From contig NC_086108.1 in the NCBI RefSeq assembly GCF_963921235.1, positions 21,514,001 through 21,578,000 of the forward strand: a stretch of DNA of 64,000 nt, in the 5' to 3' direction. The stretch comes from Mobula hypostoma (taxonomy: Eukaryota). Numbering within the stretch: position 1 is the stretch's first letter; every line of letters begins with the position of its first letter. Under the pieces are notes generated by a model. The model was given only the letters and a program-made list of their open reading frames with translations. It ran no database searches and was not told where the DNA came from. The translations under genes were made by a program, and so were the position numbers. Of this stretch, positions 1 through 64,000 are shown one piece after another.

Positions 1-1933
1 AGCATTTTTCACTTCTATTTCAGATTTTCAGCTTCAACATTTTTTAAAAAATTCTTTACTGTCAAAAAATCTCTTCAATGTTAACAATAAAATAGCCACA
101 CATGTCCCAAAAGTACAATTTCACAGAATGTCAAAATCACTCCTGAGTTGAGGGATTCCGACCACATCCTGCTCGGTTATGACCAGAATTATCACCTTCA
201 CGTAATGCTTGACAGAATCTGTACCATATTGCCAAGGAGAGTGGAGAAATAAAGAGGAATTTGCCTGTCTTTTGGGAGCTGGCTGATGGCATTGCCACAG
301 ATGTACCTTGGTGTTCCCATTCTGTCACCATGCAAAAAGATGAGACTTCTGCAGGTAAATTTTGCATTGTGCTTGTGCATAGATGCATATGATGGTAAAA
401 CTGACTTAGACCTTGATTTTGATATGCAAACAATTTGAAAGATGCCCATGTTTACAAAACTTACTCAAATATTTTACTGCACTGATGTACAATAGAGCCA
501 ACCATTTAGTTTTCACCATGTACCAAATGTGTCATCTCCAAAGATGAAGTCCCAATCAGATGTAGGTCTTGGAGAGCTGGTCCTTGTATTTGAATAATGG
601 ACAAAATTTTCTATTCCACATCCCTTTCTTGAATACATTTCTTTTAAAACCTTTTAACACACCCAAATCTAATTATGTCAAAAAGATGAACTTCAGGTCA
701 CCAAATAAAAATTCTCAACATAGAAGCTTGCAGGCCAAATATCTAAATAAAGTTGCCCAGATGATCTGGAATCAGGAATTAATTACAAATTCCAACAAAG
801 AGCTGTTCCTCATTACCAGACGCCTGAAAATCAATTTCAAACAATGAGGCTATTTCAGGGAGGAATCCAGTGTGCACAAAGAAGCACTGTGTTGCCAAAA
901 CCACTTAGCCAGATTTTAGTATTGCTGCATAAATAGTATGAAATACACAGTTGTTCACTAGTTTCCTCAGGCTATTTATTTCACATAAATAAAAAGTGAT
1001 GCCTGCTCACCATTACAATTGTTAACAACATGCGGCCCAATGCTGCTGTCTAGTCTGAAATCCTTCATTCTCACAAACAGAAGTTGTCATGCTGTACAAC
1101 GTGATCACAAATGCTTGCCATATGGACCATCATAAATCTGAGGCTTAATTTAAGCCTTGCCTTTCACCTTACCTTAGCGACCATAAGCCCAGGTGCTGAT
1201 ATTTTCAGCCAATACCAAACAATGTTCTCTTTGACCCTTTTAATACAATCCAACAATATGAAATAAAACACATCACGTTCAAGGAGGAAGGAGTAAGAAG
1301 GAAATACTTATATTAATTTCGCGCATTTAATGACTTCAGGAAAATATTTTACAGTCAACTAAATACTTTCCAATCAGAAAACTTCTGTTAAAAGTAACAG
1401 CTAATATGCATGGAGGAGTCTGACAAACCACATCTTTGTGATGTTTTGGGGGCTAAACATTGCACAGAATAACAATTAAACTCCTTGTTTTCTTTAAATA
1501 ATGCATAGTATTTTGTTGTCACACTAAGGATTCATGGATTACATCACAAACCTAAACAGATCACCATCTACTTTTCTAGTACTGCATTGTTTAAATTTAA
1601 ATTACATAATCAAGTTTCTGCAGACTGATAAAAATCAATTTTAATTTTCATATTCATTCACTATTTTACATGGATTTATGGCAAACTCCCACACAATGGC
1701 TTAACTAATTATCCACCTATCAATGAAGCACATAAAATAAGTCAACTGTAGAAAATGGAGGCCTTTCAGCTGATAGAAAACTTTGAAAGATCACTTCCTC
1801 ACACATATCTTTGTCACATATTCCAGTGAAGCACAAGTCTTTAATGCTAATGAATTGAATAATCTTAATGTAAAAATATGAATGTGTCCAAAGGAACATA
1901 TAAGCCAGTGCATTATACATCAAATAAAAACGT

Positions 1934-2359
1934 AAACAACAGGAATTCTGCAGATGCTGGAAATTCAAGCAACACACACCAAAGTTGCTGGTGAACGCAG
2001 CAGGCCAGGCAGCATCTCTAGGAAGAGGTGCAGTCGACGTTTCAGGCCGAGACCCTTCGTCAGGACTAACTGAAGGAAGAGTGAGTAAGGGATTTGAAAG
2101 CTGGAGGGGGAGGGGGAGATGCAAAATGATAGGAGAAGACAGGAGGGGGAGGGATAGAGCCAAGAGCTGGACAGGTGATAGGCAAAAGGGGATACGAGAG
2201 GATCATGGGACAGGAGGTCCGGGAAGAAAGACGGGGGGGGGACCCAGAGGATGGGCAAGAGGTATATTCAGAGGGACAGAGGGAGAAAAAGGAGAATGAG
2301 AGAAAGAATGTGTGCATAAAAATGAGTAACAGATGGGGTACGAGGGGGAGGTGGGGATA
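1934..2359 (-). mobile_element. Penelope-like element terminal (pseudo-LTR) fragment carrying a hammerhead ribozyme
   Basis: Near-identical to 11345-11750 and 43022-43445; the latter is the 3' end of the RT/GIY-YIG element at 37624. Probable TSD aaataaaaa(c/t)gt at 1922-1933 and 2360-2371. Confidence 0.85.
2032..2067 (-). ncRNA. Minimal type I hammerhead ribozyme motif
   Basis: Minus strand AGUC-CUGACGA-AGGGUCUCGGCCU-GAAAC-GUC-GACU: CUGANGA and GAAA core, stem I AGUC/GACU, GUC cleavage triplet. Confidence 0.8.
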
Positions 2360-3824
2360 AAATAAAAATGTTATTGCTTTTTAAAGTTCACATCCCTGAT
2401 AACAGAGATAGAGAAAACAGTTCTTAGAAACTAAACAGGAGACAACCAAAAGGTGAACTTCTGCGATCCAAGTCAAATATTAAAAGGCACAGACACAAGA
2501 CAGCAAGGACACCATTTTGTGCAAACCAAAACATTAGTACAAAAGGGTATTAGCTAAAATTGGAGAATGTTTCAAACTACTAAATAAACAACGTACAAAA
2601 TGATAGACATAATAAGCATTTAGAATGATTTGTATGTCAGGGATGACACAAAAAAAAGATTTCTTTGTCATGACCTGAAAGACACTGAGTGATGAAAATT
2701 ATTTCTCAGTCTTAAACGGATGAACAGGATTGGACAAGTTTACTCTCTCACCTGTATTGAGAATATTCAATAGCAAACCAGGTTTGCTTGCCCAACTGAT
2801 GAATCAAATATACAATTTCCAGGGCCGTAACATGATCTGAAACCTTTCCAATGCAACATATTTGCAATATATGTCAAGCTTATCAGCTAGCATTGCCAAT
2901 TTACATTACTTGAAAACTAGCAACAGCACTGATTTAGGAGATGTCTCTTTTCATCAACAGCTTTTACCCTCACTGCCTATTTACCACACTGTGAAGCATT
3001 AATTTTCCAGATCCTTGCTCAAACTCAAAATCCACCACTTCATGCTTAGAAAATAATCAACTTGAATTTATCAAACTCACTGACACAGATGTTAATACCG
3101 TGAACCAACATCTATCTGTCTTAACTGAGCTGATACGTTCACATAACAGAAAGGAAAAATAATAGGATTTTATTTACTGAGTTTTGTGTTGCTTAAGTTA
3201 ATGTTATTGTATTTATCATGGCTCCATTATATGAAATCTGAGACCATTGAATCTCCACTTCTCTTCAGAAGTCCAACTTCCCACTCCTGACACCAAACCT
3301 GTGGGAGTCCCTGAAGCTTTCAGTACTGCATCCAGTTGAAATGCTCAACAGAACATGTTTTTAAGTACCAACAACTGATTCTTACAATGTTCTAATAGTC
3401 TAATTTTAGTATCACCGTTGAGTTACCCATCTTTGGCTAATCGAATATCATCAACGAAATTCCAACAATGGCTTTTTTTCTGCTATTGCCCATAGGACCA
3501 ATTCATTCAGAAACAACAAATAATTTGGAAAAGATAACTATTATCATGGTTTTGTTTTACTACGGTTGTCAGAGCAACAAAGAGAAAGCATGTACTTATC
3601 TTCACAACAAAAACATAGACTTACCCTCCGAAATGATATCAGATAAAATGTATCTCCTTTCCTACGGATGGCTTCAAAGAAGCTTGGATAATGTCTGTCT
3701 GGCACATAATAAACTTGCAATTCATTCCCTGAGTTTCTGTGAAGGTGAGAAGTATGGGTTAAAATACGAGAAACATGAGGCAATACTGCTAAAAGTATGA
3801 TCTAAAAGGAAAAAAATATGTAAG

Positions 3825-5420
3825 ACCATAAGACACAGGAGAATTAGGCCATTCAGCACATCAATTCTGCTCCACCATTCCATCACGGCTAATTTATTAT
3901 CCCTCTCAATTCCATTCTCCTACCTTTGCCCCGTAACCCCCAACACCCTGACTAATCAAAAACCTATCAACTTCCACGTTAAATATACTTAATGACTTGG
4001 CCTTCACAGAATTTATTGTGGCAATAAATTCTATAAATCTGTCTAAGTCCCTCTGCAGACTCCCTGCCTATCCAGCTATCTTCCTGTCATCTGCAAATGT
4101 GGCCACAAAGCCATCAGTTCAGACATCTAAATCTTCGATATACACAACACCACTAGTCACCGGGAGCCAACCAGAAAGTCCCCCTTTATTCCCAGTACCA
4201 GACTCCTGCTAGTCAGCCAGTCTTCTATTTGTGCCAGTGTCTTTCCTATAATATCATAGGTCTTATCTTGTTAAGCAGCCTCATGTGCAGCATTTTATCA
4301 AGGCCCTTCTGAAAATCCAAATAAACAACATCCATTACCTGTCCTTTGTCTACCTTGCCTGTTATTTCCTCAAAGAATTCCAACAGATTTGTCAGGCAAG
4401 ATTTCCCCTTAAGGAAACCATGCTGACTTTGGCCTACTTTATCTTGTACTTCCAAATACCCGAACCTCTTCCTTCATAATCAATTCCAATATCTTCCCCA
4501 ACCACTGAACTCAGGCTAATTAGCCAAGAACTTCCTTTCTTATGTCTCTATCTCTTCTTAAAGAATGGATTGACATTTGCAATTTTCCAGTTCCCTGGAA
4601 CTATTCCGAGTCTAGTGACTCTTGAAAGATCACTGCTAATGCCTCCACAATCTCTTAAGCTACCTCTTCTAGAACCCTAAAGTGTAGTACATCTGGTCCT
4701 GGTAACTTAATTACCTTCAGACCTTTCAGCTTCCCAAGTACCTTCCCCTTAGTAATAGCAGCTAAACACATTTCTGCCCCGACACTCTCAAATTACTGGA
4801 ATACTGTCAGTGCCTTCCATAGTGATGACAGATGCAAAGTACTTATTAAGTTTGTCCACCATTTTTTGTCCCCCATTACTACCTCTCCAGCAGTCCAATA
4901 CCCACTCTCGCCTCTCCTTTACTCTTTACATATTGAAAACAACCTTTGGTATCCTCTTTTATATTATTAGCTCACTTACCTTCATATTTCATCATTTCTC
5001 TCATGGTTTTTTCAGTTGCCTTCTGTTGGTTTTCAAAAGCTTCCTAATCTAACTTCACACTAATTTTTGCTATATTATATGCCCCATCTTTGGCTTTTAT
5101 GCTGTCTTTGATTTCCTTCGTCAGCCACAGTTGCCTCATCCACCCTTTAGAATACTCATTTCGTCTTTGGGATACATCTTTCCTGCGTCATCCGAATTTT
5201 TCCCATTACTGTTCTGCCATTATCCCTGCTAGTGTCCCTTTGCAATAACTTTGGCCAGCTCTTCCCTCATGCCTCTGTAATTCCCTTGACTCCACTGTAA
5301 TAGTGATACATCTGACTTTATCTTCACCCTCTCAAATAGCATGGTGAATTCTATCATATTATGATCACTGCTTCGTAATGGTTCCTCTACCTTAAGCTCT
5401 GTAATCAAAACTAGTCATAA
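3825..5420 (-). mobile_element. Degenerate CR1 LINE fragments (ORF2 and 3' end)
   Basis: ORF 4246..4455 has SQHGFLKGKSCLTNLLEFFEE...VDVVYLDF-like motifs; 3' UTR-like sequence near 3825-4030; many stops and deletions. Confidence 0.85.
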
Positions 5421-6314
5421 AGAAGAAAACCAATTAATCAATCTCTGAACATTCGCAAAGTTCTAACTTGGAAATGAAAAATATTGGTTTAAGAAGGAAG
5501 ATGATTGACGATTGAGTGCTTTAACAAAATTTATTCCAAATAAATTGCTTCCACACATTTTAGATTTCTGAAGCATGATTTGTTCTGCCTGAACTGTTGT
5601 TTTTACATTGAGACAAACTTATGTCTTTGTAAAGAAGTGACATATAGGCATGATCATCAAGATATGGATGTCAGTCAAGATTTTTCCCTCATTTCCAATT
5701 GATGCCAACTATTGGTCAATATTTCCATATGCAAGCTATGTCATCAACATAATTAGCTGATGTCTTTCACTCAACACAAATATTAGAAAATGTGTAAAAT
5801 TTTCTGCAATCAGTTGATTTTCCAAACAGCAACATTGAATCGCAGCCAGTTCCAAGAGACATTTCCTTCTATAACCAGCATCTAAATTCCTCTTCAAGAG
5901 AACCAGATGCTGGTTCTGGAAGGAAGTATCTGAAATTTTTATCATTACTCCTGCCCAAGATAGCTTTAAGGTATTAATCACTGCACAGTGCAATGCTTTG
6001 GGATTCCAGCCTTAAACTAGCTGTATATTCTGCAAACCTGGACTGACACGACAGTTCACTCAGGAATGCAGCAGTTCAGGAAAGAAGCAACAGCTTATTG
6101 TGATTAGCTACTCATTATGGGAGTTATGCTTGGGTACAGCAGGCTCATGAAGATAAATAATACTTACTAGTCATCATATACAGAATGGTAAACATGGACG
6201 ACAAATGGGCTTCACCAATTAAAGATTATAAAATGCTCAATTACACAGTCTGAAGAGCAAAATACATGGCAAAGGACCCACAATCAATTTGTGCACATTC
6301 TGGTCAGTCTATAG

Positions 6315-6394
6315 CAGGAGTTCCCAACATGGGGTCCACGGACCCCACCGTTAAAGGTAAGGGTCCATGGCATAAAAAAGGTTGGGAACCCCTG
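6315..6394. mobile_element. 80-bp hAT-type MITE
   Basis: TIRs caggagttcccaac / gttgggaacccctg; perfect 8-bp TSD gtctatag at 6307-6314 and 6395-6402. Confidence 0.9.
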
Positions 6395-6632
6395 GTCTAT
6401 AGATTGACTGCAGCGCTCAAGTGGGCCTCTAAGATATTAAGGAGATAATCAACTGCTGAACACAATGCTGAGGAAAACCCCCTTCATCATGTCAAATGTT
6501 TGGATTTCTGAGGAAACTTTGGCTTTTCAGCTTCTAAGTGAGGAGATGCTGCAGTGCTGAACTTGCATTAATATTAAAGGATATAGTAGAGTTAACTGGA
6601 AAATCCCTTTTTTGTAAATTGTTGGTATGGTA

Positions 6633-7614
6633 CAGGGTGAGGGAACCTTATCCAAAATATTTGGGACCGGCAGTGTTTCAGATTTTAAAATACTTGCATC
6701 TATAGAATGGGACCCAAGTCTAAACACAAAATCCATTTACAAAACATATACAGCTTATGTACAGCTGGCTGGTATGAAGCCCACAGTGAACAGTCCACAA
6801 TTGGAGCAGTCTGACATCCTCCACAAACAGTCAGAGTTGAATGACTACCTCCAATCATGTCTATTACCATGTTTCAGTATAGTGATTGGCTTCATATCTG
6901 CCATCGATTTCAAACCACTGCCGTTCCATCACAGCTACAATGGGGGAGAGATAGTTTTATATAATACTTTTATTAATTTTGAACATGAAAGAATAATGTG
7001 TACATCGAACCATCAGAACCCCAGGTGGACAATCAGTGGCTGTTTGGCATCCCATTATTCCCGACTCTGAATTTATGTGCTACCGGTTAGCAGCCTTTGT
7101 CTTGAGCTTGTTCATCACACAAATGTATTGATGCAGCCGTTCAGTGCGTTAGATTTTCATCAGCAGCGATCCTGGCAAACTCAATGAATTTCTCTGCTGA
7201 TTTGTGATCAGCAGAGGCTTATCATCACAAATCTTTTAAAAAGTTAATGCCATGACCCTTCTTATATTTCTGCAACCAATCTGCTGAATATTCACAATTA
7301 CCTTCAATTTTCATTTCATCGTGATAGATATATTTGCTTGTTTCATACCAACAATACCATTAAGCAGCATATTCTTACTCCAATGCTGACGATACACCAT
7401 CAAGATAGCCATTTTTCACTTTATGCAGTGTTTTTCTATTTTTCATTAACATATGGGAAGTCACTTCTCAGAACTGTCTGTGGTGCACACAGTCTGGGAA
7501 CCTTCCCTGCACCATGCAGAATTTTCAAACTGTGATATCATGTCAGGGCTCAATAATTTTGAATTTCAGATTTTTTTCAGGTTTTGGAATTTCAGATAAG
7601 AGGTGCTCAACCTG
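6633..7614 (-). mobile_element. Non-autonomous Tigger/pogo DNA transposon
   Basis: TA-flanked TIRs cagggtgagggaaccttatcc / gataagaggtgctcaacctg; EYSADWLQKYKK transposase remnant on the minus strand near 7250-7295. Confidence 0.7.
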
Positions 7615-8035
7615 TACAAGGTAATAAAAAATCAAAGCAGGAAATTACTTTGTTTATTACAGTCGTCTATAGAGTCATGGATTTTCTGATTACACAGAGA
7701 AATTGAAATTAGATTAGATTAGATTCAACTTAATTGTCATTGTGCTGAGTACAGATACAAAGCCAATGAAATGCAATTAAGACACTGAGCCTCGTGATAC
7801 ACACGCGCCGCAGCCATTTTATCCTTAGCAAAGAAAAATGGTTCACTTACAATCCTGACAATCAGAAACTTAGTGTCTTTACCCAGCATTGGTGTACCGG
7901 TTCTTTATATACAAGTGTGTTTAAATGAGGGGAATGGTTTCCTTTGTTAAGTAGTTTTCTTTGTTTTTTTTATACAAGGTTAATCAAGCCATTCAGAGTG
8001 GACTGTAAAACAGTTATTTGTCATTGAGTACAATA

Positions 8036-8313
8036 AATAAAGGCATCTGTTAGTCTTTCGAGACCATGGACCAAGTCTTCACTCTCCAGGGTGCAGGCCT
8101 GGGCAGGTTGTACAGAAGACTGGCAGTTGCCCATGCTGCAAGTCTCCCCTCTCCACGACACCGATGTTGTCCAAGGGAAGGGCATTAGGACCCATAAAGC
8201 TTGGCACCAGTGTCGTCGCAGAGCACTGTGTGATTAAGTGCCTTGGCTGGGGCTCGAACTCACAACCTTCAGATCGCTAGTCGAACGCCTTAATCACTTG
8301 GCCACGTGCCCAC
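8036..8313 (-). mobile_element. tRNA-derived SINE
   Basis: Minus-strand head gggcacgtggccaagtgattaaggcg...gtgagttcgagcccc with Pol III A and B boxes; 14-bp TSD cattga(g/a)tacaata at 8022-8035 and 8314-8327. Confidence 0.85.
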
Positions 8314-10448
8314 CATTGAATACAATACCACTGTTTTAATTCCAGTGATAGATTTCTTTTCCTCCAGGTCATAGCTGGTGGAGCTTGTTATTATTTTGGC
8401 TTTATTTGAAAATACTCGCGTTAATGGTTAATTATCCACTAATGAGAACCAACTAGGAGTAGACAAGCTCAGATATAACTTCCTTGCTACACAAGGATAT
8501 CATAATGAATTGCGTCCGTTCAAGGACTTACACTGTTTCAGTTCCTTTCTTACTTGGTTTAATTTGCTTTTCAACCATTGCTAGACACAATGTTATACCT
8601 TTAATCTTAATTTTCACTCTTCTATCAAGGTGGTTAAGAGTTTATTATTAGTGAAAAAAATCTACAAATGCACTTAATATATTAATTTTTTTCTGTTAAT
8701 TACCTCCAGTAAGTTTTTTCTTATGATTCCGGCTGTATTTCTTTTTCTTCTATTTGGCTTCAGTTTTCTTTTGACATATATGGCAATTTTTGCAATGTCC
8801 TTTATTATTCTGACTAATTTCTCTCACCTTCTTCCCCCAACAGATTTAGTAACCCATCAGTGTTCACATCTGCATATCTTATAAACTCAATCCAATTATG
8901 AAATCACCCAGTTATGAACTCACTCTCAACATTTAGCTTGTATTGTTAAGGTATTTAATTCACCAATAGTACACATTTTCTAGAGTACTAGTTGTTAATT
9001 TTCCCAAGTCTTCATTTTTAAAATTGTCTTAAATGCTGTTATCTGAGATCATTGAACAATTGCTGTCATCGAGTGTGCAATAACTTAATTTTTGGAAGTA
9101 TTTACCTGATGTGGCAGTAACTCCTTTGTTGTGCAAGTGCCACTGCATTCACCATGTTTTGCCCTTTTGGCAATAATCAAAACCTTTCAACGTAAGTAAT
9201 TGTTATCAAAGTTGAGCAGGAAACTAATTCCCTACATTATCCCAACTTGAATGCTCAAATCACTAGTCCTCAAATGAACACTGAGGTGGTCCAGCAAATC
9301 AAATTTTGAGAAAGATAATTGAACAATAAATATGAACTGTGTCAACAACACCTACATCCCAAGAACTGGATTGAAACTCACTGAGAAAGACTAACTGTTC
9401 AATGTGGAACTTGCAGTATTAACACCCACGAGGTGACTCCTGCAATTATACTGGGTTTCCCAACTTTGATCAAATATTCTCCTTACCCAGTCTTGAGAAT
9501 GGAAATAGTTACTTAAAATACAGAAACAAGACAAGTTTCCCCTTTTGTTTTAAATTGTGTTTGCTTAAATGATTTTAAATTAGTCATTTTAAGCAATTTG
9601 TTTTGTCTTAATTTTTAGTGACTAAAATATCCATTTTAATTGTTTTCCTAACAAAATGATTCTGAACTCCCTCAACATTCTGAAGGATTCTGTACACTAA
9701 CAGCTAACACGGGTGGAACGAGCTTTGTCAACTCTTTTCTTCCATTTCATGAAGCTTATTCTAGCTGACTATAGACAGCAGTTACAAAGCAAGGCTCCGC
9801 CATCAGACAGACCAAGCCCCTTGAGATCCAGCTAGTTCAATTTCTGGATACTGATCAGGTAACAAATGAGCAACAAATGAGGCTGGCAAGTCACATTCAA
9901 CTTGCTCACAACCAATATCTTTAAACATGGGTCCATCACTTCCATGGAGACCATTACTTTCAAACTTTGCACAGACAAATTCCTCCAAGTCTTTCTACAT
10001 CAATGGGAATTTCTGGGCATTTTCCCTCCTTTTCTGAAAAATTTTCCACAGACGTTATGCTTCCTATTTGTCTGGATCAGTTAAGCACTTCCCTTCATAA
10101 TCTTGAAAAAACTGAATTACATCACCTCAGTCTCATTTTCCTTCCAAGAATATAAATTGTATATCTGGAATCTTGCTCTTTCCTTGCTTCTGCATTCTGT
10201 TAGATTGAAAAGCTCACAAAACTCTCCTCATTTTCAAATGATGCTTGAGAAGCTCAGGCTCTACAGTGACTTTGTTATTTTGTGCTACCAGTTTGAGAGA
10301 GCTTATTCAGATTCCGCCCTATCAAAAAAAAACAAATGTCTCATTGTAAGCATTAAAATCAAGTATATTTGCATATTCACAATTGAGCTGGAGATCTAAA
10401 TAAAAACATGATGGGTCATGAGTCACCACTGAGCTTGAAGTTGGGAAT

Positions 10449-11281
10449 AGAGGTTGAGAGTCCTTTATCCAAAATTCCAAAATCAGAAAACCTCTGAAAT
10501 CCATTTTTTTGAGCACTGACATGACAACACAAATGAAAAATTCCACAAGGCACTAGCAAGGATCTGACGTGATTCACAGGTCTCTGAACACCACAGACAG
10601 TTCTGAGAAATGACTTCCCATATATAATGAATAGAAGTGAATGAAAAATAGAAAAACATTACATAAAGTGCTAAATGAAGATCTCAATCATGTATTGTCA
10701 GCTTTGGAGTAAACATATGCCACTTAACGGTACGCTGACCATGAAATAAACAAAGATCTATCACGATGAACTGAAAAATTGAACGTGACTGTGAATATTC
10801 AGCAGGCTGGTTGCAGCAATTTAAGAAAAAGCACAGCATTAAAATTTTAAAGCATCTGCTGATCATGAAAATCTAACACTAGAACAAATATACGACGCTG
10901 ATTGCTTTTATATCCTACATAAAACTTTTAAAGTAAAATACAAATAGCGTAGTGTAATCTTTTAATCAAAACATGGCATTGTAGGTGTAGACTGAAAGCC
11001 TGATATTATTTGTTGTTGTTCAACAACTGATTCAGGTATTCTACTTACACTGCAGTCATTATATTTTCATTACACTAATGGTATGTAATAATATTTATTG
11101 TTAAGTACGTATATGTGATGAACAATTATAAGACAAAAACTGCTTACCATAGCACATAAACTCTGAGTTGGAAATGATGGCAATCTCAGCTATCTTATTA
11201 TATATTCTAAAATCTGAAAAAAATCCAAAACCCAAAACACTTCTGACCCTAATCATTTCAGATAAGGGGTACTTAACCTAT
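10449..11281 (+). mobile_element. Non-autonomous Tigger/pogo element related to 6633-7614, opposite orientation
   Basis: TIR-like ends aggttgagagtcctttatcc / gataaggggtacttaacct; EYSAGWLQQFKKKHSIKIL CENP-B-type HTH remnant near 10790-10850. Confidence 0.7.
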
Positions 11282-11344
11282 ACTTAAAACTTAAATTTCT
11301 TCGACATCTTAAAAAAATTTTGAACAATGCATCATCAACCATCT

Positions 11345-11750
11345 GTTATTTATTTTTTGACACATATTCTTTCTCTCACTCTCCTTTTTCTCCCTCTGTC
11401 CCTCTGACTATACCCCTTGCCCATCCTCTGGGTTCCCCCCCCCGCCCTTGTCTTTCTTCCCAGACCTCCTGTCCCATGATCCTCTCGTATCCCCTTTGCC
11501 AATCACCTGTCCAGCTCTTGGCTCCATCCCTCCCACTCCTGTCTTCTCCTATCATTTTGGATCTCCCCCCTCCCCCTCCCACTTTCAAATCTCTTACTAA
11601 CTCTTCCTTCAGTTAGTCCTGACGAAGGGTCTCGGCCTGAAATGTCGACTGTTCCTCTTCCTAGAGATGCTGCCTGGCCTGCTGCGTTCACCAGCAACTT
11701 TGATGTGTGTTGCTTGAATTTCCAGCGTCTGCAGAATTCCTGTTGTTTAC
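11345..11750 (+). mobile_element. Penelope-like pseudo-LTR fragment
   Basis: Reverse complement of the 1934-2359 family sequence. Confidence 0.85.
11615..11650 (+). ncRNA. Minimal hammerhead ribozyme motif (variant GAAAU)
   Basis: agtc-ctgacga-agggtctcggcct-gaaa-tgtc-gact; C>T change in the stem III palindrome. Confidence 0.65.
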
Positions 11751-11869
11751 AAAATTAAAACTTGCTGAATGTAATCTGTCCCATAATTTCAAGTTTCTTT
11801 ACAGACAAAGAGCTTATAATGATCAAAACTAGTTCTTTATATCGCTTGCAGTATAGTGTCAAAATGGTT

Positions 11870-12475
11870 CCTGTGATGCGACTAGCGTGGTAGTATAGTG
11901 GATAGTCCTGGTAACTCTCACTTTCAGCTTCCACTGTTGGCTAACAGTCTTGCCAAAAGGAGAGCTAAAAGTGCAAGTCTCTCCTTGCCAGTACATAGCC
12001 TCTCCAACAGTAAGCCTCATGTAGTGTCTCCACACTAGCAACACGTGGAAAATGAACTACTTTCAGACTCAGGCTGAACTACAGAGGATGGGTCTGGCTC
12101 TGCACACGTAGCACGCAGGCCCACCAATGTGTGTACACGCCCTGGTGCTTGTGAACCAGATCCTCAGCTGTGAGTACATAGCTCCACTGCCTTGTCTGCA
12201 GCTTCATGAGAGACAAAGGCTATGGGAGTAAACCCAGACAGCAAATCCGGAGTGGAACCCCTAAAGCAGCTGGACGTCTCTGAACATCCTTCCGGCAGCT
12301 CCTGCAGCCAACCTGGTGCTGAATGTATTGTTTCATAAGCCTTTCTTTGGACCACACTGGTGAGGCCGAGAAGGGGATCTTGACGACTGGGCATCTGAGG
12401 ATCTCCATACCTTCCACCTAGGTTTGTGATGATCATCATCACCCATTGTCCTTCAAGACAGACAGATGCCAACCA
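11870..12475 (+). mobile_element. Non-autonomous retroelement/SINE sharing its body and 3' end with the SINE at 8036-8313
   Basis: Colinear similarity to the SINE body and the same terminal (ac)agatgcc motif. Family not resolved. Confidence 0.45.
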
Positions 12476-12578
12476 TATTGCTGGAAAGGCAGCAAGTGTG
12501 TCTGTCTTGAAAAGAACAGGTGATGAAGCAGTCTTTGCTGCAGTAACACATAATCTCATCAACCCTTTGATATCATAC

Positions 12579-12647
12579 CTTCCCAACTGGGATAATATGA
12601 ATTAGGATAAACATAAGAGCAACATCAACTATCTTCTCTAATACCAT
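12579..12647 (-). CDS. Possible exon D: reads K-W-Y-stop if spliced to exon C, or MVLEKIVDVALMFILIHIIPVGK in phase 0
   Basis: Acceptor ttattctttcaaatcag, donor AAG|gtatga, 69 nt. Reading frame is ambiguous. Confidence 0.4.
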
Positions 12648-12810
12648 CTGATTTGAAAGAATAATAAGTCTGCTTTCTGTACAAATACAAGGTTGAATTT
12701 GCACAATCTCTTTGTGAGCAGACAGCAATGGCTGTTTCCTTGACCTTACCCAAGTTGTGCTGACCAACAAATTGGGATTCTCTCTTACTTGATGCACCAT
12801 GTTTACTTTA

Positions 12811-13045
12811 AACACAAAATACTCTGCAGATGCTGGGGTCAAAGCAACACTCACAAACGCTGGATGAACTCAGCAGGTCGGGCAGCATATGTGGAAACGA
12901 CGAGTCGACGTTTCCGGCCGGAACCCTTCGTCAGGACTGTAGAGGGAAGGGGCAGAGGCCCTATAAAGAAGGTGGGGGGAGGGTGGGAAGGAGAAGGCCT
13001 GGCCTTTCGGGTTCCGGCCCGAAACGTCGACTCATTGTTTCCACG
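12811..13045 (-). mobile_element. Penelope-like terminal fragment with a short inverted copy of its end
   Basis: Hammerhead motif on the minus strand at 12903-12938; inverted partial copy gggttccggcccgaaacgtcgactc at about 13009-13033. Confidence 0.8.
12903..12938 (-). ncRNA. Minimal hammerhead ribozyme motif
   Basis: Minus strand AGUC-CUGACGA-AGGGUUCCGGCCG-GAAAC-GUC-GACU. Confidence 0.7.
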
Positions 13046-13559
13046 TATATTTTTTTGCATAGCACTTAAAGCCAAATTGGAGAGGTCACTGGTTTAAAAA
13101 AAAGCAACACTTAAGTCTTTGTTTTAGTAAACTCTTACACTGAACTGATTTCGTAACCTATGGACTCTCTTTCAAGAACTCTACAACTCATGTTCTCAGT
13201 ATTATCTACCTATTTATTGTATTCGCACAGCTTGTCTTCTTTTGCATATGTTTTGTCAGAATATGCCTGCAAATTTTCATCAGTTCTATGGTATTTCTTT
13301 GTTCTATTGTGAATACCTGCATGAAAATGAATCTCAGAGTAGTATATGGTGACATATATGTACTTGGATAATAAATTTATTTTTAACTTTGGTTTCCTCC
13401 CTCCTAGCACAGATAACACCTAAGTAGACAGCTGTTTACTCATTCCTGTTTTGCCTCCTGAGAAATAGGTTAGTATTCTGAAAGAGATCCATCTATGGCA
13501 CAATATAAAAATATTAAGCTGGGCCAATAAACCTACTTACATCAATGACAATAAAAGTT

Positions 13560-13825
13560 CAAAACTGCAGGAAACATAAAGTTGTGATAGTAGGGGATTT
13601 TAATTTTCCACATATTGATTGGGACTCCCATACTGTTAACGGTCTAGATGGGTTAGAGTTTGTAAAATGTGTTCAGGAAAGTTTTCTCAATCAATATATA
13701 GAGGTACCAACTAGAGAGGATGCAATATTAGATCTCTTATTAGGAAATGAGTTAAGACAGGTGACGGAAGTGTATGTAGTGGAACACTTTGGTTCCAGTG
13801 ATCATAACACCATTAGATTCAACTT
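13560..13825 (+). mobile_element. CR1 LINE, 5' part (APE domain), interrupted by the L1 insertion
   Basis: VVIVGDFNFPHIDW...EHFGSSDHNTIRFN; continues at 25446 (FNLIMDKDRSGPRVEV). Confidence 0.9.
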
Positions 13826-14461
13826 TTGTTTTTGAAAATCAACAAAAAAATATATTAAAATAGTCAAATCAATATATCAACATATACAATAAGAGTTAAA
13901 CTATCAAATAACTGATTAACCAAGCTAAACAATATACTAATAATAATAAGAAAAAACAAAATGTTAAAACTATTAGTTTTTTTTGGAAAAAGGAAAGAAG
14001 GAAAAAAGAACCCCTAATAACTAAAACAAAAAAAACCCTACTAACCGAAAAAAAAACGAGAAAAAAAAACCATTGGGAGCACAACCCCGGAGCTATATGC
14101 CATACAAGCTTCTATAAAAGAAAAATATCAATCCACCAACCAAATCCAATTACACAAGAATCAGAAGGGGACCATCTTAACTAACTCAAATCAAATGATA
14201 GTAGCGGGCAAAAGAATCCCACCTTTTCTCAAAGTCAAATCGAAGATCAAAAGTTCGACTTCTAATTTTCTCCAAACTAAGACATAATTATCACCTGAGA
14301 GAACCATTGTATCAAAGTGGGAACAGAGGCATCTTTCCATTTCAATAAAATAGCCCTTCTGGCCAATAATGTGACAAATGCAATTACATGTTGGTCTGAT
14401 ATAGAATTACCATGAATATATTGGGGAATTATACCAAACAAAACTGTCAATTTATTAGGTT

Positions 14462-15313
14462 TGTTACGTACCCCGTAACTGGGTTGCCAAACCAGCAGAA
14501 ATGGATCACTCAGTTGGAGTCTGGATTACTAGAACTAAGAAAGTTTTATTAAAGAAACAAGCAACACAGTACTTTAATCAAAAGGATAATGAATGCAACA
14601 GTTCAGCAATGATAAACATACCAGTACACAGAATTAAGATAACAGGATCAATCAAGCTCTATCGTTGTCTAGGGGTAAATGACCAGTTTCAAAGTGACGC
14701 AGGGTTCAGTTCAATTTAGTTCAGTTCAGTTCGCAGTAATCGCTGCCGTGGCGATGGACAGTGGGAGGAAGCAGAGAGAGAGCAAAACGAATGAATATTC
14801 AAGGCTTCCACACAGACCTTCGCAGTCAGCTTTTGGGCGAGTCCTTTGTGATGTCATCTGAGGTCACCGACCGTGACCCCTCCATTTCCAGATACGATCG
14901 TTTCCCTGCGGTGAACCTGGCACCCAGGCAAGGGTGGACACACACCAGGTTCCCGCCGATCGTGCCTTTCCACCCTGTGCGTTTATGGCCCGGTACTTCC
15001 CACCGACTTGTGAGAGACGCACCGCTTCCAGGGTCTTGTTACCTTGGGTGTCGTGTGTGTGTCCTGCCTTAGTGAACCTGTCCCTTTTTATCCCCCTGCT
15101 GGGGTATCGCCTGTCCATCACTTCAAACAGTTCAGGGTTCAAAGGGGGAGCCGATCTTGACAGCTCTCCTTCCTTCATTAACATCTCCAAATGCTGCTCC
15201 ATTGTTTTCCTTATCTCTCTCTCTCTCCTGAAGACAGGTGGCAGACCAACTGCTGATTCCACTGGTGCCAGCCCAGGCCAGCTTCATCTTAATCTCTGTG
15301 TATTCTTGTCACA
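14462..15313 (-). mobile_element. Solo LTR of the Gmr1-like Gypsy family found at 60160-64000
   Basis: tgtt...caca termini, 4-bp TSD ggtt (14458-14461 and 15314-15317), colinear with 60160-61058. Confidence 0.92.
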
Positions 15314-15751
15314 GGTTGTAAATTAGTTTTTAAAGCTTTAGAAATTATAGAGAAAATAGATTTCCAAAACTGTTTCAATACAGAACACGACCAAAACATA
15401 TGTGTCAATATAGCCGAGTCAGTTTTACACCTATCACACGGACTATCAACATTAGGAAATGTCTTAGACCGTCTCCCTTTTGTCAAATAGTAACATTGTA
15501 CAATTTTAAACTGAATTAGAGAGTGACTGGCACAAATCAAAGAAGAGTTAACCAACTTCAAACTTCACAACCAATCCTCTGTTATCAAGGTCATGTTAAG
15601 CTCTCTTTCCCAATCTTGCTTAATCTTAAGTAAAGGATAATAATATTGTGGTAATAGTAAATTATAAATTTTCCCAATAAAACCTTTCACTAAAGGATTC
15701 ATTTTAAAAAAATGTCTAACAGGTCAGAATCTTGTATATATGGAAAATTAA

Positions 15752-18700
15752 CCATATAACCATATAACAATTACAGCACAGAAACAGGCCATCTTGGCCC
15801 TTCTAGTCCATGCCGAACTCTTACTCTCACCTAGTCCCACCGAACTGCACTCAGCCCATAACCCTCTATTCCTTTCCTGTCCATATATCTATCCAATTTA
15901 ACTTTAAACGACAACATCGAACCTGCCTCAACCACTTCTGCTGGAAGCTCGTTCCACACAGCTACCACTCTCTGAGTAAAGAAGTTCCCCCTCATGTTAC
16001 CCCTAAACTTTTGCCCTTTAACTCTCAACTCATGTCCTCTTGTTTGAATCTCCCCCACTCTCAATGGAAAAAGCCTATCCACGTCAACTCTATCAATCCC
16101 CCTCATAATTTTAAACACCTCTATCAAGTCCCCCCTCAACCTTCTACGCTCCAAAGAATAAAGACCTAACTTGTTCAACCTTTCTCTGTCACTTAGGAGA
16201 TGAAACCCAGGCAACATTTTAGTAAATCTCCTCTGTACTCTCTCAATTTTATTGACATCTTTCCTATAATTCGGTGACCAGAACTGTACACAATACTCCA
16301 AATTTGGCCTTACCAATGCCTTATACAATTTCAACATTACATCCCAACTCCTATACTCAATGCTCTGATTAATAAAGGCCAGCATACCAAAAGCTTTCGA
16401 GATTCCACCTTCAGGGAACTATGCATCATTATTCCTAGATCCCTCTGTTCTACAGCATTCTTCAATGCCCTACCACTTACCATGTATGTCCTATTTTGAT
16501 TAATCCTACCAAAATGTAGCACTTCACATTAAACTCCATCTGCCATCTTTCAGCCCATTCTTCTAACTGGTCTAAATCTCTCTGCAAGCTTTGAAAACCT
16601 ACTTCATTATCCACAACACCACCTATCTTAGTATCATCGGCATACTTACTAATCCAATTTACCACCCCATCATCCAGATCATTAATATATGTGACAAACA
16701 ACATTGGACCCAGTACAGATCCCTGAGGCACACCGCTACACACCCTTCTCCAATCTGACACACAGTTATCCACCACTACTCTCTGGTGTCTCCCATCCAT
16801 CCACTGCTGAATCCATTTTACTACTTCCATATTAATGCCTAACAATTGAACCTTCCTAACATTCCGTGTGGAACCTTGTCAAAGGCCTTACTGAAGTCCA
16901 TATAGACAACATCCACTGCTTTACCCTCATCAACTTTCTTAGTAACCTCATCAAAAAATTCAATAAGATTTGTCAAACATGACCTTCCACGCACAAATCC
17001 ATGTTGACGGTTCCTAATCAGATCCTGTCTATCCAGATAATTATATATACCATCTCTAAGAATACTTTCCATCAATTTACCCACCACTGACATCAAACTC
17101 ACAGGCCGATAATTGCTAGATTTACTCTTAGAACCCTTTTCAAACAATGGAACCACATGAGCAATATGCCAATCCTCCGGCACCATCCCCGTTTCTAATG
17201 ACATTTGAAATATTTCTGTCAGTGCCCCTGCTATTCCCACACTAACTTCCCTCAAGGTCCTAGGGAATATCTTGTCCGGACTTATCCAGTTTTATATTCC
17301 TTAAAAGCGCCAGTACTTCCTCTTCTTTAATTGTCATACTTTCCATAACTACCCTACTTGTTTCCTTTACCTGACACAATTCAATATCCTTCTCCTTAGT
17401 GAATATCAAAGAAAAGAAATTGTTCAAAATCTCCCCCATCTCTTTTGGCTCCGCACATAGCCGTCCACTCTGATTCTCTAAGGGACCAATTTTATCCCTC
17501 ACTATCCTTTTGCTATTAACATAACTGAGGAAACTTTCGATTTGGATTTATTTTCACCTTACTTGCCAAAGCAGCCTCGTATCTTCTTTTAGCTTTTCTA
17601 ATTTCTTTCTTAAGATTCTTTTTACATTCTTTATATTCCTCGAGTACCTCATTAACTCCAAGCTGCCTATATTTATTGCCTCTCTTTTTCCAAACCAAGT
17701 TTCCAATATCCCTTGAAAACCATGGCTCTCTCAAACTTTTAACCTTTCCTTTCAACCTAACAGGAACATAAAGATCCTGCACCCTCAAAATTTCAACTTT
17801 AAATGGCCTCCACTTCTCTATTACATCCTTCCCATAAAACAAATTGTCCCAATCCCCTCCTTCTAAAACCTTTTGCATCTCCCCAAAGTTAGCCTTTCTC
17901 CAATCAAAAATCTCAATCCTAGGTCCAGTCCTATCTTCCTCCATAATTATATTGAAACTAATGATATTGTGATCACTGGACCCGAAGTGCTCCCCAACAC
18001 ATACCTCCGTCACCTGCCCTACCTCATTCCCTAACAGGAGATCCAACACTGCCCCTTCTCTCGTTGCTACCTCTATGTATCACGCCAAAAAACTATCTTG
18101 CACACATTTGACAAACTCCAAACCATCCAGCCCTTTTACAGAATGGGTTTCCCAGTCTACGTGTGGAAAATTAGAATCTCCCACAATCACAACCTTGTGC
18201 TTACTACAAATATCTGCTATCTCCTTACAAATTTGCTCCTCCAGTTCTTGGTCCCCATATAATACACCCCTATAAGCGTCACAACACCTTACCTATTCCG
18301 TAATTCCACCCAAATAGCCTCCCTAGACGAGTCCACTAATCTACCCTGCCAGAGCACTGCTGTTATATAATCTCTGACAAGCAATGCAACACCTCCACCT
18401 CTTGCCCCTCTTATTCTATCACACCTGAAGCAAAGACATCCCGGAATATTTAGTGCCAATCACACCCCTCCTGCAACCACGTTTCACTAATAGCTACAAC
18501 ATCATATTTCCAGGTATCAATCTATGCTCTAAACTCATCCACCTTTCTTACAATGCTCCTAGCATTAAAATAGATGCATTTAAGAAACTCTCCACCTCCC
18601 ACTCTCCGTTTATCCTTAATGGAGCAAACAACTTTTTTATCTTTTTCTTCCTTGTCCCCTACATCTTTGGTCTGAGTGTTCCTGATCTCTGTCCCCTGCC

Positions 18701-20126
18701 TATCCTCCCTCACACACTGTCTACCTGCTTTCATTTTTTTGTGAACTAACCTCCTCTCTCCTAGTCTCTTCAATTTGATTCCCTCCCCCCAACCATTCTA
18801 GTTTAAAGTCATCTCAGTAGCCCTCGCAAATCTCCCCGCCAGGATATTGGTCCCCCTAGGATTCAAGTGTAACCCGTCCTTTTTGTACAGGTCACACCTG
18901 TGCCAAGAGAGGTCCCAATGATCCAGAAACTTGAATCCCTGCCCCCTGCTCCAATCCCTCAGCCACGCATTTATCCTCCACCTCACTGCATTCCTACATC
19001 GCTGTCGCGTGGCACAGGCAGTAATCCCGAGATTACTACCTTTGCGGTCCTTTTTCTCAACTCCCTTCCTAATTCCTTATATTCTTCTTTCAGGACCTCT
19101 CCCCTTTTCCTACCTATGTCATTGGTACCTATATGCACCATGACCTCTGGCTCCTCACCCTCCCACTTCAGGATCTCTTGGACGTGATCAGAAACATCCC
19201 AGACCCTGGCACCAGGGAGGCAAACTACCATCCGGGTCTCCAGACTGCATCCACAGAATCGTCTATCTGACCCCCTAACTATCGAGTCCCCTATTACTAC
19301 TGCCCTCCTCTTCCTTTCCCTACCCTTCTGAGCTACAGGGACGGACTCTGTCCCGAAGGTTCGGTCATTGTTGCTTCCCCCAGGTATGCTGTCTCCCCAA
19401 ACAGTACTCAAACAGGAGTACTTATTGTCAAGGAGCACAGCCACAGGGGTACTCTCTATTACCTGATTCTTCCTATTCCCCCTCCTAACCGTGACCCATT
19501 TGTCTGCCTCCCGTGGCCCCGGTGTGACCACCTGCCTGTAACTCCTCTCTATCAACTCCTCGCTCTCCCTGACAAGACAAAGGTCATCGAGCTGCAGCTC
19601 CAGTTCCCTAACACGGTCTCTTAGGAGCTGCATCTTGACGCACCTGGCGCAGATGTGAACGTCCGGGAGGCTGGGAGACTCCACGACCTCCCACATCTGG
19701 CACTGAGAACAACAAGCTGCCTTCACACTCATACTTCCCTCTCTCCTCAAATAACAACAAAAAATGAATACCAATCCTTCCTTGCCCCGCCTGTTTCCAC
19801 CTAAGCCCATTGAGCCAAAGCCCTTGAGCCTTCACTCTGCTCCTGACTCATTCCGCAGCCCTCAAACTATGCCGCCCGCTGTATAAGGCTCTGTTCCTTT
19901 TAAATCTTCTGCACTTCACTCCCTGATGTCACACGCCTGCGCAGTCCCACCTCTCTGAACACAGATGAAAAAAACCCGAAAAACTCAAAAAAGGCTTCTT
20001 CCGCACTCCTGCTCCAATTCTCAGACTTCCTTCTCCAAATTAAACCCAAATCAGGATTTGTGTCTTTTTAAACCTTCCGTGCTCCACTCCCCGACGTCAC
20101 ACGCCTGCGCAGTCCCACCTCTCTCT
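15752..20126 (-). mobile_element. Near full-length CR1 LINE (ORF1 zinc finger/leucine zipper + SGNH esterase; ORF2 APE + RT), frameshifted
   Basis: ORF1 CSQCQMWE, IGDSIVRG, HIGTNDI, DGLH; ORF2 CIYFNARS, SDHN, YMDFSKAFDKV, GVPQGSVLGP, KYADDTK; (accatata)n 3' tail at about 15752. Confidence 0.95.
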
Positions 20127-20615
20127 AAAGTTACTTATTCTTGTAAGAAATGTCTGACCTGAAGATAATGCAAGAAATGTGAGTGCAAGAGAGAATATTT
20201 AGTTACTAATTTCTCAAAAGACATCAATCGACCTTCTTAAAACAGATCCATGAAGGAATAAACTCCTTTATTCCTCCAAAGAAAAAAGGTAGGATCACTA
20301 AGTGAAGGTTTAGATAAATTAAGCTAAGAAGGTTAAATTTTTTAAAATTAAAAAAATTACAAAACTGGTACCAAATTCGTAATGACTGCTTAATCATAGG
20401 ATATAAATTTAGAATAGAAATTTTGGATAGTTGTACAGGTAAAGACGCTCCTAATAACGAAGTTAAGTAAAATTGTTTCACGGCTTTCAGTTCCAAATCA
20501 ACCCAAGGTGGTCGTTCATTTTTATCAGTTTAATTTAACTAAGAACACACATAATGTATATTAACCGCCTAATAATACATTCTTAAATTAGGCAGAGCAA
20601 GACCTCCATCTTTTT

Positions 20616-23600
20616 CCAGCAATGGAAAGGGAAAAACTTCGAAAGAAAAATCGGAAGATATGCCTGTCTGGGCTGAGCGTTTAGAACGTGCGTTGATGGC
20701 TCTTGACAAGAAAGTAGACAATAACACTTCTGAGATGAAGTCGTTCTGACAGAGTTTTCAGTTTGTAGAGGAAAATATTATTTCCTTGAATACTGAGCTT
20801 AAAGAGTCGAAGCGTCAGACAGCAAATATTTCAGCTCGCTTGGAACAGGATAGTCGATTTAGAAGCAAGATCTCGTCGGAATAACATTCGAATTGTTGGA
20901 CTGAAGGAAGGTTCTGAGAGTGGGAATTTATTGGACTATTTTGCTAATTTGTTTCAATTGCTGTTTCCGGATATTCTACCTCAGCCTCCCGCTATTGAGG
21001 GAGCACACAGAATTTTCTGAAATCTCAAGATTCAGCTAAATCATGGGTAATTTTGGTCAGTTTTCTTAGTTTTATAGTTAAAGACCAAATCATAAAATGT
21101 GCAAGAAAACAGAGAGTTTTTAAATTTAATGGCTCCGAGATTCGTTTTTATGAAGATTATCCACGGGAAGTTATGGAACAGCGGATCAAATTTGTTCCAG
21201 CTATGAAGATAGCCCATGCTAAGGGATTATTCCCATCACTTCGCTATCCAGCCTGGTTATTTCCTAAAGATTCAACTCCATGTGTTTTTTTGGATCCCCA
21301 AGAGGCATTGGACTATGTTAATTCTATTTTGGAGGTGGCTGAGGTCTGAATGGTATTAGGGCTGCTGAATAACTTTTCGAAAGAAAACAGGCTTTGAAGA
21401 TTTCTGATATGTTGAAGATATCCTTTGATCGATGGACTATTTAAAGAAGATGTGAGCTTCTTGATTTGACTGATGGATGACTTTTCCGAAGTCTGCTTGG
21501 TTTACTGAGTGAATTAACACAACAGACAGATTGTTAACTGGTTTGATTATCTGTTTTTATTTTTCCTTTTCTTCATTAATTAAGTGATAGTTTATATAGA
21601 CTTTTGCTTATATACATATATAGCGAGGAGTGCTGAGTAAATAGTTAATTAGTTTTAGTTTTTCCTGTCAAAAACAGTGTTTTTTCATCAGGCAGCAAGT
21701 CAAAGGGATAATGGTGCCGATTTTTTTCGTTAGAGATTATATTGTTTAGGTCTAATTTTATTGCTTTGACGTCTCTAGAGAATGTTTTTGCATTCCCCAG
21801 TTTATTTTTAATGATTAAGTATAAACACCATTTTTTTTCTCTGTAGGGCTTTATCATCTTGGGACCGTGTGTTTTTTTTGTAAAGGGGAGGGGGGAATTA
21901 AGAAAAACTTTTAAAATTACTATTTAAATTGAGTAGCTCGCAGAGTTCTGTTTCTTTTTTCTTTTCCTATGGGGATGCATTCCGGCTTATTTCTTCTTTT
22001 TGTCGGATTTCTATCTTTTGGGATGGTGGGAGGATTGGGGGTAGTATTGAATTATAGGTCTTACAGTTGGATTAATTTTATTTTTTTTCGTTTTTTTTCT
22101 CTTCTCGTATTTTTTCCCATTATGGAGTTCCAGAGCATGCGTGTTTTCAATATGGTTATACTCATCACCGCCATTTTTGATTAGCCCGCATTGGTATGCA
22201 CGTATTTTCGTGTTAAAAAAAATATTTTATGGCAGTTAAACAGATAAACGTTATCAGTTGGAACGTACGTGGCTGGAATCACCCTATTAAGCAAAATAAG
22301 ATTTTTAAGACATTGGAAGGACCTTCAATATCATGCCACTTGTCAAAATAAAACAAAGGGGGTATCTATTTTTATTAAATCTAATATTTTATTTATCCAA
22401 GAAGATATCGTGTCAGATATTAATGGTAGATTTTTAATTGTCAAAGGAACAATTTGTAATAGAAAAATTGCTCTGGTTGATCTATATGGACCTAATGTAG
22501 GTGATCTTTCTTTTTTTAAAAATGTAAACAACAGGAATTCTGCAGATGCTGGAAATTCAAGCAACACACATCAAAGTTGCTGGTGAACGCAGCAGGCCAG
22601 GCAAGAATAATATGTTGGATCTGGAGGCTGGTGGGGTGGTAGGTGAGGACCAGGGGAACCCTATTCCTAGTGGGGTGGCGGGAGGATGGAGTGAGAGCAG
22701 ATGTACGTGAAATGGGGGAGATGCGTTTAAGAGCAGAGTTGATAGTGGAGGAAGGGAAGCCCCTTTCTTTAAAAAAGGAAGACATCTCCCTCATCCTAGA
22801 TAGAATAATATGTTGGACCCGGAGGTTGGTGGGGTGGTAGGTGAGGACCAGGGGAACCCTATTCCTAGTGGGGTGGCGGGAGGATGGAGTGAGAGCAGAT
22901 GTACGTGAAATAGGGGAGATGCGTTTAAGAGCAGAGTTGATAGTGGAGGAAGGGAAGCCCCTTTCTTTAAAAAAGGAAGACATCTCCCTCGTCCTAGATA
23001 GAATAATATGTTGGACCTGGAGGCTGGTGGGGTGGTAGGTGAGGACCAGGGGAACCCTATTCCTAGTGGGGTGGCAGGAGGATGGAGTGAGAGCAGATGT
23101 ACGTGAAATGGGGGAGATGCGTTTAAGAGCAGAGTTGATAGTGGAGGAAGGGAAGCCCCTTTCTTTAAAAAAGGAAGACATCTCCCTCGTCCTAGATTTT
23201 TAGAATAATATGTTGGACCCGGAGGCTGGTGGGGTGCCTGGCCTGCTGCGTTTACCAGCAACTTTGATGTGTGTTGATTGTTTTCTTAAAAATGTATCTG
23301 GTTTATTGCCAGATTTAAATGAATAAATGTTGTTAATGGGTGGTGATTTTAACTCTTGTTTAAATCCTTTGATTGACAAGAGTTCAACCAATCAGCGGCT
23401 TCCGAGTTGTTCAGCATCACTTATTAACTCTTTTTTAATTGATTATGGTTTGATCGAAATCTGGAGAAATTTAAATCCTGATGATAGAGATTATTCTTTT
23501 TATTCACATGCTCATAAAAAATATTCGAGAATTGATTATTTTATAGCTGATTTTCAATTTTTATCCAAAGTCCAGAAATGTGAATATGACGCTATCGCCG

Positions 23601-25445
23601 TTTCGGATCATGCGCCTTTAAGCTTAACTTTTGAATTGAATGATGTTGGTATTATAAATTTGGCTTGGTGTTTTCCAGAAAATTTATTACTCAGATAAAA
23701 GATTTTTTTCATTTTAATAATACGGAGATGTGTCAAAATTGATCATATGGAATGAACTTAAAGCATATTTGCGAGATCAGATAATCTGCTATTTGGCTAA
23801 GCTTAAGAAACAGACAAAAATAGAGTTAGATAAGATTTCAAAACAAATTAAAGACTTGGATAATATTTATGCAGTTTCTCCAAACATTGATTTATTTAAA
23901 CAAAGGGTTGAACTTCAATCACAATATAATTTACTATTAACTTATCCTATTGAAAGAAATTTGCTTAAATTAAAAAGTCTATTTTATATGTTTGGAGACA
24001 AAAATAATAAGCTATTAGCATCCCAGTTAAAGGCAACTGGAGCTAAAAGACAAATTTTAAAAATTCGTAAGGGAGATGGTAGACATCAATAAAATTTTTC
24101 AGGACTTTTACAGTGAACTCTATAAATCTCAGTTTCCAGCTGATCCTTCTAAAATGAATGCCTTTTTACAAAGACTGATTTTCCTAGAATATCTGTTGAA
24201 GATCAACAAACTCTTGATACTCCTATTACTGAAAAGGAAATTCAGAAAGCTATTCTTTCAATGCAATCTGGTAAAGCTCCTGGATTGGATGGTTTTTCCT
24301 GTCGGATTTTATTAAAAAATTTGAAGAATTGCTTTCTCCATGTATGTTGGAAATGCTCAAAGATTCTTTTTTGTTAGAATTATCTCCCACATTTTATGAA
24401 GCTTCTATTTCTTTAATTCTTAAGAAAGATAAAGACCCTACTGACTGCGCTTCATATAGACCTATTTCACTATTAAATGTGGATGCTAAAATTCTTTCAA
24501 AAATAATGGCTAATCGACTGGAGAATATTCTAGCTAAAATTATTTCTCAGGACCAAGCAGGTTTTATAAAAGGCCGTTATTCCTTCTCTAATACTCGGAG
24601 ACTGTTAAATGTTATATACTCATCCCTGTCTAAGACTCCCCAATGTGTTGTTTCTCTTGATGCTGAAAAGGCATTTGATAGAGTTGAATGGAAATACTTA
24701 TTTAACGTTTTAGAGAAATTCAACATCAGTACTAATTTAAATAAGTGGATTAGAATGATATAAAAAAGCCCTATTGCCACAGTTATTACTAATAATTGCA
24801 GATCTCCACTTTTTCGACTTTCACGGGGTACAAGACAAGGATGTCCATTAAGTCCCCTGTTATTTAATTTGATGTTGGAACCTTTGGCTTTTGCACTTCG
24901 TGAAGCTAAAGATATTCAAGGAATTTCCATAAATGGGACTATTCATAAGATGTCCCTTTATGCTGATGATCTTTTAGTTTATGTTTCGAGTCCTGAAGAA
25001 TCCATTCCTAGTGTATTGAAATTATTAAATGAATTTGGAAAGTTTTCGGGATATAAATCAAACCTTAATTAAAGTTAACTATTTCCTTTAAATGATTCTG
25101 CTTCTATATAAGATGACATTCATTTTAAACATACGGACTCGTTCAAATATTTTGGTACTATCATCACTAAAAATTATGGAGACCTTTATAGAGCTAATTT
25201 GGTTCCCTTAGTGGATTTTATGAAGCAAATATCTTGTAGATGGAATCCACTTACACTTTCATTAGCTGGCTGAATTCATGCAGTTACCAAAATTCAACAA
25301 AATTTTTATATGTATTTCAAAATATTCCTATTTTTTAACTAAGAAGTTTTTTGATCAGGTTGATTCTATTATTTCATCTTTTGTTTGGAATAATAAGAGA
25401 CCAAGAATTGGAAAAATATCATTTACAAAAATCAAAAAAGAATAT
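20616..25445 (+). mobile_element. L1-clade LINE, 5' part (ORF1, spacer, ORF2 APE + RT), inverted relative to its 3' part
   Basis: ORF1 RSRRNNIRIVGL and IRFYEDYP; ORF2 starts MAVKQINVISWNVRG near 22229; GGDFN, SRIDYF, SDHAP, SLDAEKAFDRV, RQGCPLSPLLF, LYADD; multiple frameshifts. Confidence 0.92.
22527..23280 (-). mobile_element. Penelope-derived insertion: 198-bp tandem unit x3.2 between inverted pseudo-LTR ends
   Basis: Units start at 22604, 22802, 23000 and 23202 and encode EMSSFFKERGFPSSTINSALKRISP...; about 16-bp TSD tttt(t/c)ttaaaaatgta at 22511-22526 and 23281-23296. Confidence 0.9.
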
Positions 25446-26580
25446 ATTCAACTTGATCATGGATAAAGATAGATCTGGTCCTCGGGTTGAGGTTCTAAAC
25501 TAGAAAGAGGCCACATTTGAAGAAACGAGAAAGGATCTAAAAAGCATGGATTGGGACAGGTTGTTCTCTGGCAAGGATGTGATTGGATGTGGGAGGCCTT
25601 CAAAGGAGAAATTCTGAGAGTGCAGAGTTCATATGTTACTGTCAGGATTAAAGGCAAAGTGAATAAGAATAAGGAACCTTGGTTCTCAAGGGATATTGGA
25701 ACTCTGATAAAGAAGAAGAGAGAGATGTATGACATGTATAGGAAACAGGGAACAAATAAGGTGCTTGAGGAGAAAAAAGTACAAAAAAATTCTTAAGAAA
25801 GAAATCAGGGGGGCTAAAAGAAGACATGAGGTTGCTTTGGCAGTCAAGGTGAAGGATAATCCAAAGAGCTTCTACAGGTATATTAAGAGCAAAAGGAAAG
25901 TAAGGAATAAAATTGGTCCTCTTGAAGATCAGAGTGGTTGGCTATATATGGAACCAAAAGAAATGAGGGAGATCTTAAATGGGTTTTTTGCATCTGTATT
26001 TACTAAGGAAACTGGCATGGAGTCTATGCAAATAAGGCAAACAAGTAGTGAGGTCATGGAACCTATACAGACTGAGTAGGAGGAGGTGCTTGCTATCTTG
26101 AGGCAAATCAAAGAAGATAAATCCCCAGGACCTGACAGGATATTCCCTCGGATCTTGAAGGAGACTAGTGTTGAAATTGCAGGGGCCCTGGCAGATATAT
26201 TTAAAATGTCGATATCTACGGGTGAGGTGCTGGAGGATTGGAGGATAGCTCATGTTGTTCCGTTGTTTTCCACTGAGGCTAGGGGAGAAAAAAAACCAGA
26301 GGACATGGGTTAAGGGTGAAGGGGGAAAAGTTTAAAAGGAACATTAGAGGGGGCTTCTTCACACAGAGTGGTGGGAGTGTGGAATGAGCTGCCAGATAAA
26401 GTAGTAAATGCGGGCTCACTTTTAACATTTAAGAAAAACTGGGACAGGTACACGGATGAGAGGTGTATGGAGGGATATGGTCCAGGTGCAGGTCAGTGGG
26501 ACTAGGCAGAAAAGTGGTTCGGCACAGCCAAGGTGGGCCAAAAGGCCTGTTTCTGTGCTGTAATGTTCTATGGTTATATG
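25446..26580 (+). mobile_element. CR1 LINE, 3' part, with most of RT deleted
   Basis: Continuation of 13560-13825; jumps from WRIAHVVPLF directly to the C-terminal region near 26265; ctatggttatatg tail. Confidence 0.9.
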
Positions 26581-26915
26581 ATCCTTATATAATACTCATT
26601 CGAAGTGTCAGGTTAAGTTTGGACCACAGTATGTGCAGACTGACTTATCACTCTTTGGCACAAAAATGAGGAATTATAAAGGTCCCACAACAAGTCATCC
26701 CAAGCCATTCAACTATGGCATAATTTTGAGAGAAACCTCAGAGTCATAGAACATCAGACCATTCCATGTCTTTACAAGAAGAATCCCACAACACAGTTTT
26801 CTTCCTGGGCATCTTAAATATTCAGATTTTTTTTGAGATGTGTGATTCCTGAAATATTTTGTATTGAATTGCACCATAAAAAACTGAACATTTTATCAGG
26901 ATGCCATTGACTTAC

Positions 26916-26983
26916 TTCTCATCGACCTCTATGTACTTCCTTGTAACATAATGGGCTACATCAGTCTTCTCCTCCACATGTTT
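26916..26983 (-). CDS. Internal coding exon C of the host gene (KHVEEKTDVAHYVTRKYIEVDE)
   Basis: Acceptor aatttccttatag, donor AA|gtaagtc, 68 nt, phase 0 to phase 2, compatible with exon B. Confidence 0.65.
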
Positions 26984-27539
26984 CTATAAGGAAATTGAAT
27001 AAGCCATATTACCAACTATTTCCAATACAGAAATAATATTGTGAAAAGAGTCAATCAACTGAATCTGAAAATTCATCAAACAAGATTTCAAATCTGAAAT
27101 ACAAACAGAAAATGCAAGTACTCAGCAAGACAAGGAACATAATGGAGAGAGGAACAAAGTTGATGTTTAAGGTTGATGATCTTTCAGAATCATTCTTAAA
27201 TAGCAAGAACGTGGGGATGAACAGGAGGAACTACAAGAATGTCTGTGAAAGGTAACATACCTGTATATGCATACAAATTAGTTACATACTTAATAACTTA
27301 AACAGATAAATTGTTGAAAGGGTTTTAACTGATTGCATCATGGTGTCATATGGCAAGTAAAATGAGCAGGAACCTAAGAAACTGCAAGACGCTGCCCAAC
27401 ACATTGCAGGCCCATCCCTCCCCTAACTTTGGCAGCATCTACAGGAGGTGCTGCCTCAAGGAGACAACTTCTATCACCAAACATCCCCACCAGCTAGGCC
27501 ATGCCATCTTCTTGCAGGTACAGAAGCCTGAATATACTT

Positions 27540-29790
27540 AAATACTGCTACACAGCAGTCAAGGATGCCTACCGTTCCATCCCACGACCTCACTTCGGAA
27601 AATCAGACCATCAGGCCGTACTCCTCCTCCCAGCTTACAAACAGAAACTGAAGCAGGAGGTCACGGTGTCAAAAGTAGTGTCGCGTTGGACGGAGGAAAT
27701 GGATGAGGTCCTCCATGACTGCTTTGAATCGGTGGACTGGTTAGTATTCAAGGACTTGGCAGCTAACCTCGATGAGTATGCCTCAGCTGTCACGGACTTT
27801 ATTTGGAAATGCACGGAGTGTGTGTCTCGCAAAACGATCTGGGTATTCCCTAACTAGAAACCTTGAATGAATTATGAGGTCAAGTCCCTTTTGAAGGCTA
27901 GAGCTGCGGCTTTTAGGTCCAGGGATACCAGTCGCTACACGGAATCCAGGCGTGAACTCCGGGAAGCCATTAAGGGCGCCAAGAGGCAATATCGAGTCAA
28001 GTTGGACGCCCAGGCTAACCAGAGGGATGCCAGTAGACTATGGCAGGGTCTAAATGAGATCACTGGGAGCAAAGAAAAGGCTTGGAATATCAATAACTGT
28101 GGCGCTTCTCTTCCTGACGAACTTAACATATTCTACACAAGATTCGAACAGAAGAGGAGCATCTCACTCCATCCAGATGAACCGGACCTGGTGGCATCGA
28201 GATTCATCGTCACCGAGGAGGACGTTAGAAGGGCCTTCCTGAAGATAAATCCAAGGAAGGCGACGGGTCGAGGTGGCGTCCTGGGACGGGTTCTCCAGGC
28301 CTGTGCAAGTGAGCTAGCTGGAGTGTTTGTTGATATCTTCATCTGTTCCTTGCTTCAGTCTAAGATCCCCTCGTGTTTTAAGAAGGCAACGATAATCCCA
28401 GTGCCGATAAAGAGCAAGGTGGCATGCCTGAATGACTATTGACCTGTGGATCTGACATCAATTGCTATGAAGTGTTTCGAGTGATTAGTTATGGCACACA
28501 TCAACCACAGCCTACCAGTCAACCTCGACGCTTTGCAATTCGCCAACCAGAGCAACAGGTCAACGGCAGATGCCATCTCTCTGGCCCTGCATTCCTCCTT
28601 AGAACACCTGGAGAATAAAGATGCATACATAAGGCTCCTTTTCATTGACTATAGCTCTGCCTTTAATACCTTCATTCCAAATAAGCTGATTCCTAAGCTC
28701 CGGAACCTGGGCCTTAGCACTCAGATCTGCAGCTGGATCGTCAACTTCCTCACAGACAGGACCCAGGCTGTAAAAGCAGGGGACAAGCTCTCCTCTACAA
28801 TCACTCTGAGCACCGGTGCCCCACAAGGCTGTGTACTCAGCCCCCCACTGTACTCACTGTACACCCATGATTGTGTAGCCAAGTTTCCATCAAACTCAAT
28901 ATAAAGTTTGCTGATGACACAACAATTGTAGGCCGTATCTCGGGTAATGATGAGTTTGAGTACAGAGAGGAAATTAAGAACCTGGTGGCATGGTGCGAAG
29001 ACAATAACCTATCCCTCAACGTCAGTAAGACGAAGGAATTGGTTGGTGACTTCAGAAGGAGTAGCGGACCACACGACCCAATTTACATCGGTGGTGTGCA
29101 AGTGGAACAGGTCAAAAGCTTTAAGTTCCTCAGGGTCAATATCACAAATGACCTGACTTGGTCCAACCAAGCAGAGTCCACTGCCAAGAAGGCCCACCAG
29201 CGCCTTTACTTCCTGAGGAAACTAAAGAAATTTGGCCTGTCCCCTAAAACCCTCACTAATTTTTACAGAGGCACCATAGAAAGCATTCTCTTAGGGTGCA
29301 TCACAACCTGGTATGGAAGTTGTCCTGTCCAAGACCGGAAGAAGCTGCAGAAGATCGTGAACACAGCCCAGCACATCACACATACCAATCTTCTGTCCTT
29401 GGACTCACTTTACCCGCACACTGTCACAGCAGTGCTGCCAGGATAATCAAGGACACGACCCACCCAGCCAACACACTTTTCGTCCCTCTTCCCTCCGGGA
29501 GAAGGCTCAGGAGCTTGAAGACGTGTTCGGCCAGGTTTGGGAACAGCTTCTTTCCAACTGTGGTAAGACTGCTGAACGGATCCTGACCTGGATCTGGGCC
29601 GTACCCTCCCAATATCCAGACCTGCCTCTCGGTTTTTTTGCACTACCTTACTTTCCATTTTTCTATTTTCTATTTATGATTTATAATTTAAATTTTTAAT
29701 ATTTCCTATCGATTTGTAATCCAGGGAGCAGGAAGCGCAGAATCAAATATCGCTGTGATGATTGTACGTTCTACGACAATAAGTATAAAG
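27540..29790 (+). mobile_element. Rex1/Babar LINE (5'-truncated, frameshifted), nested in an older Rex1-like 3' fragment (about 27330-27535 and 29795-30100)
   Basis: [44 protein letters not shown] motifs. Confidence 0.9.
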
Positions 29791-30264
29791 AATAAAGTTC
29801 CACACCAGTAGCTTCAAGAACAAATACTTCCCTTCAACCATTCCGTGCTTAAACTAACTGGCACAACTCTAATCACTAGAGTTTAATGACAATTTGCTCA
29901 CTTTGCACTACAAAGGACTTCGTTTTTATTTTGTTCTGACTGCATTCTTTCTTGGGAAAAACATACTTATGGTTTATTTATGTATTTCGTGAATGCTACT
30001 TATATGATACTTTACATCTCTGACGCTGCTGTGGGCAAGCTTTTCATTACATCTCTACATACATGCACTTGTGCATCTAACAATAAACACAGCTTTGACT
30101 TAGACTTTAAAATTAAGAACTGGAATGGGGCATCCAACTTCTCAGATTTGCTCTGCCATTTAAAAAGATCTAATTGTTGTCTAATTGTGACCTCAATGAA
30201 TCACACAAATGGCAGGGGTACCAGCTGAAAAAGGGTGGTTAACAGAAAGGGTAAATGAAATTTG

Positions 30265-32412
30265 GAAAATCACTGACTGGCACATGCTCAGGGAGGCTGC
30301 AACTGATGGTGACTCTACCAACTTAGAGGAGTACACGGCATCAGTGACTAGCTACATCAGCAAGTGCATTGATGACGTCACTGTGGCCAAGACCATCACC
30401 ACACACGCTAACTAGAAGCCATGGATGGCCGTGGAGGTACTTGCGCTGCTGAGGACCCGTGTCTCTGCCTTCAGAGCAGGTGACAAGGCAGCCCTAACAA
30501 CAGCGAAGGCCAAACTGTCCCGGGCCATCAGAGAGGCAAAGCGTGCACACGCCTACCGAATCCACGGCCACTTCCAGGACAGCGGCGATACACGGCGCAT
30601 GTGGAAGGACATTCAGGACATCACCAACTACAAGACAACACCAACTGCCTGTGCTGGTGATGCCTCCCTCCTAGATGCGGTAAATAACTTCTACGCTCAT
30701 TTTGAGGTGGAAAATGATGTGGCGGCGAGGAAGACCACCCCTCCTCCAAACAACCAGGTGCTGTGTCTTACCGTGGCCGATGTGAGGAGAACCCTGTGTA
30801 GGGTCAACCCACGGAAGGCTGCTACACCAGACAATGTTCCTGGCAGAGTGCTTAGAGGATGTGCAAACCAGCTAGCTGAAATTCTCATTGACATCTTCAA
30901 CATCTCCCTGAGCAGCGCCATTGTTCCTACGTGCTTCAAGGCCGCCACCGTCGTCCCTGTGCCGAAGAAGTCTTCAGTGTCCTGCCTCAACGACTGCTGT
31001 CCCGTCGCACACACATCCATCATCATGAAGTGTTTCGAGAGACTCGTCATGAGGCACATCAAGACCCCGCTGGCCCCCTCACTGGACCCCCTGCAGTTTG
31101 CGTACCGTCCCAACCATTCAACAGATGACGCCATTGCCATCACCCTCCGCCTGGCCCTAACCCACCTGGACAAAAAAGACATGTACGTTCGAATGCTGTT
31201 CATGGACTTCAGTTCAGCATTCAACACAATCATTCCTCAGAAACTGATTGTAAAGCTGAGGCTACTGGGTCTGAACACCTCCCTCTGCAACTGGATCCTA
31301 GACTTCCTGACTGGGAGACCTCAGTCAGTCCGAATTGGAAGCAGCATCTCCAACACCATCACACTGAGCACGGGGGCCCCCCAGGGCTGTGTGCTCAGTC
31401 CACTGCTGTTCACTCTGCTGACCCACGACTGTACTGCAACACACAGCTCGAACCACATCATCAAGTTCGCCGATGACACGACCGTGGTGGGTCTCATCAG
31501 CAAGAATGATAAGTCAGCATAGAGAGAGGAGGTGCAGTAGCTAACGGACTGGTGCAGAGCCAGCAACCTGTCTCTGAATGTGAACAAAACGAAAGAGATT
31601 GTTGTTGACTTCAGGAGGACATGGAATGACCACTCTCCGCTGAACATCGACGACTCTTCCGTAGAGATTGTTAAGAGCACCAAATTTCTTGGTGTTCACC
31701 TGGCGGAGAATCTCACCTGGTCCCTCAACACCAGCTCCATAGCAAAGAAAGCCCAGCAGCGTCTCTATTTTCTGTGAAAGCTGAGAAAAGTACCCCCCCG
31801 CCCCCATCCTCACCACATTCTACAAAGGTTGTATTGAGAGCATCCTGAGCAGCTGCATCACTGCCTGGTTCGGAAATTGCACCATCTCGGATCGCAAGAC
31901 CCTGCAGTGGATAGTAAGGTCAGCTGAGATCATCATCGGGGTCTCTCTTCCCGCCATTACAGACATTTACACCACACGCTACATCCATAAAGCAAACAGC
32001 ATTATGAAGGACCCCACGTACCCCTCATACAAACTCTTCCCCCTCCTGCAATCTGGCAAAAGGCGCTGAAGAATTCGGGCTCTCACGATCAGACTATGTA
32101 ACAGTTTCTTCCCCCAAGTCATCAGACTCCTCAATACCCAGTGCCTGGACTGACACCAAGCTACTGCGCTCTACTGTGCATATTGTCTTGTTTATTATTT
32201 ATTGTAATGCCTGCACTGTTTTGTGCACTTTATGCAGTCCTGGGTAGGTCTGTAGTTCAGTGTAGTTTTGTGTTGTTTTACGTACTTCAGTGTAGTTTTT
32301 GTATTGTTCATGTAGCACCATGGTCCTGAAAAACATTGTCTCGTTTTTACTGTGTAGCGTACCAGCAGTTATGGTCGAAATGACAATAAAAATTGACTTG
32401 ACTTGACTTGAC
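30265..32412 (+). mobile_element. Rex1/Babar LINE, second family
   Basis: ORF 30425..31522 with [34 protein letters not shown]; aataaa followed by a (gactt)n tail. Confidence 0.92.
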
Positions 32413-32429
32413 TCATCAGCTCAGAGATT

Positions 32430-33190
32430 AACCACTGTCTGAGTAGGGCTAGTGGAGCCTATGCAAGGTTAAGGAAAAGAGTCTTTGAAGACCATGATGT
32501 ACAGAGCCAAACAAAACTTTTGGTCTACCAAGCACCCATTCTTCCTGCATTTCTGTATGGTGCTGAATCATGGCGCACATACAGCAGACACCTGAAAGCC
32601 CTGGACCAATATCACCTAAGAGCCTTACGAAAGATTTTGAGGATCAGCTGGTAGGACAGTCACACGAACACCGGCATACTGGAGGCGGCCAACATGATCA
32701 GCATCTCCACCTCAATAAAGCAATACCAACTCCAAGGAATAGGTCATATCATCCAGATGCCAAACTCGTGTCTCCCCAAACAGATCCTTTACTCCCAACT
32801 GAAAGGTGGTCAGTGAGCCCCTGGTGGGCAAAGGAAACACTTCAAAGATAACATCAAAATCAGCTTGATGAATTCAACATTACATCTAAAAACTGGGACG
32901 ACATGAGCACTTACAGTATTAGATAAACCTGGGTGAAACCTGTTCAAGTGGGAGCTGTGCTACATGAGAGCAATCTTCGCTGTGCCACAGAGAACAAGTG
33001 ACAACTGCAAAAGGACAGACTGAATAAGCAAAAAACACAACTACTGACCACAACCAACATTTATTCTTGTCCACACTGCACCAGAGTATGTGGATCCTGG
33101 ATCGGCCTCTACAGCCACCTGAGGACCCACCAATAGGCAACTCCTTAGGAGAACTTCACATGTGTATCGAGGGATTGCACTACTACTACC
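32430..33190 (+). mobile_element. RTE-clade LINE 3' fragment
   Basis: ILPAFLYGAESWRTY...LRKILRISW, and C-terminal CPHCTRVCGSWIGLYSHLRTH. Confidence 0.75.
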
Positions 33191-33199
33191 AGCTCCACC

Positions 33200-34750
33200 A
33201 CCACTGGAAAATATTATGCATACCAAAGAAATGAGGGGAATAAATAGTGAGATCTTCTATCAGATGCTTATTATGAAGAAGGAGGTATTTGCAGCCTTGA
33301 AGGACAGTAAAGGTGAGTAAATCCACAAGTTGACCAAGTACACTCCTAAACATTATGGGAGGCCAGGGAAGAAATTATGGAAATCTTTCTAGAGATATTT
33401 GCATCAGTATTAGCTACTGGTGAAGTTCCAGAAGATCAGAGGGTGACTAATGTTGTTCCATTGTTCAAGAAGGGTTGCAAGGACATACCAGAGAACTACA
33501 GCAAGTCAGCCTATCTTTACTGGAGTAACTGGAGGGAATTCTAAAAGACAAGATTTACCACTACTTGGGTCGTCAAGGCCTGATCAGGAATAGTCAGCAT
33601 GTTATGTGTGTGAGAGGTCATAACTGTCAAATCTTTTGAGGTTTTTCGAAGATAGATGAAGACAGGACTGTGAATGTTGTCTATGTGAACGTTGGTAGGC
33701 TAATCTGGAAGGTTAGGTCACATGGGATTCGGGGGAGCAAGCGAGGTGGATTCATAATTGGCTCAATGATAAGAACAGGATGAAGGACTATTCTGACTGG
33801 GGGTCAGTGACCAGTAGGGTGTCGCAAGGATCAGTGTTGGGAATCCTGTTATTCATTAGGCATGTAAATGATTTGGATATTAAAGTATCTGACATGATTA
33901 GCAAGTTTGCTGATGTTACAAAAAATAGTTCTTTTTGATAGTGAAACAATGAATTGCAAAGAGATATTGATTTGTGAGGGAGATGGACTCAGGAATGGCA
34001 AATGGATTAAGTGTGATGTGATGCATTTTAGACAGTCATACCAGCAGAACTTGAACAGTGAATGCCAGGGCCCTAATGAGTGTTGTGGAACAGCGGGACC
34101 CAGGAGTACATGTGCACAGTTCATTGAAAGTGGCTGCACAAGTACACAGGGTGGTGAAGACGGCATTTAGCATTCCTGACTTCATCAGTTATAGCATTAA
34201 GATTAAGAGCAGGAACATTATGTTGCAGTATATAAGATGATGATAAGACTGCACTTGGAGTACTGCATACAGTTTTGTTGCATAGCTTTAGTTATCTTGT
34301 TATAGTAAAGACATTGTCAAGGTGGACAGGGTGCAGAAAACATTTCTCAAAATGTTATCTGGACTAAAGTATCTGAGTCAAAGGAAGATTGGTCACGTTG
34401 GACCTCTGTACCTTGGAGCATAGAAGAATGAGAGATAACTTCATGGATGTTTATAAAATCATGTGCAGCAAGGATAAGGTGGACAGTCATGATCTTTTCC
34501 CAGTTGAGGAATCCAAAACTAGAAGGCACAGATACAAGAGAAGGGAGAGATTTAAGAACCTTGAAATCAACTTCTTTAAATGGATGGTTATCAGTATCTG
34601 GAATGAGTTGCCAGATGAATTGGTCAAGGATGATATAACTGTAACATTTAAGAGGCATTTGGATAGATACAGGAAAGTGGCTTTCAAAATACAAAATCAG
34701 GGCAAGTAGGACTACAGCGAGGTTGCTGTGGTTAGCATGTTTCCCTATGA
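33200..34750 (+). mobile_element. Old degenerate CR1 ORF2 fragment
   Basis: NVVPLFKKG, SQGSVLG, SKFAD and IWNELPDE remnants, many stops. Confidence 0.8.
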
Positions 34751-35851
34751 CTCCAAGACGTGCTGGTTTGTAGGTTAATTGTCAAATGGAAATTTCTCCT
34801 AATGCAGATGGGTGATAGTCGAATCAGAAGGTGAGAAAAGGTTTTCGGGAAATAACTGGAAGCATGGGACTAATGGAATTGCTTTGAGAGCTAGCATAGG
34901 CTCAATGGGCCCAAAGGGTTCCTTTTCTGTTGCAAGAGCATATGAAAGAAAATGAAACCAAAATCTAAGCAGAACTTAAATAAATAAAGAACTTATTTCC
35001 CAGATTTACTAGAAATTGTTGACCAAGTTAGATGAACATTGAAATAAGGTAAATTATTTATTAAATTCCTTGATGATCTATTATTCAATCTGAGCCATGA
35101 AGCCAAGAACTGAAGCAAGTAGCCAGGAAAACTGGAGCGCGTGGAAGGGAACCTCCAAATGAGTGGGTTGTTTTACTTCATCAGAAATACTGTTTCATCT
35201 CTCAGCAAGATGCTTTTTCCAATCCAATGTACAAAACAACACGATTACATGTAGTCTGTGAAGTTAGTGAGGTAACCTGATACAATGTTATAATAGACTT
35301 TAATCATAGCAACAGGTGTTATTAATGTTTGTTAGATTAAAACTTTGCTTTTGCGTGCACACAAACCACTATCCTTTAAACGTATGCCAACTTCAGCAAT
35401 GTACTTGAAAAAGAAACACAACCATGGAAAAAAAAAAGTAGAAATAAACTGCCAGCCTTAAAAATCATGTTTTGCTTGGAGCCAAAGTTAAGCAGCAGTT
35501 TAAAAAAAAACAAGATTAAACTTACACGTTTTCTTTTAAACGGTACCTCATTCCTACCTATCATTTAATTCTGGGTTTACTAGAGTCCACTGGTCTGAAT
35601 CCCCTCAAACTACATTTGACTACCATTAAAGGAAATGAAAAATGTGTTGCAGTGGTTCATGTTGTTAATAAGAGAGTTTATGGAAAATACAGGTCGCTTA
35701 ACAGTCTGGTTACATGAACTTGAGATTTTTCACACAGTTTAAAACACAATTCATCTGTTGAATGCCACTTAGAAACTAGAAAGATTTATTTAAGGCAAAG
35801 GAGCTAACTGGCTTGAAAAATGACTAGGCAAAGAAACATTGGATAACAATA

Positions 35852-37622
35852 CAGTGGCATGCAAAAGTTTGGGCACCCCTAGTCAAAATTTCTGTTACTG
35901 CGAATAGCTAAGCGAGTAAAAGATGAACTGATTTCCAAAAGGCATAAATTAAAGATGACACATTTCTTTAATATTTTAAGCTGGGTGGCAGTGTTAGCAG
36001 TGAGGAGGATGCTAAGAGGATGCAGGATGACTTGGATAGGTTGGGTGAGTGGGCAAACTCATGGCAGATGCAATTTAATGTGGATAAATGTGAAGTTATC
36101 CACTTTGGTGGCAAAAATAGGAAAACAGATTATTATCTGAATGGTGGCCGATTAGGAAAAGGGGAGGTGCAACGAGACCTGGGTGTCATTATACACCAGT
36201 CATTGAAAGTGGGCATGCAGGTACAGCAGGCGGTGAAAAAGGCGAACAGTATGCTGGCATTTATAGCGAGAGGATTCGAGTACAGGAGCAGGGAGGTACT
36301 ACTGCAGTTGTACAAGGCCTTGGTGAGACCACACCTGGAGTATTGTGTGCAGTTTTGGTCCCCTAATCTGAGGAAAGACATCCTTGCCATAGAGGGAGTA
36401 CAAAGAAGGTTCACCAGATTGATTCCTGGGATGGCAGGTCTTTCATATGAAGAAAGACTGGATGAACTAGGCTTGTACTCGTTGGAATTTAGAAGATTGA
36501 GAGGGGATCTGATTGAAACGTATAAGATCCTAAAGGGATTGGACAGGCTAGATGCGGGAAGATTGTTCCCGATGTTGGGGAGGTCTAGAACGAGGGGTCA
36601 CAGTTTGAGGATAGAGGGGAAGCCTTTTAGGACCGAGGTTAGGAAAAACTTCTTCACACAGAGAGTGGTGAATCTGTGGAATTCTCTGCCACAGCAAACT
36701 GTTGAGGCCAGTTCATTAGCTATGTTTAAAAGGAAGTTAGATATGGCCCTTGTGGCTACAGGGGTCAGGGGGTATGGAGGGAAGGCTGGGTTCTGAGTTG
36801 GATGATCAGCCATGATCATAATAAATGGCGGTGCAGGCTCGAAGGGCCGATTGGCCTACTCCTGCACCTATTTTCTATGTTTCTATGTTTCTATGTAAAA
36901 CTTATTTATTTCCATATTTTACAGTTTCAACATAACAAAAAAGGAAAAAAGGCCCGAAGCAAAAGTTTGGGCACCCTGCTTGGCAGTACTTAGAAACACC
37001 CCCTTTGGCAAGTATCACAGCTTGTAAACGCTTTTTGTAGCCACCTACGAGTCTTTCAATTCTTGTTCGGGAGATTTTCACCCATTCTTCCTTGCAGAAG
37101 GCTTCTAGTTCTGTGAGATTCTTGGGCCACCTTGCATGCACTGCTCTTTTGAGGTCTATCCACAGACTCTCAATGATGTTTAGGTCGGGGGACTGTGAGG
37201 ACCATGGCAAAACCTTCAGCTTGCGCCTCTTGAGGTAGCCCATTGTGGATTTTGAGGTGTGTTTAGGTTCATTATCCTGTTATAGAAGCCATCCTCTTTT
37301 CATCTTCGGCTTTTTTACAGATGGTGTGATGTTTGATTCCAGAATTTGCTGGTATTTAATTGAATTCATTCTTCCCGCTACCAGTAAATGTTCCCCGTGC
37401 CATTGGCTGCAACACAAGCCCAAAGTATGATCGATCTACCCCCATGCTTAACAGTTGGAGAGGGGTTCTTTTCATGAAATTCTGCACCCTTTTTTCTTCA
37501 AACATACCTTTGCTCATTGCAGCCAAAAGTTCTATTCAAAAGGTCCAAAGGAACATCTAAACAAGCCTGATGCATTTTGGAAACAAGTCCTGTGGGCTGA
37601 TGAAGCTAAAATAGAACTTTTT
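35852..37622 (-). mobile_element. Tc1 transposon remnant (one TIR and transposase C-terminal part), interrupted by a CR1
   Basis: TA + TIR cagtggcatgcaaaagtttgggcacccc; inner direct repeat gcaaaagtttgggcaccc near 36960; WSSQSPDLNIIESLW and KRLQAVILAKGG (ORF 36902..37243). Confidence 0.9.
35981..36896 (+). mobile_element. Young 5'-truncated CR1 LINE
   Basis: Uninterrupted 258-aa ORF2 C-terminus (36020..36796) and (ttctatgt)n tail. Confidence 0.95.
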
Positions 37623-37623
37623 T

Positions 37624-39395
37624 GGGGTGCTGTTGTAGTCTGGTGTACCGACCTCTAACTTGCCGAGGCACAGCGACAACTCGCGGATACCTCCTCTTAT
37701 TTACCCCTCGATCATGACTCCACTAAGGAGCACCAGGCCATTATCTCCCACACCATCACCAACTTTATCAGCTCAGGGGATCTCCCATGCACTGCTACCA
37801 ACCTTATAGTTCCCACACCCCGTACTTCCCGTTTCTATCTCCTACCCAAGATCCACAAACTGCCTGTCCAGGTAGACCCATTGTCTAAGCTTGCTCCTGC
37901 CCCACTGAACTCATTTCTGCATACCTCGACACTGTTTTATTCCCCCCTTGTTCAATCCCTTCCCACTTCGTGAGTCATCTCATGCTCTGAATTTTTTCAA
38001 TGAATTTAAGTTCCCTGGCCCCCACCGCTTTATTTTCACCATGGATGTCCAGTCCGTATATACCTCCATCCCCCACGAGGAAGATCTCAAAGCTCTCCGC
38101 TTCTTTTTGGATTCCAGACCTAACCAGTTCCCCTCTACCATCACTCTCCTCCGTCTAGCGGAATTAGTCCTTATTCTTAATTTCTCCCTTGGCTTCTCCC
38201 ACTTCCTCCAAACTAAAGGTGTAGCCATGGGCACCCGTATGGGTCCCAGCTATGCCTGCCTTTTTGTTGGCTTTGTGGAACAATCCATGTTCCAAGCCTA
38301 TACAGGTATCTGCCCACCACTTTTCCTTCGCTACCGACGACTGCATTGGCGCTGCTTCCTGCACGCATGCTGAGCTCGTTGACTTCATTAACTTTGCCTC
38401 CAACTTTCACCCTGCCCTTAAGTTTACCTGGTTCATTTCCGACACCTTCCTCCCCTTTCTTGATCTTTCTGTCTCTATCTCTGGAGACAGCTTATCTACT
38501 AATGTCTACTATAAGCCTACGGACTCTCACAGCTACCTGAACTATTCCTCTTCCCACCCTGTCTTTTGTAAAGATGCCACTTCCTTCTCACAATTCCTCT
38601 GTCTCCGCCGCATCTGCTCTCAGGATGAGGCTTTTCATTCCAGGACAAAGGAGATGTCCTCCTTTTTTAAAGAAAGGGGTTTCCCTTCCTCCACCATCAA
38701 CTCTGCTCTCAAACACATCTCTCCCATTTCACGCACATCTGCTCTCACCTTATCCTCCTGCCACCCGACTAGGAATAGGGTTCCCCTTGTCCTCACCTAC
38801 CACCCCACCAGCCTCCGGGTCCAACATATTATTCTCCGTAACTTCTGCCACCTCCAATGGGATCCCACCACTAAGCACATCTTTCCCTCCCCCCCCCTTT
38901 ACTCCTTTCCACAGCAATCGCTCCCTATGCGACTCCCTTGTCCATTTGTTCCCCCCATCCCTTCCCACTGATCTCCCTCCCGGGACTTATCCTTGTAAGC
39001 GGAACAAGTGTTACACATGCCCTTACACTTCCTCCCTCACCACCATTCAGGGCCTCAGACAATCCTTCCAGGTGAGACGACACTTCACCTGTTAGTCGGC
39101 TGGTGTGATATACTGTGTCCGGTGCTCCTAATGCGGTCTTCTATATATTGGCGAGACCCAACGCAGGCTGAGAGGTCGTTTCGCTGAACACCGATGCTCT
39201 GTATGCCAGAAAAAGCAGGATCTTCCAGTGGCCACACATTTTAATTCCACGTCCCATTCCCATTCTGATATGTCTATCCACGGCCTCCTCTATTGTCAAG
39301 ATGAAGCCACACTCAGGTTGGAGGAACAACACTTTATATTCCGTCTGGGTAGCCTCCAACCTAATGGCATGAACATTGACTTCTCTAACTTCCGT
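37624..39395 (+). mobile_element. Penelope-like element RT + GIY-YIG endonuclease, frameshifted
   Basis: FYLLPKIHK, FTMDVQSVYTSIP, GVAMGTRMGPSYA, PFLDL, YYKPTDSH, CKRNKCYTC, VIYCVRC...LLYIGET; continues at 43022 after the CR1 insertion. Confidence 0.92.
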
Positions 39396-42300
39396 TATAA
39401 CCATATAATAATTACAGCACGGAAACCGGCCATCTCAGCCCTTCTAGTTCATACCGAATTCTTACTCTCACCTAGTCCCACCAACCTGCACTCAGCCCAT
39501 AACCCTCCATTCCTTTCCTGTCCATATATCTATTATGCTATTAAATGCTGTTCAATTTAACTTTAAACAACAACATCGAACCTGCCTCAACCACTTCTGC
39601 TGGAAGCTCGTTCCACATAGCTACCACTCTCTGAGTAAAGTAGTTCCCCCTCATGTTACCCCTAAACTTTTGCCCTGTAACTCTCAACTCATGTCCTCTT
39701 GTTTGAATCTCCCCCACTCTCAATGGAAAAAGCCTATCCACATCAACTCTATCTATCCCCCCTCATAATTATAAATACCTCTATCAAATCCCCCCCTCAA
39801 TCTTTTACGTTTCAAAGAATAAAGACCCAACTTGTTCAACCTTTTTCTGTAACTTAGGTGATGAAACCCAGGTAACATTCTAGTAAATCTCCTCTGTACT
39901 CTCTCTATTTTGTTGACATCTTTCCTATAATTCGGTGACCAAAACTGTACACAATACTCCAAATTTGGCCTCACCAATGCCTTCTACAATTTCAACATAA
40001 CATCCCAACTCCTATACTCAATGCTCTGATTTATAAAGGCCAGCATACCAAAAGCTTTCTTCACCAGCCTATCCACGAGATTCCACCTTGAGGGAACTAT
40101 GCACCATTATTCCTAGATCCCTCTGTTCTACAGCATTCTTCAATGCCCTACCATTTACCATGTATGTCCCATTTTGATTCGGCCTACCAAAATGTAGCAC
40201 CTCACATTTATCAGCATTAAACTCCATCTGCCATCTTTTAGTCCACTCTTCTATCTGGCCTAAATCTCTCCGAAAGCTTTGAAAACCTACTTCATTATCC
40301 ACAACTCCACCTATCTTTCTTTCTTTTTCAATCTTTTCATTAGTTTCATAAAATATAAACATAACATAATAATAGTACAAAGTTATTGGGAATACATTGT
40401 TGTACTTAACATGAATAATTATAGAACCAAATAATACTTAATTAACAGAACTCCAAATCATATAGGATACCAATGAATAATATAGAACAAAATTGTTTCC
40501 TTTACCTGACACAATTCAATATCCTTCTCCTTAGTGAATACCGAAGAAAAGAAATTGTTCAGAATCTCCCCCATCTCTTTTGGCTCCACACATAGCTGTC
40601 CACTCTGATTCTCCAAAGGACCAATTTTATCCCTCACTATCGTTTTGCTATTAATATAACAGTAGAAACCCTTGGGATATATTTTCACCTTACTTGCCAA
40701 AGCAACCTCGTATCTTCTTTTAGCTTTTCTAATTTCTTTAAGATTTTTTTTATATTCCTCAAGCACCTCATTTACTCCATGCTGCCTATATTTGTTGTAG
40801 ATATCTCTCTTTTTCCGAACCAAGTTTCCAATATCCCTTGAAAACCATGGCTCTCTCAAACTTTTAACCTTTCCTTTCAACCTAACAGGAACATAAAGAT
40901 TCTGTACTCTCAAAGTTTCACCTTTAAATGACATCCATTTCTCAATTACATTCTTCCCATAAAACAAATTGTCCCAATCCACTCCCTCCAAGTCCTTTCG
41001 CATCTCCTCAAAGTTAGCCTTTCTCCAATTAAAAATCTCAACCCTGGGTACAGTCCTATCCTTCTCCATAATTATATTGAAACAAATAGCATTGTGATCA
41101 CTGGACCTGAAGTGCTCCCCAACGCAAACCTCCGTCACCTGACCTATCTCATTCCCTAACAGGAGATCCAACACTGCCCCTTCTCTAGTTGGTACCTCTA
41201 TAGTTTTTTGCAGCAATATATCTTGCACATATTTTACAATCTCCAAACCATCCAGCCCTTTTACAGTATGGGCTTCCCAGTCTATGTGTGGAAAATTAAA
41301 ACCTCCCACAATCACAACATTGTGCTTACTACAAATATCTGCTATCTCCTTACAAATTTGCTCCTCCAATTCTCGCTCTCCATTTGGTGGTCTATAATGT
41401 ACCTCTATAAATGTCACTACACTTTTCCCATTCCTCAATTCCACCCAAATAGCCTCCCTAGACGAGCCCTCTTATCTATCCTGCCAGAGCACCGCTGTAA
41501 TATTTTCTCTGACAAGCAATGCAACACCTTCCCCTCTTGTCCCTCTGATTCTATCATACCTGAAACAATTAAATCCAGGAATACTTAGTTGCCAATCACA
41601 CCCCTCCTGTAACCATGTTTCACTAATAGCTACCACATCATATTTCCAGGTATCAATCCATGCTTTCAGCCCATCCACCTTCCTTATAATGCTCCTAGCA
41701 TTAAAATAAATGCATTTAAGAAATTTTCCACCTCTTACTCTCTGGTTATCACTCATGGTGCAAACAACTTTACTATTTTCTTTTTCTTCCTTCTTCCCTA
41801 CATCTGTTCCAACACTCTGGTTCCCCTCCCCCATCGTATCTAGTTTAATTCCACCGAAGCCTCTCTAGCAAACCTACCTTCAAGAATATTTGTCCCCATC
41901 CAGTTCAGATGTAGACCGTCCCGCCGGAACAGGTCCCACCTTCCCTGGAAAACTGCCCAATTATCTATAAATCTGAAGCCCTCCCTCCTGCACCATGTCT
42001 TCAGCCAAGTGTTGATCTGCGCTATCCTACTATTTCTAAACATGCTTGCATGTGGCACTGGTAGCAATCCTGACCCTAACCCTATCCTGGAGGTCCTGTC
42101 CTTTAACTTGGCACCTAACTCCCTAAACTCACCTTTCAGGACCTCCTCACTCTTCCTACCCACGTCATTGGTCCTTACATGGACCACGACATCCGGCTGC
42201 TCACCCTCCCTCTTGAGAATACCAAGAACTTGATCAGAGATACCACGGACCTTGACACCAGGGATGCAACAGACCATCCGGGATTCTCGATCTTTTCCAC

Positions 42301-43021
42301 AGAACCTCTTATCTATCCCTCGAACTACCAAATCTCCTATCACTACTGCTCTCCTCTTTTCCCTCCTTCCCTTCTGAGTTGAGGATCCCATCTCGGTGCC
42401 AGAGACGCAACCACTGCAACTTATCCCTGGTAGGTCGTCACCATCAACAGTATCTAAAACAATGTACTTATTATTGGTGGGAACGGCCACAGAGGTGCTC
42501 TGCTCATTCTGTCTCTTCCCCTTCCCTCTCCTGACAGTCACCCAGCTACCTGTCTCCTGACTCTTAGGGGTGACTATCTCCCTGTAACGCCTCTCTATTT
42601 CTGCCTCTGCCTCACAAATGATCTGAGGTTCATCCAGCTCCAGCTCCAGTTCCCTAACTCGGTTTGTCAAGAACTGCAGCTGGATGCACCTTTTAGAGGT
42701 GTAGTCATCAGGGACAATTGTGCTCGCCCTGACCTCCCACATCCTGCAAATGGAGCACTCAACTGCCCTAACTGCTGCCTCCATTACCTACTCCTTAGGT
42801 AACTAGATTTATTAAAGGAACTTACCCAACCTTACCTCACTTGGAGTGAAGCTCTTCCTTAGCCTCTGCTCGCCGAAGCCTCAGGAGCCAAAGCCTTCCT
42901 ACTCTGTCTCCCTCTACTGCGTCGCCCACTCCGTTAATCTGCTCTCTTTTAAACACTCCCGCTGCCTCACAGTCCAACTTACACGCGCTTGCACAGTCGT
43001 GGCCCGTTCAACTGCGAAGAA
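39396..43021 (-). mobile_element. CR1 LINE with open ORF1 and internally deleted RT, inserted into the Penelope element
   Basis: ORF1 41840..42784; APE at 40458..41834; ORF2 C-terminus about 39540-40315; ccatata tail near 39400. Confidence 0.93.
41840..42784 (-). CDS. CR1 ORF1p (zinc finger/leucine zipper + SGNH esterase fold), 314 aa
   Basis: CSICRMWE, LTNRVRELELEL, IGDLVVRG, HVRTNDV, RDGLHLN; open reading frame. Confidence 0.8.
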   Translation of the reverse strand: MEAAVRAVECSICRMWEVRASTIVPDDYTSKRCIQLQFLTNRVRELELELDEPQIICEAEAEIERRYREIVTPKSQETGSWVTVRRGKGKRQNEQSTSVAVPTNNKYIVLDTVDGDDLPGISCSGCVSGTEMGSSTQKGRREKRRAVVIGDLVVRGIDKRFCGKDRESRMVCCIPGVKVRGISDQVLGILKREGEQPDVVVHVRTNDVGRKSEEVLKGEFRELGAKLKDRTSRIGLGSGLLPVPHASMFRNSRIAQINTWLKTWCRREGFRFIDNWAVFQGRWDLFRRDGLHLNWMGTNILEGRFAREASVELN

Positions 43022-43445
43022 AATGCCCCACCCTCCCTTCATACCCCGTCCCTTATTTATTTATTATTCTTATTTTCTTTTCTTTTCCCTTTTTATGTCT
43101 CTTTTTTCTCCCTCTTTCCCTCTCACTATAACTCCTTGCCCATCCTCTGGGCTTCCCCGCTCCTTTTCTTTCTCCCTAGGCCTCCCATCCCATGATCCTC
43201 TCCCTTCTTCAGCCTGATATCTCTTTTGCCAATCAACTTTCCAGCTCTTATCTCCATCCCTCCCCCTCGTGTCTTCTCCTATCATTTCAGATCTCCCCTC
43301 CCCCTCCCACTTTCAAATCTCTTACTATCTCATCTTTCAGTTAGTCCTGACGAAGGGTCTCGGCCTGAAACGTCGACTGTACCTCTTCCTATAGATGCTG
43401 CCTGGCCTGCTGCATTCACCAGCATTTTTTTATGTGTGTTGCTTG
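43022..43445 (+). mobile_element. Penelope 3' pseudo-LTR (continuation of 37624-39395)
   Basis: Resumes with aatgcccc, the sequence that follows the ORF stop in the related copy near 56340; same family as 1934-2359 and 11345-11750. Confidence 0.85.
43343..43378 (+). ncRNA. Minimal hammerhead ribozyme motif
   Basis: agtc-ctgacga-agggtctcggcct-gaaac-gtc-gact, identical to the motif at 2032-2067. Confidence 0.8.
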
Positions 43446-44264
43446 TTACAACAGAGCTTGTTTTACTGAGAGATTACTACATTACCAATGTGATCTTAAC
43501 AGAAAAACTGGAAAATACCTGAACAATATCACCCCATCAGGCATAGCACCTATTATTGCCTACATCTGAGTCCATCTTGTGGAACTTAACATCAACTAAG
43601 ACCTGGTTTTGTTCTACCTCATCATTTCACACTTTGCTGACATTGACTCAACCAGCTGAAAAATCCTCAACTTAGACGAAGGTAGCATAAAAATTCACCA
43701 AAATCTTCTTCACAATGTTCAACTCTCAGACATCATGTCAAATGACTTCTATCCTTGGTGGTTTCTCTGGCAAAGTAGCTCTTCAGTTGGAATCATGGGA
43801 AGGTTGGACAAGCTGTCCTTAATGTTGTGCAAGATCTGAATCCACAAAAATAGCTGGGTCATACACTCACTCTGAGCTAAGAACAAACTGCTAAAACAGC
43901 TTACCGGGTCAAGCAGTATCAAAGGGTGGGGGGGCGGGTGAGTAAATGTCAGCAGTTTGGATTGAGAGACCCTGCATCAGGACACATAGGTGCTGCCTGA
44001 CCAGCTGAGTTCCTCGAGCTGTTTTTTTGCACTAGTCTGCAGCTAATGCAGACTCCCTTCAGTCCTGACCTGATGGGTCATGATACTATGGTTAGAAGAG
44101 TTGTTAATAACCACAACATAGATCCATCAATAGATGGTTAACTATTTAACTTAAGTATCAGTCCAGACACAAAGAACCAATAAGGCTGTAGACTCAATGA
44201 AGCCTAGGCTTCCCGTCTGCAACTCATTTTCAAGGTTGCATTCAAAGCACATTCACCTAAGCGC

Positions 44265-47025
44265 CTTTAGGTACATTAAGAGTAAAAGGGTGTTGAGGGA
44301 GTGCATGGATCATCTTAAGATCAGCATGGCAGTCTGTCTGCAGAGCCAAATGAAACTGGTGAGATTTTTAATGGAGTACTGTGCTCAGTTCTGGTCGCCT
44401 CACTATAGGAAGGATGTGGAAACCATACACATACAAAGGGTGCAGAGAATATTTACAAGGATGTTCAAGCAACACACATAAAAGTTGCTGCAGCCAGGCA
44501 GCATCTCTAGGAAGAGGACTGGGGAGCATGCCTTATGAGAATAGGTTGAGTGAATGCGGCCTTTTTTCCTTGAAGCAACAGAGGATGAGAGGTGACCAGA
44601 CAGAGGTGTATAAGATGATGAGAGGCATTAATCGTGTGGATAGTCAGAGGCTTTTCCCCAGGACTGGAATGGCTAGCATGAGAGGGTACAGTTTTAAGGT
44701 GGTTGGAAGTAGGTACAGAGGAGATGTCAGAGGTATGTTTTTTGTGCAGAGAGTGGTGAGTGCGTGGAATGGGCTGCCGGCGACAGTGGTGGAGGCAGAT
44801 ACGATAGGGTCTTTTAAGAGACTTCTGGGCAGGCACATGGAGCTCAGAAAAATAGAGGGCTATGGGTAACCCTAGGTAATTTCTAAGGTAAGGACATGTT
44901 CGGCAAAGCTTTGTGGGCTGAAGGGCCTGTATTATGCTGTAGGTTTTCTATGTTTCTATTTCACTTCCGTTTTTACTGGGGAGAAAACAACAATGGAATT
45001 TGGGGAAATAAGTGGTATTATGTTAGACTACAAACCAGTAGGGAGGAAGTGCTGGTCACCCTAAAGGGCATTAAGTGGATAAGTTATCAGAGCCTAACCT
45101 AGTGTATTCCTGGACCTTGTAGAAAGCTAAAAAAGAAATTCTTGAGGCCCTTGCAGAGATTTTTACTTCACCTCCAGCCACAGGTGAGGACTCACAGGAC
45201 TGGAGAATGGCTAATTTGGTATCATTGCTTAACAAGGGTATCAACCAAAAACAAGTCAGGGAACTACCGACCAATTGGTCTGACATCAGCAAATGCTGGA
45301 AGGAATTTTAAAGCATGAGATCTACCAAATTTGGAGAGACAGGGTCAAATTTGAGACTCTCAACACAGCTTATTGTGTGGGAAGTTATGTCTGACTAATC
45401 TCTTGGAAGTAACCAAGAAGGTAAATGAGGGTAAGGCAGTGACAGTTGTCTGTATGGGCTTTAGCAAGAATATTTACAAGTGCAGGTGAGTCTATAAAGA
45501 TAGATTACAAAGGATCCAGGGAGAGTTTAGACCCATCAGCGCGTCATTTGTTGGTGGGGAGACTGAAGGAGCTGGACTTGGTGTTGAGCATGTTGCTACC
45601 TGCGCCAGAAAGGAATCAGAGGAATTGTGCACAGTCTAAAAGCAAGTGATTGCCTTACTTGCTTTTCTTTTGATTGCAAGACCCTGTTGGACATTGTTAA
45701 TGTGGAATGCTGCAAATCTAATTCAGTGCTTTATTGGTGTGCAGCAGGGGCAGAAAGGAGATAGATGGCTTCAGTCATAGTGAGGGCCAAGCCTAAAGCC
45801 ACCATGTTGCCTGTTTACATCCGGCCAGGAGAAAGGCATTAGAGTCAGCGCGTTTCACTGGAGGCGGTGCGGCATGGTGTCCACGCTGGAGTCGGTGCTG
45901 CCCCCCACCTTCCCTTCCTCACCCCCCATATTCGCTCGGAGGAAGACAAGCTGTATTGTGTTTGACTGCAGACTGCTGCACCATTCGTGGATTCAGGACT
46001 ATAATTTGTGTGACTGCATTTTACTGATATCTCATATGTCTACTAGCTTATAGTCATAGTCATAACCATAGTCATACTTTATTGATCCCAAGGGAAATTG
46101 GTTTTCATTACAGTTGCACCATAAATAATTAAATAGTAATAAAACCATAAATAATTAAATAGTAATATGTAAATTATGCCAGGAAATAAGTCCAGGACCA
46201 GCCTATTGGCTCAGGGTGTCTGACCCTCCAAGGGAGGAGTTGTAAAGTTTGATGGCCACAGACAGGAATGACTTCCTATGACGCTCTGTGTTACATCTCG
46301 GTGGAAAGAGTCTCTGGCTGAATGTACTCCTGTGCCCAACCAGTCCATTATGTAGTGGATGGGAGACATTGTCCAAGATGGCATGCAACTTGGACAGCAT
46401 CTTCTTTTCAGACACCACCGTCAGAGAGTCCAGTTCCATCCCACAACATCACTGGCCTTACACAATGAGTTTGTTGATCCTGTTGGTGTCTGCTACCCTC
46501 AACCTGCTGCCCAGCACACAACAGCAAACATGATAGCACTGACCACCACAGACTCGTAGAACATCCTCAGCATCGTCCGACGGATGTTAAAGGACCTCAG
46601 TCTCCTCAAGAAAATAGAGACGGCTCTGACCCTTCTTGTAGACAGCCTCAGTGTTCTTTGACCAGTCCAGTTTATTGTCAATTCATATCCCCAGGTATTT
46701 GTAATGCTCCACCATGTCCACACTGATGCCATATATACTTTATGCTGTGTGTGACTGTTGGTACTGTGTTTTGCACCTTGGCCCTGGAGTAACACTGTTT
46801 CATTAGGCTGTGTTCATGTATGGTTGAAAAACATTAAACTCGTACTAATTGCTTCAGTGGAGGATGCAGAGAGTGATTGTTGAGGGTCATTTCTCAGACT
46901 GGAGGCCTGTGTCAAGTGGCTTTCATCCTGGGACCAATGTTGCTTGGAATTTATGTAAACAATTTGGATGCAACTGTACAAGGTGTTGTTAGTAAGTTTG
47001 TGCATGATATCAAAACAGGTGATGT
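44265..47025 (+). mobile_element. Nested cluster: old CR1 pieces, a younger CR1 3' end (about 44370-44960) and an unclassified element (about 45530-46845)
   Basis: YCAQFWSP and AWNGLP motifs; tctatgtttcta tail; older CR1 RT resumes at about 46850. Confidence 0.65.
46050..46730 (-). mobile_element. Rex1/Babar 3' fragment
   Basis: FLRRLRSFNI, SHPLH, RHRKSFLSVAIKLYN; (atagtc)n tail near 46050-46075. Confidence 0.85.
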
Positions 47026-47079
47026 ATGTAATGCCCTGGTTAAGATTTTTACTGCTATGCTGTAGGTATTTCATTTCAA

Positions 47080-47572
47080 CACTCACAACACGTTGGAGGA
47101 ACTCAGCAGGTCGGGCAGCATCCGTGGAAATGATCAGTCAACGTTTCGGGCGGAACCCTTCGTCAGGACTGAAGAGGGAAGAGGCAGAGACGCTATAAAG
47201 AAGGTAGGGGGAGGGTGGGAAGGAGAAGGCTGGTAGGTGCCAGGTGAAAAACCAGTAAGGGGAAAAATAAAGGAGTGGGGGAGGGGAAGGGGAAGCAGGG
47301 AGGGGCTAGGCAGGAAAGGTGAAGAAGGAATAGGGGAAAGCACAATGGGTAGTAGAAGGAGGCAGAACCATGAGGGAGGTGATAGGCAGCTGGGAGAAGG
47401 GCAGAGTGATCTGGGATAGGGGACAGGAGGGGGAGGGAATTACCGGAAGTTGGAGAATTCCATTTTCATACCAAGGGGCTGGAGACTACCCAGACGGTAT
47501 ATGAGGTGTTGCTCTTCCAACCTGAGTTTAGCCTCATCATGGCAGTAGAGGAGGCCATGTATGGACATATCC
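47080..47572 (-). mobile_element. Penelope-like 3' fragment (GIY-YIG C-terminus + pseudo-LTR)
   Basis: Minus strand KLRLEEQHLIYRLGSLQPLGMKMEFSNFR-stop, followed by a hammerhead-bearing end. Confidence 0.85.
47135..47171 (-). ncRNA. Minimal hammerhead ribozyme motif (GUU site)
   Basis: CAGUC-CUGACGA-AGGGUUCCGCCC-GAAAC-GUU-GACUG, with a 5-bp stem I. Confidence 0.75.
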
Positions 47573-47619
47573 GCTTCGACTCTGCTTCACATTCCCATTC
47601 GGAAACCAATTTTTTTGAG

Positions 47620-47742
47620 AACGAGAGAGCGCAAGAGTGAGCGCGAGAGAGAGCAAGAGAGAGTGCGACAGTGAGAGTGAGAGAGAGAGAGAGAGAGAGA
47701 CAGAGAGACAGAGAGAGACAGAGAAATAGAGAGAGATAGAGA
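47620..47742. repeat. Imperfect (GA)n microsatellite
   Basis: Seen directly. Confidence 0.9.
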
Positions 47743-47744
47743 TT

Positions 47745-48587
47745 TTCACTGCAATAATTGCAGAAAAGTACGACTTTATTTTTGGAAGGATACATCGGTT
47801 TAGGGCATATTTGCAAGATGGTTTGAGTCCTTACAAAGAACTGTATGATAGAAAAATGCGTGAGGCTCAGCAGTCAAGCATACTGTCGTTATGCCGATTG
47901 CATCGCCTCCGATCTGGGCTGACATTTATGTGCCGGGCAGCACCTAATTAATTAGCTTGTTTATTTCAGCTTTTTTCTTAAAGATATGTTGGGTGTCTCC
48001 CGGCCACCGCTGCACCCCTGCACGCTTCACAGATCGGTATCAGTTCGCTGCCCGGAGGGTGGGGGCCACTGCACCACCCCAACCTCCAACCACTCAGCCT
48101 AATACACCATCATCAGTGTGCTCAGTCTTCCCGATTCCCGTAAGTGATATTACACAGTACGTACGTTATTTCTACTTTATATAGGCTGTGTATTTTTATG
48201 TGTTATTTGGTATGATTTGGCAGCTTCATAGCTTAAAGGTTACTCGAGAGTGTTTTTGCCGAGAGCGCATGCGTGAGATTTTCTGCTGAGAGCGCTTGCG
48301 TGAGATTTTCGCTACGGAGAACAGTGCAGGCAATGATTGTAGGGAACTATTTCTACTTTATATAGGCTGGGTATTTATCACATATCATTCCTGCTTTTAC
48401 TATATGCTACTGTTATTTTAGGTTTTATGTGTTATTTGGCATGACTTGGTAGGTTATTTTTGGGTCTGCGAATGCTCACAAATTTTTCCCATATAAATAA
48501 ATGGTAATTGCTTCTTCGCTTTACGACCTTCCGGCTTATGAACCGTTTCATAGGAACGCTCTACCTTCGGATGGCGGGGGAAACCCG
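47745..48587. mobile_element. Tigger-like DNA element, partial
   Basis: Terminal ...ggatggcgggggaaacccg followed by TA; inverted relative to the copy at 50220. Confidence 0.75.
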
Positions 48588-48589
48588 TA

Positions 48590-50160
48590 CTTGAAATTCT
48601 AAACACTTTCAACCTCAGCACCGTTGATGCAAACACTGCCCCACTTCCTGAAGCTAATAACCAGCTCTTTTGTTTTGTTTACATTGCGAGGAACGTTGTT
48701 GTCATGAAACCAAGTCACTTGGCTCTCTACCTCCTTCTGTATGTTGGCTTATTGCTATTTGAGATATAGCTCACTGCAGTGGTATTATCTGTAAACTTAT
48801 AGATGGAGTTAGATCAGAATCTGGCCACATATTTGTGAGTGTATACAGAGTAGAAGGCTAAGGGCGCAACCTGGCGGGGCATCAGTATTGAGGATAATCA
48901 TGTAGAGGTGTTACTGCTGATCCTTACTGGTCACAGCATCAAAGATCCGGTTGCAAAGGAAGGTGTTAAGCCCCAGATCTAAGAGTTTGACACTGAATTT
49001 GTTTAGAATTAAAGCATTGAAGGATGAGCTTCAGTCAATAAACAATACTCTAACCAGGTGTCTTTATTGTCCGTATGCCTCAGTGGTGAGTGTAGAGACA
49101 GGGAGATGATATCTGCCATAGACCTGTTTTTGGTGGTAGGTGAATTGCTGTGGATTAAGGTTGTGTGGAAAACTGGAATTAAATGCATGCTAATGACCAG
49201 TACTTCATGATGGTGCATGTCAGAGCCACTGGGTTACCTTGTTTTTCTTTGCTACTGGGATGATTGTGGTTTCTTCAAGCTGGTGGAAACCTCAGACTAA
49301 GGGAGAAGTTAAAAATGTCTGCAATACCCCCACCAATTGATTGGTGTAGGATTTAAGGACACAGACAGGGATACCGTTCTGTGAGTTCACTCTCTGGAAG
49401 ACTGATCTTGAATTCACAATGGTAACTGTGAGATCAAATTTTGTCCACAATGGTCAGCCGCTAATCTTGTCATCTCCATTGTCCTAATCACTGAGATGGC
49501 CATCTCTATCCTCATTCTGTTTTCATGTATGTTCACAACTTCAGTTCTTATGTTTGAACCTAACAATGGTCTCTCCCAAGTCAATGCTCATCTACTTAGT
49601 CCATGAAATTCATCTTCTGATCTCTCAATGATATTACTGAATTGCTGATTACTAAACATATGTTCCAAACCTCCATTAAACAATTTCATCCCCATCTTCA
49701 AACTAGATGTCACCACTATTTTTTTGAAAAAAAATCACCCAGCTATTTCTATGTATCAAGACCCGGCCAAAGAATCATTTGCATTGTGTCCTCTTCCCAT
49801 TACTTCATAGTATTCTGAATGAATTTATGCTTGGCCCTCTCTTACTTCTCATCTGCATGCTGTCCTTCGTGAGTACTGGTTTCTATCTATTCACGATACC
49901 AAGGAGAACCTCACCACTATGTCAATGGTTTGTGTCACAAAAAGTGTTCATCCTATTTTTCCTTGTTGTGCATTGACGTATTCAAATGCTGCATCCTGTA
50001 CTCTCTCCCTGAACTCCTCTAATTTCTCTTTCCACATCAAGACTTTCTTTAAAATTTACATTTTTGTCCAAGTTTCTGGTCAACTTTCCAAATATTTCTT
50101 CATATGGAGTAGCTCATTTGAAGCGTTGCCTATTTTAAAAGCATACATGAAAGCTGTGTT
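48590..50160. mobile_element. Old LINE fragments (Rex1-like on minus, L2-like on plus)
   Basis: Highly decayed RT remnants (e.g. VRILFIDxSSSFNA-like near 49010-49060). Assignment tentative. Confidence 0.45.
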
Positions 50161-50219
50161 GCTGTTGATAAATTTACTCAGCAGCCTGTGTGATGATCAA
50201 AACTGACTGATCAGTAGTA

Positions 50220-51871
50220 CAGGTTTCCCCGTCATCCGAAGGTAGAGCATTCCCATGCAACGGTTCATAAGCCGGAATGTCGTAAAGCGAAGAAGCAATT
50301 ACCATTAATTTCTATGGGAAAAATTTGTGAGCGTTCGCAAACCCAAAAATAACCTACCAAATCATGCCAAATAACAGATAAGACCTAAAATAACAGTAAC
50401 GTATAGTAAAAGCAGGAATGATATGATAAATACACAGCCTATATAAAATAGAAATACTTTTCCACAATTATTGCCGCACCGTCCACCGTAGCGAAAATCT
50501 CACGCAAGCACACTTGGCAAAAACACTCTCTCCAGTAACCTTTAAGCTATGAAGCTGCCAAATCATACCAAATAACACGTAAAAATACAGAGCCGATATA
50601 AAGTAGAAATAATGTATGTACAGTGTAGTATCACGGGAATTGGGAAGACAACTTGCCGAGCACACTGATGATGGTGTGTTAGGCTGAGTCATCAGAGGTT
50701 GGGGTGGTGCAGTGGCCCCCACCCTCGGGCCGCCGACTGATACCAATCCGCGAAGCATTCAGGGGTACAGCAGTAGCCGGGAGGCACACAGCACATCTTT
50801 AAGAAAAAAGCCGAAATAAACATGCTAATTAAATAGGTGCTGCCCGGCACGTAATTGTCAGCCCAGATCAGAGGCGATGCTGTGTGTCTCCCGGCTACCG
50901 CTGAATTCTCCGCAATGCAATCACCTCTGATCTGGGCCAATATTTAAGTGCCGGACAGCACCTAATTATTTAGCATGTTTATTTCAGCTTTTTTCTTAAA
51001 GATGTGCTGTGTGCCTCCCAGCTACCGCTGCATTCTCGGCGAATCGGTATCTGTCTGTGGCCCGGAGGTTGGGGCGGTGAGACACTGGGGTGTCATCTCG
51101 TCGCCTGTTTCCATTAGGGCAGGCAGGTCATCTTCTTCTATGTCTGCCTGCCTCGTTGTCGAAGGTCAAGGTTGGTCGTCTGCTGTGGCTGATGTGGAAG
51201 GCTTGAAAAACAACAGTATGCTTGACTGCTGAGCCTCACGCATTTTTCTATCATACAGTTCTTTGTAAGCACTCAAACCAGCTTGCAAATATGCCCTAAA
51301 CCGACGTACCCTTTCAAAATTAAAGTCCTACTTTATCATTGCAGCGAAAATCTCACGCAGTTGCTTCACGTTCAGTTCCTGGACAACTTCACTTTCTGTC
51401 CATTCGCTACTGCATTCGGTTTCAATTGTAATCCTTTCCTCTTCCAATTGCATCAGCTCTTTATCTATCAGTTCTTGGTCATGGGATGCCAAAACCTCTT
51501 AAACATCATCTTCGTCAACTTCCACAAGCCAAACTCACTTTGTCCTTACTTTGTTCACCATGATCGAAACGTTTAATTATGTCTAGTTTTACGCGAAGTG
51601 TAACACCCTTACCAGCTCTTTCAGGCTTTTCCAATACCTTAGAACTCATCTTGCTAATGGCTGTTCACAGGCACGTGTTTAAGCAATGCCGGTGAGAATG
51701 CAGTTCCTAATCCAGGGAAGAGCGGCAGCTCGGGGCGCGCGCTTTTCTTCGCGCGCTGCCTTTTTCGTAATAGTGAAAACACATTCTGTTTGCGAAAACA
51801 GATAACTAATGTAGGTCTTTCGTAACAGTGAGGTTTCGTACAGCAAACGTTTGAAAAGCGGGGGACACCTG
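50220..51871. mobile_element. Non-autonomous Tigger-like DNA transposon with both ends
   Basis: TA-flanked TIRs caggtttccccg / cgggggacacctg; internal inverted repeat. Confidence 0.85.
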
Positions 51872-52439
51872 TATCCATCAGAATGTGTCACACACTACAG
51901 AACACCCCTGCTCAACACCCTGTCAACTTAAGCTGACTAATTAGCTACTCTGTATATCCCACTTATAAGAAATGTGTCCAAATTCAGCATTTGGAATATT
52001 GCCTTTCATTTCAATTCAGCACTCACAGTAGCAGCATATGTAATCATTTAATTTACAGTAATCAGTGATCAATCATACATCAATCATCAAACCTTTCTGA
52101 AGGATCTTGAATTCAATGCAAGCACATCCACTCTTATGTACTCAAGTATTACAATCCACCTTCTAAATTCAACGTTATTTCAAGTGACACAAATTTGATA
52201 ATGATGCAACACCAAGGCTAATTTAAAAGTCATTCGTGATCCGTCAGAAGCCATAATTTAAAGAAAGGGAAAGGGAACTTATATTTTTCTTTGAAAAGGT
52301 TGTTCAGATATGTACTCTAAAAGAATTCTGTCTATTTCACATTTATTAAAATATTTTCTTGGTTTATAAAGCCATTCAAGTTGACAGTTATCATGTTCCA
52401 AAATGGGAAAAAGGAATCCTGCTGAGACACAAGATCAGA

Positions 52440-53700
52440 GTACATAAAACATAGAACAGTAGAGCATGGGAACAGGCCCTTTGGCCTACAATGTTGTGCC
52501 AAACTAGCTAAAAAGTAAATCAAAAACCCCAAAAACTACTCCCTCCAACTGCACCACGTCCATATCTCTCCATCTTCCCTATGTGCCTATCTAAACGTCT
52601 CTCAAAAGACTGTACCACCATACCAGACATTCACCACTCTCAGAGTTAAAAAAAACGTACCCATCACAAACCTTTTGAACCCACCACTCTCACCTTCAAT
52701 GCAAGCCCTCTGGTATTAGACATTCCTGTCCTGGGAAACAGATACTCTATCTAGGTCTCTCATAATCTTATAAAGCTCTTATCTGATCTCCCCTCAGCCT
52801 CTGCCGCTCGAAAGAAAACAACCAAAGTTTGTCCAGCCTCTCACAATCGCACTCCATCAACCTGTGTAGCCACTTTCATGGAGCGATGAACTTGCCTGTA
52901 ACAGCGTACTGTCTCCTTGCATTTGCCCTACCAAAGTGTAACACATTTATCTGGGTTAAACTCCATCTGCCATTCCTCTGCCCATATCTGCAACTGATCT
53001 ATATTCCGCTGTATTCTTTGTCAATCTTTTACACTGTCCACAACTCCACCAAACTTGGTGGGATCCGCGAACCTATGAACCTACTGATCCATATGAAACA
53101 CTTCAGCATGTGTACCCTATATAAACCCTCAATTGTGCTTCACTATCCAATGAAATCAAGGTTGATTCTTGTACACAATTTACTTCTGCTACTGATTCCA
53201 ACATTCAACTTTTCAGGCATTTAGAAATCCATTGGCATCAGTCTTCTGAACACTTGATGGCTGAGATTCACTAACTTCTATGGTTAAGAAGTCCAAATAT
53301 GTACCACCATGAACAAATTTCTCCCCAGCTCCACCTGACATAGTTGCCCTCAGATCCTAAGAATCTAGCCGTTAAGAAAATTTACTCAAAGATTTTCTGA
53401 TCATTTATCTGAAACTGATCTATACATCAGGATCAGTGGACATGCACAATAGAATGGAATGGACAGAGACTCCTAAGACCATAAGAGTCTGCTCTAACAT
53501 TCAATCATAGCTGATTTATTATCCCTCTCAACTCCATTCTTCTACCTTCTCCCCATAACCTGTAATGGCCTTACAAATCAAGAACCTATCCAGCCAACTG
53601 TGGCAACGAATTCCACAGATTCACCACTCTCGAGCTAAATATATTCCTCCTCATGTCTGTTTTGAAGGGACATTCTTGGATTCTGAGACTGTGCCTCCTG
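52440..53700 (-). mobile_element. Old CR1 3' fragments
   Basis: 3' UTR pattern acatagaacagtag...ggccctt and decayed ORF2 C-terminus. Confidence 0.65.
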
Positions 53701-54019
53701 ACAACTAATGACAACTTTAGCAGAAATGATGATACTTTGAGCAAAAGGCCTAGAAAAGAAACAAAAATGTAACAGGAGTTTTAATTTTTTATGCCAACTG
53801 GAGTCATAATCTGATCCTTTTGTAACAATCTAGAAACAGTTTTTTTTTGGCTCCATTGTATCATACTGTTTACTGAACTCCTGAAGTTCTCACTCAAAGC
53901 CTACTGCACTTATCTTATCCAAATATTCCAGCATATTTAAGACTTAATTTATTATTGGACTTTTTACTTGTTTTTCACTGACATGATATAAAGCATTTTT
54001 TCCTCTAAAAAGTACATAC

Positions 54020-54119
54020 CGGTACAGTCTTCAACTTATGAAGCATCTTATATCCTTTCCTCAACTTGTCTCTGACTACTTCATGTCGATGGACCCACCC
54101 ACGAAGTTCATCAGCAAGC
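54020..54119 (-). CDS. Internal coding exon B of the host gene ([33 protein letters not shown])
   Basis: Strong acceptor cacttttctccattttgctgccacag, donor CCG|gtatgt, 100 nt, phase 2 to phase 0, no stops. Confidence 0.75.
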
Positions 54120-56154
54120 CTGTGGCAGCAAAATGGAGAAAAGTGTTTAATCAAGAACAGTTTCATCGTCACTGCAGCACTGATTTGGATATTCCTCACT
54201 TTATGTCTGGACAATCAAAGTGCTTGTGGGAATATTATTAAATGATGATGAACGCAATACAAATATAAATTTACATGACAACATATAATCAGTTGGAGAG
54301 ATTGTGACTGGTAATTTTTATTACACAAATTTTCAGTTCTCTGTGCCAAGGTACATATTGCTTACAATAATAAATCACTTTTAATACATCAATAGCATTC
54401 TTGGAGATTTATAGTTAAGTTGTGTTGACATATTCCTAGGCAGAAAAATATGCTACAGCTGAATTAATGGTCTGTATCACCCTTCACCCTGCACCCTGCC
54501 TGTGCCTAGTGTTTGCCTCTTGTGGGAACACTTGCACTGACATTGTGATCACCACACTGATATGATACTATTACAATGTCCGTGGGCAGTAACTACCCCA
54601 CAGGCTGCAGAAAGTAAGGGCCTGCCCACTGTTGGCCTACAACAACTCGCGGTGTCAGAAGCTCTTTGCCACTGCTTTTGTTGTTCAGAGACATTTAGAA
54701 ACAGTTGCAAAATAGAAATAAAAAAACAATAGAATAATATTCACTTAAAACCACATTAAACTTACGTAATTTTTAAAAAACATTCCTATGAACTAAAATA
54801 TAAAATATCAACAGTTTCATCTGACTTTTTAAATGAACACAGTGCTACTTTTTTCTTTGATCTAATTATGTTCTTTATTGCATAATGTTGCATAATTGAT
54901 ACCTCATTTATGCTTTTCTTGTAAATGTTGTATCTCTAATGCTATATGCCTAAGATGCTCTACCAGTAACTTTTTAACTGCAACTGGAATACATGTACAT
55001 TTGATAATAAAGTCCACTTGACTTAATGAAGGTTACTGAATGTATTGAAATGAATGAAGTACAGTGGGCAGAATAGTATCAAGCTGCACAGCCCAGTATA
55101 CTCCTGAGTAACCATAAGACATCATGGTGAGTTCAATGACGCAGAGGGCATCGGACACATTTCTCATCCAATCTCCAATACATACTTCAATTCTGCAGTG
55201 TGCAGGTGCTGAAGGAACTGACTGGATGGTCCTCCATGGTTGCTAAAATCTACGTTCAATGTGAATTTATATTAACTCCAATGGTCAAAACTTGATCATG
55301 ATTAATGGTCCCAAATTTTCCCCAGATGTTTCCATTTCAAAAACATGAAGTGATAGAGCAGGCACCACAGGAGTGGACTAACTATGCAAAGGAAATACTT
55401 CCTTTTGGCAAATTAGAATAAATTCCTGTTAAACTCCATAAAAAAAATGTTTACTTGTAGTAAATGTTAGTGCACAAATGGAGCCAATTATTTAGAGCTC
55501 AAACCTCCTAAACAATATGAGCGTTTCTGTCATATAAACTCCTCTTATGTTCTGAAATAATAAGCATTTTACAATGAGCTGCAAGCCATCACCTTTATCA
55601 GTTCAGTTTTGTTCATCTGAGAGCCACAATTACTCAAAATAAAGTGAGCCAAGTTCCTTCCTTCTGCTATTCTCAAAATTGACATCAACTAAGAATCCAC
55701 TAGCCCTGTCCAAACTCTCGAAGTCACTCATAATGCTGAATGAGCTATGTTGGTTCTCAGTTAAACACAGCCTCCACACAAAAATCCTCCTTTTTTTGTT
55801 TTCAGTTCCTCCATGGCCATGTATCTACATCTCCATTCCACTGAACACAAAAATATATGGGAAATACTAGCCTTCTGACCTTTCCTGAACTCAATTTCTC
55901 CATCTTTTGTGGAGTTGCCTTCAGCTACCACAAAAGCTCTGGAATTCTCTCTTTAAGCTGCTCTGGCTCACTGCCACTTTCCTTTTTGCTCTGTAAAATA
56001 AACCCATTTGATCCAATTTTGTCATCAGCCCTAAAATCTTTTAATCTGACTTGACAACAGATTCTGTTTCATAACTGAGGAATAGAAAATAATGATCTGC
56101 TGTATGGAGGGGATGGAAAGTTATTTTATTAAATAACAAAATAATAAAATTCCC

Positions 56155-56825
56155 ATCAGAAAAAGTGGGATCTCCCAGCGGCCACCCATTGTAATTCCAT
56201 TTCCCATTCCCATTCCAATACGTCCATCCATGGCCTCTTCTACTATTGTGATGAGGCTGAACTTAAGTTGGACAACATCTTATATTCTGTTTGGGTAACC
56301 TCCAACCTGATGGCATGAATATCGATTTCTCAAACTTCTGATAATGCCCCCCACCTCCCCCCTTCACCATTTCCCATCCCTTTTTCCCTCTATTACTTTA
56401 TCTCCTTGCCTGCCCACTGCCTCCCACTGGTGCTCCTCCACACTTTCTTTTCTTCCATGGCCTTCTATCTCTTCCGAACTCCGAACTCTTCAGCAACACA
56501 CACAAAATGCTGGAGAGTCCAAAGGGTTTCGGCCCAAAACACTGACTGTATTTTTTTTCCATAGATGCTGCCTGGCCTGCTGAGTTCCTCCAGCAGCTTA
56601 TGTATGTTGCTTGGATTTCCAGCTCCTATCACCTATCACCTCGTGTTTCTCTCTCCCCTCCCCTGAGCTTTTAAACCTACTCAACATTTTTCTCCAGTCC
56701 TACCGAAGGGTTTCAGCCCAAAACATTGACTGTACTCTTTTCCTTGATGCTGCCTGGCCTGCTGAGCTCCTGCAGCATTTTGTATGTGTTGTTCAGATTC
56801 TGAGCATCTGCAAATTTTCTCTTGT
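56155..56825 (+). mobile_element. Old Penelope 3' fragment with tandem pseudo-LTRs and decayed hammerheads
   Basis: GIY-YIG C-terminal remnant; degenerate motifs near 56515-56550 and 56695-56732. Confidence 0.75.
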
Positions 56826-57960
56826 TAAGTTATTTTGTTAATTTGGAGCCTGTGAGGCTATGTTGTCCATTGTTATTGTCCATTCCTTCTTATAAATAAA
56901 CAAATCTAATTACCATTTTTATTTCCTTTTCTTGTCCATGTAACAGCTGATCAATGTAATTAAAGACAAACCATCTACCACATTATAGGTTGTCTCTGTG
57001 AGTGTGTGACTTCAAACAACTTAATACGTTGAAGTCGTTATGTAAGTACAAGTTTGCTTTGTTGTCATGCTGAAAAGGAGGAAAGAAAATAAAAAATACA
57101 GAAGTCAAATATGCTAACTGTTCCAGTATTTCACCATCTGCAAATGAGTCAAGTGCTTTAATGTTTAAAGTGCCACCATTCCGTGAGCTGGAGATTCAAT
57201 ATGTTAAGCTCCCACTTAAATGTATTTTTATTCAGACAACACTTGGCAACAGTATACATTTTAATGTCCTGTGAAAGCCATTTACAAACTGGGTGGGCTA
57301 AACTGACTTCAGCTTGCATTCCTGTCCAGAGAGAACACAGTTGTCCAGAGAGTCAGACACAGTAAGCAGGCCTTAAATGTTTCAATCAGTTTTCTCAGCA
57401 CAGGGAGTAATTTTTCTTTCATTTGTCCATTTGTACAAAGGAATGGACCACTTTATGAACGGATTGCACTTCCAAGGCAAGTACAAAAGCAAACTCAGTC
57501 AGCAAACCTCCGCCTTGCTCCAGGCAACTGTAAAATTTTTACTGCTTTACTGGTCTGAAATTGGATACAATATCTACCCGTCCTTTAGCAACACTGCTTT
57601 TTTTTTCCCAAAATCTATTCCATCAGGCTCAGGTGTTTAAAGGTTTGAAAAGAATTACTCCCTACCAAATCTGGGCTCAAAATGTGAAAGCAAACGTATT
57701 TTGTCTTTTGAAATTTCGGCTCTCACCATTAGTAGCATTGCCAACAATCACCTCTCTCTTCAACACAGGCTCATACCACCACAAAAGGAAAACATTGACA
57801 CTAACCATTCTACTCAGTCTGTAAAGGGACAATTTAAAACCACACCCAGAGCAACTTCTTAAAATTCTTTGGAAGAACACTATTTTCAAAGCTTTCACTC
57901 AAAGGAAGTTCTTCGAAATATTCAGTATGCAGAACTACTGATTTAATTGATGGGTATAAT

Positions 57961-59001
57961 CAGGACCGGACTTTAGGTAGGGCTAGGATGGGCTGCAGCC
58001 CAGAGGCCAGAGCTGCAGAAGGGCCCAAAATAGGTAGCTATCATCATGGCGGACAAAAAAAATTACGAGAGTGGAGCACAGAAAAGAAAAAAGAAACAAG
58101 AAAAAGAGGACCATGAGAAAGATGCATTAAAAAAGACATTGAAATTGACAGGAATTCTTAAACCTGTTCTTGATGATGCAGCAGTACCATCACTCTTGTC
58201 ACACAGTCTGAGACTGGTGAACAAATGGAGACTTGTTTAACAGCTAGCGCTAGCACCAGCATTAGCACAGGACCACCGTCCTGCCTCTAACGTTGAAGAG
58301 GCAGAGAGCATGACTTTGGGATTCCCGACTACAAAGGCTTCTGAACAACCAAGTCGAGCTGCCATTAATGTTAACGTTACCGCTACTGAGGATCCTTACA
58401 TCACTGATCCTGCTCACTGGGGAAAAGAACGTTGGATGATTCAGTCCGAGCATACTGGGCTATGAAAGGGCCGGAGTCCCGCCAGAATAAGGATGTGGAT
58501 ATCAAAGTTTCGGAACAAGTATACAAACAGCAGACAACACACATCAAAGTTGCTGGTGAACGCAGCAGGCCAGGCAGCATCTGTAGGAAGAGGCGCAGTC
58601 GACGTTTCAGGCCGAGACCCTTCACTTCAAATGCAAGCTCGTAAACGGTGAGTACATATACTTATATTCCTCTTCCAGCAGCTGTGTGTTTTGTTTTGCA
58701 TGCCCCATCTTCAGTGATGTTAACTGTCAGTCCACGTTCAAAACTTAGCAACTGGAAACACGCCGCTGAGCGCCTAGGAGGGCATGAAAATAGCGAATAC
58801 CACAGGAAAACAATACTGACCTACATTACACTAGCGTCTGACAGCAGAAGAAAAGATACAGAACTGAAAGAACAGTTTTGAGTACGACCTTTGCTCTTGT
58901 TCTTGCCTTTTTTTGCTTGGTACAGCAGCATTTTACGGTGTCGGCAAAGGCCCATCAGGGCCTCCATCCCAGGGGCTCTGGCCCCACTAAATCCGGCCCT
59001 G
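57961..59001 (+). mobile_element. Non-autonomous hAT element (transposase N-terminal remnant) with a Penelope fragment inserted at about 58535-58623
   Basis: TIRs caggaccggacttta / taaatccggccctg; 8-bp TSD ggtat(a/g)at; MADKKNYESGAQKRKKK, CVFCFAC and NWKH...HENSEYH (TTF-type zinc finger). Confidence 0.88.
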
Positions 59002-59147
59002 GGTATGATTAACATTTACAGAAACATTCAATTCATATCCTTAAGCCAGAAAGCTAACTCCTCAAATAAAGAACCAATTAGTATTTAGAGAACTTAAATG
59101 AATAAAGAACTGTTGATGGTTTCCAGACTATAGCATTTATTACTCAC

Positions 59148-59258
59148 CGAAGTGACTCAGTCTTATTGACTTGAGGTTGACATGCTTGTTGGACAAAGAG
59201 AAGAGGCTCCTTCTTTACCACCATTAGATCCTTCTTTTCCGAAAATGAAATTCCATTT
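59148..59258 (-). CDS. Internal coding exon A of an unidentified host gene ([36 protein letters not shown])
   Basis: Minus strand: acceptor tgtttctttcag, donor CG|gtgagta, 111 nt, open phase 2 to phase 2, non-repetitive context, joins exon B in frame (CG|G = Arg). Confidence 0.7.
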
Positions 59259-60159
59259 CTGAAAGAAACATGGTTTGATTTTTTAGCTTTGCTTTCCCGA
59301 AAAAAATACTAATATCTGCAGAACTGGTCCTATTGCCCTCAATGAATGTAAATAAAAATAATCAGAGGATACAACTGAAAGCTTGGATCATTACTGTGAT
59401 ATTTCAGTTGCAAAAGCAAATACATGCACCTTCAGTGTATATTTTCTCTTTCCATTAAAACAAAATTCTACTTGGTTCAGAACCAAATAATGCTCAATGC
59501 CATTTTACAATTTCTAGCATGTTCTATGACATATTGCACCTCTTCTCATAACAGACTACATCCCGAGTGTGCTTTGTGCTCCTCCTCCCCCTGATGAACA
59601 AAACCTGGCATTCTATTATGGCAATCTTCAGATTTCGGAAGGAGACCAGAAACAACCAATTCTTATCACTGGCAGACAAATCAACTTTAAGTATGAAACC
59701 TCTTTTTAATACAAGGATCAATACGGTAAAATGTTTGCTTTAAATAATGTTGTACCAACTAAATAACTCAAATTTACCTATCTTATCAAGTCAAAGGTGG
59801 CCTCATGCTGGCAATGTCATTTACTCTCCTGACATTAGGAAAAAAAATTGCAAGTTCTGACCAATGGATATAATCCTTGACAACACAATATTCAAATACC
59901 AAGGAGCTGAAGTGTTTACCAAGAAGAAATCTATTGAAGTTGAACAAACAACAGAACAATGAGTCAAATGATACCCAATGTTCAGCAAATGAGCTACAGC
60001 AGAATTGACCATGGAAAAGTAAGAAATGAAATAAAGAAGGCAGTCAAATTTAAAATAACTGGCATGAACAAATTTTCAGTGAAAAAACTACACCTCTTTT
60101 AATTGGGATAAGAGAAGGTTGCTGGCTAATCTTGGGAACTGTGGTGCAGTTCATTGTCC

Positions 60160-61058
60160 TGTTACGTACCCCGTAACTGGGTTGCCAAACCAGCAGAAAT
60201 GGACCACTCAGTTGGAGTCTGGATTACTGGAACTAAGAAAGTTTTATTAAAGAAATAAGCAACACAGTACTCTAATAGCAAGGATATAAATGAAACAGGT
60301 TAGCAATGAATAAACAGACATGTACACATAACTAGGATAATAGGGTCAATCAGCTCTATCGCAGTCTAGGGGTAAAATGTTCAATCACAAGTGACAGAGT
60401 TCAGTTTAGTTCAGTTCGCAGTAATCGCCGTCGTGCCGTTGGAGAGGGAGAGAGAGAGAACGAATGAATATTCAAATCAGATTCCAAACAGACCTTCGAT
60501 ATTCCTCGCAGTCAGCTTTCGGGCGAGCCCTTTGTAATGTCTTCTGAGGTCACCGACTGTGACCCCTCCGTTTCAGATACGATCGTTCTTCAGCGGTGAA
60601 CCCGGCACCCAGGCAAGGGCAGACACACACCAGGTTCCCGCCGACCGTATCTTTCCACCCTGTGCATCTATGGCTGGCCCCGCGACCACACCTCCAAAAA
60701 AACTCCCACCGACTTGTGGGGGCACACCGCTTCCAGGGTCTCGTTACCTCGTGGTGTCGTGTGTCGTGTCTTAGCGAACCTGCCCCTTTTTATCCCCCTG
60801 CTGGGGTATCGCCTGTCCATCACACTTCAAACAGTTCAGGGTTCAAAAGGAGCTGGTCTTGACAATATTCAGACCAGTGTCTCCTTCCGTTAAACTCTCT
60901 CGTCTCTTCATTAACATTTCCAAATGCTGCTCCATTGTCTTCCTTATCTCTCTTTCTCCTGAAGACAGGTGGCAGATCAACTGCTGATCCCACTGGTGCC
61001 AGCACAGGGCAGTTAACATCTTAGTCTATGTGTACTTTTGTAACCCTCTTTCGTCACA
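60160..61058 (-). repeat. 3' LTR of a Gmr1-like Gypsy element
   Basis: tgtt...caca termini; minus-strand polypurine tract aaaggggagagg at about 61059-61070; minus-strand AATAAA at 60243-60248. Confidence 0.92.
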
Positions 61059-64000
61059 CCTCTCCCCTTTAAGGATTTTTACCGGGGTAAAAATTATAAG
61101 CATGAATATATATTTAGATACACACAAATATACATCTTCATCAGCTATTTGGCTAATACAGAGAATTTTAAGTTGTCAACACCTTGACAAACAGTCAGCA
61201 ATCACATTTTTCGTTCCTTTTATATGTGTAATTTTTAATAACCCTCTCAAACCAGGCTCCAACTTAGCAGACTTCATTGTGGCCGAAGACACTGAGAATT
61301 GCGACCAGTGTAACCTCTCATTGGGTTTCGTCCCGGACCACAATAACAAGGGTCGTCCCATCCCGACTTAGTTTTCTTTAGCAAGGGCTTAGTAGGAGGG
61401 GGAGGGGTAGTACCCGCAAAGTTCTTGCAAAACTTCCTACAGTACCCCACCATCTCCAAGAGCCTTCTGAGGGCCCTCTTGTCTGTCGGGGTTGGGATGT
61501 CAGAGATATCCCGCACCTTAGCTTGCATCGCTGCCAGCTGCCCCTGTGTTACCACAATTCCCAGATAAGTGACCTTCGTGTGGCCGAACTCATTTTTTTC
61601 AAGGTTCACTATCAAGCTGGCTTCAGACAGCCGTATTACATCGCCAATATACACTTTGTGTTCTTTAGCCCTTTCGTCACTGAATTACTCATTCTATAGG
61701 GTTGTTGCTCACTAGGCTGTCCTAGCGTGACAAACACCACCCAACGTCCCAGTTCTTTGCATCGCCTCGGGACAATCAAACACGCGTGTGCGAGCCGTTT
61801 AATTAACTCTCCTAAAGGGTCGCTTTGTTCGGGGATCAAGGGAGAGATCTTATCAGCAAAGCTGGCCAAAACAATAGCCTTCTCCCATCTGGTCGGTACC
61901 ATACTCATCTTTTCAAAATGGTTTTTCCCCTTATCAGGTGGCACCCTAGTTCATTGATTTCCGCGCTAACACTGACTAGGTTTGTTAGCATATCAAAAGT
62001 CTGTGACCGTCTCAGTTCGCATCTGCAAAAATCAATAACATCCTTCCTTCTGTGCAGCCAGAAAAACTCTCTCATGGCTTCGCCGACTGTTTCCTTCAGC
62101 ACTTCAAAATGTCCACCGAGGGGTACCTTGTGGGCCAGGTTAAAAATCTCATCCCCATAACGCTTTTGCACCACCCCCCATTCCTCATCTGCGGTACTTG
62201 GTCTCCCTTCCTTCCTTAGCACCTCCCCCTTCACACCATAATTCACTGGCTCCCTTCCTAATTCTGTTTCACAGAGAGCTGTTTCCTCGTCTCGCTCCTG
62301 TGCCTGTATAAAGTCCTTCTTTTCTAATGATAAATCTACCTTAATTTCCCCACTTCCCCCTGTTTCATTACGCTCCTTCTTTTCACTTTCTACCCCCTCC
62401 TCGTACAAGGCTGGTAGAAACATCTCAGCAGTCTCTCTGGACATACAGCGAGTCACTACGCAAACAGGATGAACCTGTGAGTCCATGGGCGGGGCCTCAA
62501 TGCTGGCAGGCTGACCTGTCAATCTCACTGTCGAGAACACAATTCCCCCAGCAAGGTCATTACCGAGTACGACTTCCACGCCTTTCATTGGTAGTTCGGG
62601 CCTCACCCCTATCGTGACCGGTCCACAGACCAAGTCGCTTTGTAGGTGTATCTGGTGCAAAGGCACTGCTTCAGTCCCTTGTCCAATGCCTTTGACCCTG
62701 ACCTCCCCAGTCTGGGTCTCTGAACTAAACTCTAACACACTCTTCAATATCAATGACTGACACGCTCCCGTGTCTCTCCAGATCCGCACTGGAACTGGGT
62801 TTAACCCCTCCTTCATCGACACCAATCCGGCCGAGATAAACCTCTCGCGCCTTTCCTGAACTTTGTTAGCCCTCTCTTCTCCTAGCAGTTTGCTTACCAA
62901 CTCAATACAGCCAGTTGGGAAAGCACCTGGACGCAAAGTGTCCGGCTTTCCCACAATTATAACATACGACCCCAGGAGACTTCCTGCCAGACTGCTCCTG
63001 GTCTACCTTATCCTTCTCACTAGTCCCCGGCTTACTTCCTGACTTTTCCGGCGGACTCTCCCCGCCGTCCTGACTACCCTTCTGGTAGCCTTTACTCGGG
63101 GCAAACTTCATTTTATGCGTCAACGCGTACTCATCCGCTAACTTAGCAGTTGTGGCTAACGTGGCTGCCTCTTTCTCATCTAGGTAGGGTCTCATACCTT
63201 CAGGGACACAACCTTTAAACTGCTCAATCAGGATCAGCTGTAGCAGTCTGTCATAATCCCCATCTACCCCCTTCGAGGCGCACCAACGCTCACAATACGT
63301 CTGCATCTCACGGGCAAACTCTAAATACATGCGGTCCCACTGCTTCCTCGCATTCCGGAACCTCTGCCAGTATGCCTCCGGGACCAACTCATAAATCCTG
63401 AGGATGGCCTCTTTCACCACCTCATACCTCTGGGCATCTTCCGCGGACAAAGCCGATTAAGCTTGTTGGGCCTTTCCTTTAAGTACACTCTGAAGCAAAA
63501 CAGCCCACTTATCCTTCGGCCAGTCCTGACTTGCAGCAACTTTTTCGAAATGGAGAAAGTACCGATCCACATCGGTATCGTCAAATGGGGGAACCAGCCT
63601 AACCTCCTGGGTCGCCCTGAACCCTCCACCTTGGATCGGCATGTGCCCCTGCTCTGTCATCATCTTTAACCTCTCCAGCTTGAATTCCCTTCCCCTCTGC
63701 CTCTCTTCTCACTCCAACTGCCTCTCTCTCTCTCTTCTCGTTGCCATTCTAACTTTTTCTCTTCGTGTTCTAGCTGCTGTACCCGGAACTCGTGCTCGAG
63801 ACTCAGTTTTTCAAGCTGCACCTGTACTGCGTCTCCACCAGGTTTTCCAATAGATATCACCTCCAGCTCCCCTTGGGGAAACACACCTTTAGATATATAG
63901 TGCTCTACGATAGCTCTGTATATCCCCTCTCTCCTCATTGTCGACTTCCCCTTAACAAGATTCAACCGTTTGGCCACAGCTGCCAATTCCGCTTTCCTGG
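61059..64000 (-). mobile_element. Gmr1-like Gypsy internal region: gag (SCAN-like capsid, CCHC knuckle), protease, deleted INT/RT/RNase H; continues beyond the window
   Basis: PEAYWQRFR...LILIEQF...LADEY; CYNCGKAGHFASRC; RDTGA; AHKVPLGGHF directly after the protease; then YIGD, VTYLG, LEMVGYCRKF and HIKGTKNVIADCLSR. Confidence 0.9.

What the first reader, a model, noticed from the sequence alone, without database searches (positions are those of the whole stretch)
2032..47171. Dispersed minimal hammerhead ribozymes carried by Penelope-derived repeats
Seen: five motifs with a complete CUGACGA...GAAA core and closing stem I (2032-2067 minus, 11615-11650 plus, 12903-12938 minus, 43343-43378 plus, 47135-47171 minus), plus decayed or truncated ones (about 13010, 43950, 56520, 56700, 58600). 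The stem II loop varies (GUCUCGG, GUUCCGG, UUCCG) while the core is kept. Established: Penelope-like elements carry minimal type I hammerheads with a palindromic rudimentary stem III thought to work as dimers. The 43343 copy is physically linked to an RT/GIY-YIG ORF. About one motif per 6-7 kb implies a very large genomic ribozyme population (inference).
Basis: partly seen in the sequence, partly recalled or inferred. Interest (0 to 1): 0.72.

Follow-up and report, generated by a model that had tools for sequence, protein, structure and literature searches.

The report
Known Penelope hammerheads in ray DNA
The five short motifs are real copies of the small hammerhead ribozyme sequence that Penelope-like jumping genes are known to carry near their ends; here they are lone, slowly decaying leftovers of past jumps, so the catch is right but ordinary.

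Summary
Observation confirmed. A strict descriptor finds exactly the five motifs (null: 0 in 40 simulated windows). They are minimal type I hammerheads in the pseudo-LTR of Neptune-type Penelope-like elements (PLEs) of a cartilaginous fish, probably a ray, a kind described in 2014 (PMC4209133). The 43343 copy does belong to the RT/GIY-YIG ORF at 37626-39395, across a 3.6 kb LINE inserted at the stop codon. Ten of 12 segments end at one of two sites 66 and 102 nt past the scissile bond (the PLE 'tail'), 8 of 12 run uncut through it, and none starts at it. The copied RNA was therefore uncleaved, as reported in vitro for a lizard PLE (PMC11167929). 'Ribozyme population' overstates it: no two intact motifs lie on one strand within 10 kb, only 1 of 5 keeps G10.1-C11.1, all five fold as monomers into an inactive helix, and older copies have lost core bases. 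Cleavage was not tested. The scan already reported this motif in at least eight other windows of this genome and in another genome.

The parts
2031..2068 (-). Minimal hammerhead, family A. Intact core, ACGU palindrome, G10.1.U11.1, stem I of 5 bp; predicted cut 3' of C at 2036.
1932..2360 (-). 5'-truncated family A copy: nearly whole post-ORF UTR, hammerhead, downstream module and tail (long end, site 2)
   Evidence: (P0001 residues 372-408 match 2355-2245)
11614..11651 (+). Minimal hammerhead, family A. Palindrome mutated to AUGU (private change at 11643); predicted cut 3' of 11646.
11341..11750 (+). 5'-truncated family A copy with tail. Contigs of related copies leave the reference at 11712/11713 and at 11748.
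12903..12938 (-). Minimal hammerhead, family B. 10.1-11.1 pair broken (G.G, private change at 12915).
12811..13048 (-). Family B copy with tail (about 12811-13005), preceded by an inverted fragment of the same hammerhead (13009-13048, + strand)
22514..23280 (-). Family A rearranged insertion: inverted downstream-module fragment (23235-23280), 3.2 tandem copies of a 198-bp ORF-internal piece, then module plus tail starting about 25 nt 3' of the cut site; no hammerhead
37626..39395 (+). 5'-truncated, frameshifted Neptune-type PLE ORF: RT, thumb region, C-x4-C-xx-C linker, GIY-YIG endonuclease
39398..43022 (-). Nested CR1-type LINE (esterase ORF1, AP endonuclease, internal deletion) inserted at the PLE stop codon; not part of the PLE
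43023..43445 (+). Post-ORF UTR, hammerhead and downstream module of the 37626-39395 element (short end, site 1)
43342..43379 (+). Minimal hammerhead, family A. Intact core and palindrome, G10.1.U11.1; predicted cut 3' of 43374.
43940..44070 (.). Old composite: decayed hammerhead on the minus strand joined to a plus-strand downstream module and the start of a second hammerhead
44459..44518 (-). Family A downstream module only, starting about 7 nt 3' of the cut site (short end)
47134..47172 (-). Minimal hammerhead, family B. The only copy with G10.1-C11.1; GUU triplet; stem I of 6 bp; predicted cut 3' of 47140.
47077..47586 (-). Family B copy with contiguous GIY-YIG C-terminus, UTR, hammerhead and module (short end)
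56157..56826 (+). Old family C unit: GIY-YIG C-terminus, UTR, inverted fragment (56494-56515) and two decayed hammerheads in partial tandem (about 56515 and about 56695, some 180 nt apart), both with damaged cores
58535..58623 (-). Family A copy 5'-truncated inside the CUGA box (short end)

Best explanation
The motifs are the minimal type I hammerhead of the pseudo-LTR of Neptune-type Penelope-like retroelements, from at least three related families in a ray genome. How it most likely works: (1) SHOWN in the DNA: the order is ORF end, pyrimidine-rich UTR, hammerhead, a conserved ~100-nt module, then one of two end points 36 nt apart. (2) INFERRED from the lizard PAc system: the element's RT/GIY-YIG protein nicks AT-rich DNA and starts cDNA internally at those two points, 66 and 102 nt 3' of the scissile bond. 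It copies backwards through the hammerhead and usually stops early, leaving short dispersed ends, sometimes with inverted or tandem pieces. (3) SHOWN for the copies here: the template was uncut at the hammerhead. (4) INFERRED: the ribozyme is off by default. Helix III can form only when two ACGU palindromes pair, and the monomer prefers a G5-A6-C7-G8 / C15.2-G16.2-U16.1-H17 helix. It cuts slowly and only in tandem transcripts of active masters, probably helped by the element's protein, trimming the precursor or removing the priming site rather than making the template. (5) The solitary genomic copies have no partner, decay neutrally and are not a working ribozyme population.
For: Five motifs against a null of about 0. 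EN C-terminus contiguous with UTR and hammerhead at 47586-47134 and 56157-56540; the 43343 copy is linked across a LINE, since P0001 reads through the same junction and an X9 contig shows it uninterrupted. ORF 84-89% identical to predicted Mobula/Hypanus proteins, with full-length RT+GIY-YIG relatives. Linker C-x4-C-xx-C fits the Neptune/Nematis definition (PMC8557442). 10 of 12 segments end at two sites; contig loose ends pile at 11712/3 and 11748 in three runs, with low-agreement AT-rich flanks. 8 of 12 span the cut site and 0 of 12 begin at it. Inactive monomer fold is 2.3-4.0 kcal/mol more stable than the open core in 5 of 5. Old copies at about 56515 and about 56695 have lost G12 and G16.2. 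In other animals' contigs the same motif lies 59-248 bp 3' of a PLE ORF in 28 of 123 loci, and stem I covaries (16 of 56 flank pairs with 3 or more Watson-Crick pairs against 2.5 shuffled, maximum 9 in 2000). Literature: PMC4209133, PMC11167929.
Against: No cleavage was measured. The roles of protein and dimer are carried over from Schistosoma and Anolis elements of other clades. The runs laid are assembled contigs of uncertain type and cannot show RNA ends, and only 24 of 844 loose-end rows and 40 of 233 variant rows were shown, so a minor pile-up at the cut site cannot be excluded. The end sites here are GU-rich on the sense strand, whereas PAc initiates in an 'AC-rich stem loop'. No full-length or tandem intact element lies in this window. 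Clade was called from motifs, without a tree. 92 of 123 outside loci had no PLE protein hit within the flank held.
Confidence: 0.82

Rival explanations
1. A large population of working host-level ribozymes: dispersed copies in introns and UTRs cleave host transcripts as trans-dimers and shape RNA levels or make circular RNAs.
For: Very high copy number: 8,702 and 8,157 contigs of two runs lie on 1.8 kb holding two copies. Three of five copies keep both core and palindrome. Tandem retrozymes derived from PLEs exist in vertebrates (bioRxiv 10.64898/2026.07.22.740005).
Against: Same-strand intact motifs are 10.9, 31.7 and 34.2 kb apart; the only close pair (about 180 nt) has two broken cores. No hammerhead-bearing tandem array among the 11 TRF rows. 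The intermolecular ACGU helix is worth only -1.7 kcal/mol against a 2.3-4.0 kcal/mol inactive fold. Single min-HHRs did not cleave in vitro and dimers cleaved weakly (PMC4209133).
Confidence: 0.05
2. In the dominant family A the hammerhead is already vestigial in the master element: it is kept only because it lies next to the RT-binding and priming module, and it never cuts.
For: Family A has U at 11.1 in 4 of 4 window copies while 17 of 19 other CpG sites are intact, so the master itself lacks G10.1-C11.1. That pair is called highly conserved (PMC4209133) and is C in 103 of 118 outside motifs. Catalytic mutants of the PAc hammerhead still transpose in vitro (PMC11167929). Naiad PLEs succeed without canonical hammerheads (PMC8557442).
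Against: All core nucleotides and the palindrome are kept between families A and B, whose upstream UTRs do not align. G.U (or an A-U register) still closes stem II. Stem I covaries across animal families, which needs selection on the fold. The PAc motif cleaves when protein is added (PMC11167929).
Confidence: 0.1
3. Cleavage is an obligatory step of transposition: hammerheads cut tandem precursors to unit length, the ends religate to a circle, and reverse transcription of the circle gives copies that span the junction (model proposed in PMC4209133).
For: A religated circle would also give copies that span the cut site, so 8 of 12 spanning copies do not exclude it. The 3.2 x 198-bp tandem at 22604-23236 shows that this RT can iterate on a template.
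Against: PAc insertion in vitro is unaffected by inactivating the ribozyme, and no RNA-seq reads began or ended at its cut site (PMC11167929). 0 of 12 segments begin at the cut here. The 198-bp repeat has no hammerhead and its junctions look like template switches (inference).
Confidence: 0.12

Closest known systems
Minimal hammerheads (min-HHR) in the pseudo-LTRs of metazoan Penelope-like elements (Cervera and De la Pena 2014, PMC4209133; parts 1-2 of 4 read, supplement searched for 6 terms)
   Same: Type I topology, full core, no loop 3, palindromic 15.2-16.2, an unpaired base between 9 and 10.1, short helix I (4-6 bp), mostly solitary dispersed copies from truncated PLEs, opposite-strand pairs close together, several consensus families per genome.
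   Different: Helix II is short (3-4 bp; 7-8 bp in Schistosoma). The dominant family has G10.1.U11.1. The host is a cartilaginous fish, not named in the text or supplement text that I searched (figures held as pictures were not seen).
PAc (Poseidon from Anolis carolinensis) hammerhead and internal RT initiation (Frangieh et al. 2024, PMC11167929; parts 1-2 of 4 read)
   Same: Hammerhead a short way 5' of two RT start sites that define a 30-40 nt tail; AT-rich targets; uncleaved RNA as the template.
   Different: PAc is Poseidon clade, and its ORF starts inside stem II. This element has the Neptune-type linker, its ORF start could not be located, and its end sites are GU-rich on the sense strand.
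Non-LTR retrozymes of animals (bioRxiv 10.64898/2026.07.22.740005; part 1 of 5 and passages read, supplements closed)
   Same: Type I hammerhead derived from PLE pseudo-LTRs.
   Different: Retrozymes are head-to-tail tandem arrays with a complete hammerhead in each unit. Here the copies are solitary truncated ends of autonomous elements.
Neptune clade EN+ PLEs (Craig et al. 2021, PMC8557442; passages from two term searches)
   Same: [quoted passage not shown]
   Different: Nematis shares the linker and was not excluded by a tree; no full-length copy in the window.

Membership tests
PLE minimal hammerhead (min-HHR) | Conserved core CUGANGA, GAAA, UH in type I order | tested here: met
   5 of 5 motifs
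PLE minimal hammerhead (min-HHR) | Helix I of 4-5 bp or more closing the motif | tested here: met
   5, 5, 4, 5 and 6 bp; no compensatory change among the window's five, covariation only in outside loci
PLE minimal hammerhead (min-HHR) | No loop 3; palindromic positions 15.2-16.2 | tested here: met
   ACGU in 4 of 5; the fifth (AUGU) is a private change, with C in 92-94% of laid depth
PLE minimal hammerhead (min-HHR) | Unpaired base between 9 and 10.1 and a helix II | tested here: met
   A after A9 in 5 of 5; helix II of 3-4 bp
PLE minimal hammerhead (min-HHR) | G10.1-C11.1 pair (highly conserved, not absolute) | tested here: inconclusive
   G-C in 1 of 5, G.U in 3 (family trait), G.G in 1 (private). 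Outside motifs: C in 103 of 118, U in 8.
PLE minimal hammerhead (min-HHR) | Location in the pseudo-LTR of a PLE | tested here: met
   about 250-330 nt 3' of the GIY-YIG stop at 47586-47134, and at 39395/43023-43379 once the LINE is set aside
PLE minimal hammerhead (min-HHR) | Site-specific self-cleavage as a dimer or with protein | not testable with these tools
   Needs an in vitro assay or raw RNA ends; only contigs were available
EN+ Penelope-like element | Single ORF with RT and C-terminal GIY-YIG endonuclease | tested here: met
   RVT_1 E 1e-4 and GIY-YIG E 0.008 on window pieces, both below the curated cut-offs; 79-93% tblastn identity along P0044 and P0001, 68% on one frameshifted stretch; full-length relatives carry PF00078 and PF01541
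EN+ Penelope-like element | Optional 30-40 bp tail | tested here: met
   Two end sites 36 nt apart: 5 and 5 of 12 window segments; contig loose ends at 11712/3 and 11748
EN+ Penelope-like element | Partial-tandem and inverted 5'-truncated arrangement | tested here: met
   Inverted pieces at 13009-13048, 23235-23280, 56494-56515 and about 43950; partial tandem at 56515-56826
EN+ Penelope-like element | Retained spliceosomal intron in the 5' UTR | tested here: inconclusive
   Pyrimidine tract plus AG directly before helix I in all three families, and a branch-point-like heptamer in one copy; but the whole UTR is about 80% pyrimidine, no GTRAG or GTAA donor was found in the six UTR stretches scanned, and no splice joint was listed
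Neptune clade | C-x2-5-C-xx-C zinc-finger-like linker between RT and EN | tested here: met
   C-K-R-N-K-C-Y-T-C in the window and kept in relatives
Neptune clade | Phylogenetic placement with Neptune rather than Nematis RTs | not tested
   No named reference sequences were at hand; by elimination only Neptune and Poseidon were reported in vertebrates
Non-LTR retrozyme | Tandem units each with a complete hammerhead | tested here: not met
   0 of 11 TRF rows carry a hammerhead; nearest same-strand intact pair is 10.9 kb apart

The most novel reading that the evidence does not exclude
The dominant ray family carries a deliberately locked ribozyme. A core-sequestering helix (G5-G8 with C15.2-C17) plus a weakened stem II base pair keep it off until the dimeric RT/EN protein, bound at the conserved module 20-100 nt downstream, brings two RNAs together. 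The cut then severs the RT priming site from the coding RNA and acts as a timer that separates translation from copying. A 3' splice site abutting helix I may add a spliced/unspliced switch, as in Drosophila virilis. With a young, very high-copy vertebrate family, this would make the long-open role of PLE hammerheads testable from genome ends alone.
Probability: 0.15. Interest if true: 0.55.

Novelty: new member of a known kind. Interest (0 to 1): 0.14.

Why it matters
Little is new in kind. The motif, its dimer logic, its dispersal as thousands of single copies and the tail are all published. What the window adds is a clean vertebrate Neptune example in which the hammerhead, the two RT start sites and the ORF can be mapped on one element, and in which the genomic copies themselves show that uncut RNA was the template. 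If the locked, protein-triggered reading held, it would bear on the open question of why most PLE clades keep a ribozyme that they seem not to need for insertion.

Tried and rejected
No whole genome is held, so no genome-wide count or 5'-end census could be made. Rfam at E<=10: 6 weak unrelated matches, no hammerhead. Exact ray-type pattern in metagenome contigs: 0 hits. Sequencing runs: no RNA holder listed among 22; this says nothing on expression. Four of the 22 were laid; table 6 (begin/end pile-ups) was empty, but contigs cannot show ends. Splice-acceptor idea: not supported beyond composition; AG at the same place in 0 of 118 outside motifs; a protein search with the translated hammerhead-module stretch gave 1 hit among 7 candidates, an N-terminal read of the repeat that does not reach the putative junction. 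Stable downstream RNA structure: fold z-scores of the three module-only stretches were -0.7 to -1.8, with different folds in different families, so no conserved structure is claimed. The inactive monomer helix as a universal feature: N7 is A in 44 of 118 outside motifs, so it is not general. Module as N-terminal coding sequence: frames and stops differ between families (read). A two-mismatch scan adds one hit at 61283, as expected by chance (null mean 1.0, n=15). Cofolding two copies gave a non-hammerhead duplex; nearest-neighbour folding does not model the core, so I give it no weight. Literature on rays: a search for Penelope, shark, ray, transposable elements and cartilaginous listed 2 papers, seen as listings only. 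'Shark' had 0 occurrences in the retrozyme preprint (the two prefix terms could not match in whole-word mode) and in PMC8557442. That is too thin to claim absence from print.
Full report
1. Observation. All five motifs are present as stated. A descriptor asking for CUGANGA, a stem II, GAAA, NNUH and a stem I of 4 bp or more returns these five and nothing else at 0 or 1 core mismatch; order-3 Markov simulations give 0 in 40 and a mean of 0.075 in 40. A stricter form that does not tolerate a mismatch at the base of stem II returns 4, against 0-0.02 expected in 150 simulations at each of three orders. Rfam reports no hammerhead at E<=10. The five are not independent events of chance: they are copies of a repeat, 75-97% alike over 90-410 bp, in three families: A (2063, 11619, 43347, 58620, 22600, 44500), B (12934, 47166) and an older C (56520, 56700).

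2. Motif anatomy. Helix I is AGUC/GACU, extended to 5-6 bp in four copies. An unpaired A follows A9. Helix II has 3-4 bp. Helix III is reduced to A15.1-C15.2-G16.2-U16.1 with no loop, a palindrome that can pair only with a second motif. The triplet is GUC (four copies) or GUU (one). These are the features of the min-HHR defined in PMC4209133 (parts 1-2 of 4 read). Damage: 11643 makes the palindrome AUGU and 12915 gives G.G at 10.1-11.1; in contigs of runs X1, X3 and X19, 92-95% of the depth at those places shows the other base, so both are private mutations. Family A has U11.1 in 4 of 4 copies while 17 of 19 other CpG sites in the same stretch are intact, so G10.1.U11.1 is a trait of the master (inference). 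Only 47134-47172 has G10.1-C11.1. In 5 of 5 copies the monomer's lowest-energy fold pairs G5-A6-C7-G8 with 15.2-17, 2.3-4.0 kcal/mol below the open-core fold, while the intermolecular ACGU helix is worth -1.7. The two family C copies have lost G12 and G16.2 and have damaged CUGA boxes.

3. The carrier. tblastn maps a frameshifted RT plus GIY-YIG ORF to 37626-39395 and EN C-termini to 47586-47443 and 56157-56338. Pfam hits on the window pieces are weak (RVT_1 E 1e-4, GIY-YIG E 0.008, below cut-off). The best homologues are predicted Mobula and Hypanus proteins at 80-89% identity, and full-length relatives of 750-950 aa carry RT and, in part, GIY-YIG annotation. I infer a ray host. The linker C-K-R-N-K-C-Y-T-C matches the C-x2-5-C-xx-C motif that marks Neptune and Nematis (PMC8557442, passages); only Neptune and Poseidon were reported from vertebrates in the retrozyme preprint. 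No tree was built. The uninterrupted junction is seen at 56338, in protein P0001 (residues 322-369 at the ORF end, 372-408 in the UTR of the 2063 copy) and in an X9 contig. No clear target-site duplication flanks the LINE.

4. Ends. I counted 12 segments with the downstream module (11 anchors plus 44459-44518). Five end at site 1 (43347, 44500, 47166, 58620, the inverted piece at 23235), five at site 2 (2063, 11619, 12934, 22600, 56700), one runs into a tandem neighbour and one is too diverged. On the 11619 copy the sites are 11712 and 11748, 66 and 102 nt 3' of the predicted cut. Contigs of related copies leave the reference at the same places: 26 contigs at 11712 and 37 at 11748 in X1, 40 at 11748 in X3, 6 at 11713 and 8 at 11748 in X19, with low-agreement (0.43-0.54) AT-rich continuation. 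Flanks of nine window ends are 72% AT against 58% for the window (p about 0.001, 20,000 draws; ends placed by hand, two of them 5-10 bases off). This is the 30-40 bp tail that PMC11167929 traces to two internal RT start sites and AT-rich cleavage (parts 1-2 of 4 read). Inverted 5' pieces and a partial tandem complete the PLE signature (PMC8557442).

5. What the ends say about the ribozyme. Eight of 12 segments run through the scissile bond; four start 3' of it (about +7, +20, +25, +25); none starts at it. None of the 24 loose-end rows shown lies at 11646/11647, but 820 rows were hidden. RT starting at sites 1 or 2 reads toward the cut, so a cleaved template would give copies that begin there. 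The template was therefore uncut, or religated. For PAc, ribozyme mutants insert normally, the motif cuts only when protein is added, and no RNA-seq ends were found at the cut. For Schistosoma, a single motif did not cleave and dimers cleaved weakly.

6. Is the fold under selection? Within the window the core is no better conserved than the adjacent module, and there is no compensatory change in helix I among the five. Of 56 distinct flank pairs, 16 form 3 or more Watson-Crick pairs in 9 sequence types, against 2.5 after shuffling (maximum 9 in 2000; relatedness not corrected). 31 of 123 loci have a PLE protein hit, 28 of them on the same strand 59-248 bp upstream. So selection acts on master elements, and the motif is a general PLE part.

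7. Mechanism. Most likely, the ribozyme is a conditional, off-by-default cutter in the pseudo-LTR that acts only on tandem transcripts of active masters, probably with help from the element's protein (inferred), while insertion uses uncut RNA (shown for these copies, barring religation). The solitary copies, 10.9-34.2 kb from the next intact same-strand motif, are relics. Rivals: obligatory cut-and-circularise (0.12), vestigial motif in family A (0.10), host-level ribozyme population (0.05).

8. A lead that did not hold up. A pyrimidine tract and AG precede helix I in all three families, recalling the D. virilis intron that ends at helix I. The whole UTR is about 80% pyrimidine, no donor consensus was found, no joint was listed, and the protein search was uninformative. 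It stays open.

9. Novelty. The kind is published, including Neptune elements of fishes and 4,000-9,000 motifs per genome in coelacanth and Xenopus. I found no mention of cartilaginous fishes in the supplement text of that paper (one file and picture figures unseen) or in the few searches listed under Tried and rejected, which do not show absence. Supplements of the bioRxiv preprint, which list its 35 species, were closed. The scan has reported the same motif in other windows of this genome (8 shown of 44 fitting notes) and once in another genome; those notes are unchecked and I use them as leads only. PMC544870 (passages) shows only that a lone G10.1-C11.1 pair suffices for an active engineered helix II; that a G.U there lowers activity is recalled, not read. 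Verdict: real, correctly named, new member of a known kind, interest 0.14.

Noticed in passing
window 22514-23280: One insertion holds an inverted module fragment, 3.2 tandem copies (96% alike) of a 198-bp piece from the middle of the PLE ORF, then the module with its tail but no hammerhead. It looks like repeated template switching by the PLE reverse transcriptase during one insertion.
   Followed up: partly
window 39398-43022: CR1-type LINE on the minus strand with an esterase (GDSL-like) ORF1, inserted at the PLE stop codon, internally deleted; a relative lies at about 15750-19830.
   Followed up: partly
window 36950-37625: Fragment that reads like a Tc1/mariner transposase (family recalled from the translated residues, no database hit sought) directly abutting the truncated 5' end of the PLE ORF.
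   Followed up: no
window 61905-63456 (-): Decayed LTR-retrotransposon-like stretch with SCAN domain, zinc knuckle and a weak integrase zinc-binding hit, suggestive of a Gmr1-type gypsy element (recalled).
   Followed up: no
window 11590-11616, 12935-12960 (-), 47167-47190 (-), 56675-56699: Pyrimidine tract plus AG immediately before helix I in all three families; a branch-point-like TACTAAC at about 11595. Possible 3' splice site, unproven.
   Followed up: partly
window 43940-44070: Old composite in which a decayed hammerhead of another family points opposite to the downstream module; its helix I seems to read UGUC/GACA, a possible compensatory change, but the 5' side is at a junction.
   Followed up: partly
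window 11665-11750 and equivalents: A ~50-nt module starting GATGCTGCC is about as conserved between families as the hammerhead; a candidate binding site for the element's protein. No shared stable fold found.
   Followed up: partly
L015, L059, L113, L114: Outside loci with two minimal hammerheads on opposite strands, close together (in L015 and L059 about 50 bp apart), the inverted arrangement described for PLE ends.
   Followed up: no
L010, L016, L025, L060, L092: A group of outside matches with one or two extra bases after CGU (CGUGU, CGUAU) followed by a helix I-like strand: probably the variant with a small palindromic loop 3.
   Followed up: no
P0241: A Mobula birostris predicted coenzyme A synthase begins with about 30 residues translated from the family A module, probably an annotation artefact or exonisation.
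   Followed up: no
window 24275-26580, 27867-29446, 30416-31620, 35972-36796, 44372-44869: Further LINE fragments (RT hits at 24275 and 30416); the window is mostly retroelement debris.
   Followed up: no

Follow-up and report, generated by a model that had tools for sequence, protein, structure and literature searches.

The window, the stretch of 64,000 nucleotides of Mobula hypostoma DNA analysed here, contains one L1 copy at positions 13826-25445, inserted into a CR1 element. As listed in Table 1, the copy is enclosed by two repeats of the word attcaactt and is interrupted by three later insertions. Coordinates within the element refer to a natural full-length sister copy, L038, of 5,903 nt. 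As a correction to the earlier note, the sense strand of the element is the minus strand of the window, the plus piece being the inverted one. Read along the minus strand, the locus runs from a target-site duplication (TSD) through 2-4 extra bases, reference positions 4337 back to 171, the inversion junction and reference positions 4330 to 5878 to the other TSD. With the later insertions removed, the inverted L1 part measured ~4.1 kb and the forward part ~1.55 kb. An L1 block of 11.6 kb with a 5' inversion of ~4.8 kb had been proposed. The TSD-flanked block and the inversion between the TSDs were both recovered, while the sizes had to be reduced, since ~6 kb of the block consists of the three later insertions, which inflate the forward part by ~5.2 kb and the inverted part by 751 bp. 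The inverted sequence had also been said to reach back into ORF1, which was the case, with the start corrected to ~40 nt past the ORF1 ATG (reference 132).

Table 1. Features of the L1 insertion and its target CR1 in the window
Feature	Position	Strand	Evidence
5'-truncated host CR1 on the left side of the target, endonuclease part of ORF2	13563-13816	+	Exo_endo_phos_2, E 2e-11
TSD attcaactt, at the L1 3' end	13817-13825		Exact match to 25446-25454
L1 3' end, reference 5263-5878, short A-rich end	13826-14461	-	Mapping to L038
852-bp insertion, TG...CA ends, 4-bp duplication GGTT	14462-15313		Mapping; relatives elsewhere in L029 and L030
L1 ORF2 C-terminal part, reference 4829-5267	15314-15750	-	zf-RVT, E 4e-4, short of the curated cut-off
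Apparently full-length CR1, 4,385 bp, esterase-type ORF1 and reverse transcriptase (RT)	15751-20135	-	Lipase_GDSL_2, E 3e-5; RVT_1, E 2e-11
Start of the forward (putatively first-primed) L1 segment, reference 4330-4822	20136-20615	-	Mapping to L038
Inversion junction, 1-nt microhomology	20615-20616		Breakpoint comparison
Inverted L1: ORF1 from ~codon 14, spacer, start of ORF2 endonuclease, reference 171-2136	20616-22526	+	Mapping
751-bp insertion, three and a bit 198-bp repeats, flanking duplication of at least 11 nt	22527-23277		Sequence, mapping
Inverted L1: ORF2 through RT to the putative internal priming site, reference 2118-4337	23278-25443	+	RVT_1, E 3e-21
Extra bases AT separating the inverted segment from the TSD (up to 4 in an alternative reading)	25444-25445		Sequence
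TSD attcaactt, at the L1 5' side	25446-25454		Second repeat
Host CR1, on to its 3' end, internal deletion	25455-26566	+	Mapping to natural CR1 copies

The 852-bp insertion is presumably solo-LTR-like, a label taken from its end pattern, and the 751-bp insertion, labelled from motifs, is what we take to be Penelope-like. The frame of its 198-bp repeat gave no meaningful Pfam match. About 6 bp of L1 sequence was lost at the insertion site of the nested CR1 (15751-20135), and a small deletion was found near 22300 in the inverted segment 20616-22526. At its 3' end the window copy stops 25 nt before the usual end of the family, earlier than any other of the 81 sampled copies that reach reference 5870. 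At the 5' junction, the extra bases and the end of the TSD form the 10-bp palindrome gaatatattc. The window copy is a dead L1 without evident function.

The best PDB matches of the window RT were human L1 ORF2p (E ~1e-28), with R2 at ~1e-4. Among sister copies, L038 matched Exo_endo_phos at E 5e-8, and the ORF1 of L023 matched human L1 ORF1p (E 6e-10, residues 69-251). Transposase_22 was found by Pfam in two of four proteins, only below cut-off, and the ORF1 fragment of the window gave no Pfam match. The element has an ORF2 with an APE endonuclease and an RT closest to L1, and an ORF1 of the L1 type (coiled coil, RRM, CTD), and it was assigned to the L1 clade of LINEs on these grounds. The ORF1 type together with the scattered targets would point to L1 proper rather than to the Tx1 branch. 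The family does not carry a 3' poly(A) tail of the mammalian L1 type: among 48 tails read, 33 continue as TGAA-type repeats, 3 have an A-run of at least 5 and 12 have other sequences. The 5' UTR of the family is only ~131 nt long. The window copy differs by ~7-8% from its closest relatives among the sampled copies.

The target site was read from the interrupted CR1. Window positions 13563-13825 correspond to positions 1515-1777 of a natural CR1 copy, and 13563-13825 and 25447-26268 are contiguous on natural CR1 copies with an overlap of 8 nt, which bears out the claim that the duplication splits one CR1 ORF2. The 9-bp TSD that had been described was also present. Paralogous empty sites could be read in the 16 of 39 CR1 loci that fitted the reading pattern, and in all 16 the first letter of the word, A in both repeats of the window, was T. 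Since both repeats carry a letter private to the target, the duplicated word behaves as a true target-site duplication. When flanks were shuffled as a control, mismatched pairs shared a word of at least 8 nt in only 13 of 957 cases.

KDGGLALPNL opens the minus-strand L1 piece at 20615, and RIGK..LQKSKK closes the plus-strand piece. On L038 the inner breakpoints of the two pieces are adjacent and overlap by 8 nt (reference 4330-4337). Each piece is the direct continuation of the other, as had been claimed, and the ~7 nt (aaaaaga) seen at both breakpoints correspond to this overlap. The earlier note had named non-adjacent pieces, or an origin of the two pieces from different subfamilies, as results that would count against it. 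Both checks came out in its favour: besides the adjacency on L038, the pieces behave as one subfamily, since the identity ranks of the two window parts correlated over 39 copies with a rho of 0.66, and when each of the other 39 copies served as test copy the median was 0.64. Furthermore, the duplicated word shows at both breakpoints a minority variant (an A-run, a single G and an A) that was present in 4 of 49 matched stretches. This is one position, and it weakly suggests a single source. The common subfamily and the shared variant are consistent with both segments having come from one RNA and do not prove it.

To survey the family, three genome searches were run, one with an ORF2 query and the others with 3' queries, each contributing its best 40 of 1,768-2,413 candidates and not a random sample. 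Together they yielded 93 distinct copies besides that of the window, all of which were mapped; the sample is biased to long copies near the subfamily of the window copy. Among these best-ranked copies, 9 of 93 showed the 5'-inverted layout (9.7%, 95% interval 4.5-17.6%). Six were among the 39 copies of the ORF2 query (L014, L020, L022, L031, L045 and L047) and three among the 54 copies added by the 3' queries (L057, L081 and L093); each 3' search counted whole gave 3 of 39. The inverted parts of the nine copies ranged from 39 nt to 2.4 kb. With the window copy included, the inner breakpoints, taken from BLAST ends with microhomology included, lay between -12 and +17 nt in all ten inverted copies (+8 nt in the window copy), and the 3'-most end of the inverted part faced the outer flank in all ten.

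All nine other inverted copies had a TSD, the lengths being 11, 9, 8, 15, 15, 4, 14, 12 and 10 nt. Those of 8 and 9 nt were read by eye, as was the lengthening of one to 14 nt, which includes a single mismatch. The automatic search gave only 4 nt for L047, and the 4-nt case may be a chance match. A 7-mer given by the automatic search for L022 was false and was discarded. The 3' piece of L045 now lies on the opposite strand ~3.5 kb on, the result of a later rearrangement, and its TSD was counted nonetheless. The TSD count left out 13 of 94 L1 copies, in which the 3' end was not within the fetched stretch.

Under twin priming, the terminal letters of the TSD are expected to match the RNA at the internal priming site. 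Primer-template microhomology of at least 2 nt was found in seven of the nine other inverted copies, or 7/10 with the window copy. The last TSD letters matched the template at 32 of 52 positions, compared with 16-20 expected (P 5e-5 to 1e-3), and this match counts for twin priming. When the 4-nt TSD case was left out and the window copy was included, P was 4e-4 to 0.011. The null model used here allows for chance extension of the TSD and replaced a random-register null that ignored it. The window copy itself showed no primer microhomology, with at most 3 of 6 letters matching in any of 15 registers. At the inversion junction, microhomology was 1 nt in the window copy and 2-3 nt in five of the ten copies; its sum of 15 against 7.4-8.6 expected was marginal (P 0.02-0.06). 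The proposal that this L1 lineage also twin-primes thus gained support from the same geometry in 9 of 93 other sampled copies and from primer microhomology at the level of the family.

CR1 copies served as a control. None of 65 copies from two CR1 families (26 of the 39 matches of one family search and 39 of 39 of the other) was 5'-inverted, against 9 of 93 for L1 (Fisher p 0.011). The contrast was not significant (p 0.09) when L1 was represented by the 54 additional copies of the 3' queries alone. Reverse-strand matches in five of the 65 CR1 loci (L124, L127, L147, L155 and L169) were rejected as inversions, each being separated from the 5' end or non-adjacent on the reference.

The twin-priming model reportedly goes back to Ostertag and Kazazian in 2001. 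We consider the block to be a single dead L1 insertion whose 5' 4.1 kb were inverted within one 9-bp TSD, most likely by twin priming, with a probability of roughly 0.88. The endonuclease would have nicked the plus strand of the window at actt/ga, inside the older CR1. From the nicked end, cDNA synthesis would have started on the A-rich 3' end of the L1 RNA, at a point ~25 nt before its usual end, and ~1.55 kb would have been copied; the 25-nt-short 3' end of the window copy is likely explained by such priming within the A-rich stretch. The other strand would have been cut 9 nt away before copying was finished; its 3' end would then have primed near position 4337 of that RNA and been extended toward the 5' end of the RNA as far as 171. 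The two cDNAs would then have been joined by end-joining with 1-nt microhomology, leaving the duplication of 7-8 nt. The solo-LTR-like element, the CR1 and the Penelope-like piece, labels that we assume as above, would have been inserted afterwards. The family appears to repeat such inversion in ~10% of the sampled long copies. Geometry, TSD, adjacency, recurrence and family-level primer microhomology were observed on end products, and it is from end products only that we infer in which order the nicks were made, that the second end primed on the RNA used by the first, and that end-joining united the two cDNAs. Among the inverted copies, that of the window fits least neatly, with no primer microhomology, 2-4 extra bases and a 3' end that is 25 nt short. 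Its TSD of 9 nt, below the 10-20 nt given for human inversions in PMC4245944, also counts against twin priming.

A near-full-length L1 may instead have been inserted normally, its 5' part being inverted later by break repair. The age of the window copy, seen in its distance from its closest relatives and in its three later insertions, would allow for this, as would its lack of primer microhomology, and the displaced 3' piece of L045 shows that later rearrangement occurs in the family. However, such an event needs a break at the edge of the TSD, and likewise in nine other copies; neither breakpoint has inverted repeats that could drive it, no CR1 copy was inverted, and primer microhomology is found at the family level. 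We consider this course very unlikely. No better placed is a single insertion event in which another RNA or cDNA supplied the inverted part, or a template switch or snap-back of the first cDNA produced it, rather than priming by the second DNA end. Some untemplated or fold-back synthesis is suggested by the palindromic extra bases at the 5' junction, and snap-back junctions have been described for R2 transgenes (PMC11371274). Snap-back would, however, duplicate sequence of the forward part, whereas in 10/10 copies the inverted part lies wholly 5' of the forward part with an overlap of at most 17 nt, and a second RNA would give no reason for adjacent breakpoints.

An assembly artefact is the least probable explanation, and we regard it as highly improbable. 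In its favour, none of the Logan contig pieces listed for six runs bridged the inversion junction, but the contigs there are mostly 31-90 nt long, too short to decide the matter, and the runs may be from other individuals or species; each of the 21 runs listed contains less than half of the sampled words. A misjoin would nevertheless not give an exact TSD with a private letter together with an 8-nt duplication, and the same layout was found on eight different contigs.

Twin priming is known from mammals, and what would be new here is its occurrence in a non-mammalian L1 lineage, which is well supported for the family as a whole. The Mobula family resembles the 5'-inverted L1 copies of human and chimpanzee (PMC2912911, PMC4245944, PMC11702581) in the order TSD, inverted part, forward part and TSD, in inner breakpoints that adjoin apart from small gaps or duplications, in primer-template microhomology in ~70% of cases and in L1-type ORF1p and ORF2p. 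For de novo human inversions, TSDs of 12-18 bp, 5' microhomology of at least 2 nt in 71%, and inner breakpoints with short deletions in 22 of 32 and duplications in 10 of 32 were given in PMC11702581; a primer match is accordingly not obligatory in human either. The rate differs, at ~10% for the Mobula family compared with 30.9% of 2,068 L1 insertions of humans and chimpanzees (PMC2912911, Table 2), and so does the sampling behind the two rates. The TSDs of the Mobula family are 4-15 nt long, four of ten being below 10 nt, against the human range of PMC4245944. Its tail is usually a short TGAA-type repeat, in contrast to the long poly(A) of human L1, and its host is non-mammalian rather than mammalian, in keeping with the young CR1 families of the genome, which therian mammals lack.

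In the cell-culture work of PMC4245944, inversions were reported only for human L1 in human cells and in one Nimb-2_DR insert in chicken cells; human L1 gave none in DT40 cells, and neither did ZfL2-1. There, inversion was proposed to depend on the element, the host and the length of the overhang, and short overhangs were suggested to be unable to prime. Zebrafish Nimb-2_DR in chicken DT40 cells is likewise a non-mammalian LINE inverting in a non-mammalian cell. However, it is one engineered culture insert of a different LINE (PMC4245944), whereas the Mobula L1 provides ten germline genomic cases. Our literature search found no genomic survey of 5'-inverted non-mammalian L1, PMC4476161, PMC13174262 and PMC6895275 dealing with mammals or R2; the original and key comparative papers were beyond its reach and may report cases.

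Twin priming likely also occurs in the Mobula L1 lineage. More tentatively, and at slightly below even odds, it may be a routine ancestral property of the vertebrate L1 machinery rather than a mammalian speciality, undocumented so far at the genome level, with CR1 in the same germline being without it. If so, a non-mammalian L1 without long poly(A) and with overhangs of 8-9 nt inverts in about one tenth of its long copies, which would count against a need for mammalian host factors or for overhangs of at least 10 nt. When the second strand is cleaved during L1 integration is read out mainly through 5' inversion. With inverted L1 copies with short TSDs and a CR1 control in one genome, effects of the element and of the host could be separated by counting, and a natural inverted family would date the inversion behaviour far deeper than mammals.

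In the L1 copy at L045, one of the fetched genomic loci, the 5' inversion extends to the extreme 5' end of the element (positions 3-1057 of the full-length reference copy). The 3' piece of this copy now lies on the opposite strand, approximately 3.5 kb on, which implies a second, later inversion, and the 15-nt TSD word follows the piece. In the L1 copy at L063 (element-sense 7782-8944), both ends were intact, reference positions 196-4944 were absent, and the TSD was 11 bp. Internal deletions of 80-470 nt were observed in further copies (L079, L080, L084, L085, L089 and L091). Splicing, template jumps or later deletion could be the sources of such gaps.

Features located in the window and at other L1 loci
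Feature	Location	Status
5'-inverted L1 copy with displaced 3' piece	L045 3221-6870 and L130 1374-2249	
Insert with slightly more than three tandem units of 198 bp	window 22527-23277	
Nested inverted repeats forming a large imperfect palindrome	window 47765-51334	
Nested CR1 family, second copy	window 39396-42378	
852-bp element, TG...CA ends, 4-bp target duplication	window 14462-15313	observation only

The 198-bp units, 97-98% alike, belong to an insert that we take to be Penelope-like; it carries short inverted end repeats, and related pieces were found at 1925-2116, 11566-11760 and 38634-38835 of the window. The 852-bp element, presumably solo-LTR-like, is also represented at window 60160-60674 and at loci L029 and L030. 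The second CR1 copy was 72-96% alike to the nested CR1 stretch 15755-19332, and the arms of the nested inverted repeats (111-202 nt) were 85-94% complementary.

Short TGAA-type repeats, not poly(A), were the usual 3' end of the L1 family (33 of 48 tails read, L011-L103). Many TSDs at these loci begin with the same letters as these 3' ends, which suggests that the end of the L1 RNA pairs with the target.

What the first reader, a model, noticed from the sequence alone, without database searches (positions are those of the whole stretch)
22511..23296. 198-bp in-frame concatemer of an internal Penelope ORF segment between inverted ends
Seen: 3.2 head-to-tail copies of a 66-codon piece from between RT and GIY-YIG, giving a 221-aa repetitive ORF (22516..23181 minus). 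It is bounded by about 40-bp inverted copies of the Penelope end (aacacacatcaaagttgctggtgaacgcagcaggccaggca and its reverse complement) and a ~16-bp TSD in L1 ORF2. The same tcctaga junction recurs at each unit, with 4 extra nt at the third. The hammerhead part of the end is absent. Inference: rolling-circle reverse transcription of a small circular RNA or repeated template jumping by Penelope RT, telomerase-like in outcome; local tandem duplication is the alternative.
Basis: partly seen in the sequence, partly recalled or inferred. Interest (0 to 1): 0.7.

Follow-up and report, generated by a model that had tools for sequence, protein, structure and literature searches.

The report
Penelope insertion with repeated internal piece
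A jumping gene in a ray-like fish genome left one insertion in which the same 197-base internal piece was written 3.2 times in a row, most likely because its copying enzyme kept jumping back to the same spot; the ends of the insertion are of an already known type, and the repeat looks like a one-off accident, not a gene.

Summary
The array is real: 3.2 copies of a 197-nt piece of a Penelope/Poseidon-type ORF, between a 77-nt and an inverted 46-nt copy of the element's 3' end, inside a 16-bp TSD that interrupts an L1 endonuclease frame. The inverted ends, differing by a 31-nt tail, are the published PLE insertion pattern. 'In frame' is incidental: the third junction breaks the frame and 6 of 7 changes are non-synonymous. 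What is unusual: three different junction sequences (0, 1, 5 extra nt) all land on the same nucleotide, both arms stop at the same site, and the unit's other end coincides with an 11/12 inverted match to the pLTR 5 nt beyond that site. This favours repeated jumps back to a fixed end of one linear template during a single integration (about 0.5) over a closed RNA circle (about 0.08). At least one back-jump at integration is almost forced; later DNA-level expansion is not excluded (about 0.22). No genome was held and no laid run carried this locus, so recurrence is untested. Other PLEs show in-frame internal arrays of other periods (3 among 319 proteins). One locus, new variant of a known kind.

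The parts
22511..22526 (.). left target-site duplication (16 bp, T/A-rich); its last 3 nt also fit the element's outer end
   Evidence: 15/16 identical to 23281-23296
22527..22603 (-). arm 1: 77-nt copy of the PLE 3' terminus from the outer RT start site; 22527-22557 is the 31-nt tail
   Evidence: matches window copies 1935-2011 and 11671-11747 with one difference each, both private to those copies
22604..22800 (-). unit 1 (197 nt of the ORF between RT and GIY-YIG); entered directly from arm 1 with no added nucleotide
22801..22801 (+). junction 1: one added T
   Evidence: native sequence continues differently
22802..22998 (-). unit 2
22999..22999 (+). junction 2: one added T
23000..23196 (-). 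unit 3
23197..23201 (+). junction 3: five added T; breaks the reading frame
23202..23236 (-). partial unit 4 (33-35 nt); joins arm 2 through a 2-nt overlap
23235..23280 (+). arm 2: inverted 46-nt copy of the PLE 3' terminus from the inner start site (no tail); inner end at the same nucleotide as arm 1, within the 2-nt overlap
23281..23296 (.). right target-site duplication
22516..23181 (-). 221-aa repetitive ORF, a by-product: native frame of the element kept across two junctions, running out through arm 1
22248..22526 (+). host L1-type ORF2, endonuclease part, 5' of the insertion (decayed)
23297..24763 (+). host L1-type ORF2 continued (weak Exo_endo_phos hit E 0.011 at 23327-23695; RVT_1 E 2.6e-21 at 24275-24760)
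38639..38835 (+). single native copy of the same ORF piece in another, older PLE copy (about 37640-39396), used as reference; not part of the insertion
   Evidence: 90-92% identical to the units

Best explanation
One target-primed integration of a ray Penelope/Poseidon-type element, primed on both nicked strands (outer start site = 77-nt arm, inner start site = 46-nt arm). Both cDNAs left the 3'-end RNA at the same nucleotide. One of them jumped to the end of a short linear template holding 197 nt of the ORF, copied it to its other end, gained 1, 1 and then 5 untemplated (or tail-derived) nucleotides and jumped back to the same first nucleotide three more times; 33-35 nt into the fourth round it was joined to the second cDNA through a 2-nt overlap. 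The template was most likely one RNA fragment of the element (its cDNA copy is the alternative). A 12-14 bp helix between the unit's 5' end and the pLTR just inside the arm break may have held the two exit points together. Shown: anatomy, TSD, added nucleotides, common landing site, single source haplotype, the inverted match. Inferred: the order of synthesis, the template's nature, re-use of one molecule, any role of the helix.
For: (1) Three different junction sequences (arm+0, unit+1, unit+5 nt) land on the same nucleotide, and two different ones leave from the same nucleotide. (2) The added T's are not native: contigs of relatives continue past the unit end with ordinary ORF sequence (21 records in X1, 33 in X2 at 23196). 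(3) All three full units share the same letter at three sites where 38-65% of family depth has another letter (23101, 23125, 23140): one source. (4) Units are not detectably younger than the ends: 7 changes in 629 nt against 3 in 155 nt, Fisher p 0.42. (5) 0 of 6 other pLTR ends with the same 12-nt anchor in the window stop at the arm break, so the shared break asks for a shared cause. (6) The unit's 5' end is the best inverted match to the pLTR within 10 nt of the break: 11/12, reached by 0 of 3620 other positions; best duplex of the unit against the 412-nt pLTR, -23.1 kcal/mol. (7) Precedent: a purified Poseidon PLE extends both strands and starts at two sites that define the tail (PMC11167929); non-LTR RTs jump end to end after untemplated addition and give 2x-6x products (10.1101/2021.05.13.443781; PMC11371274).
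Against: One locus. Re-using one template needs the first copy to be displaced, which I cannot show for PLE RT; template jumping by a PLE RT was not among the results I read in PMC11167929 (parts 1-2 of 4). The age test is weak (wide, overlapping intervals: 0.4-2.3% and 0.4-5.6%). One CpG change is shared by units 1 and 3, as descent by duplication would give; independent hits are also plausible (p about 0.4). Absence of further shared changes favours one-shot synthesis by only about 2.5- to 4-fold. The inverted-match score was devised after seeing the match, and a second site inside the unit scores 10/11, so its real p is nearer 0.003-0.02. A 3-nt (natively 5-nt) direct repeat flanks the unit (2% by chance for 3 nt), which hints at microhomology-guided DNA slippage instead.
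Confidence: 0.5

Rival explanations
1. One back-jump at integration gave 1.2 (or 2.2) copies; the 35-nt (or longer) direct repeat then seeded unequal exchange or replication slippage in the germ line, and one junction later changed by 4 nt.
For: Keeps the phase of the array automatically. The T,C,T,C pattern at unit position 19 can come from one mutation and two unequal exchanges. Ends are nominally more diverged than units (1.9% against 1.1%). Lack of other shared changes has probability 0.40 for one later duplication and about 0.27 for two (rough model). In-frame internal arrays occur in other PLEs with periods of 28, 56 and 63 aa.
Against: Needs a 4-nt indel exactly at a junction on top of the exchanges; the age difference is not significant (p 0.42); it still needs the RT back-jump and does not explain the shared arm break.
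Confidence: 0.22
2. Hairpin-loop cycling: an ordinary two-armed product formed first (unit joined to the inverted pLTR through the 12-nt inverted match), giving a 46-bp stem closing a loop of about 200 nt. A polymerase (PLE RT in second-strand synthesis, or a host polymerase) stalled at the stem base, cycled round the loop and finally re-entered at the stem base.
For: Explains in one geometry the symmetric arm break, the fixed entry, the fixed exit and the inverted match. ORF-to-inverted-arm joints 4 and 10 nt from this break exist at other loci (one contig each in X2). Snap-back and microhomology joins are documented for R2 (PMC11371274) and PLE inverted repeats (PMC3846280).
Against: The 5 pLTR nucleotides expected between unit and arm in such a precursor are absent from all junctions; no such joint was listed (102 rows of table 5c and 393 loose ends were not shown); why arm 1 broke 5 nt from the match is left open.
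Confidence: 0.13
3. Rolling-circle reverse transcription of a covalently closed 198-nt RNA circle.
For: Head-to-tail copies of one haplotype with a partial last copy; two junctions identical. Circular PLE RNAs were proposed as templates for more-than-unit insertions (PMC4209133); retrozymes and circRNA-derived pseudogenes exist (10.64898/2026.07.22.740005; PMC4897178).
Against: Entry from arm 1 falls exactly on the junction (about 1 in 200 for a closed circle); the third junction differs; the unit holds no hammerhead-like motif and the junction is not a back-splice join (the AG lies inside the unit); the unit has no notable fold (z +0.61).
Confidence: 0.08
4. Assembly artefact.
For: No laid run spans the locus, so the array has no independent read support here.
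Against: Copies differ at 6 sites, all transitions, 3 at CpG (p 0.0014 for 6/6 transitions if errors were random); junctions hold non-native letters; TSD and L1 frame are coherent.
Confidence: 0.03

Closest known systems
Inverted-pLTR insertions of endonuclease-bearing PLEs with a one-sided 30-40 bp tail (Pen2a_Av and others, PMC3846280, abstract not read, passages; PMC8557442, passages; PAc of Anolis, PMC11167929, parts 1-2 of 4)
   Same: Inverted copies of the 3' end, one with a 31-nt tail; TSD; AT-rich target; RT then GIY-YIG order; hammerhead-like motif in the end repeat.
   Different: Published tandems are whole or 5'-truncated elements that include the pLTR. Here the repeated unit is purely internal, lacks pLTR and hammerhead, and is entered at the same nucleotide four times.
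[quoted passage not shown]
   Same: Multimers joined end to end with 0-5 untemplated nucleotides; jumps onto another RNA during TPRT.
   Different: Those multimers use many template molecules in excess and mostly in vitro or in engineered cells; here a natural germ-line insertion from a PLE RT, apparently from one template.
DRT2 concatemer synthesis and telomerase repeat addition (PMC12039810, passages)
   Same: Repeated copying of a fixed stretch of a linear RNA with fixed entry and exit; repetitive ORF results.
   Different: DRT2 and telomerase use a dedicated structured RNA, precise junctions and a function. Here junctions vary, the frame breaks at the third, changes are neutral, the unit has no notable fold, and one copy is known.
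Non-LTR retrozymes and circRNA-derived pseudogenes (10.64898/2026.07.22.740005, part 1 of 5; PMC4209133, passages; PMC4897178, passages)
   Same: Short head-to-tail repeats derived from PLE sequence or non-colinear junctions fixed in DNA.
   Different: Retrozymes carry a hammerhead in every unit and derive from the pLTR; circRNA pseudogenes show back-splice junctions. Neither holds here.

Membership tests
Endonuclease-bearing Penelope-like element (Penelope/Poseidon type) | RT followed by C-terminal GIY-YIG endonuclease | tested here: met
   Unit aligns between RT and GIY-YIG in homologues: P0136 RVT_1 E 2e-9 and GIY-YIG E 4e-5; P0005 GIY-YIG E 0.002 (below curated cut-off); 97% identical to a ray protein of this layout
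Endonuclease-bearing Penelope-like element (Penelope/Poseidon type) | Inverted pLTR pair with a 30-40 bp tail on one side | tested here: met
   77 nt against 46 nt, 31-nt tail
Endonuclease-bearing Penelope-like element (Penelope/Poseidon type) | Minimal hammerhead motif in the end repeat | tested here: inconclusive
   Core-like motif in five other end copies of the window, 24 nt inside the arm break; absent from this insertion; no Rfam hammerhead hit; cleavage not testable
Endonuclease-bearing Penelope-like element (Penelope/Poseidon type) | RT phylogeny places it in Penelope/Poseidon rather than Neptune/Nematis | not tested
   No tree built; clade label is from recall of the domain layout
Non-LTR retrozyme | Type I hammerhead in every tandem unit | tested here: not met
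   No motif match within 22511-23296
Non-LTR retrozyme | Unit derived from the pLTR | tested here: not met
   Unit is ORF sequence
circRNA-derived retrocopy | Back-splice junction (donor joined to upstream acceptor) | tested here: not met
   Junction keeps sequence on both sides of the nearest AG and has added nucleotides
circRNA-derived retrocopy | Circular RNA with this junction exists | not testable with these tools
   No listed holder on record as RNA; contigs only
DRT2/telomerase-type programmed repeat synthesis | Fixed entry and exit on a linear template | tested here: met
   Four entries at one nucleotide, three exits at one nucleotide
DRT2/telomerase-type programmed repeat synthesis | Precise, identical junctions and a selected product | tested here: not met
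   Junctions +1, +1, +5; third out of frame; 6 of 7 changes non-synonymous
DRT2/telomerase-type programmed repeat synthesis | Dedicated structured template RNA | tested here: inconclusive
   Unit alone folds no better than shuffles (z +0.61); a 12-14 bp unit:pLTR helix is predicted but unproven

The most novel reading that the evidence does not exclude
PLE reverse transcriptase, the sister group of telomerase, has a latent long-range repeat-addition activity: a helix between the ORF and the pLTR folds the RNA so that the enzyme, arriving at one structural point by either strand, is shunted again and again to the same entry nucleotide, DRT2-style, and such in-phase internal multimers recur at preferred boundaries across PLE families (an unrelated PLE, about 30% identical, has a 63-aa triple repeat whose two boundaries lie within about 3 codons of these).
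Probability: 0.12. Interest if true: 0.72.

Novelty: new variant of a known kind. Interest (0 to 1): 0.38.

Why it matters
How PLEs build their tandem and inverted insertions is still called undefined in the papers read (PMC8557442). A natural insertion in which one short internal template was copied four times from the same nucleotide would be a fossil record of template re-use by a telomerase-related RT, and it separates two standing ideas (circular RNA against jumps on linear RNA) by a simple, countable sign: whether the first entry is in phase with the repeat junction and whether junctions vary. It also shows one way new 100-200 bp tandem repeats can start. As it stands it is a single dead insertion without function.

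Tried and rejected
Whole-genome search for the junction: not possible, no genome held. Metagenome scan for the junction motif: 24 loci, none with similarity beyond the 19-29 nt around the motif, so chance. Viral contigs with a 25-nt arm motif: 0. Prokaryote genomes with P0103: 50 pattern matches, 0 confirmed, so no DNA for that array. Sequencing runs: no RNA holder listed; best share of words 0.52, about the share of the stretch that is PLE sequence. Read laying: X21 laid nothing (no test); X1, X2, X9 hold the family and related L1 copies, but no listed piece matches this locus closely or crosses its boundaries; no row for the one-T junction, but the 1% share filter and hidden rows make that no proof of absence. 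Pfam on the repetitive ORF: 13 hits, all below curated cut-offs, spurious. Rfam: nothing relevant. Selection on the ORF: rejected. Break at the hammerhead cut: rejected, 24 nt away. Back-splicing: rejected. Same-boundary array P0103: considered as evidence for conserved boundaries, but the repeat query selects arrays of similar period and phase, so I put the chance near 0.1 (estimate, not computed) and do not count it as support. Earlier scan notes: nothing by sequence, nothing near, no internal-concatemer note. Literature: ten searches returned no paper on internal multi-copy arrays in PLE insertions; the library lacks most subscription papers, and supplements were not opened.

Full report
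Observation. The array is in the sequence as described. Tandem Repeats Finder gives period 198, 3.2 copies at 22604-23236 with 96% matches; copy starts are 198, 198 and 202 apart. The minus strand is open from 23181 to 22516. A 46-nt inverted repeat (22558-22603 / 23235-23280, 96%) is by far the longest in the 10 kb around. A 16-bp duplication (15/16) flanks the whole, and the decayed L1-type endonuclease frames on either side are in phase when 770 nt are subtracted, which confirms a single insertion with a TSD. The copies differ at six sites, all transitions, three at CpG; random errors would give six transitions with p 0.0014. An assembly artefact is unlikely, although no run that I laid carries this locus.

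What the pieces are. The unit is 90-92% identical to a single native copy at 38639-38835 and 97% identical in protein to a ray PLE-derived protein labelled Mobula hypostoma by its source; other top hits are labelled Hypanus sabinus. It lies after the RT and before the GIY-YIG domain. The left end is a 77-nt copy of the element's 3' terminus, the right end an inverted 46-nt copy. The 31-nt difference is the published PLE tail: an optional 30-40 bp extension at one of the inverted ends (PMC3846280, passages; PMC8557442, passages), explained by two RT start sites, in an enzyme that extends both target strands (PMC11167929, parts 1-2 of 4). So the inverted ends are ordinary. Both arms stop 24 nt short of the putative hammerhead cut (the motif was located with a recalled consensus, and Rfam found no hammerhead), so the ribozyme did not set the break.

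The reading frame is incidental. The unit is 197 native nucleotides; one added T makes 198, a one-in-three chance; the third junction (202) breaks the frame. Of seven changes among the copies six alter an amino acid.

What is unusual. (a) Reading in the direction of cDNA synthesis, the arm enters the unit with no added base, then the unit re-enters itself with 1, 1 and 5 added T, always at the same nucleotide. The T's are not native: in two related genomes 21 and 33 contig records match the unit to its last letter and go on with ordinary ORF sequence, beside 79 and 69 records of a variant that departs three letters earlier. (b) Both arms end at the same nucleotide, within a 2-nt overlap on the right; 0 of 6 other ends with the same anchor in the window do. 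(c) The unit's 5' end matches, 11 of 12, the pLTR strand 5 nt beyond the arm break; 0 of 3620 other positions reach 11, and it is the best duplex of the unit with the 412-nt pLTR. I devised that score after seeing the match, and a second site inside the unit scores 10, so I rate the coincidence at p about 0.003-0.02. (d) All three full units share the same letter at three sites that are polymorphic in the family (38-65% other letter): one source.

Age. Units carry 7 changes in 629 nt (1.1%, 95% interval 0.4-2.3), arms and TSD 3 in 155 nt (1.9%, 0.4-5.6); Fisher p 0.42. The test cannot separate one-shot synthesis from an early duplication. One CpG change is shared by units 1 and 3; independent hits have probability about 0.4, and descent by unequal exchange would also give it. 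A rough model gives 0.40 and 0.27 for seeing no shared change after one or two later duplications.

Mechanism. A pure DNA duplication of a simple insertion fails, because the right junction lies 33-35 nt into the unit: a precursor without a back-jump would not hold the other 162 nt, unless it was the two-armed form of the hairpin model. So one return to the exact entry nucleotide happened at or near integration. A closed circle predicts identical junctions and an arbitrary entry point; neither holds. A linear template with a fixed end predicts in-phase entry and variable untemplated bases, as seen, and matches end-to-end jumping by R2 and group II intron RTs (10.1101/2021.05.13.443781, passages; PMC11371274, passages; PMC2718515, passages). 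I therefore favour repeated jumps on one short linear template during a twin-primed integration (0.5), then one jump plus later expansion (0.22), cycling round a hairpin loop closed by the two arms (0.13), a closed RNA circle (0.08) and artefact (0.03). The order of synthesis, the RNA nature of the template and the role of the predicted helix are inference. Against my reading: re-use of one template needs strand displacement that is not shown for this enzyme, and a 3-nt (natively 5-nt) direct repeat at the two unit ends (2% by chance) could point to microhomology-guided slippage.

Is it recurrent? No genome was held. I laid 4 of the 24 listed runs on 23035-23600. One laid nothing. Three hold the family at very high depth but not this locus as far as the listed pieces show. 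Of 15 joints listed, 4 are native continuity, 1 lies in the L1 flank, and of the other 10, five are deletions in the ORF piece, two join the ORF to an inverted arm 4 and 10 nt from this break, and three are back-jumps inside the same piece (periods about 77, 146 and 41 nt). Each rests on one contig with 21-35 letters on the short side, which the tool flags as weak. No row shows this junction, but filters and hidden rows leave low copy numbers open. Among 319 other proteins from four searches, three independent PLE-derived ones carry in-frame internal arrays in this region: 63 aa x3 (P0103, with P0229 in the same cluster), 28 aa x4-5 (P0230) and a 56-aa duplication (P0150); two further repeat-bearing proteins were set aside (zinc fingers in P0136; a repeat outside the matched region in P0309). 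Repeat queries enrich for such hits, so this is no rate. P0103's boundaries fall within about three codons of this unit's; the search selects for that, and I could not get its DNA. Internal back-jumps in PLE copies are thus not unique to this locus; the same boundaries twice is only a lead.

Comparison and novelty. It works like end-to-end jumping and resembles DRT2 or telomerase in outcome (PMC12039810, passages), but fails their defining precision and function. It is not a retrozyme (no hammerhead in the unit; 10.64898/2026.07.22.740005, part 1 of 5) nor a back-spliced retrocopy (PMC4897178, passages). Circular templates were proposed for whole-element tandems (PMC4209133, passages), not for internal pieces. 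Ten literature searches returned no description of internal multi-copy arrays in PLE insertions; the library is partial and supplements were not opened. Earlier scan notes report two-armed insertions as common in this genome and turns at short inverted matches; these are unchecked leads that agree with, but do not support, my reading.

Verdict. A real, well-preserved, functionless insertion: ordinary PLE ends with an unusual interior that probably records repeated template re-use by the RT. New variant of a known kind; interest 0.38; it would deserve about 0.7 if a genome-wide count or the in-vitro assay showed the behaviour to be a recurrent, structure-guided property of PLE RT.

Noticed in passing
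P0103 / P0229 (unnamed ENA proteins): A distant PLE (about 30% identical) with three in-frame copies of a 63-aa piece whose boundaries lie within about 3 codons of this unit's boundaries; DNA not obtainable.
   Followed up: partly
P0230, P0150: Further PLE-derived proteins with internal in-frame arrays in the same post-RT region: 28 aa x4-5 and a 56-aa duplication.
   Followed up: partly
window 56519-56826: Two direct, diverged copies of the PLE end piece about 184 nt apart (partial tandem of an older subfamily).
   Followed up: no
window 12823-13048: End piece of a different PLE family with a short fold-back (12887-12926 against 13009-13048, 90%) across its hammerhead-like motif.
   Followed up: no
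window 44464-44518: A 55-nt PLE end scrap inside a CR1-like copy; it stops 18 nt beyond the arm-break site, right after the stretch that is complementary to the unit's 5' end, and lacks about 13 nt internally.
   Followed up: no
window 1925-2336, 11339-11760, 43098-43445, 58535-58623: Further 5'-truncated ends of the same family; outer ends fall at two sites about 31 nt apart (tail present or absent).
   Followed up: partly
window 37640-39396: Longer, decayed PLE ORF copy (RT to GIY-YIG) of a sister variant, cut at its 3' side by a CR1-like copy; at its left it abuts DNA-transposon-like sequence (36930-37630; likeness recalled, not tested).
   Followed up: partly
window 47900-48591 / 50216-50880 and 50715-51075: Large inverted repeat pair (84%, about 700 nt) and an imperfect palindrome of about 360 nt; not examined.
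   Followed up: no
window 19883-19956 / 20050-20124: Two 62-75 nt copies 168 nt apart at the 5' end of a CR1-like element.
   Followed up: no
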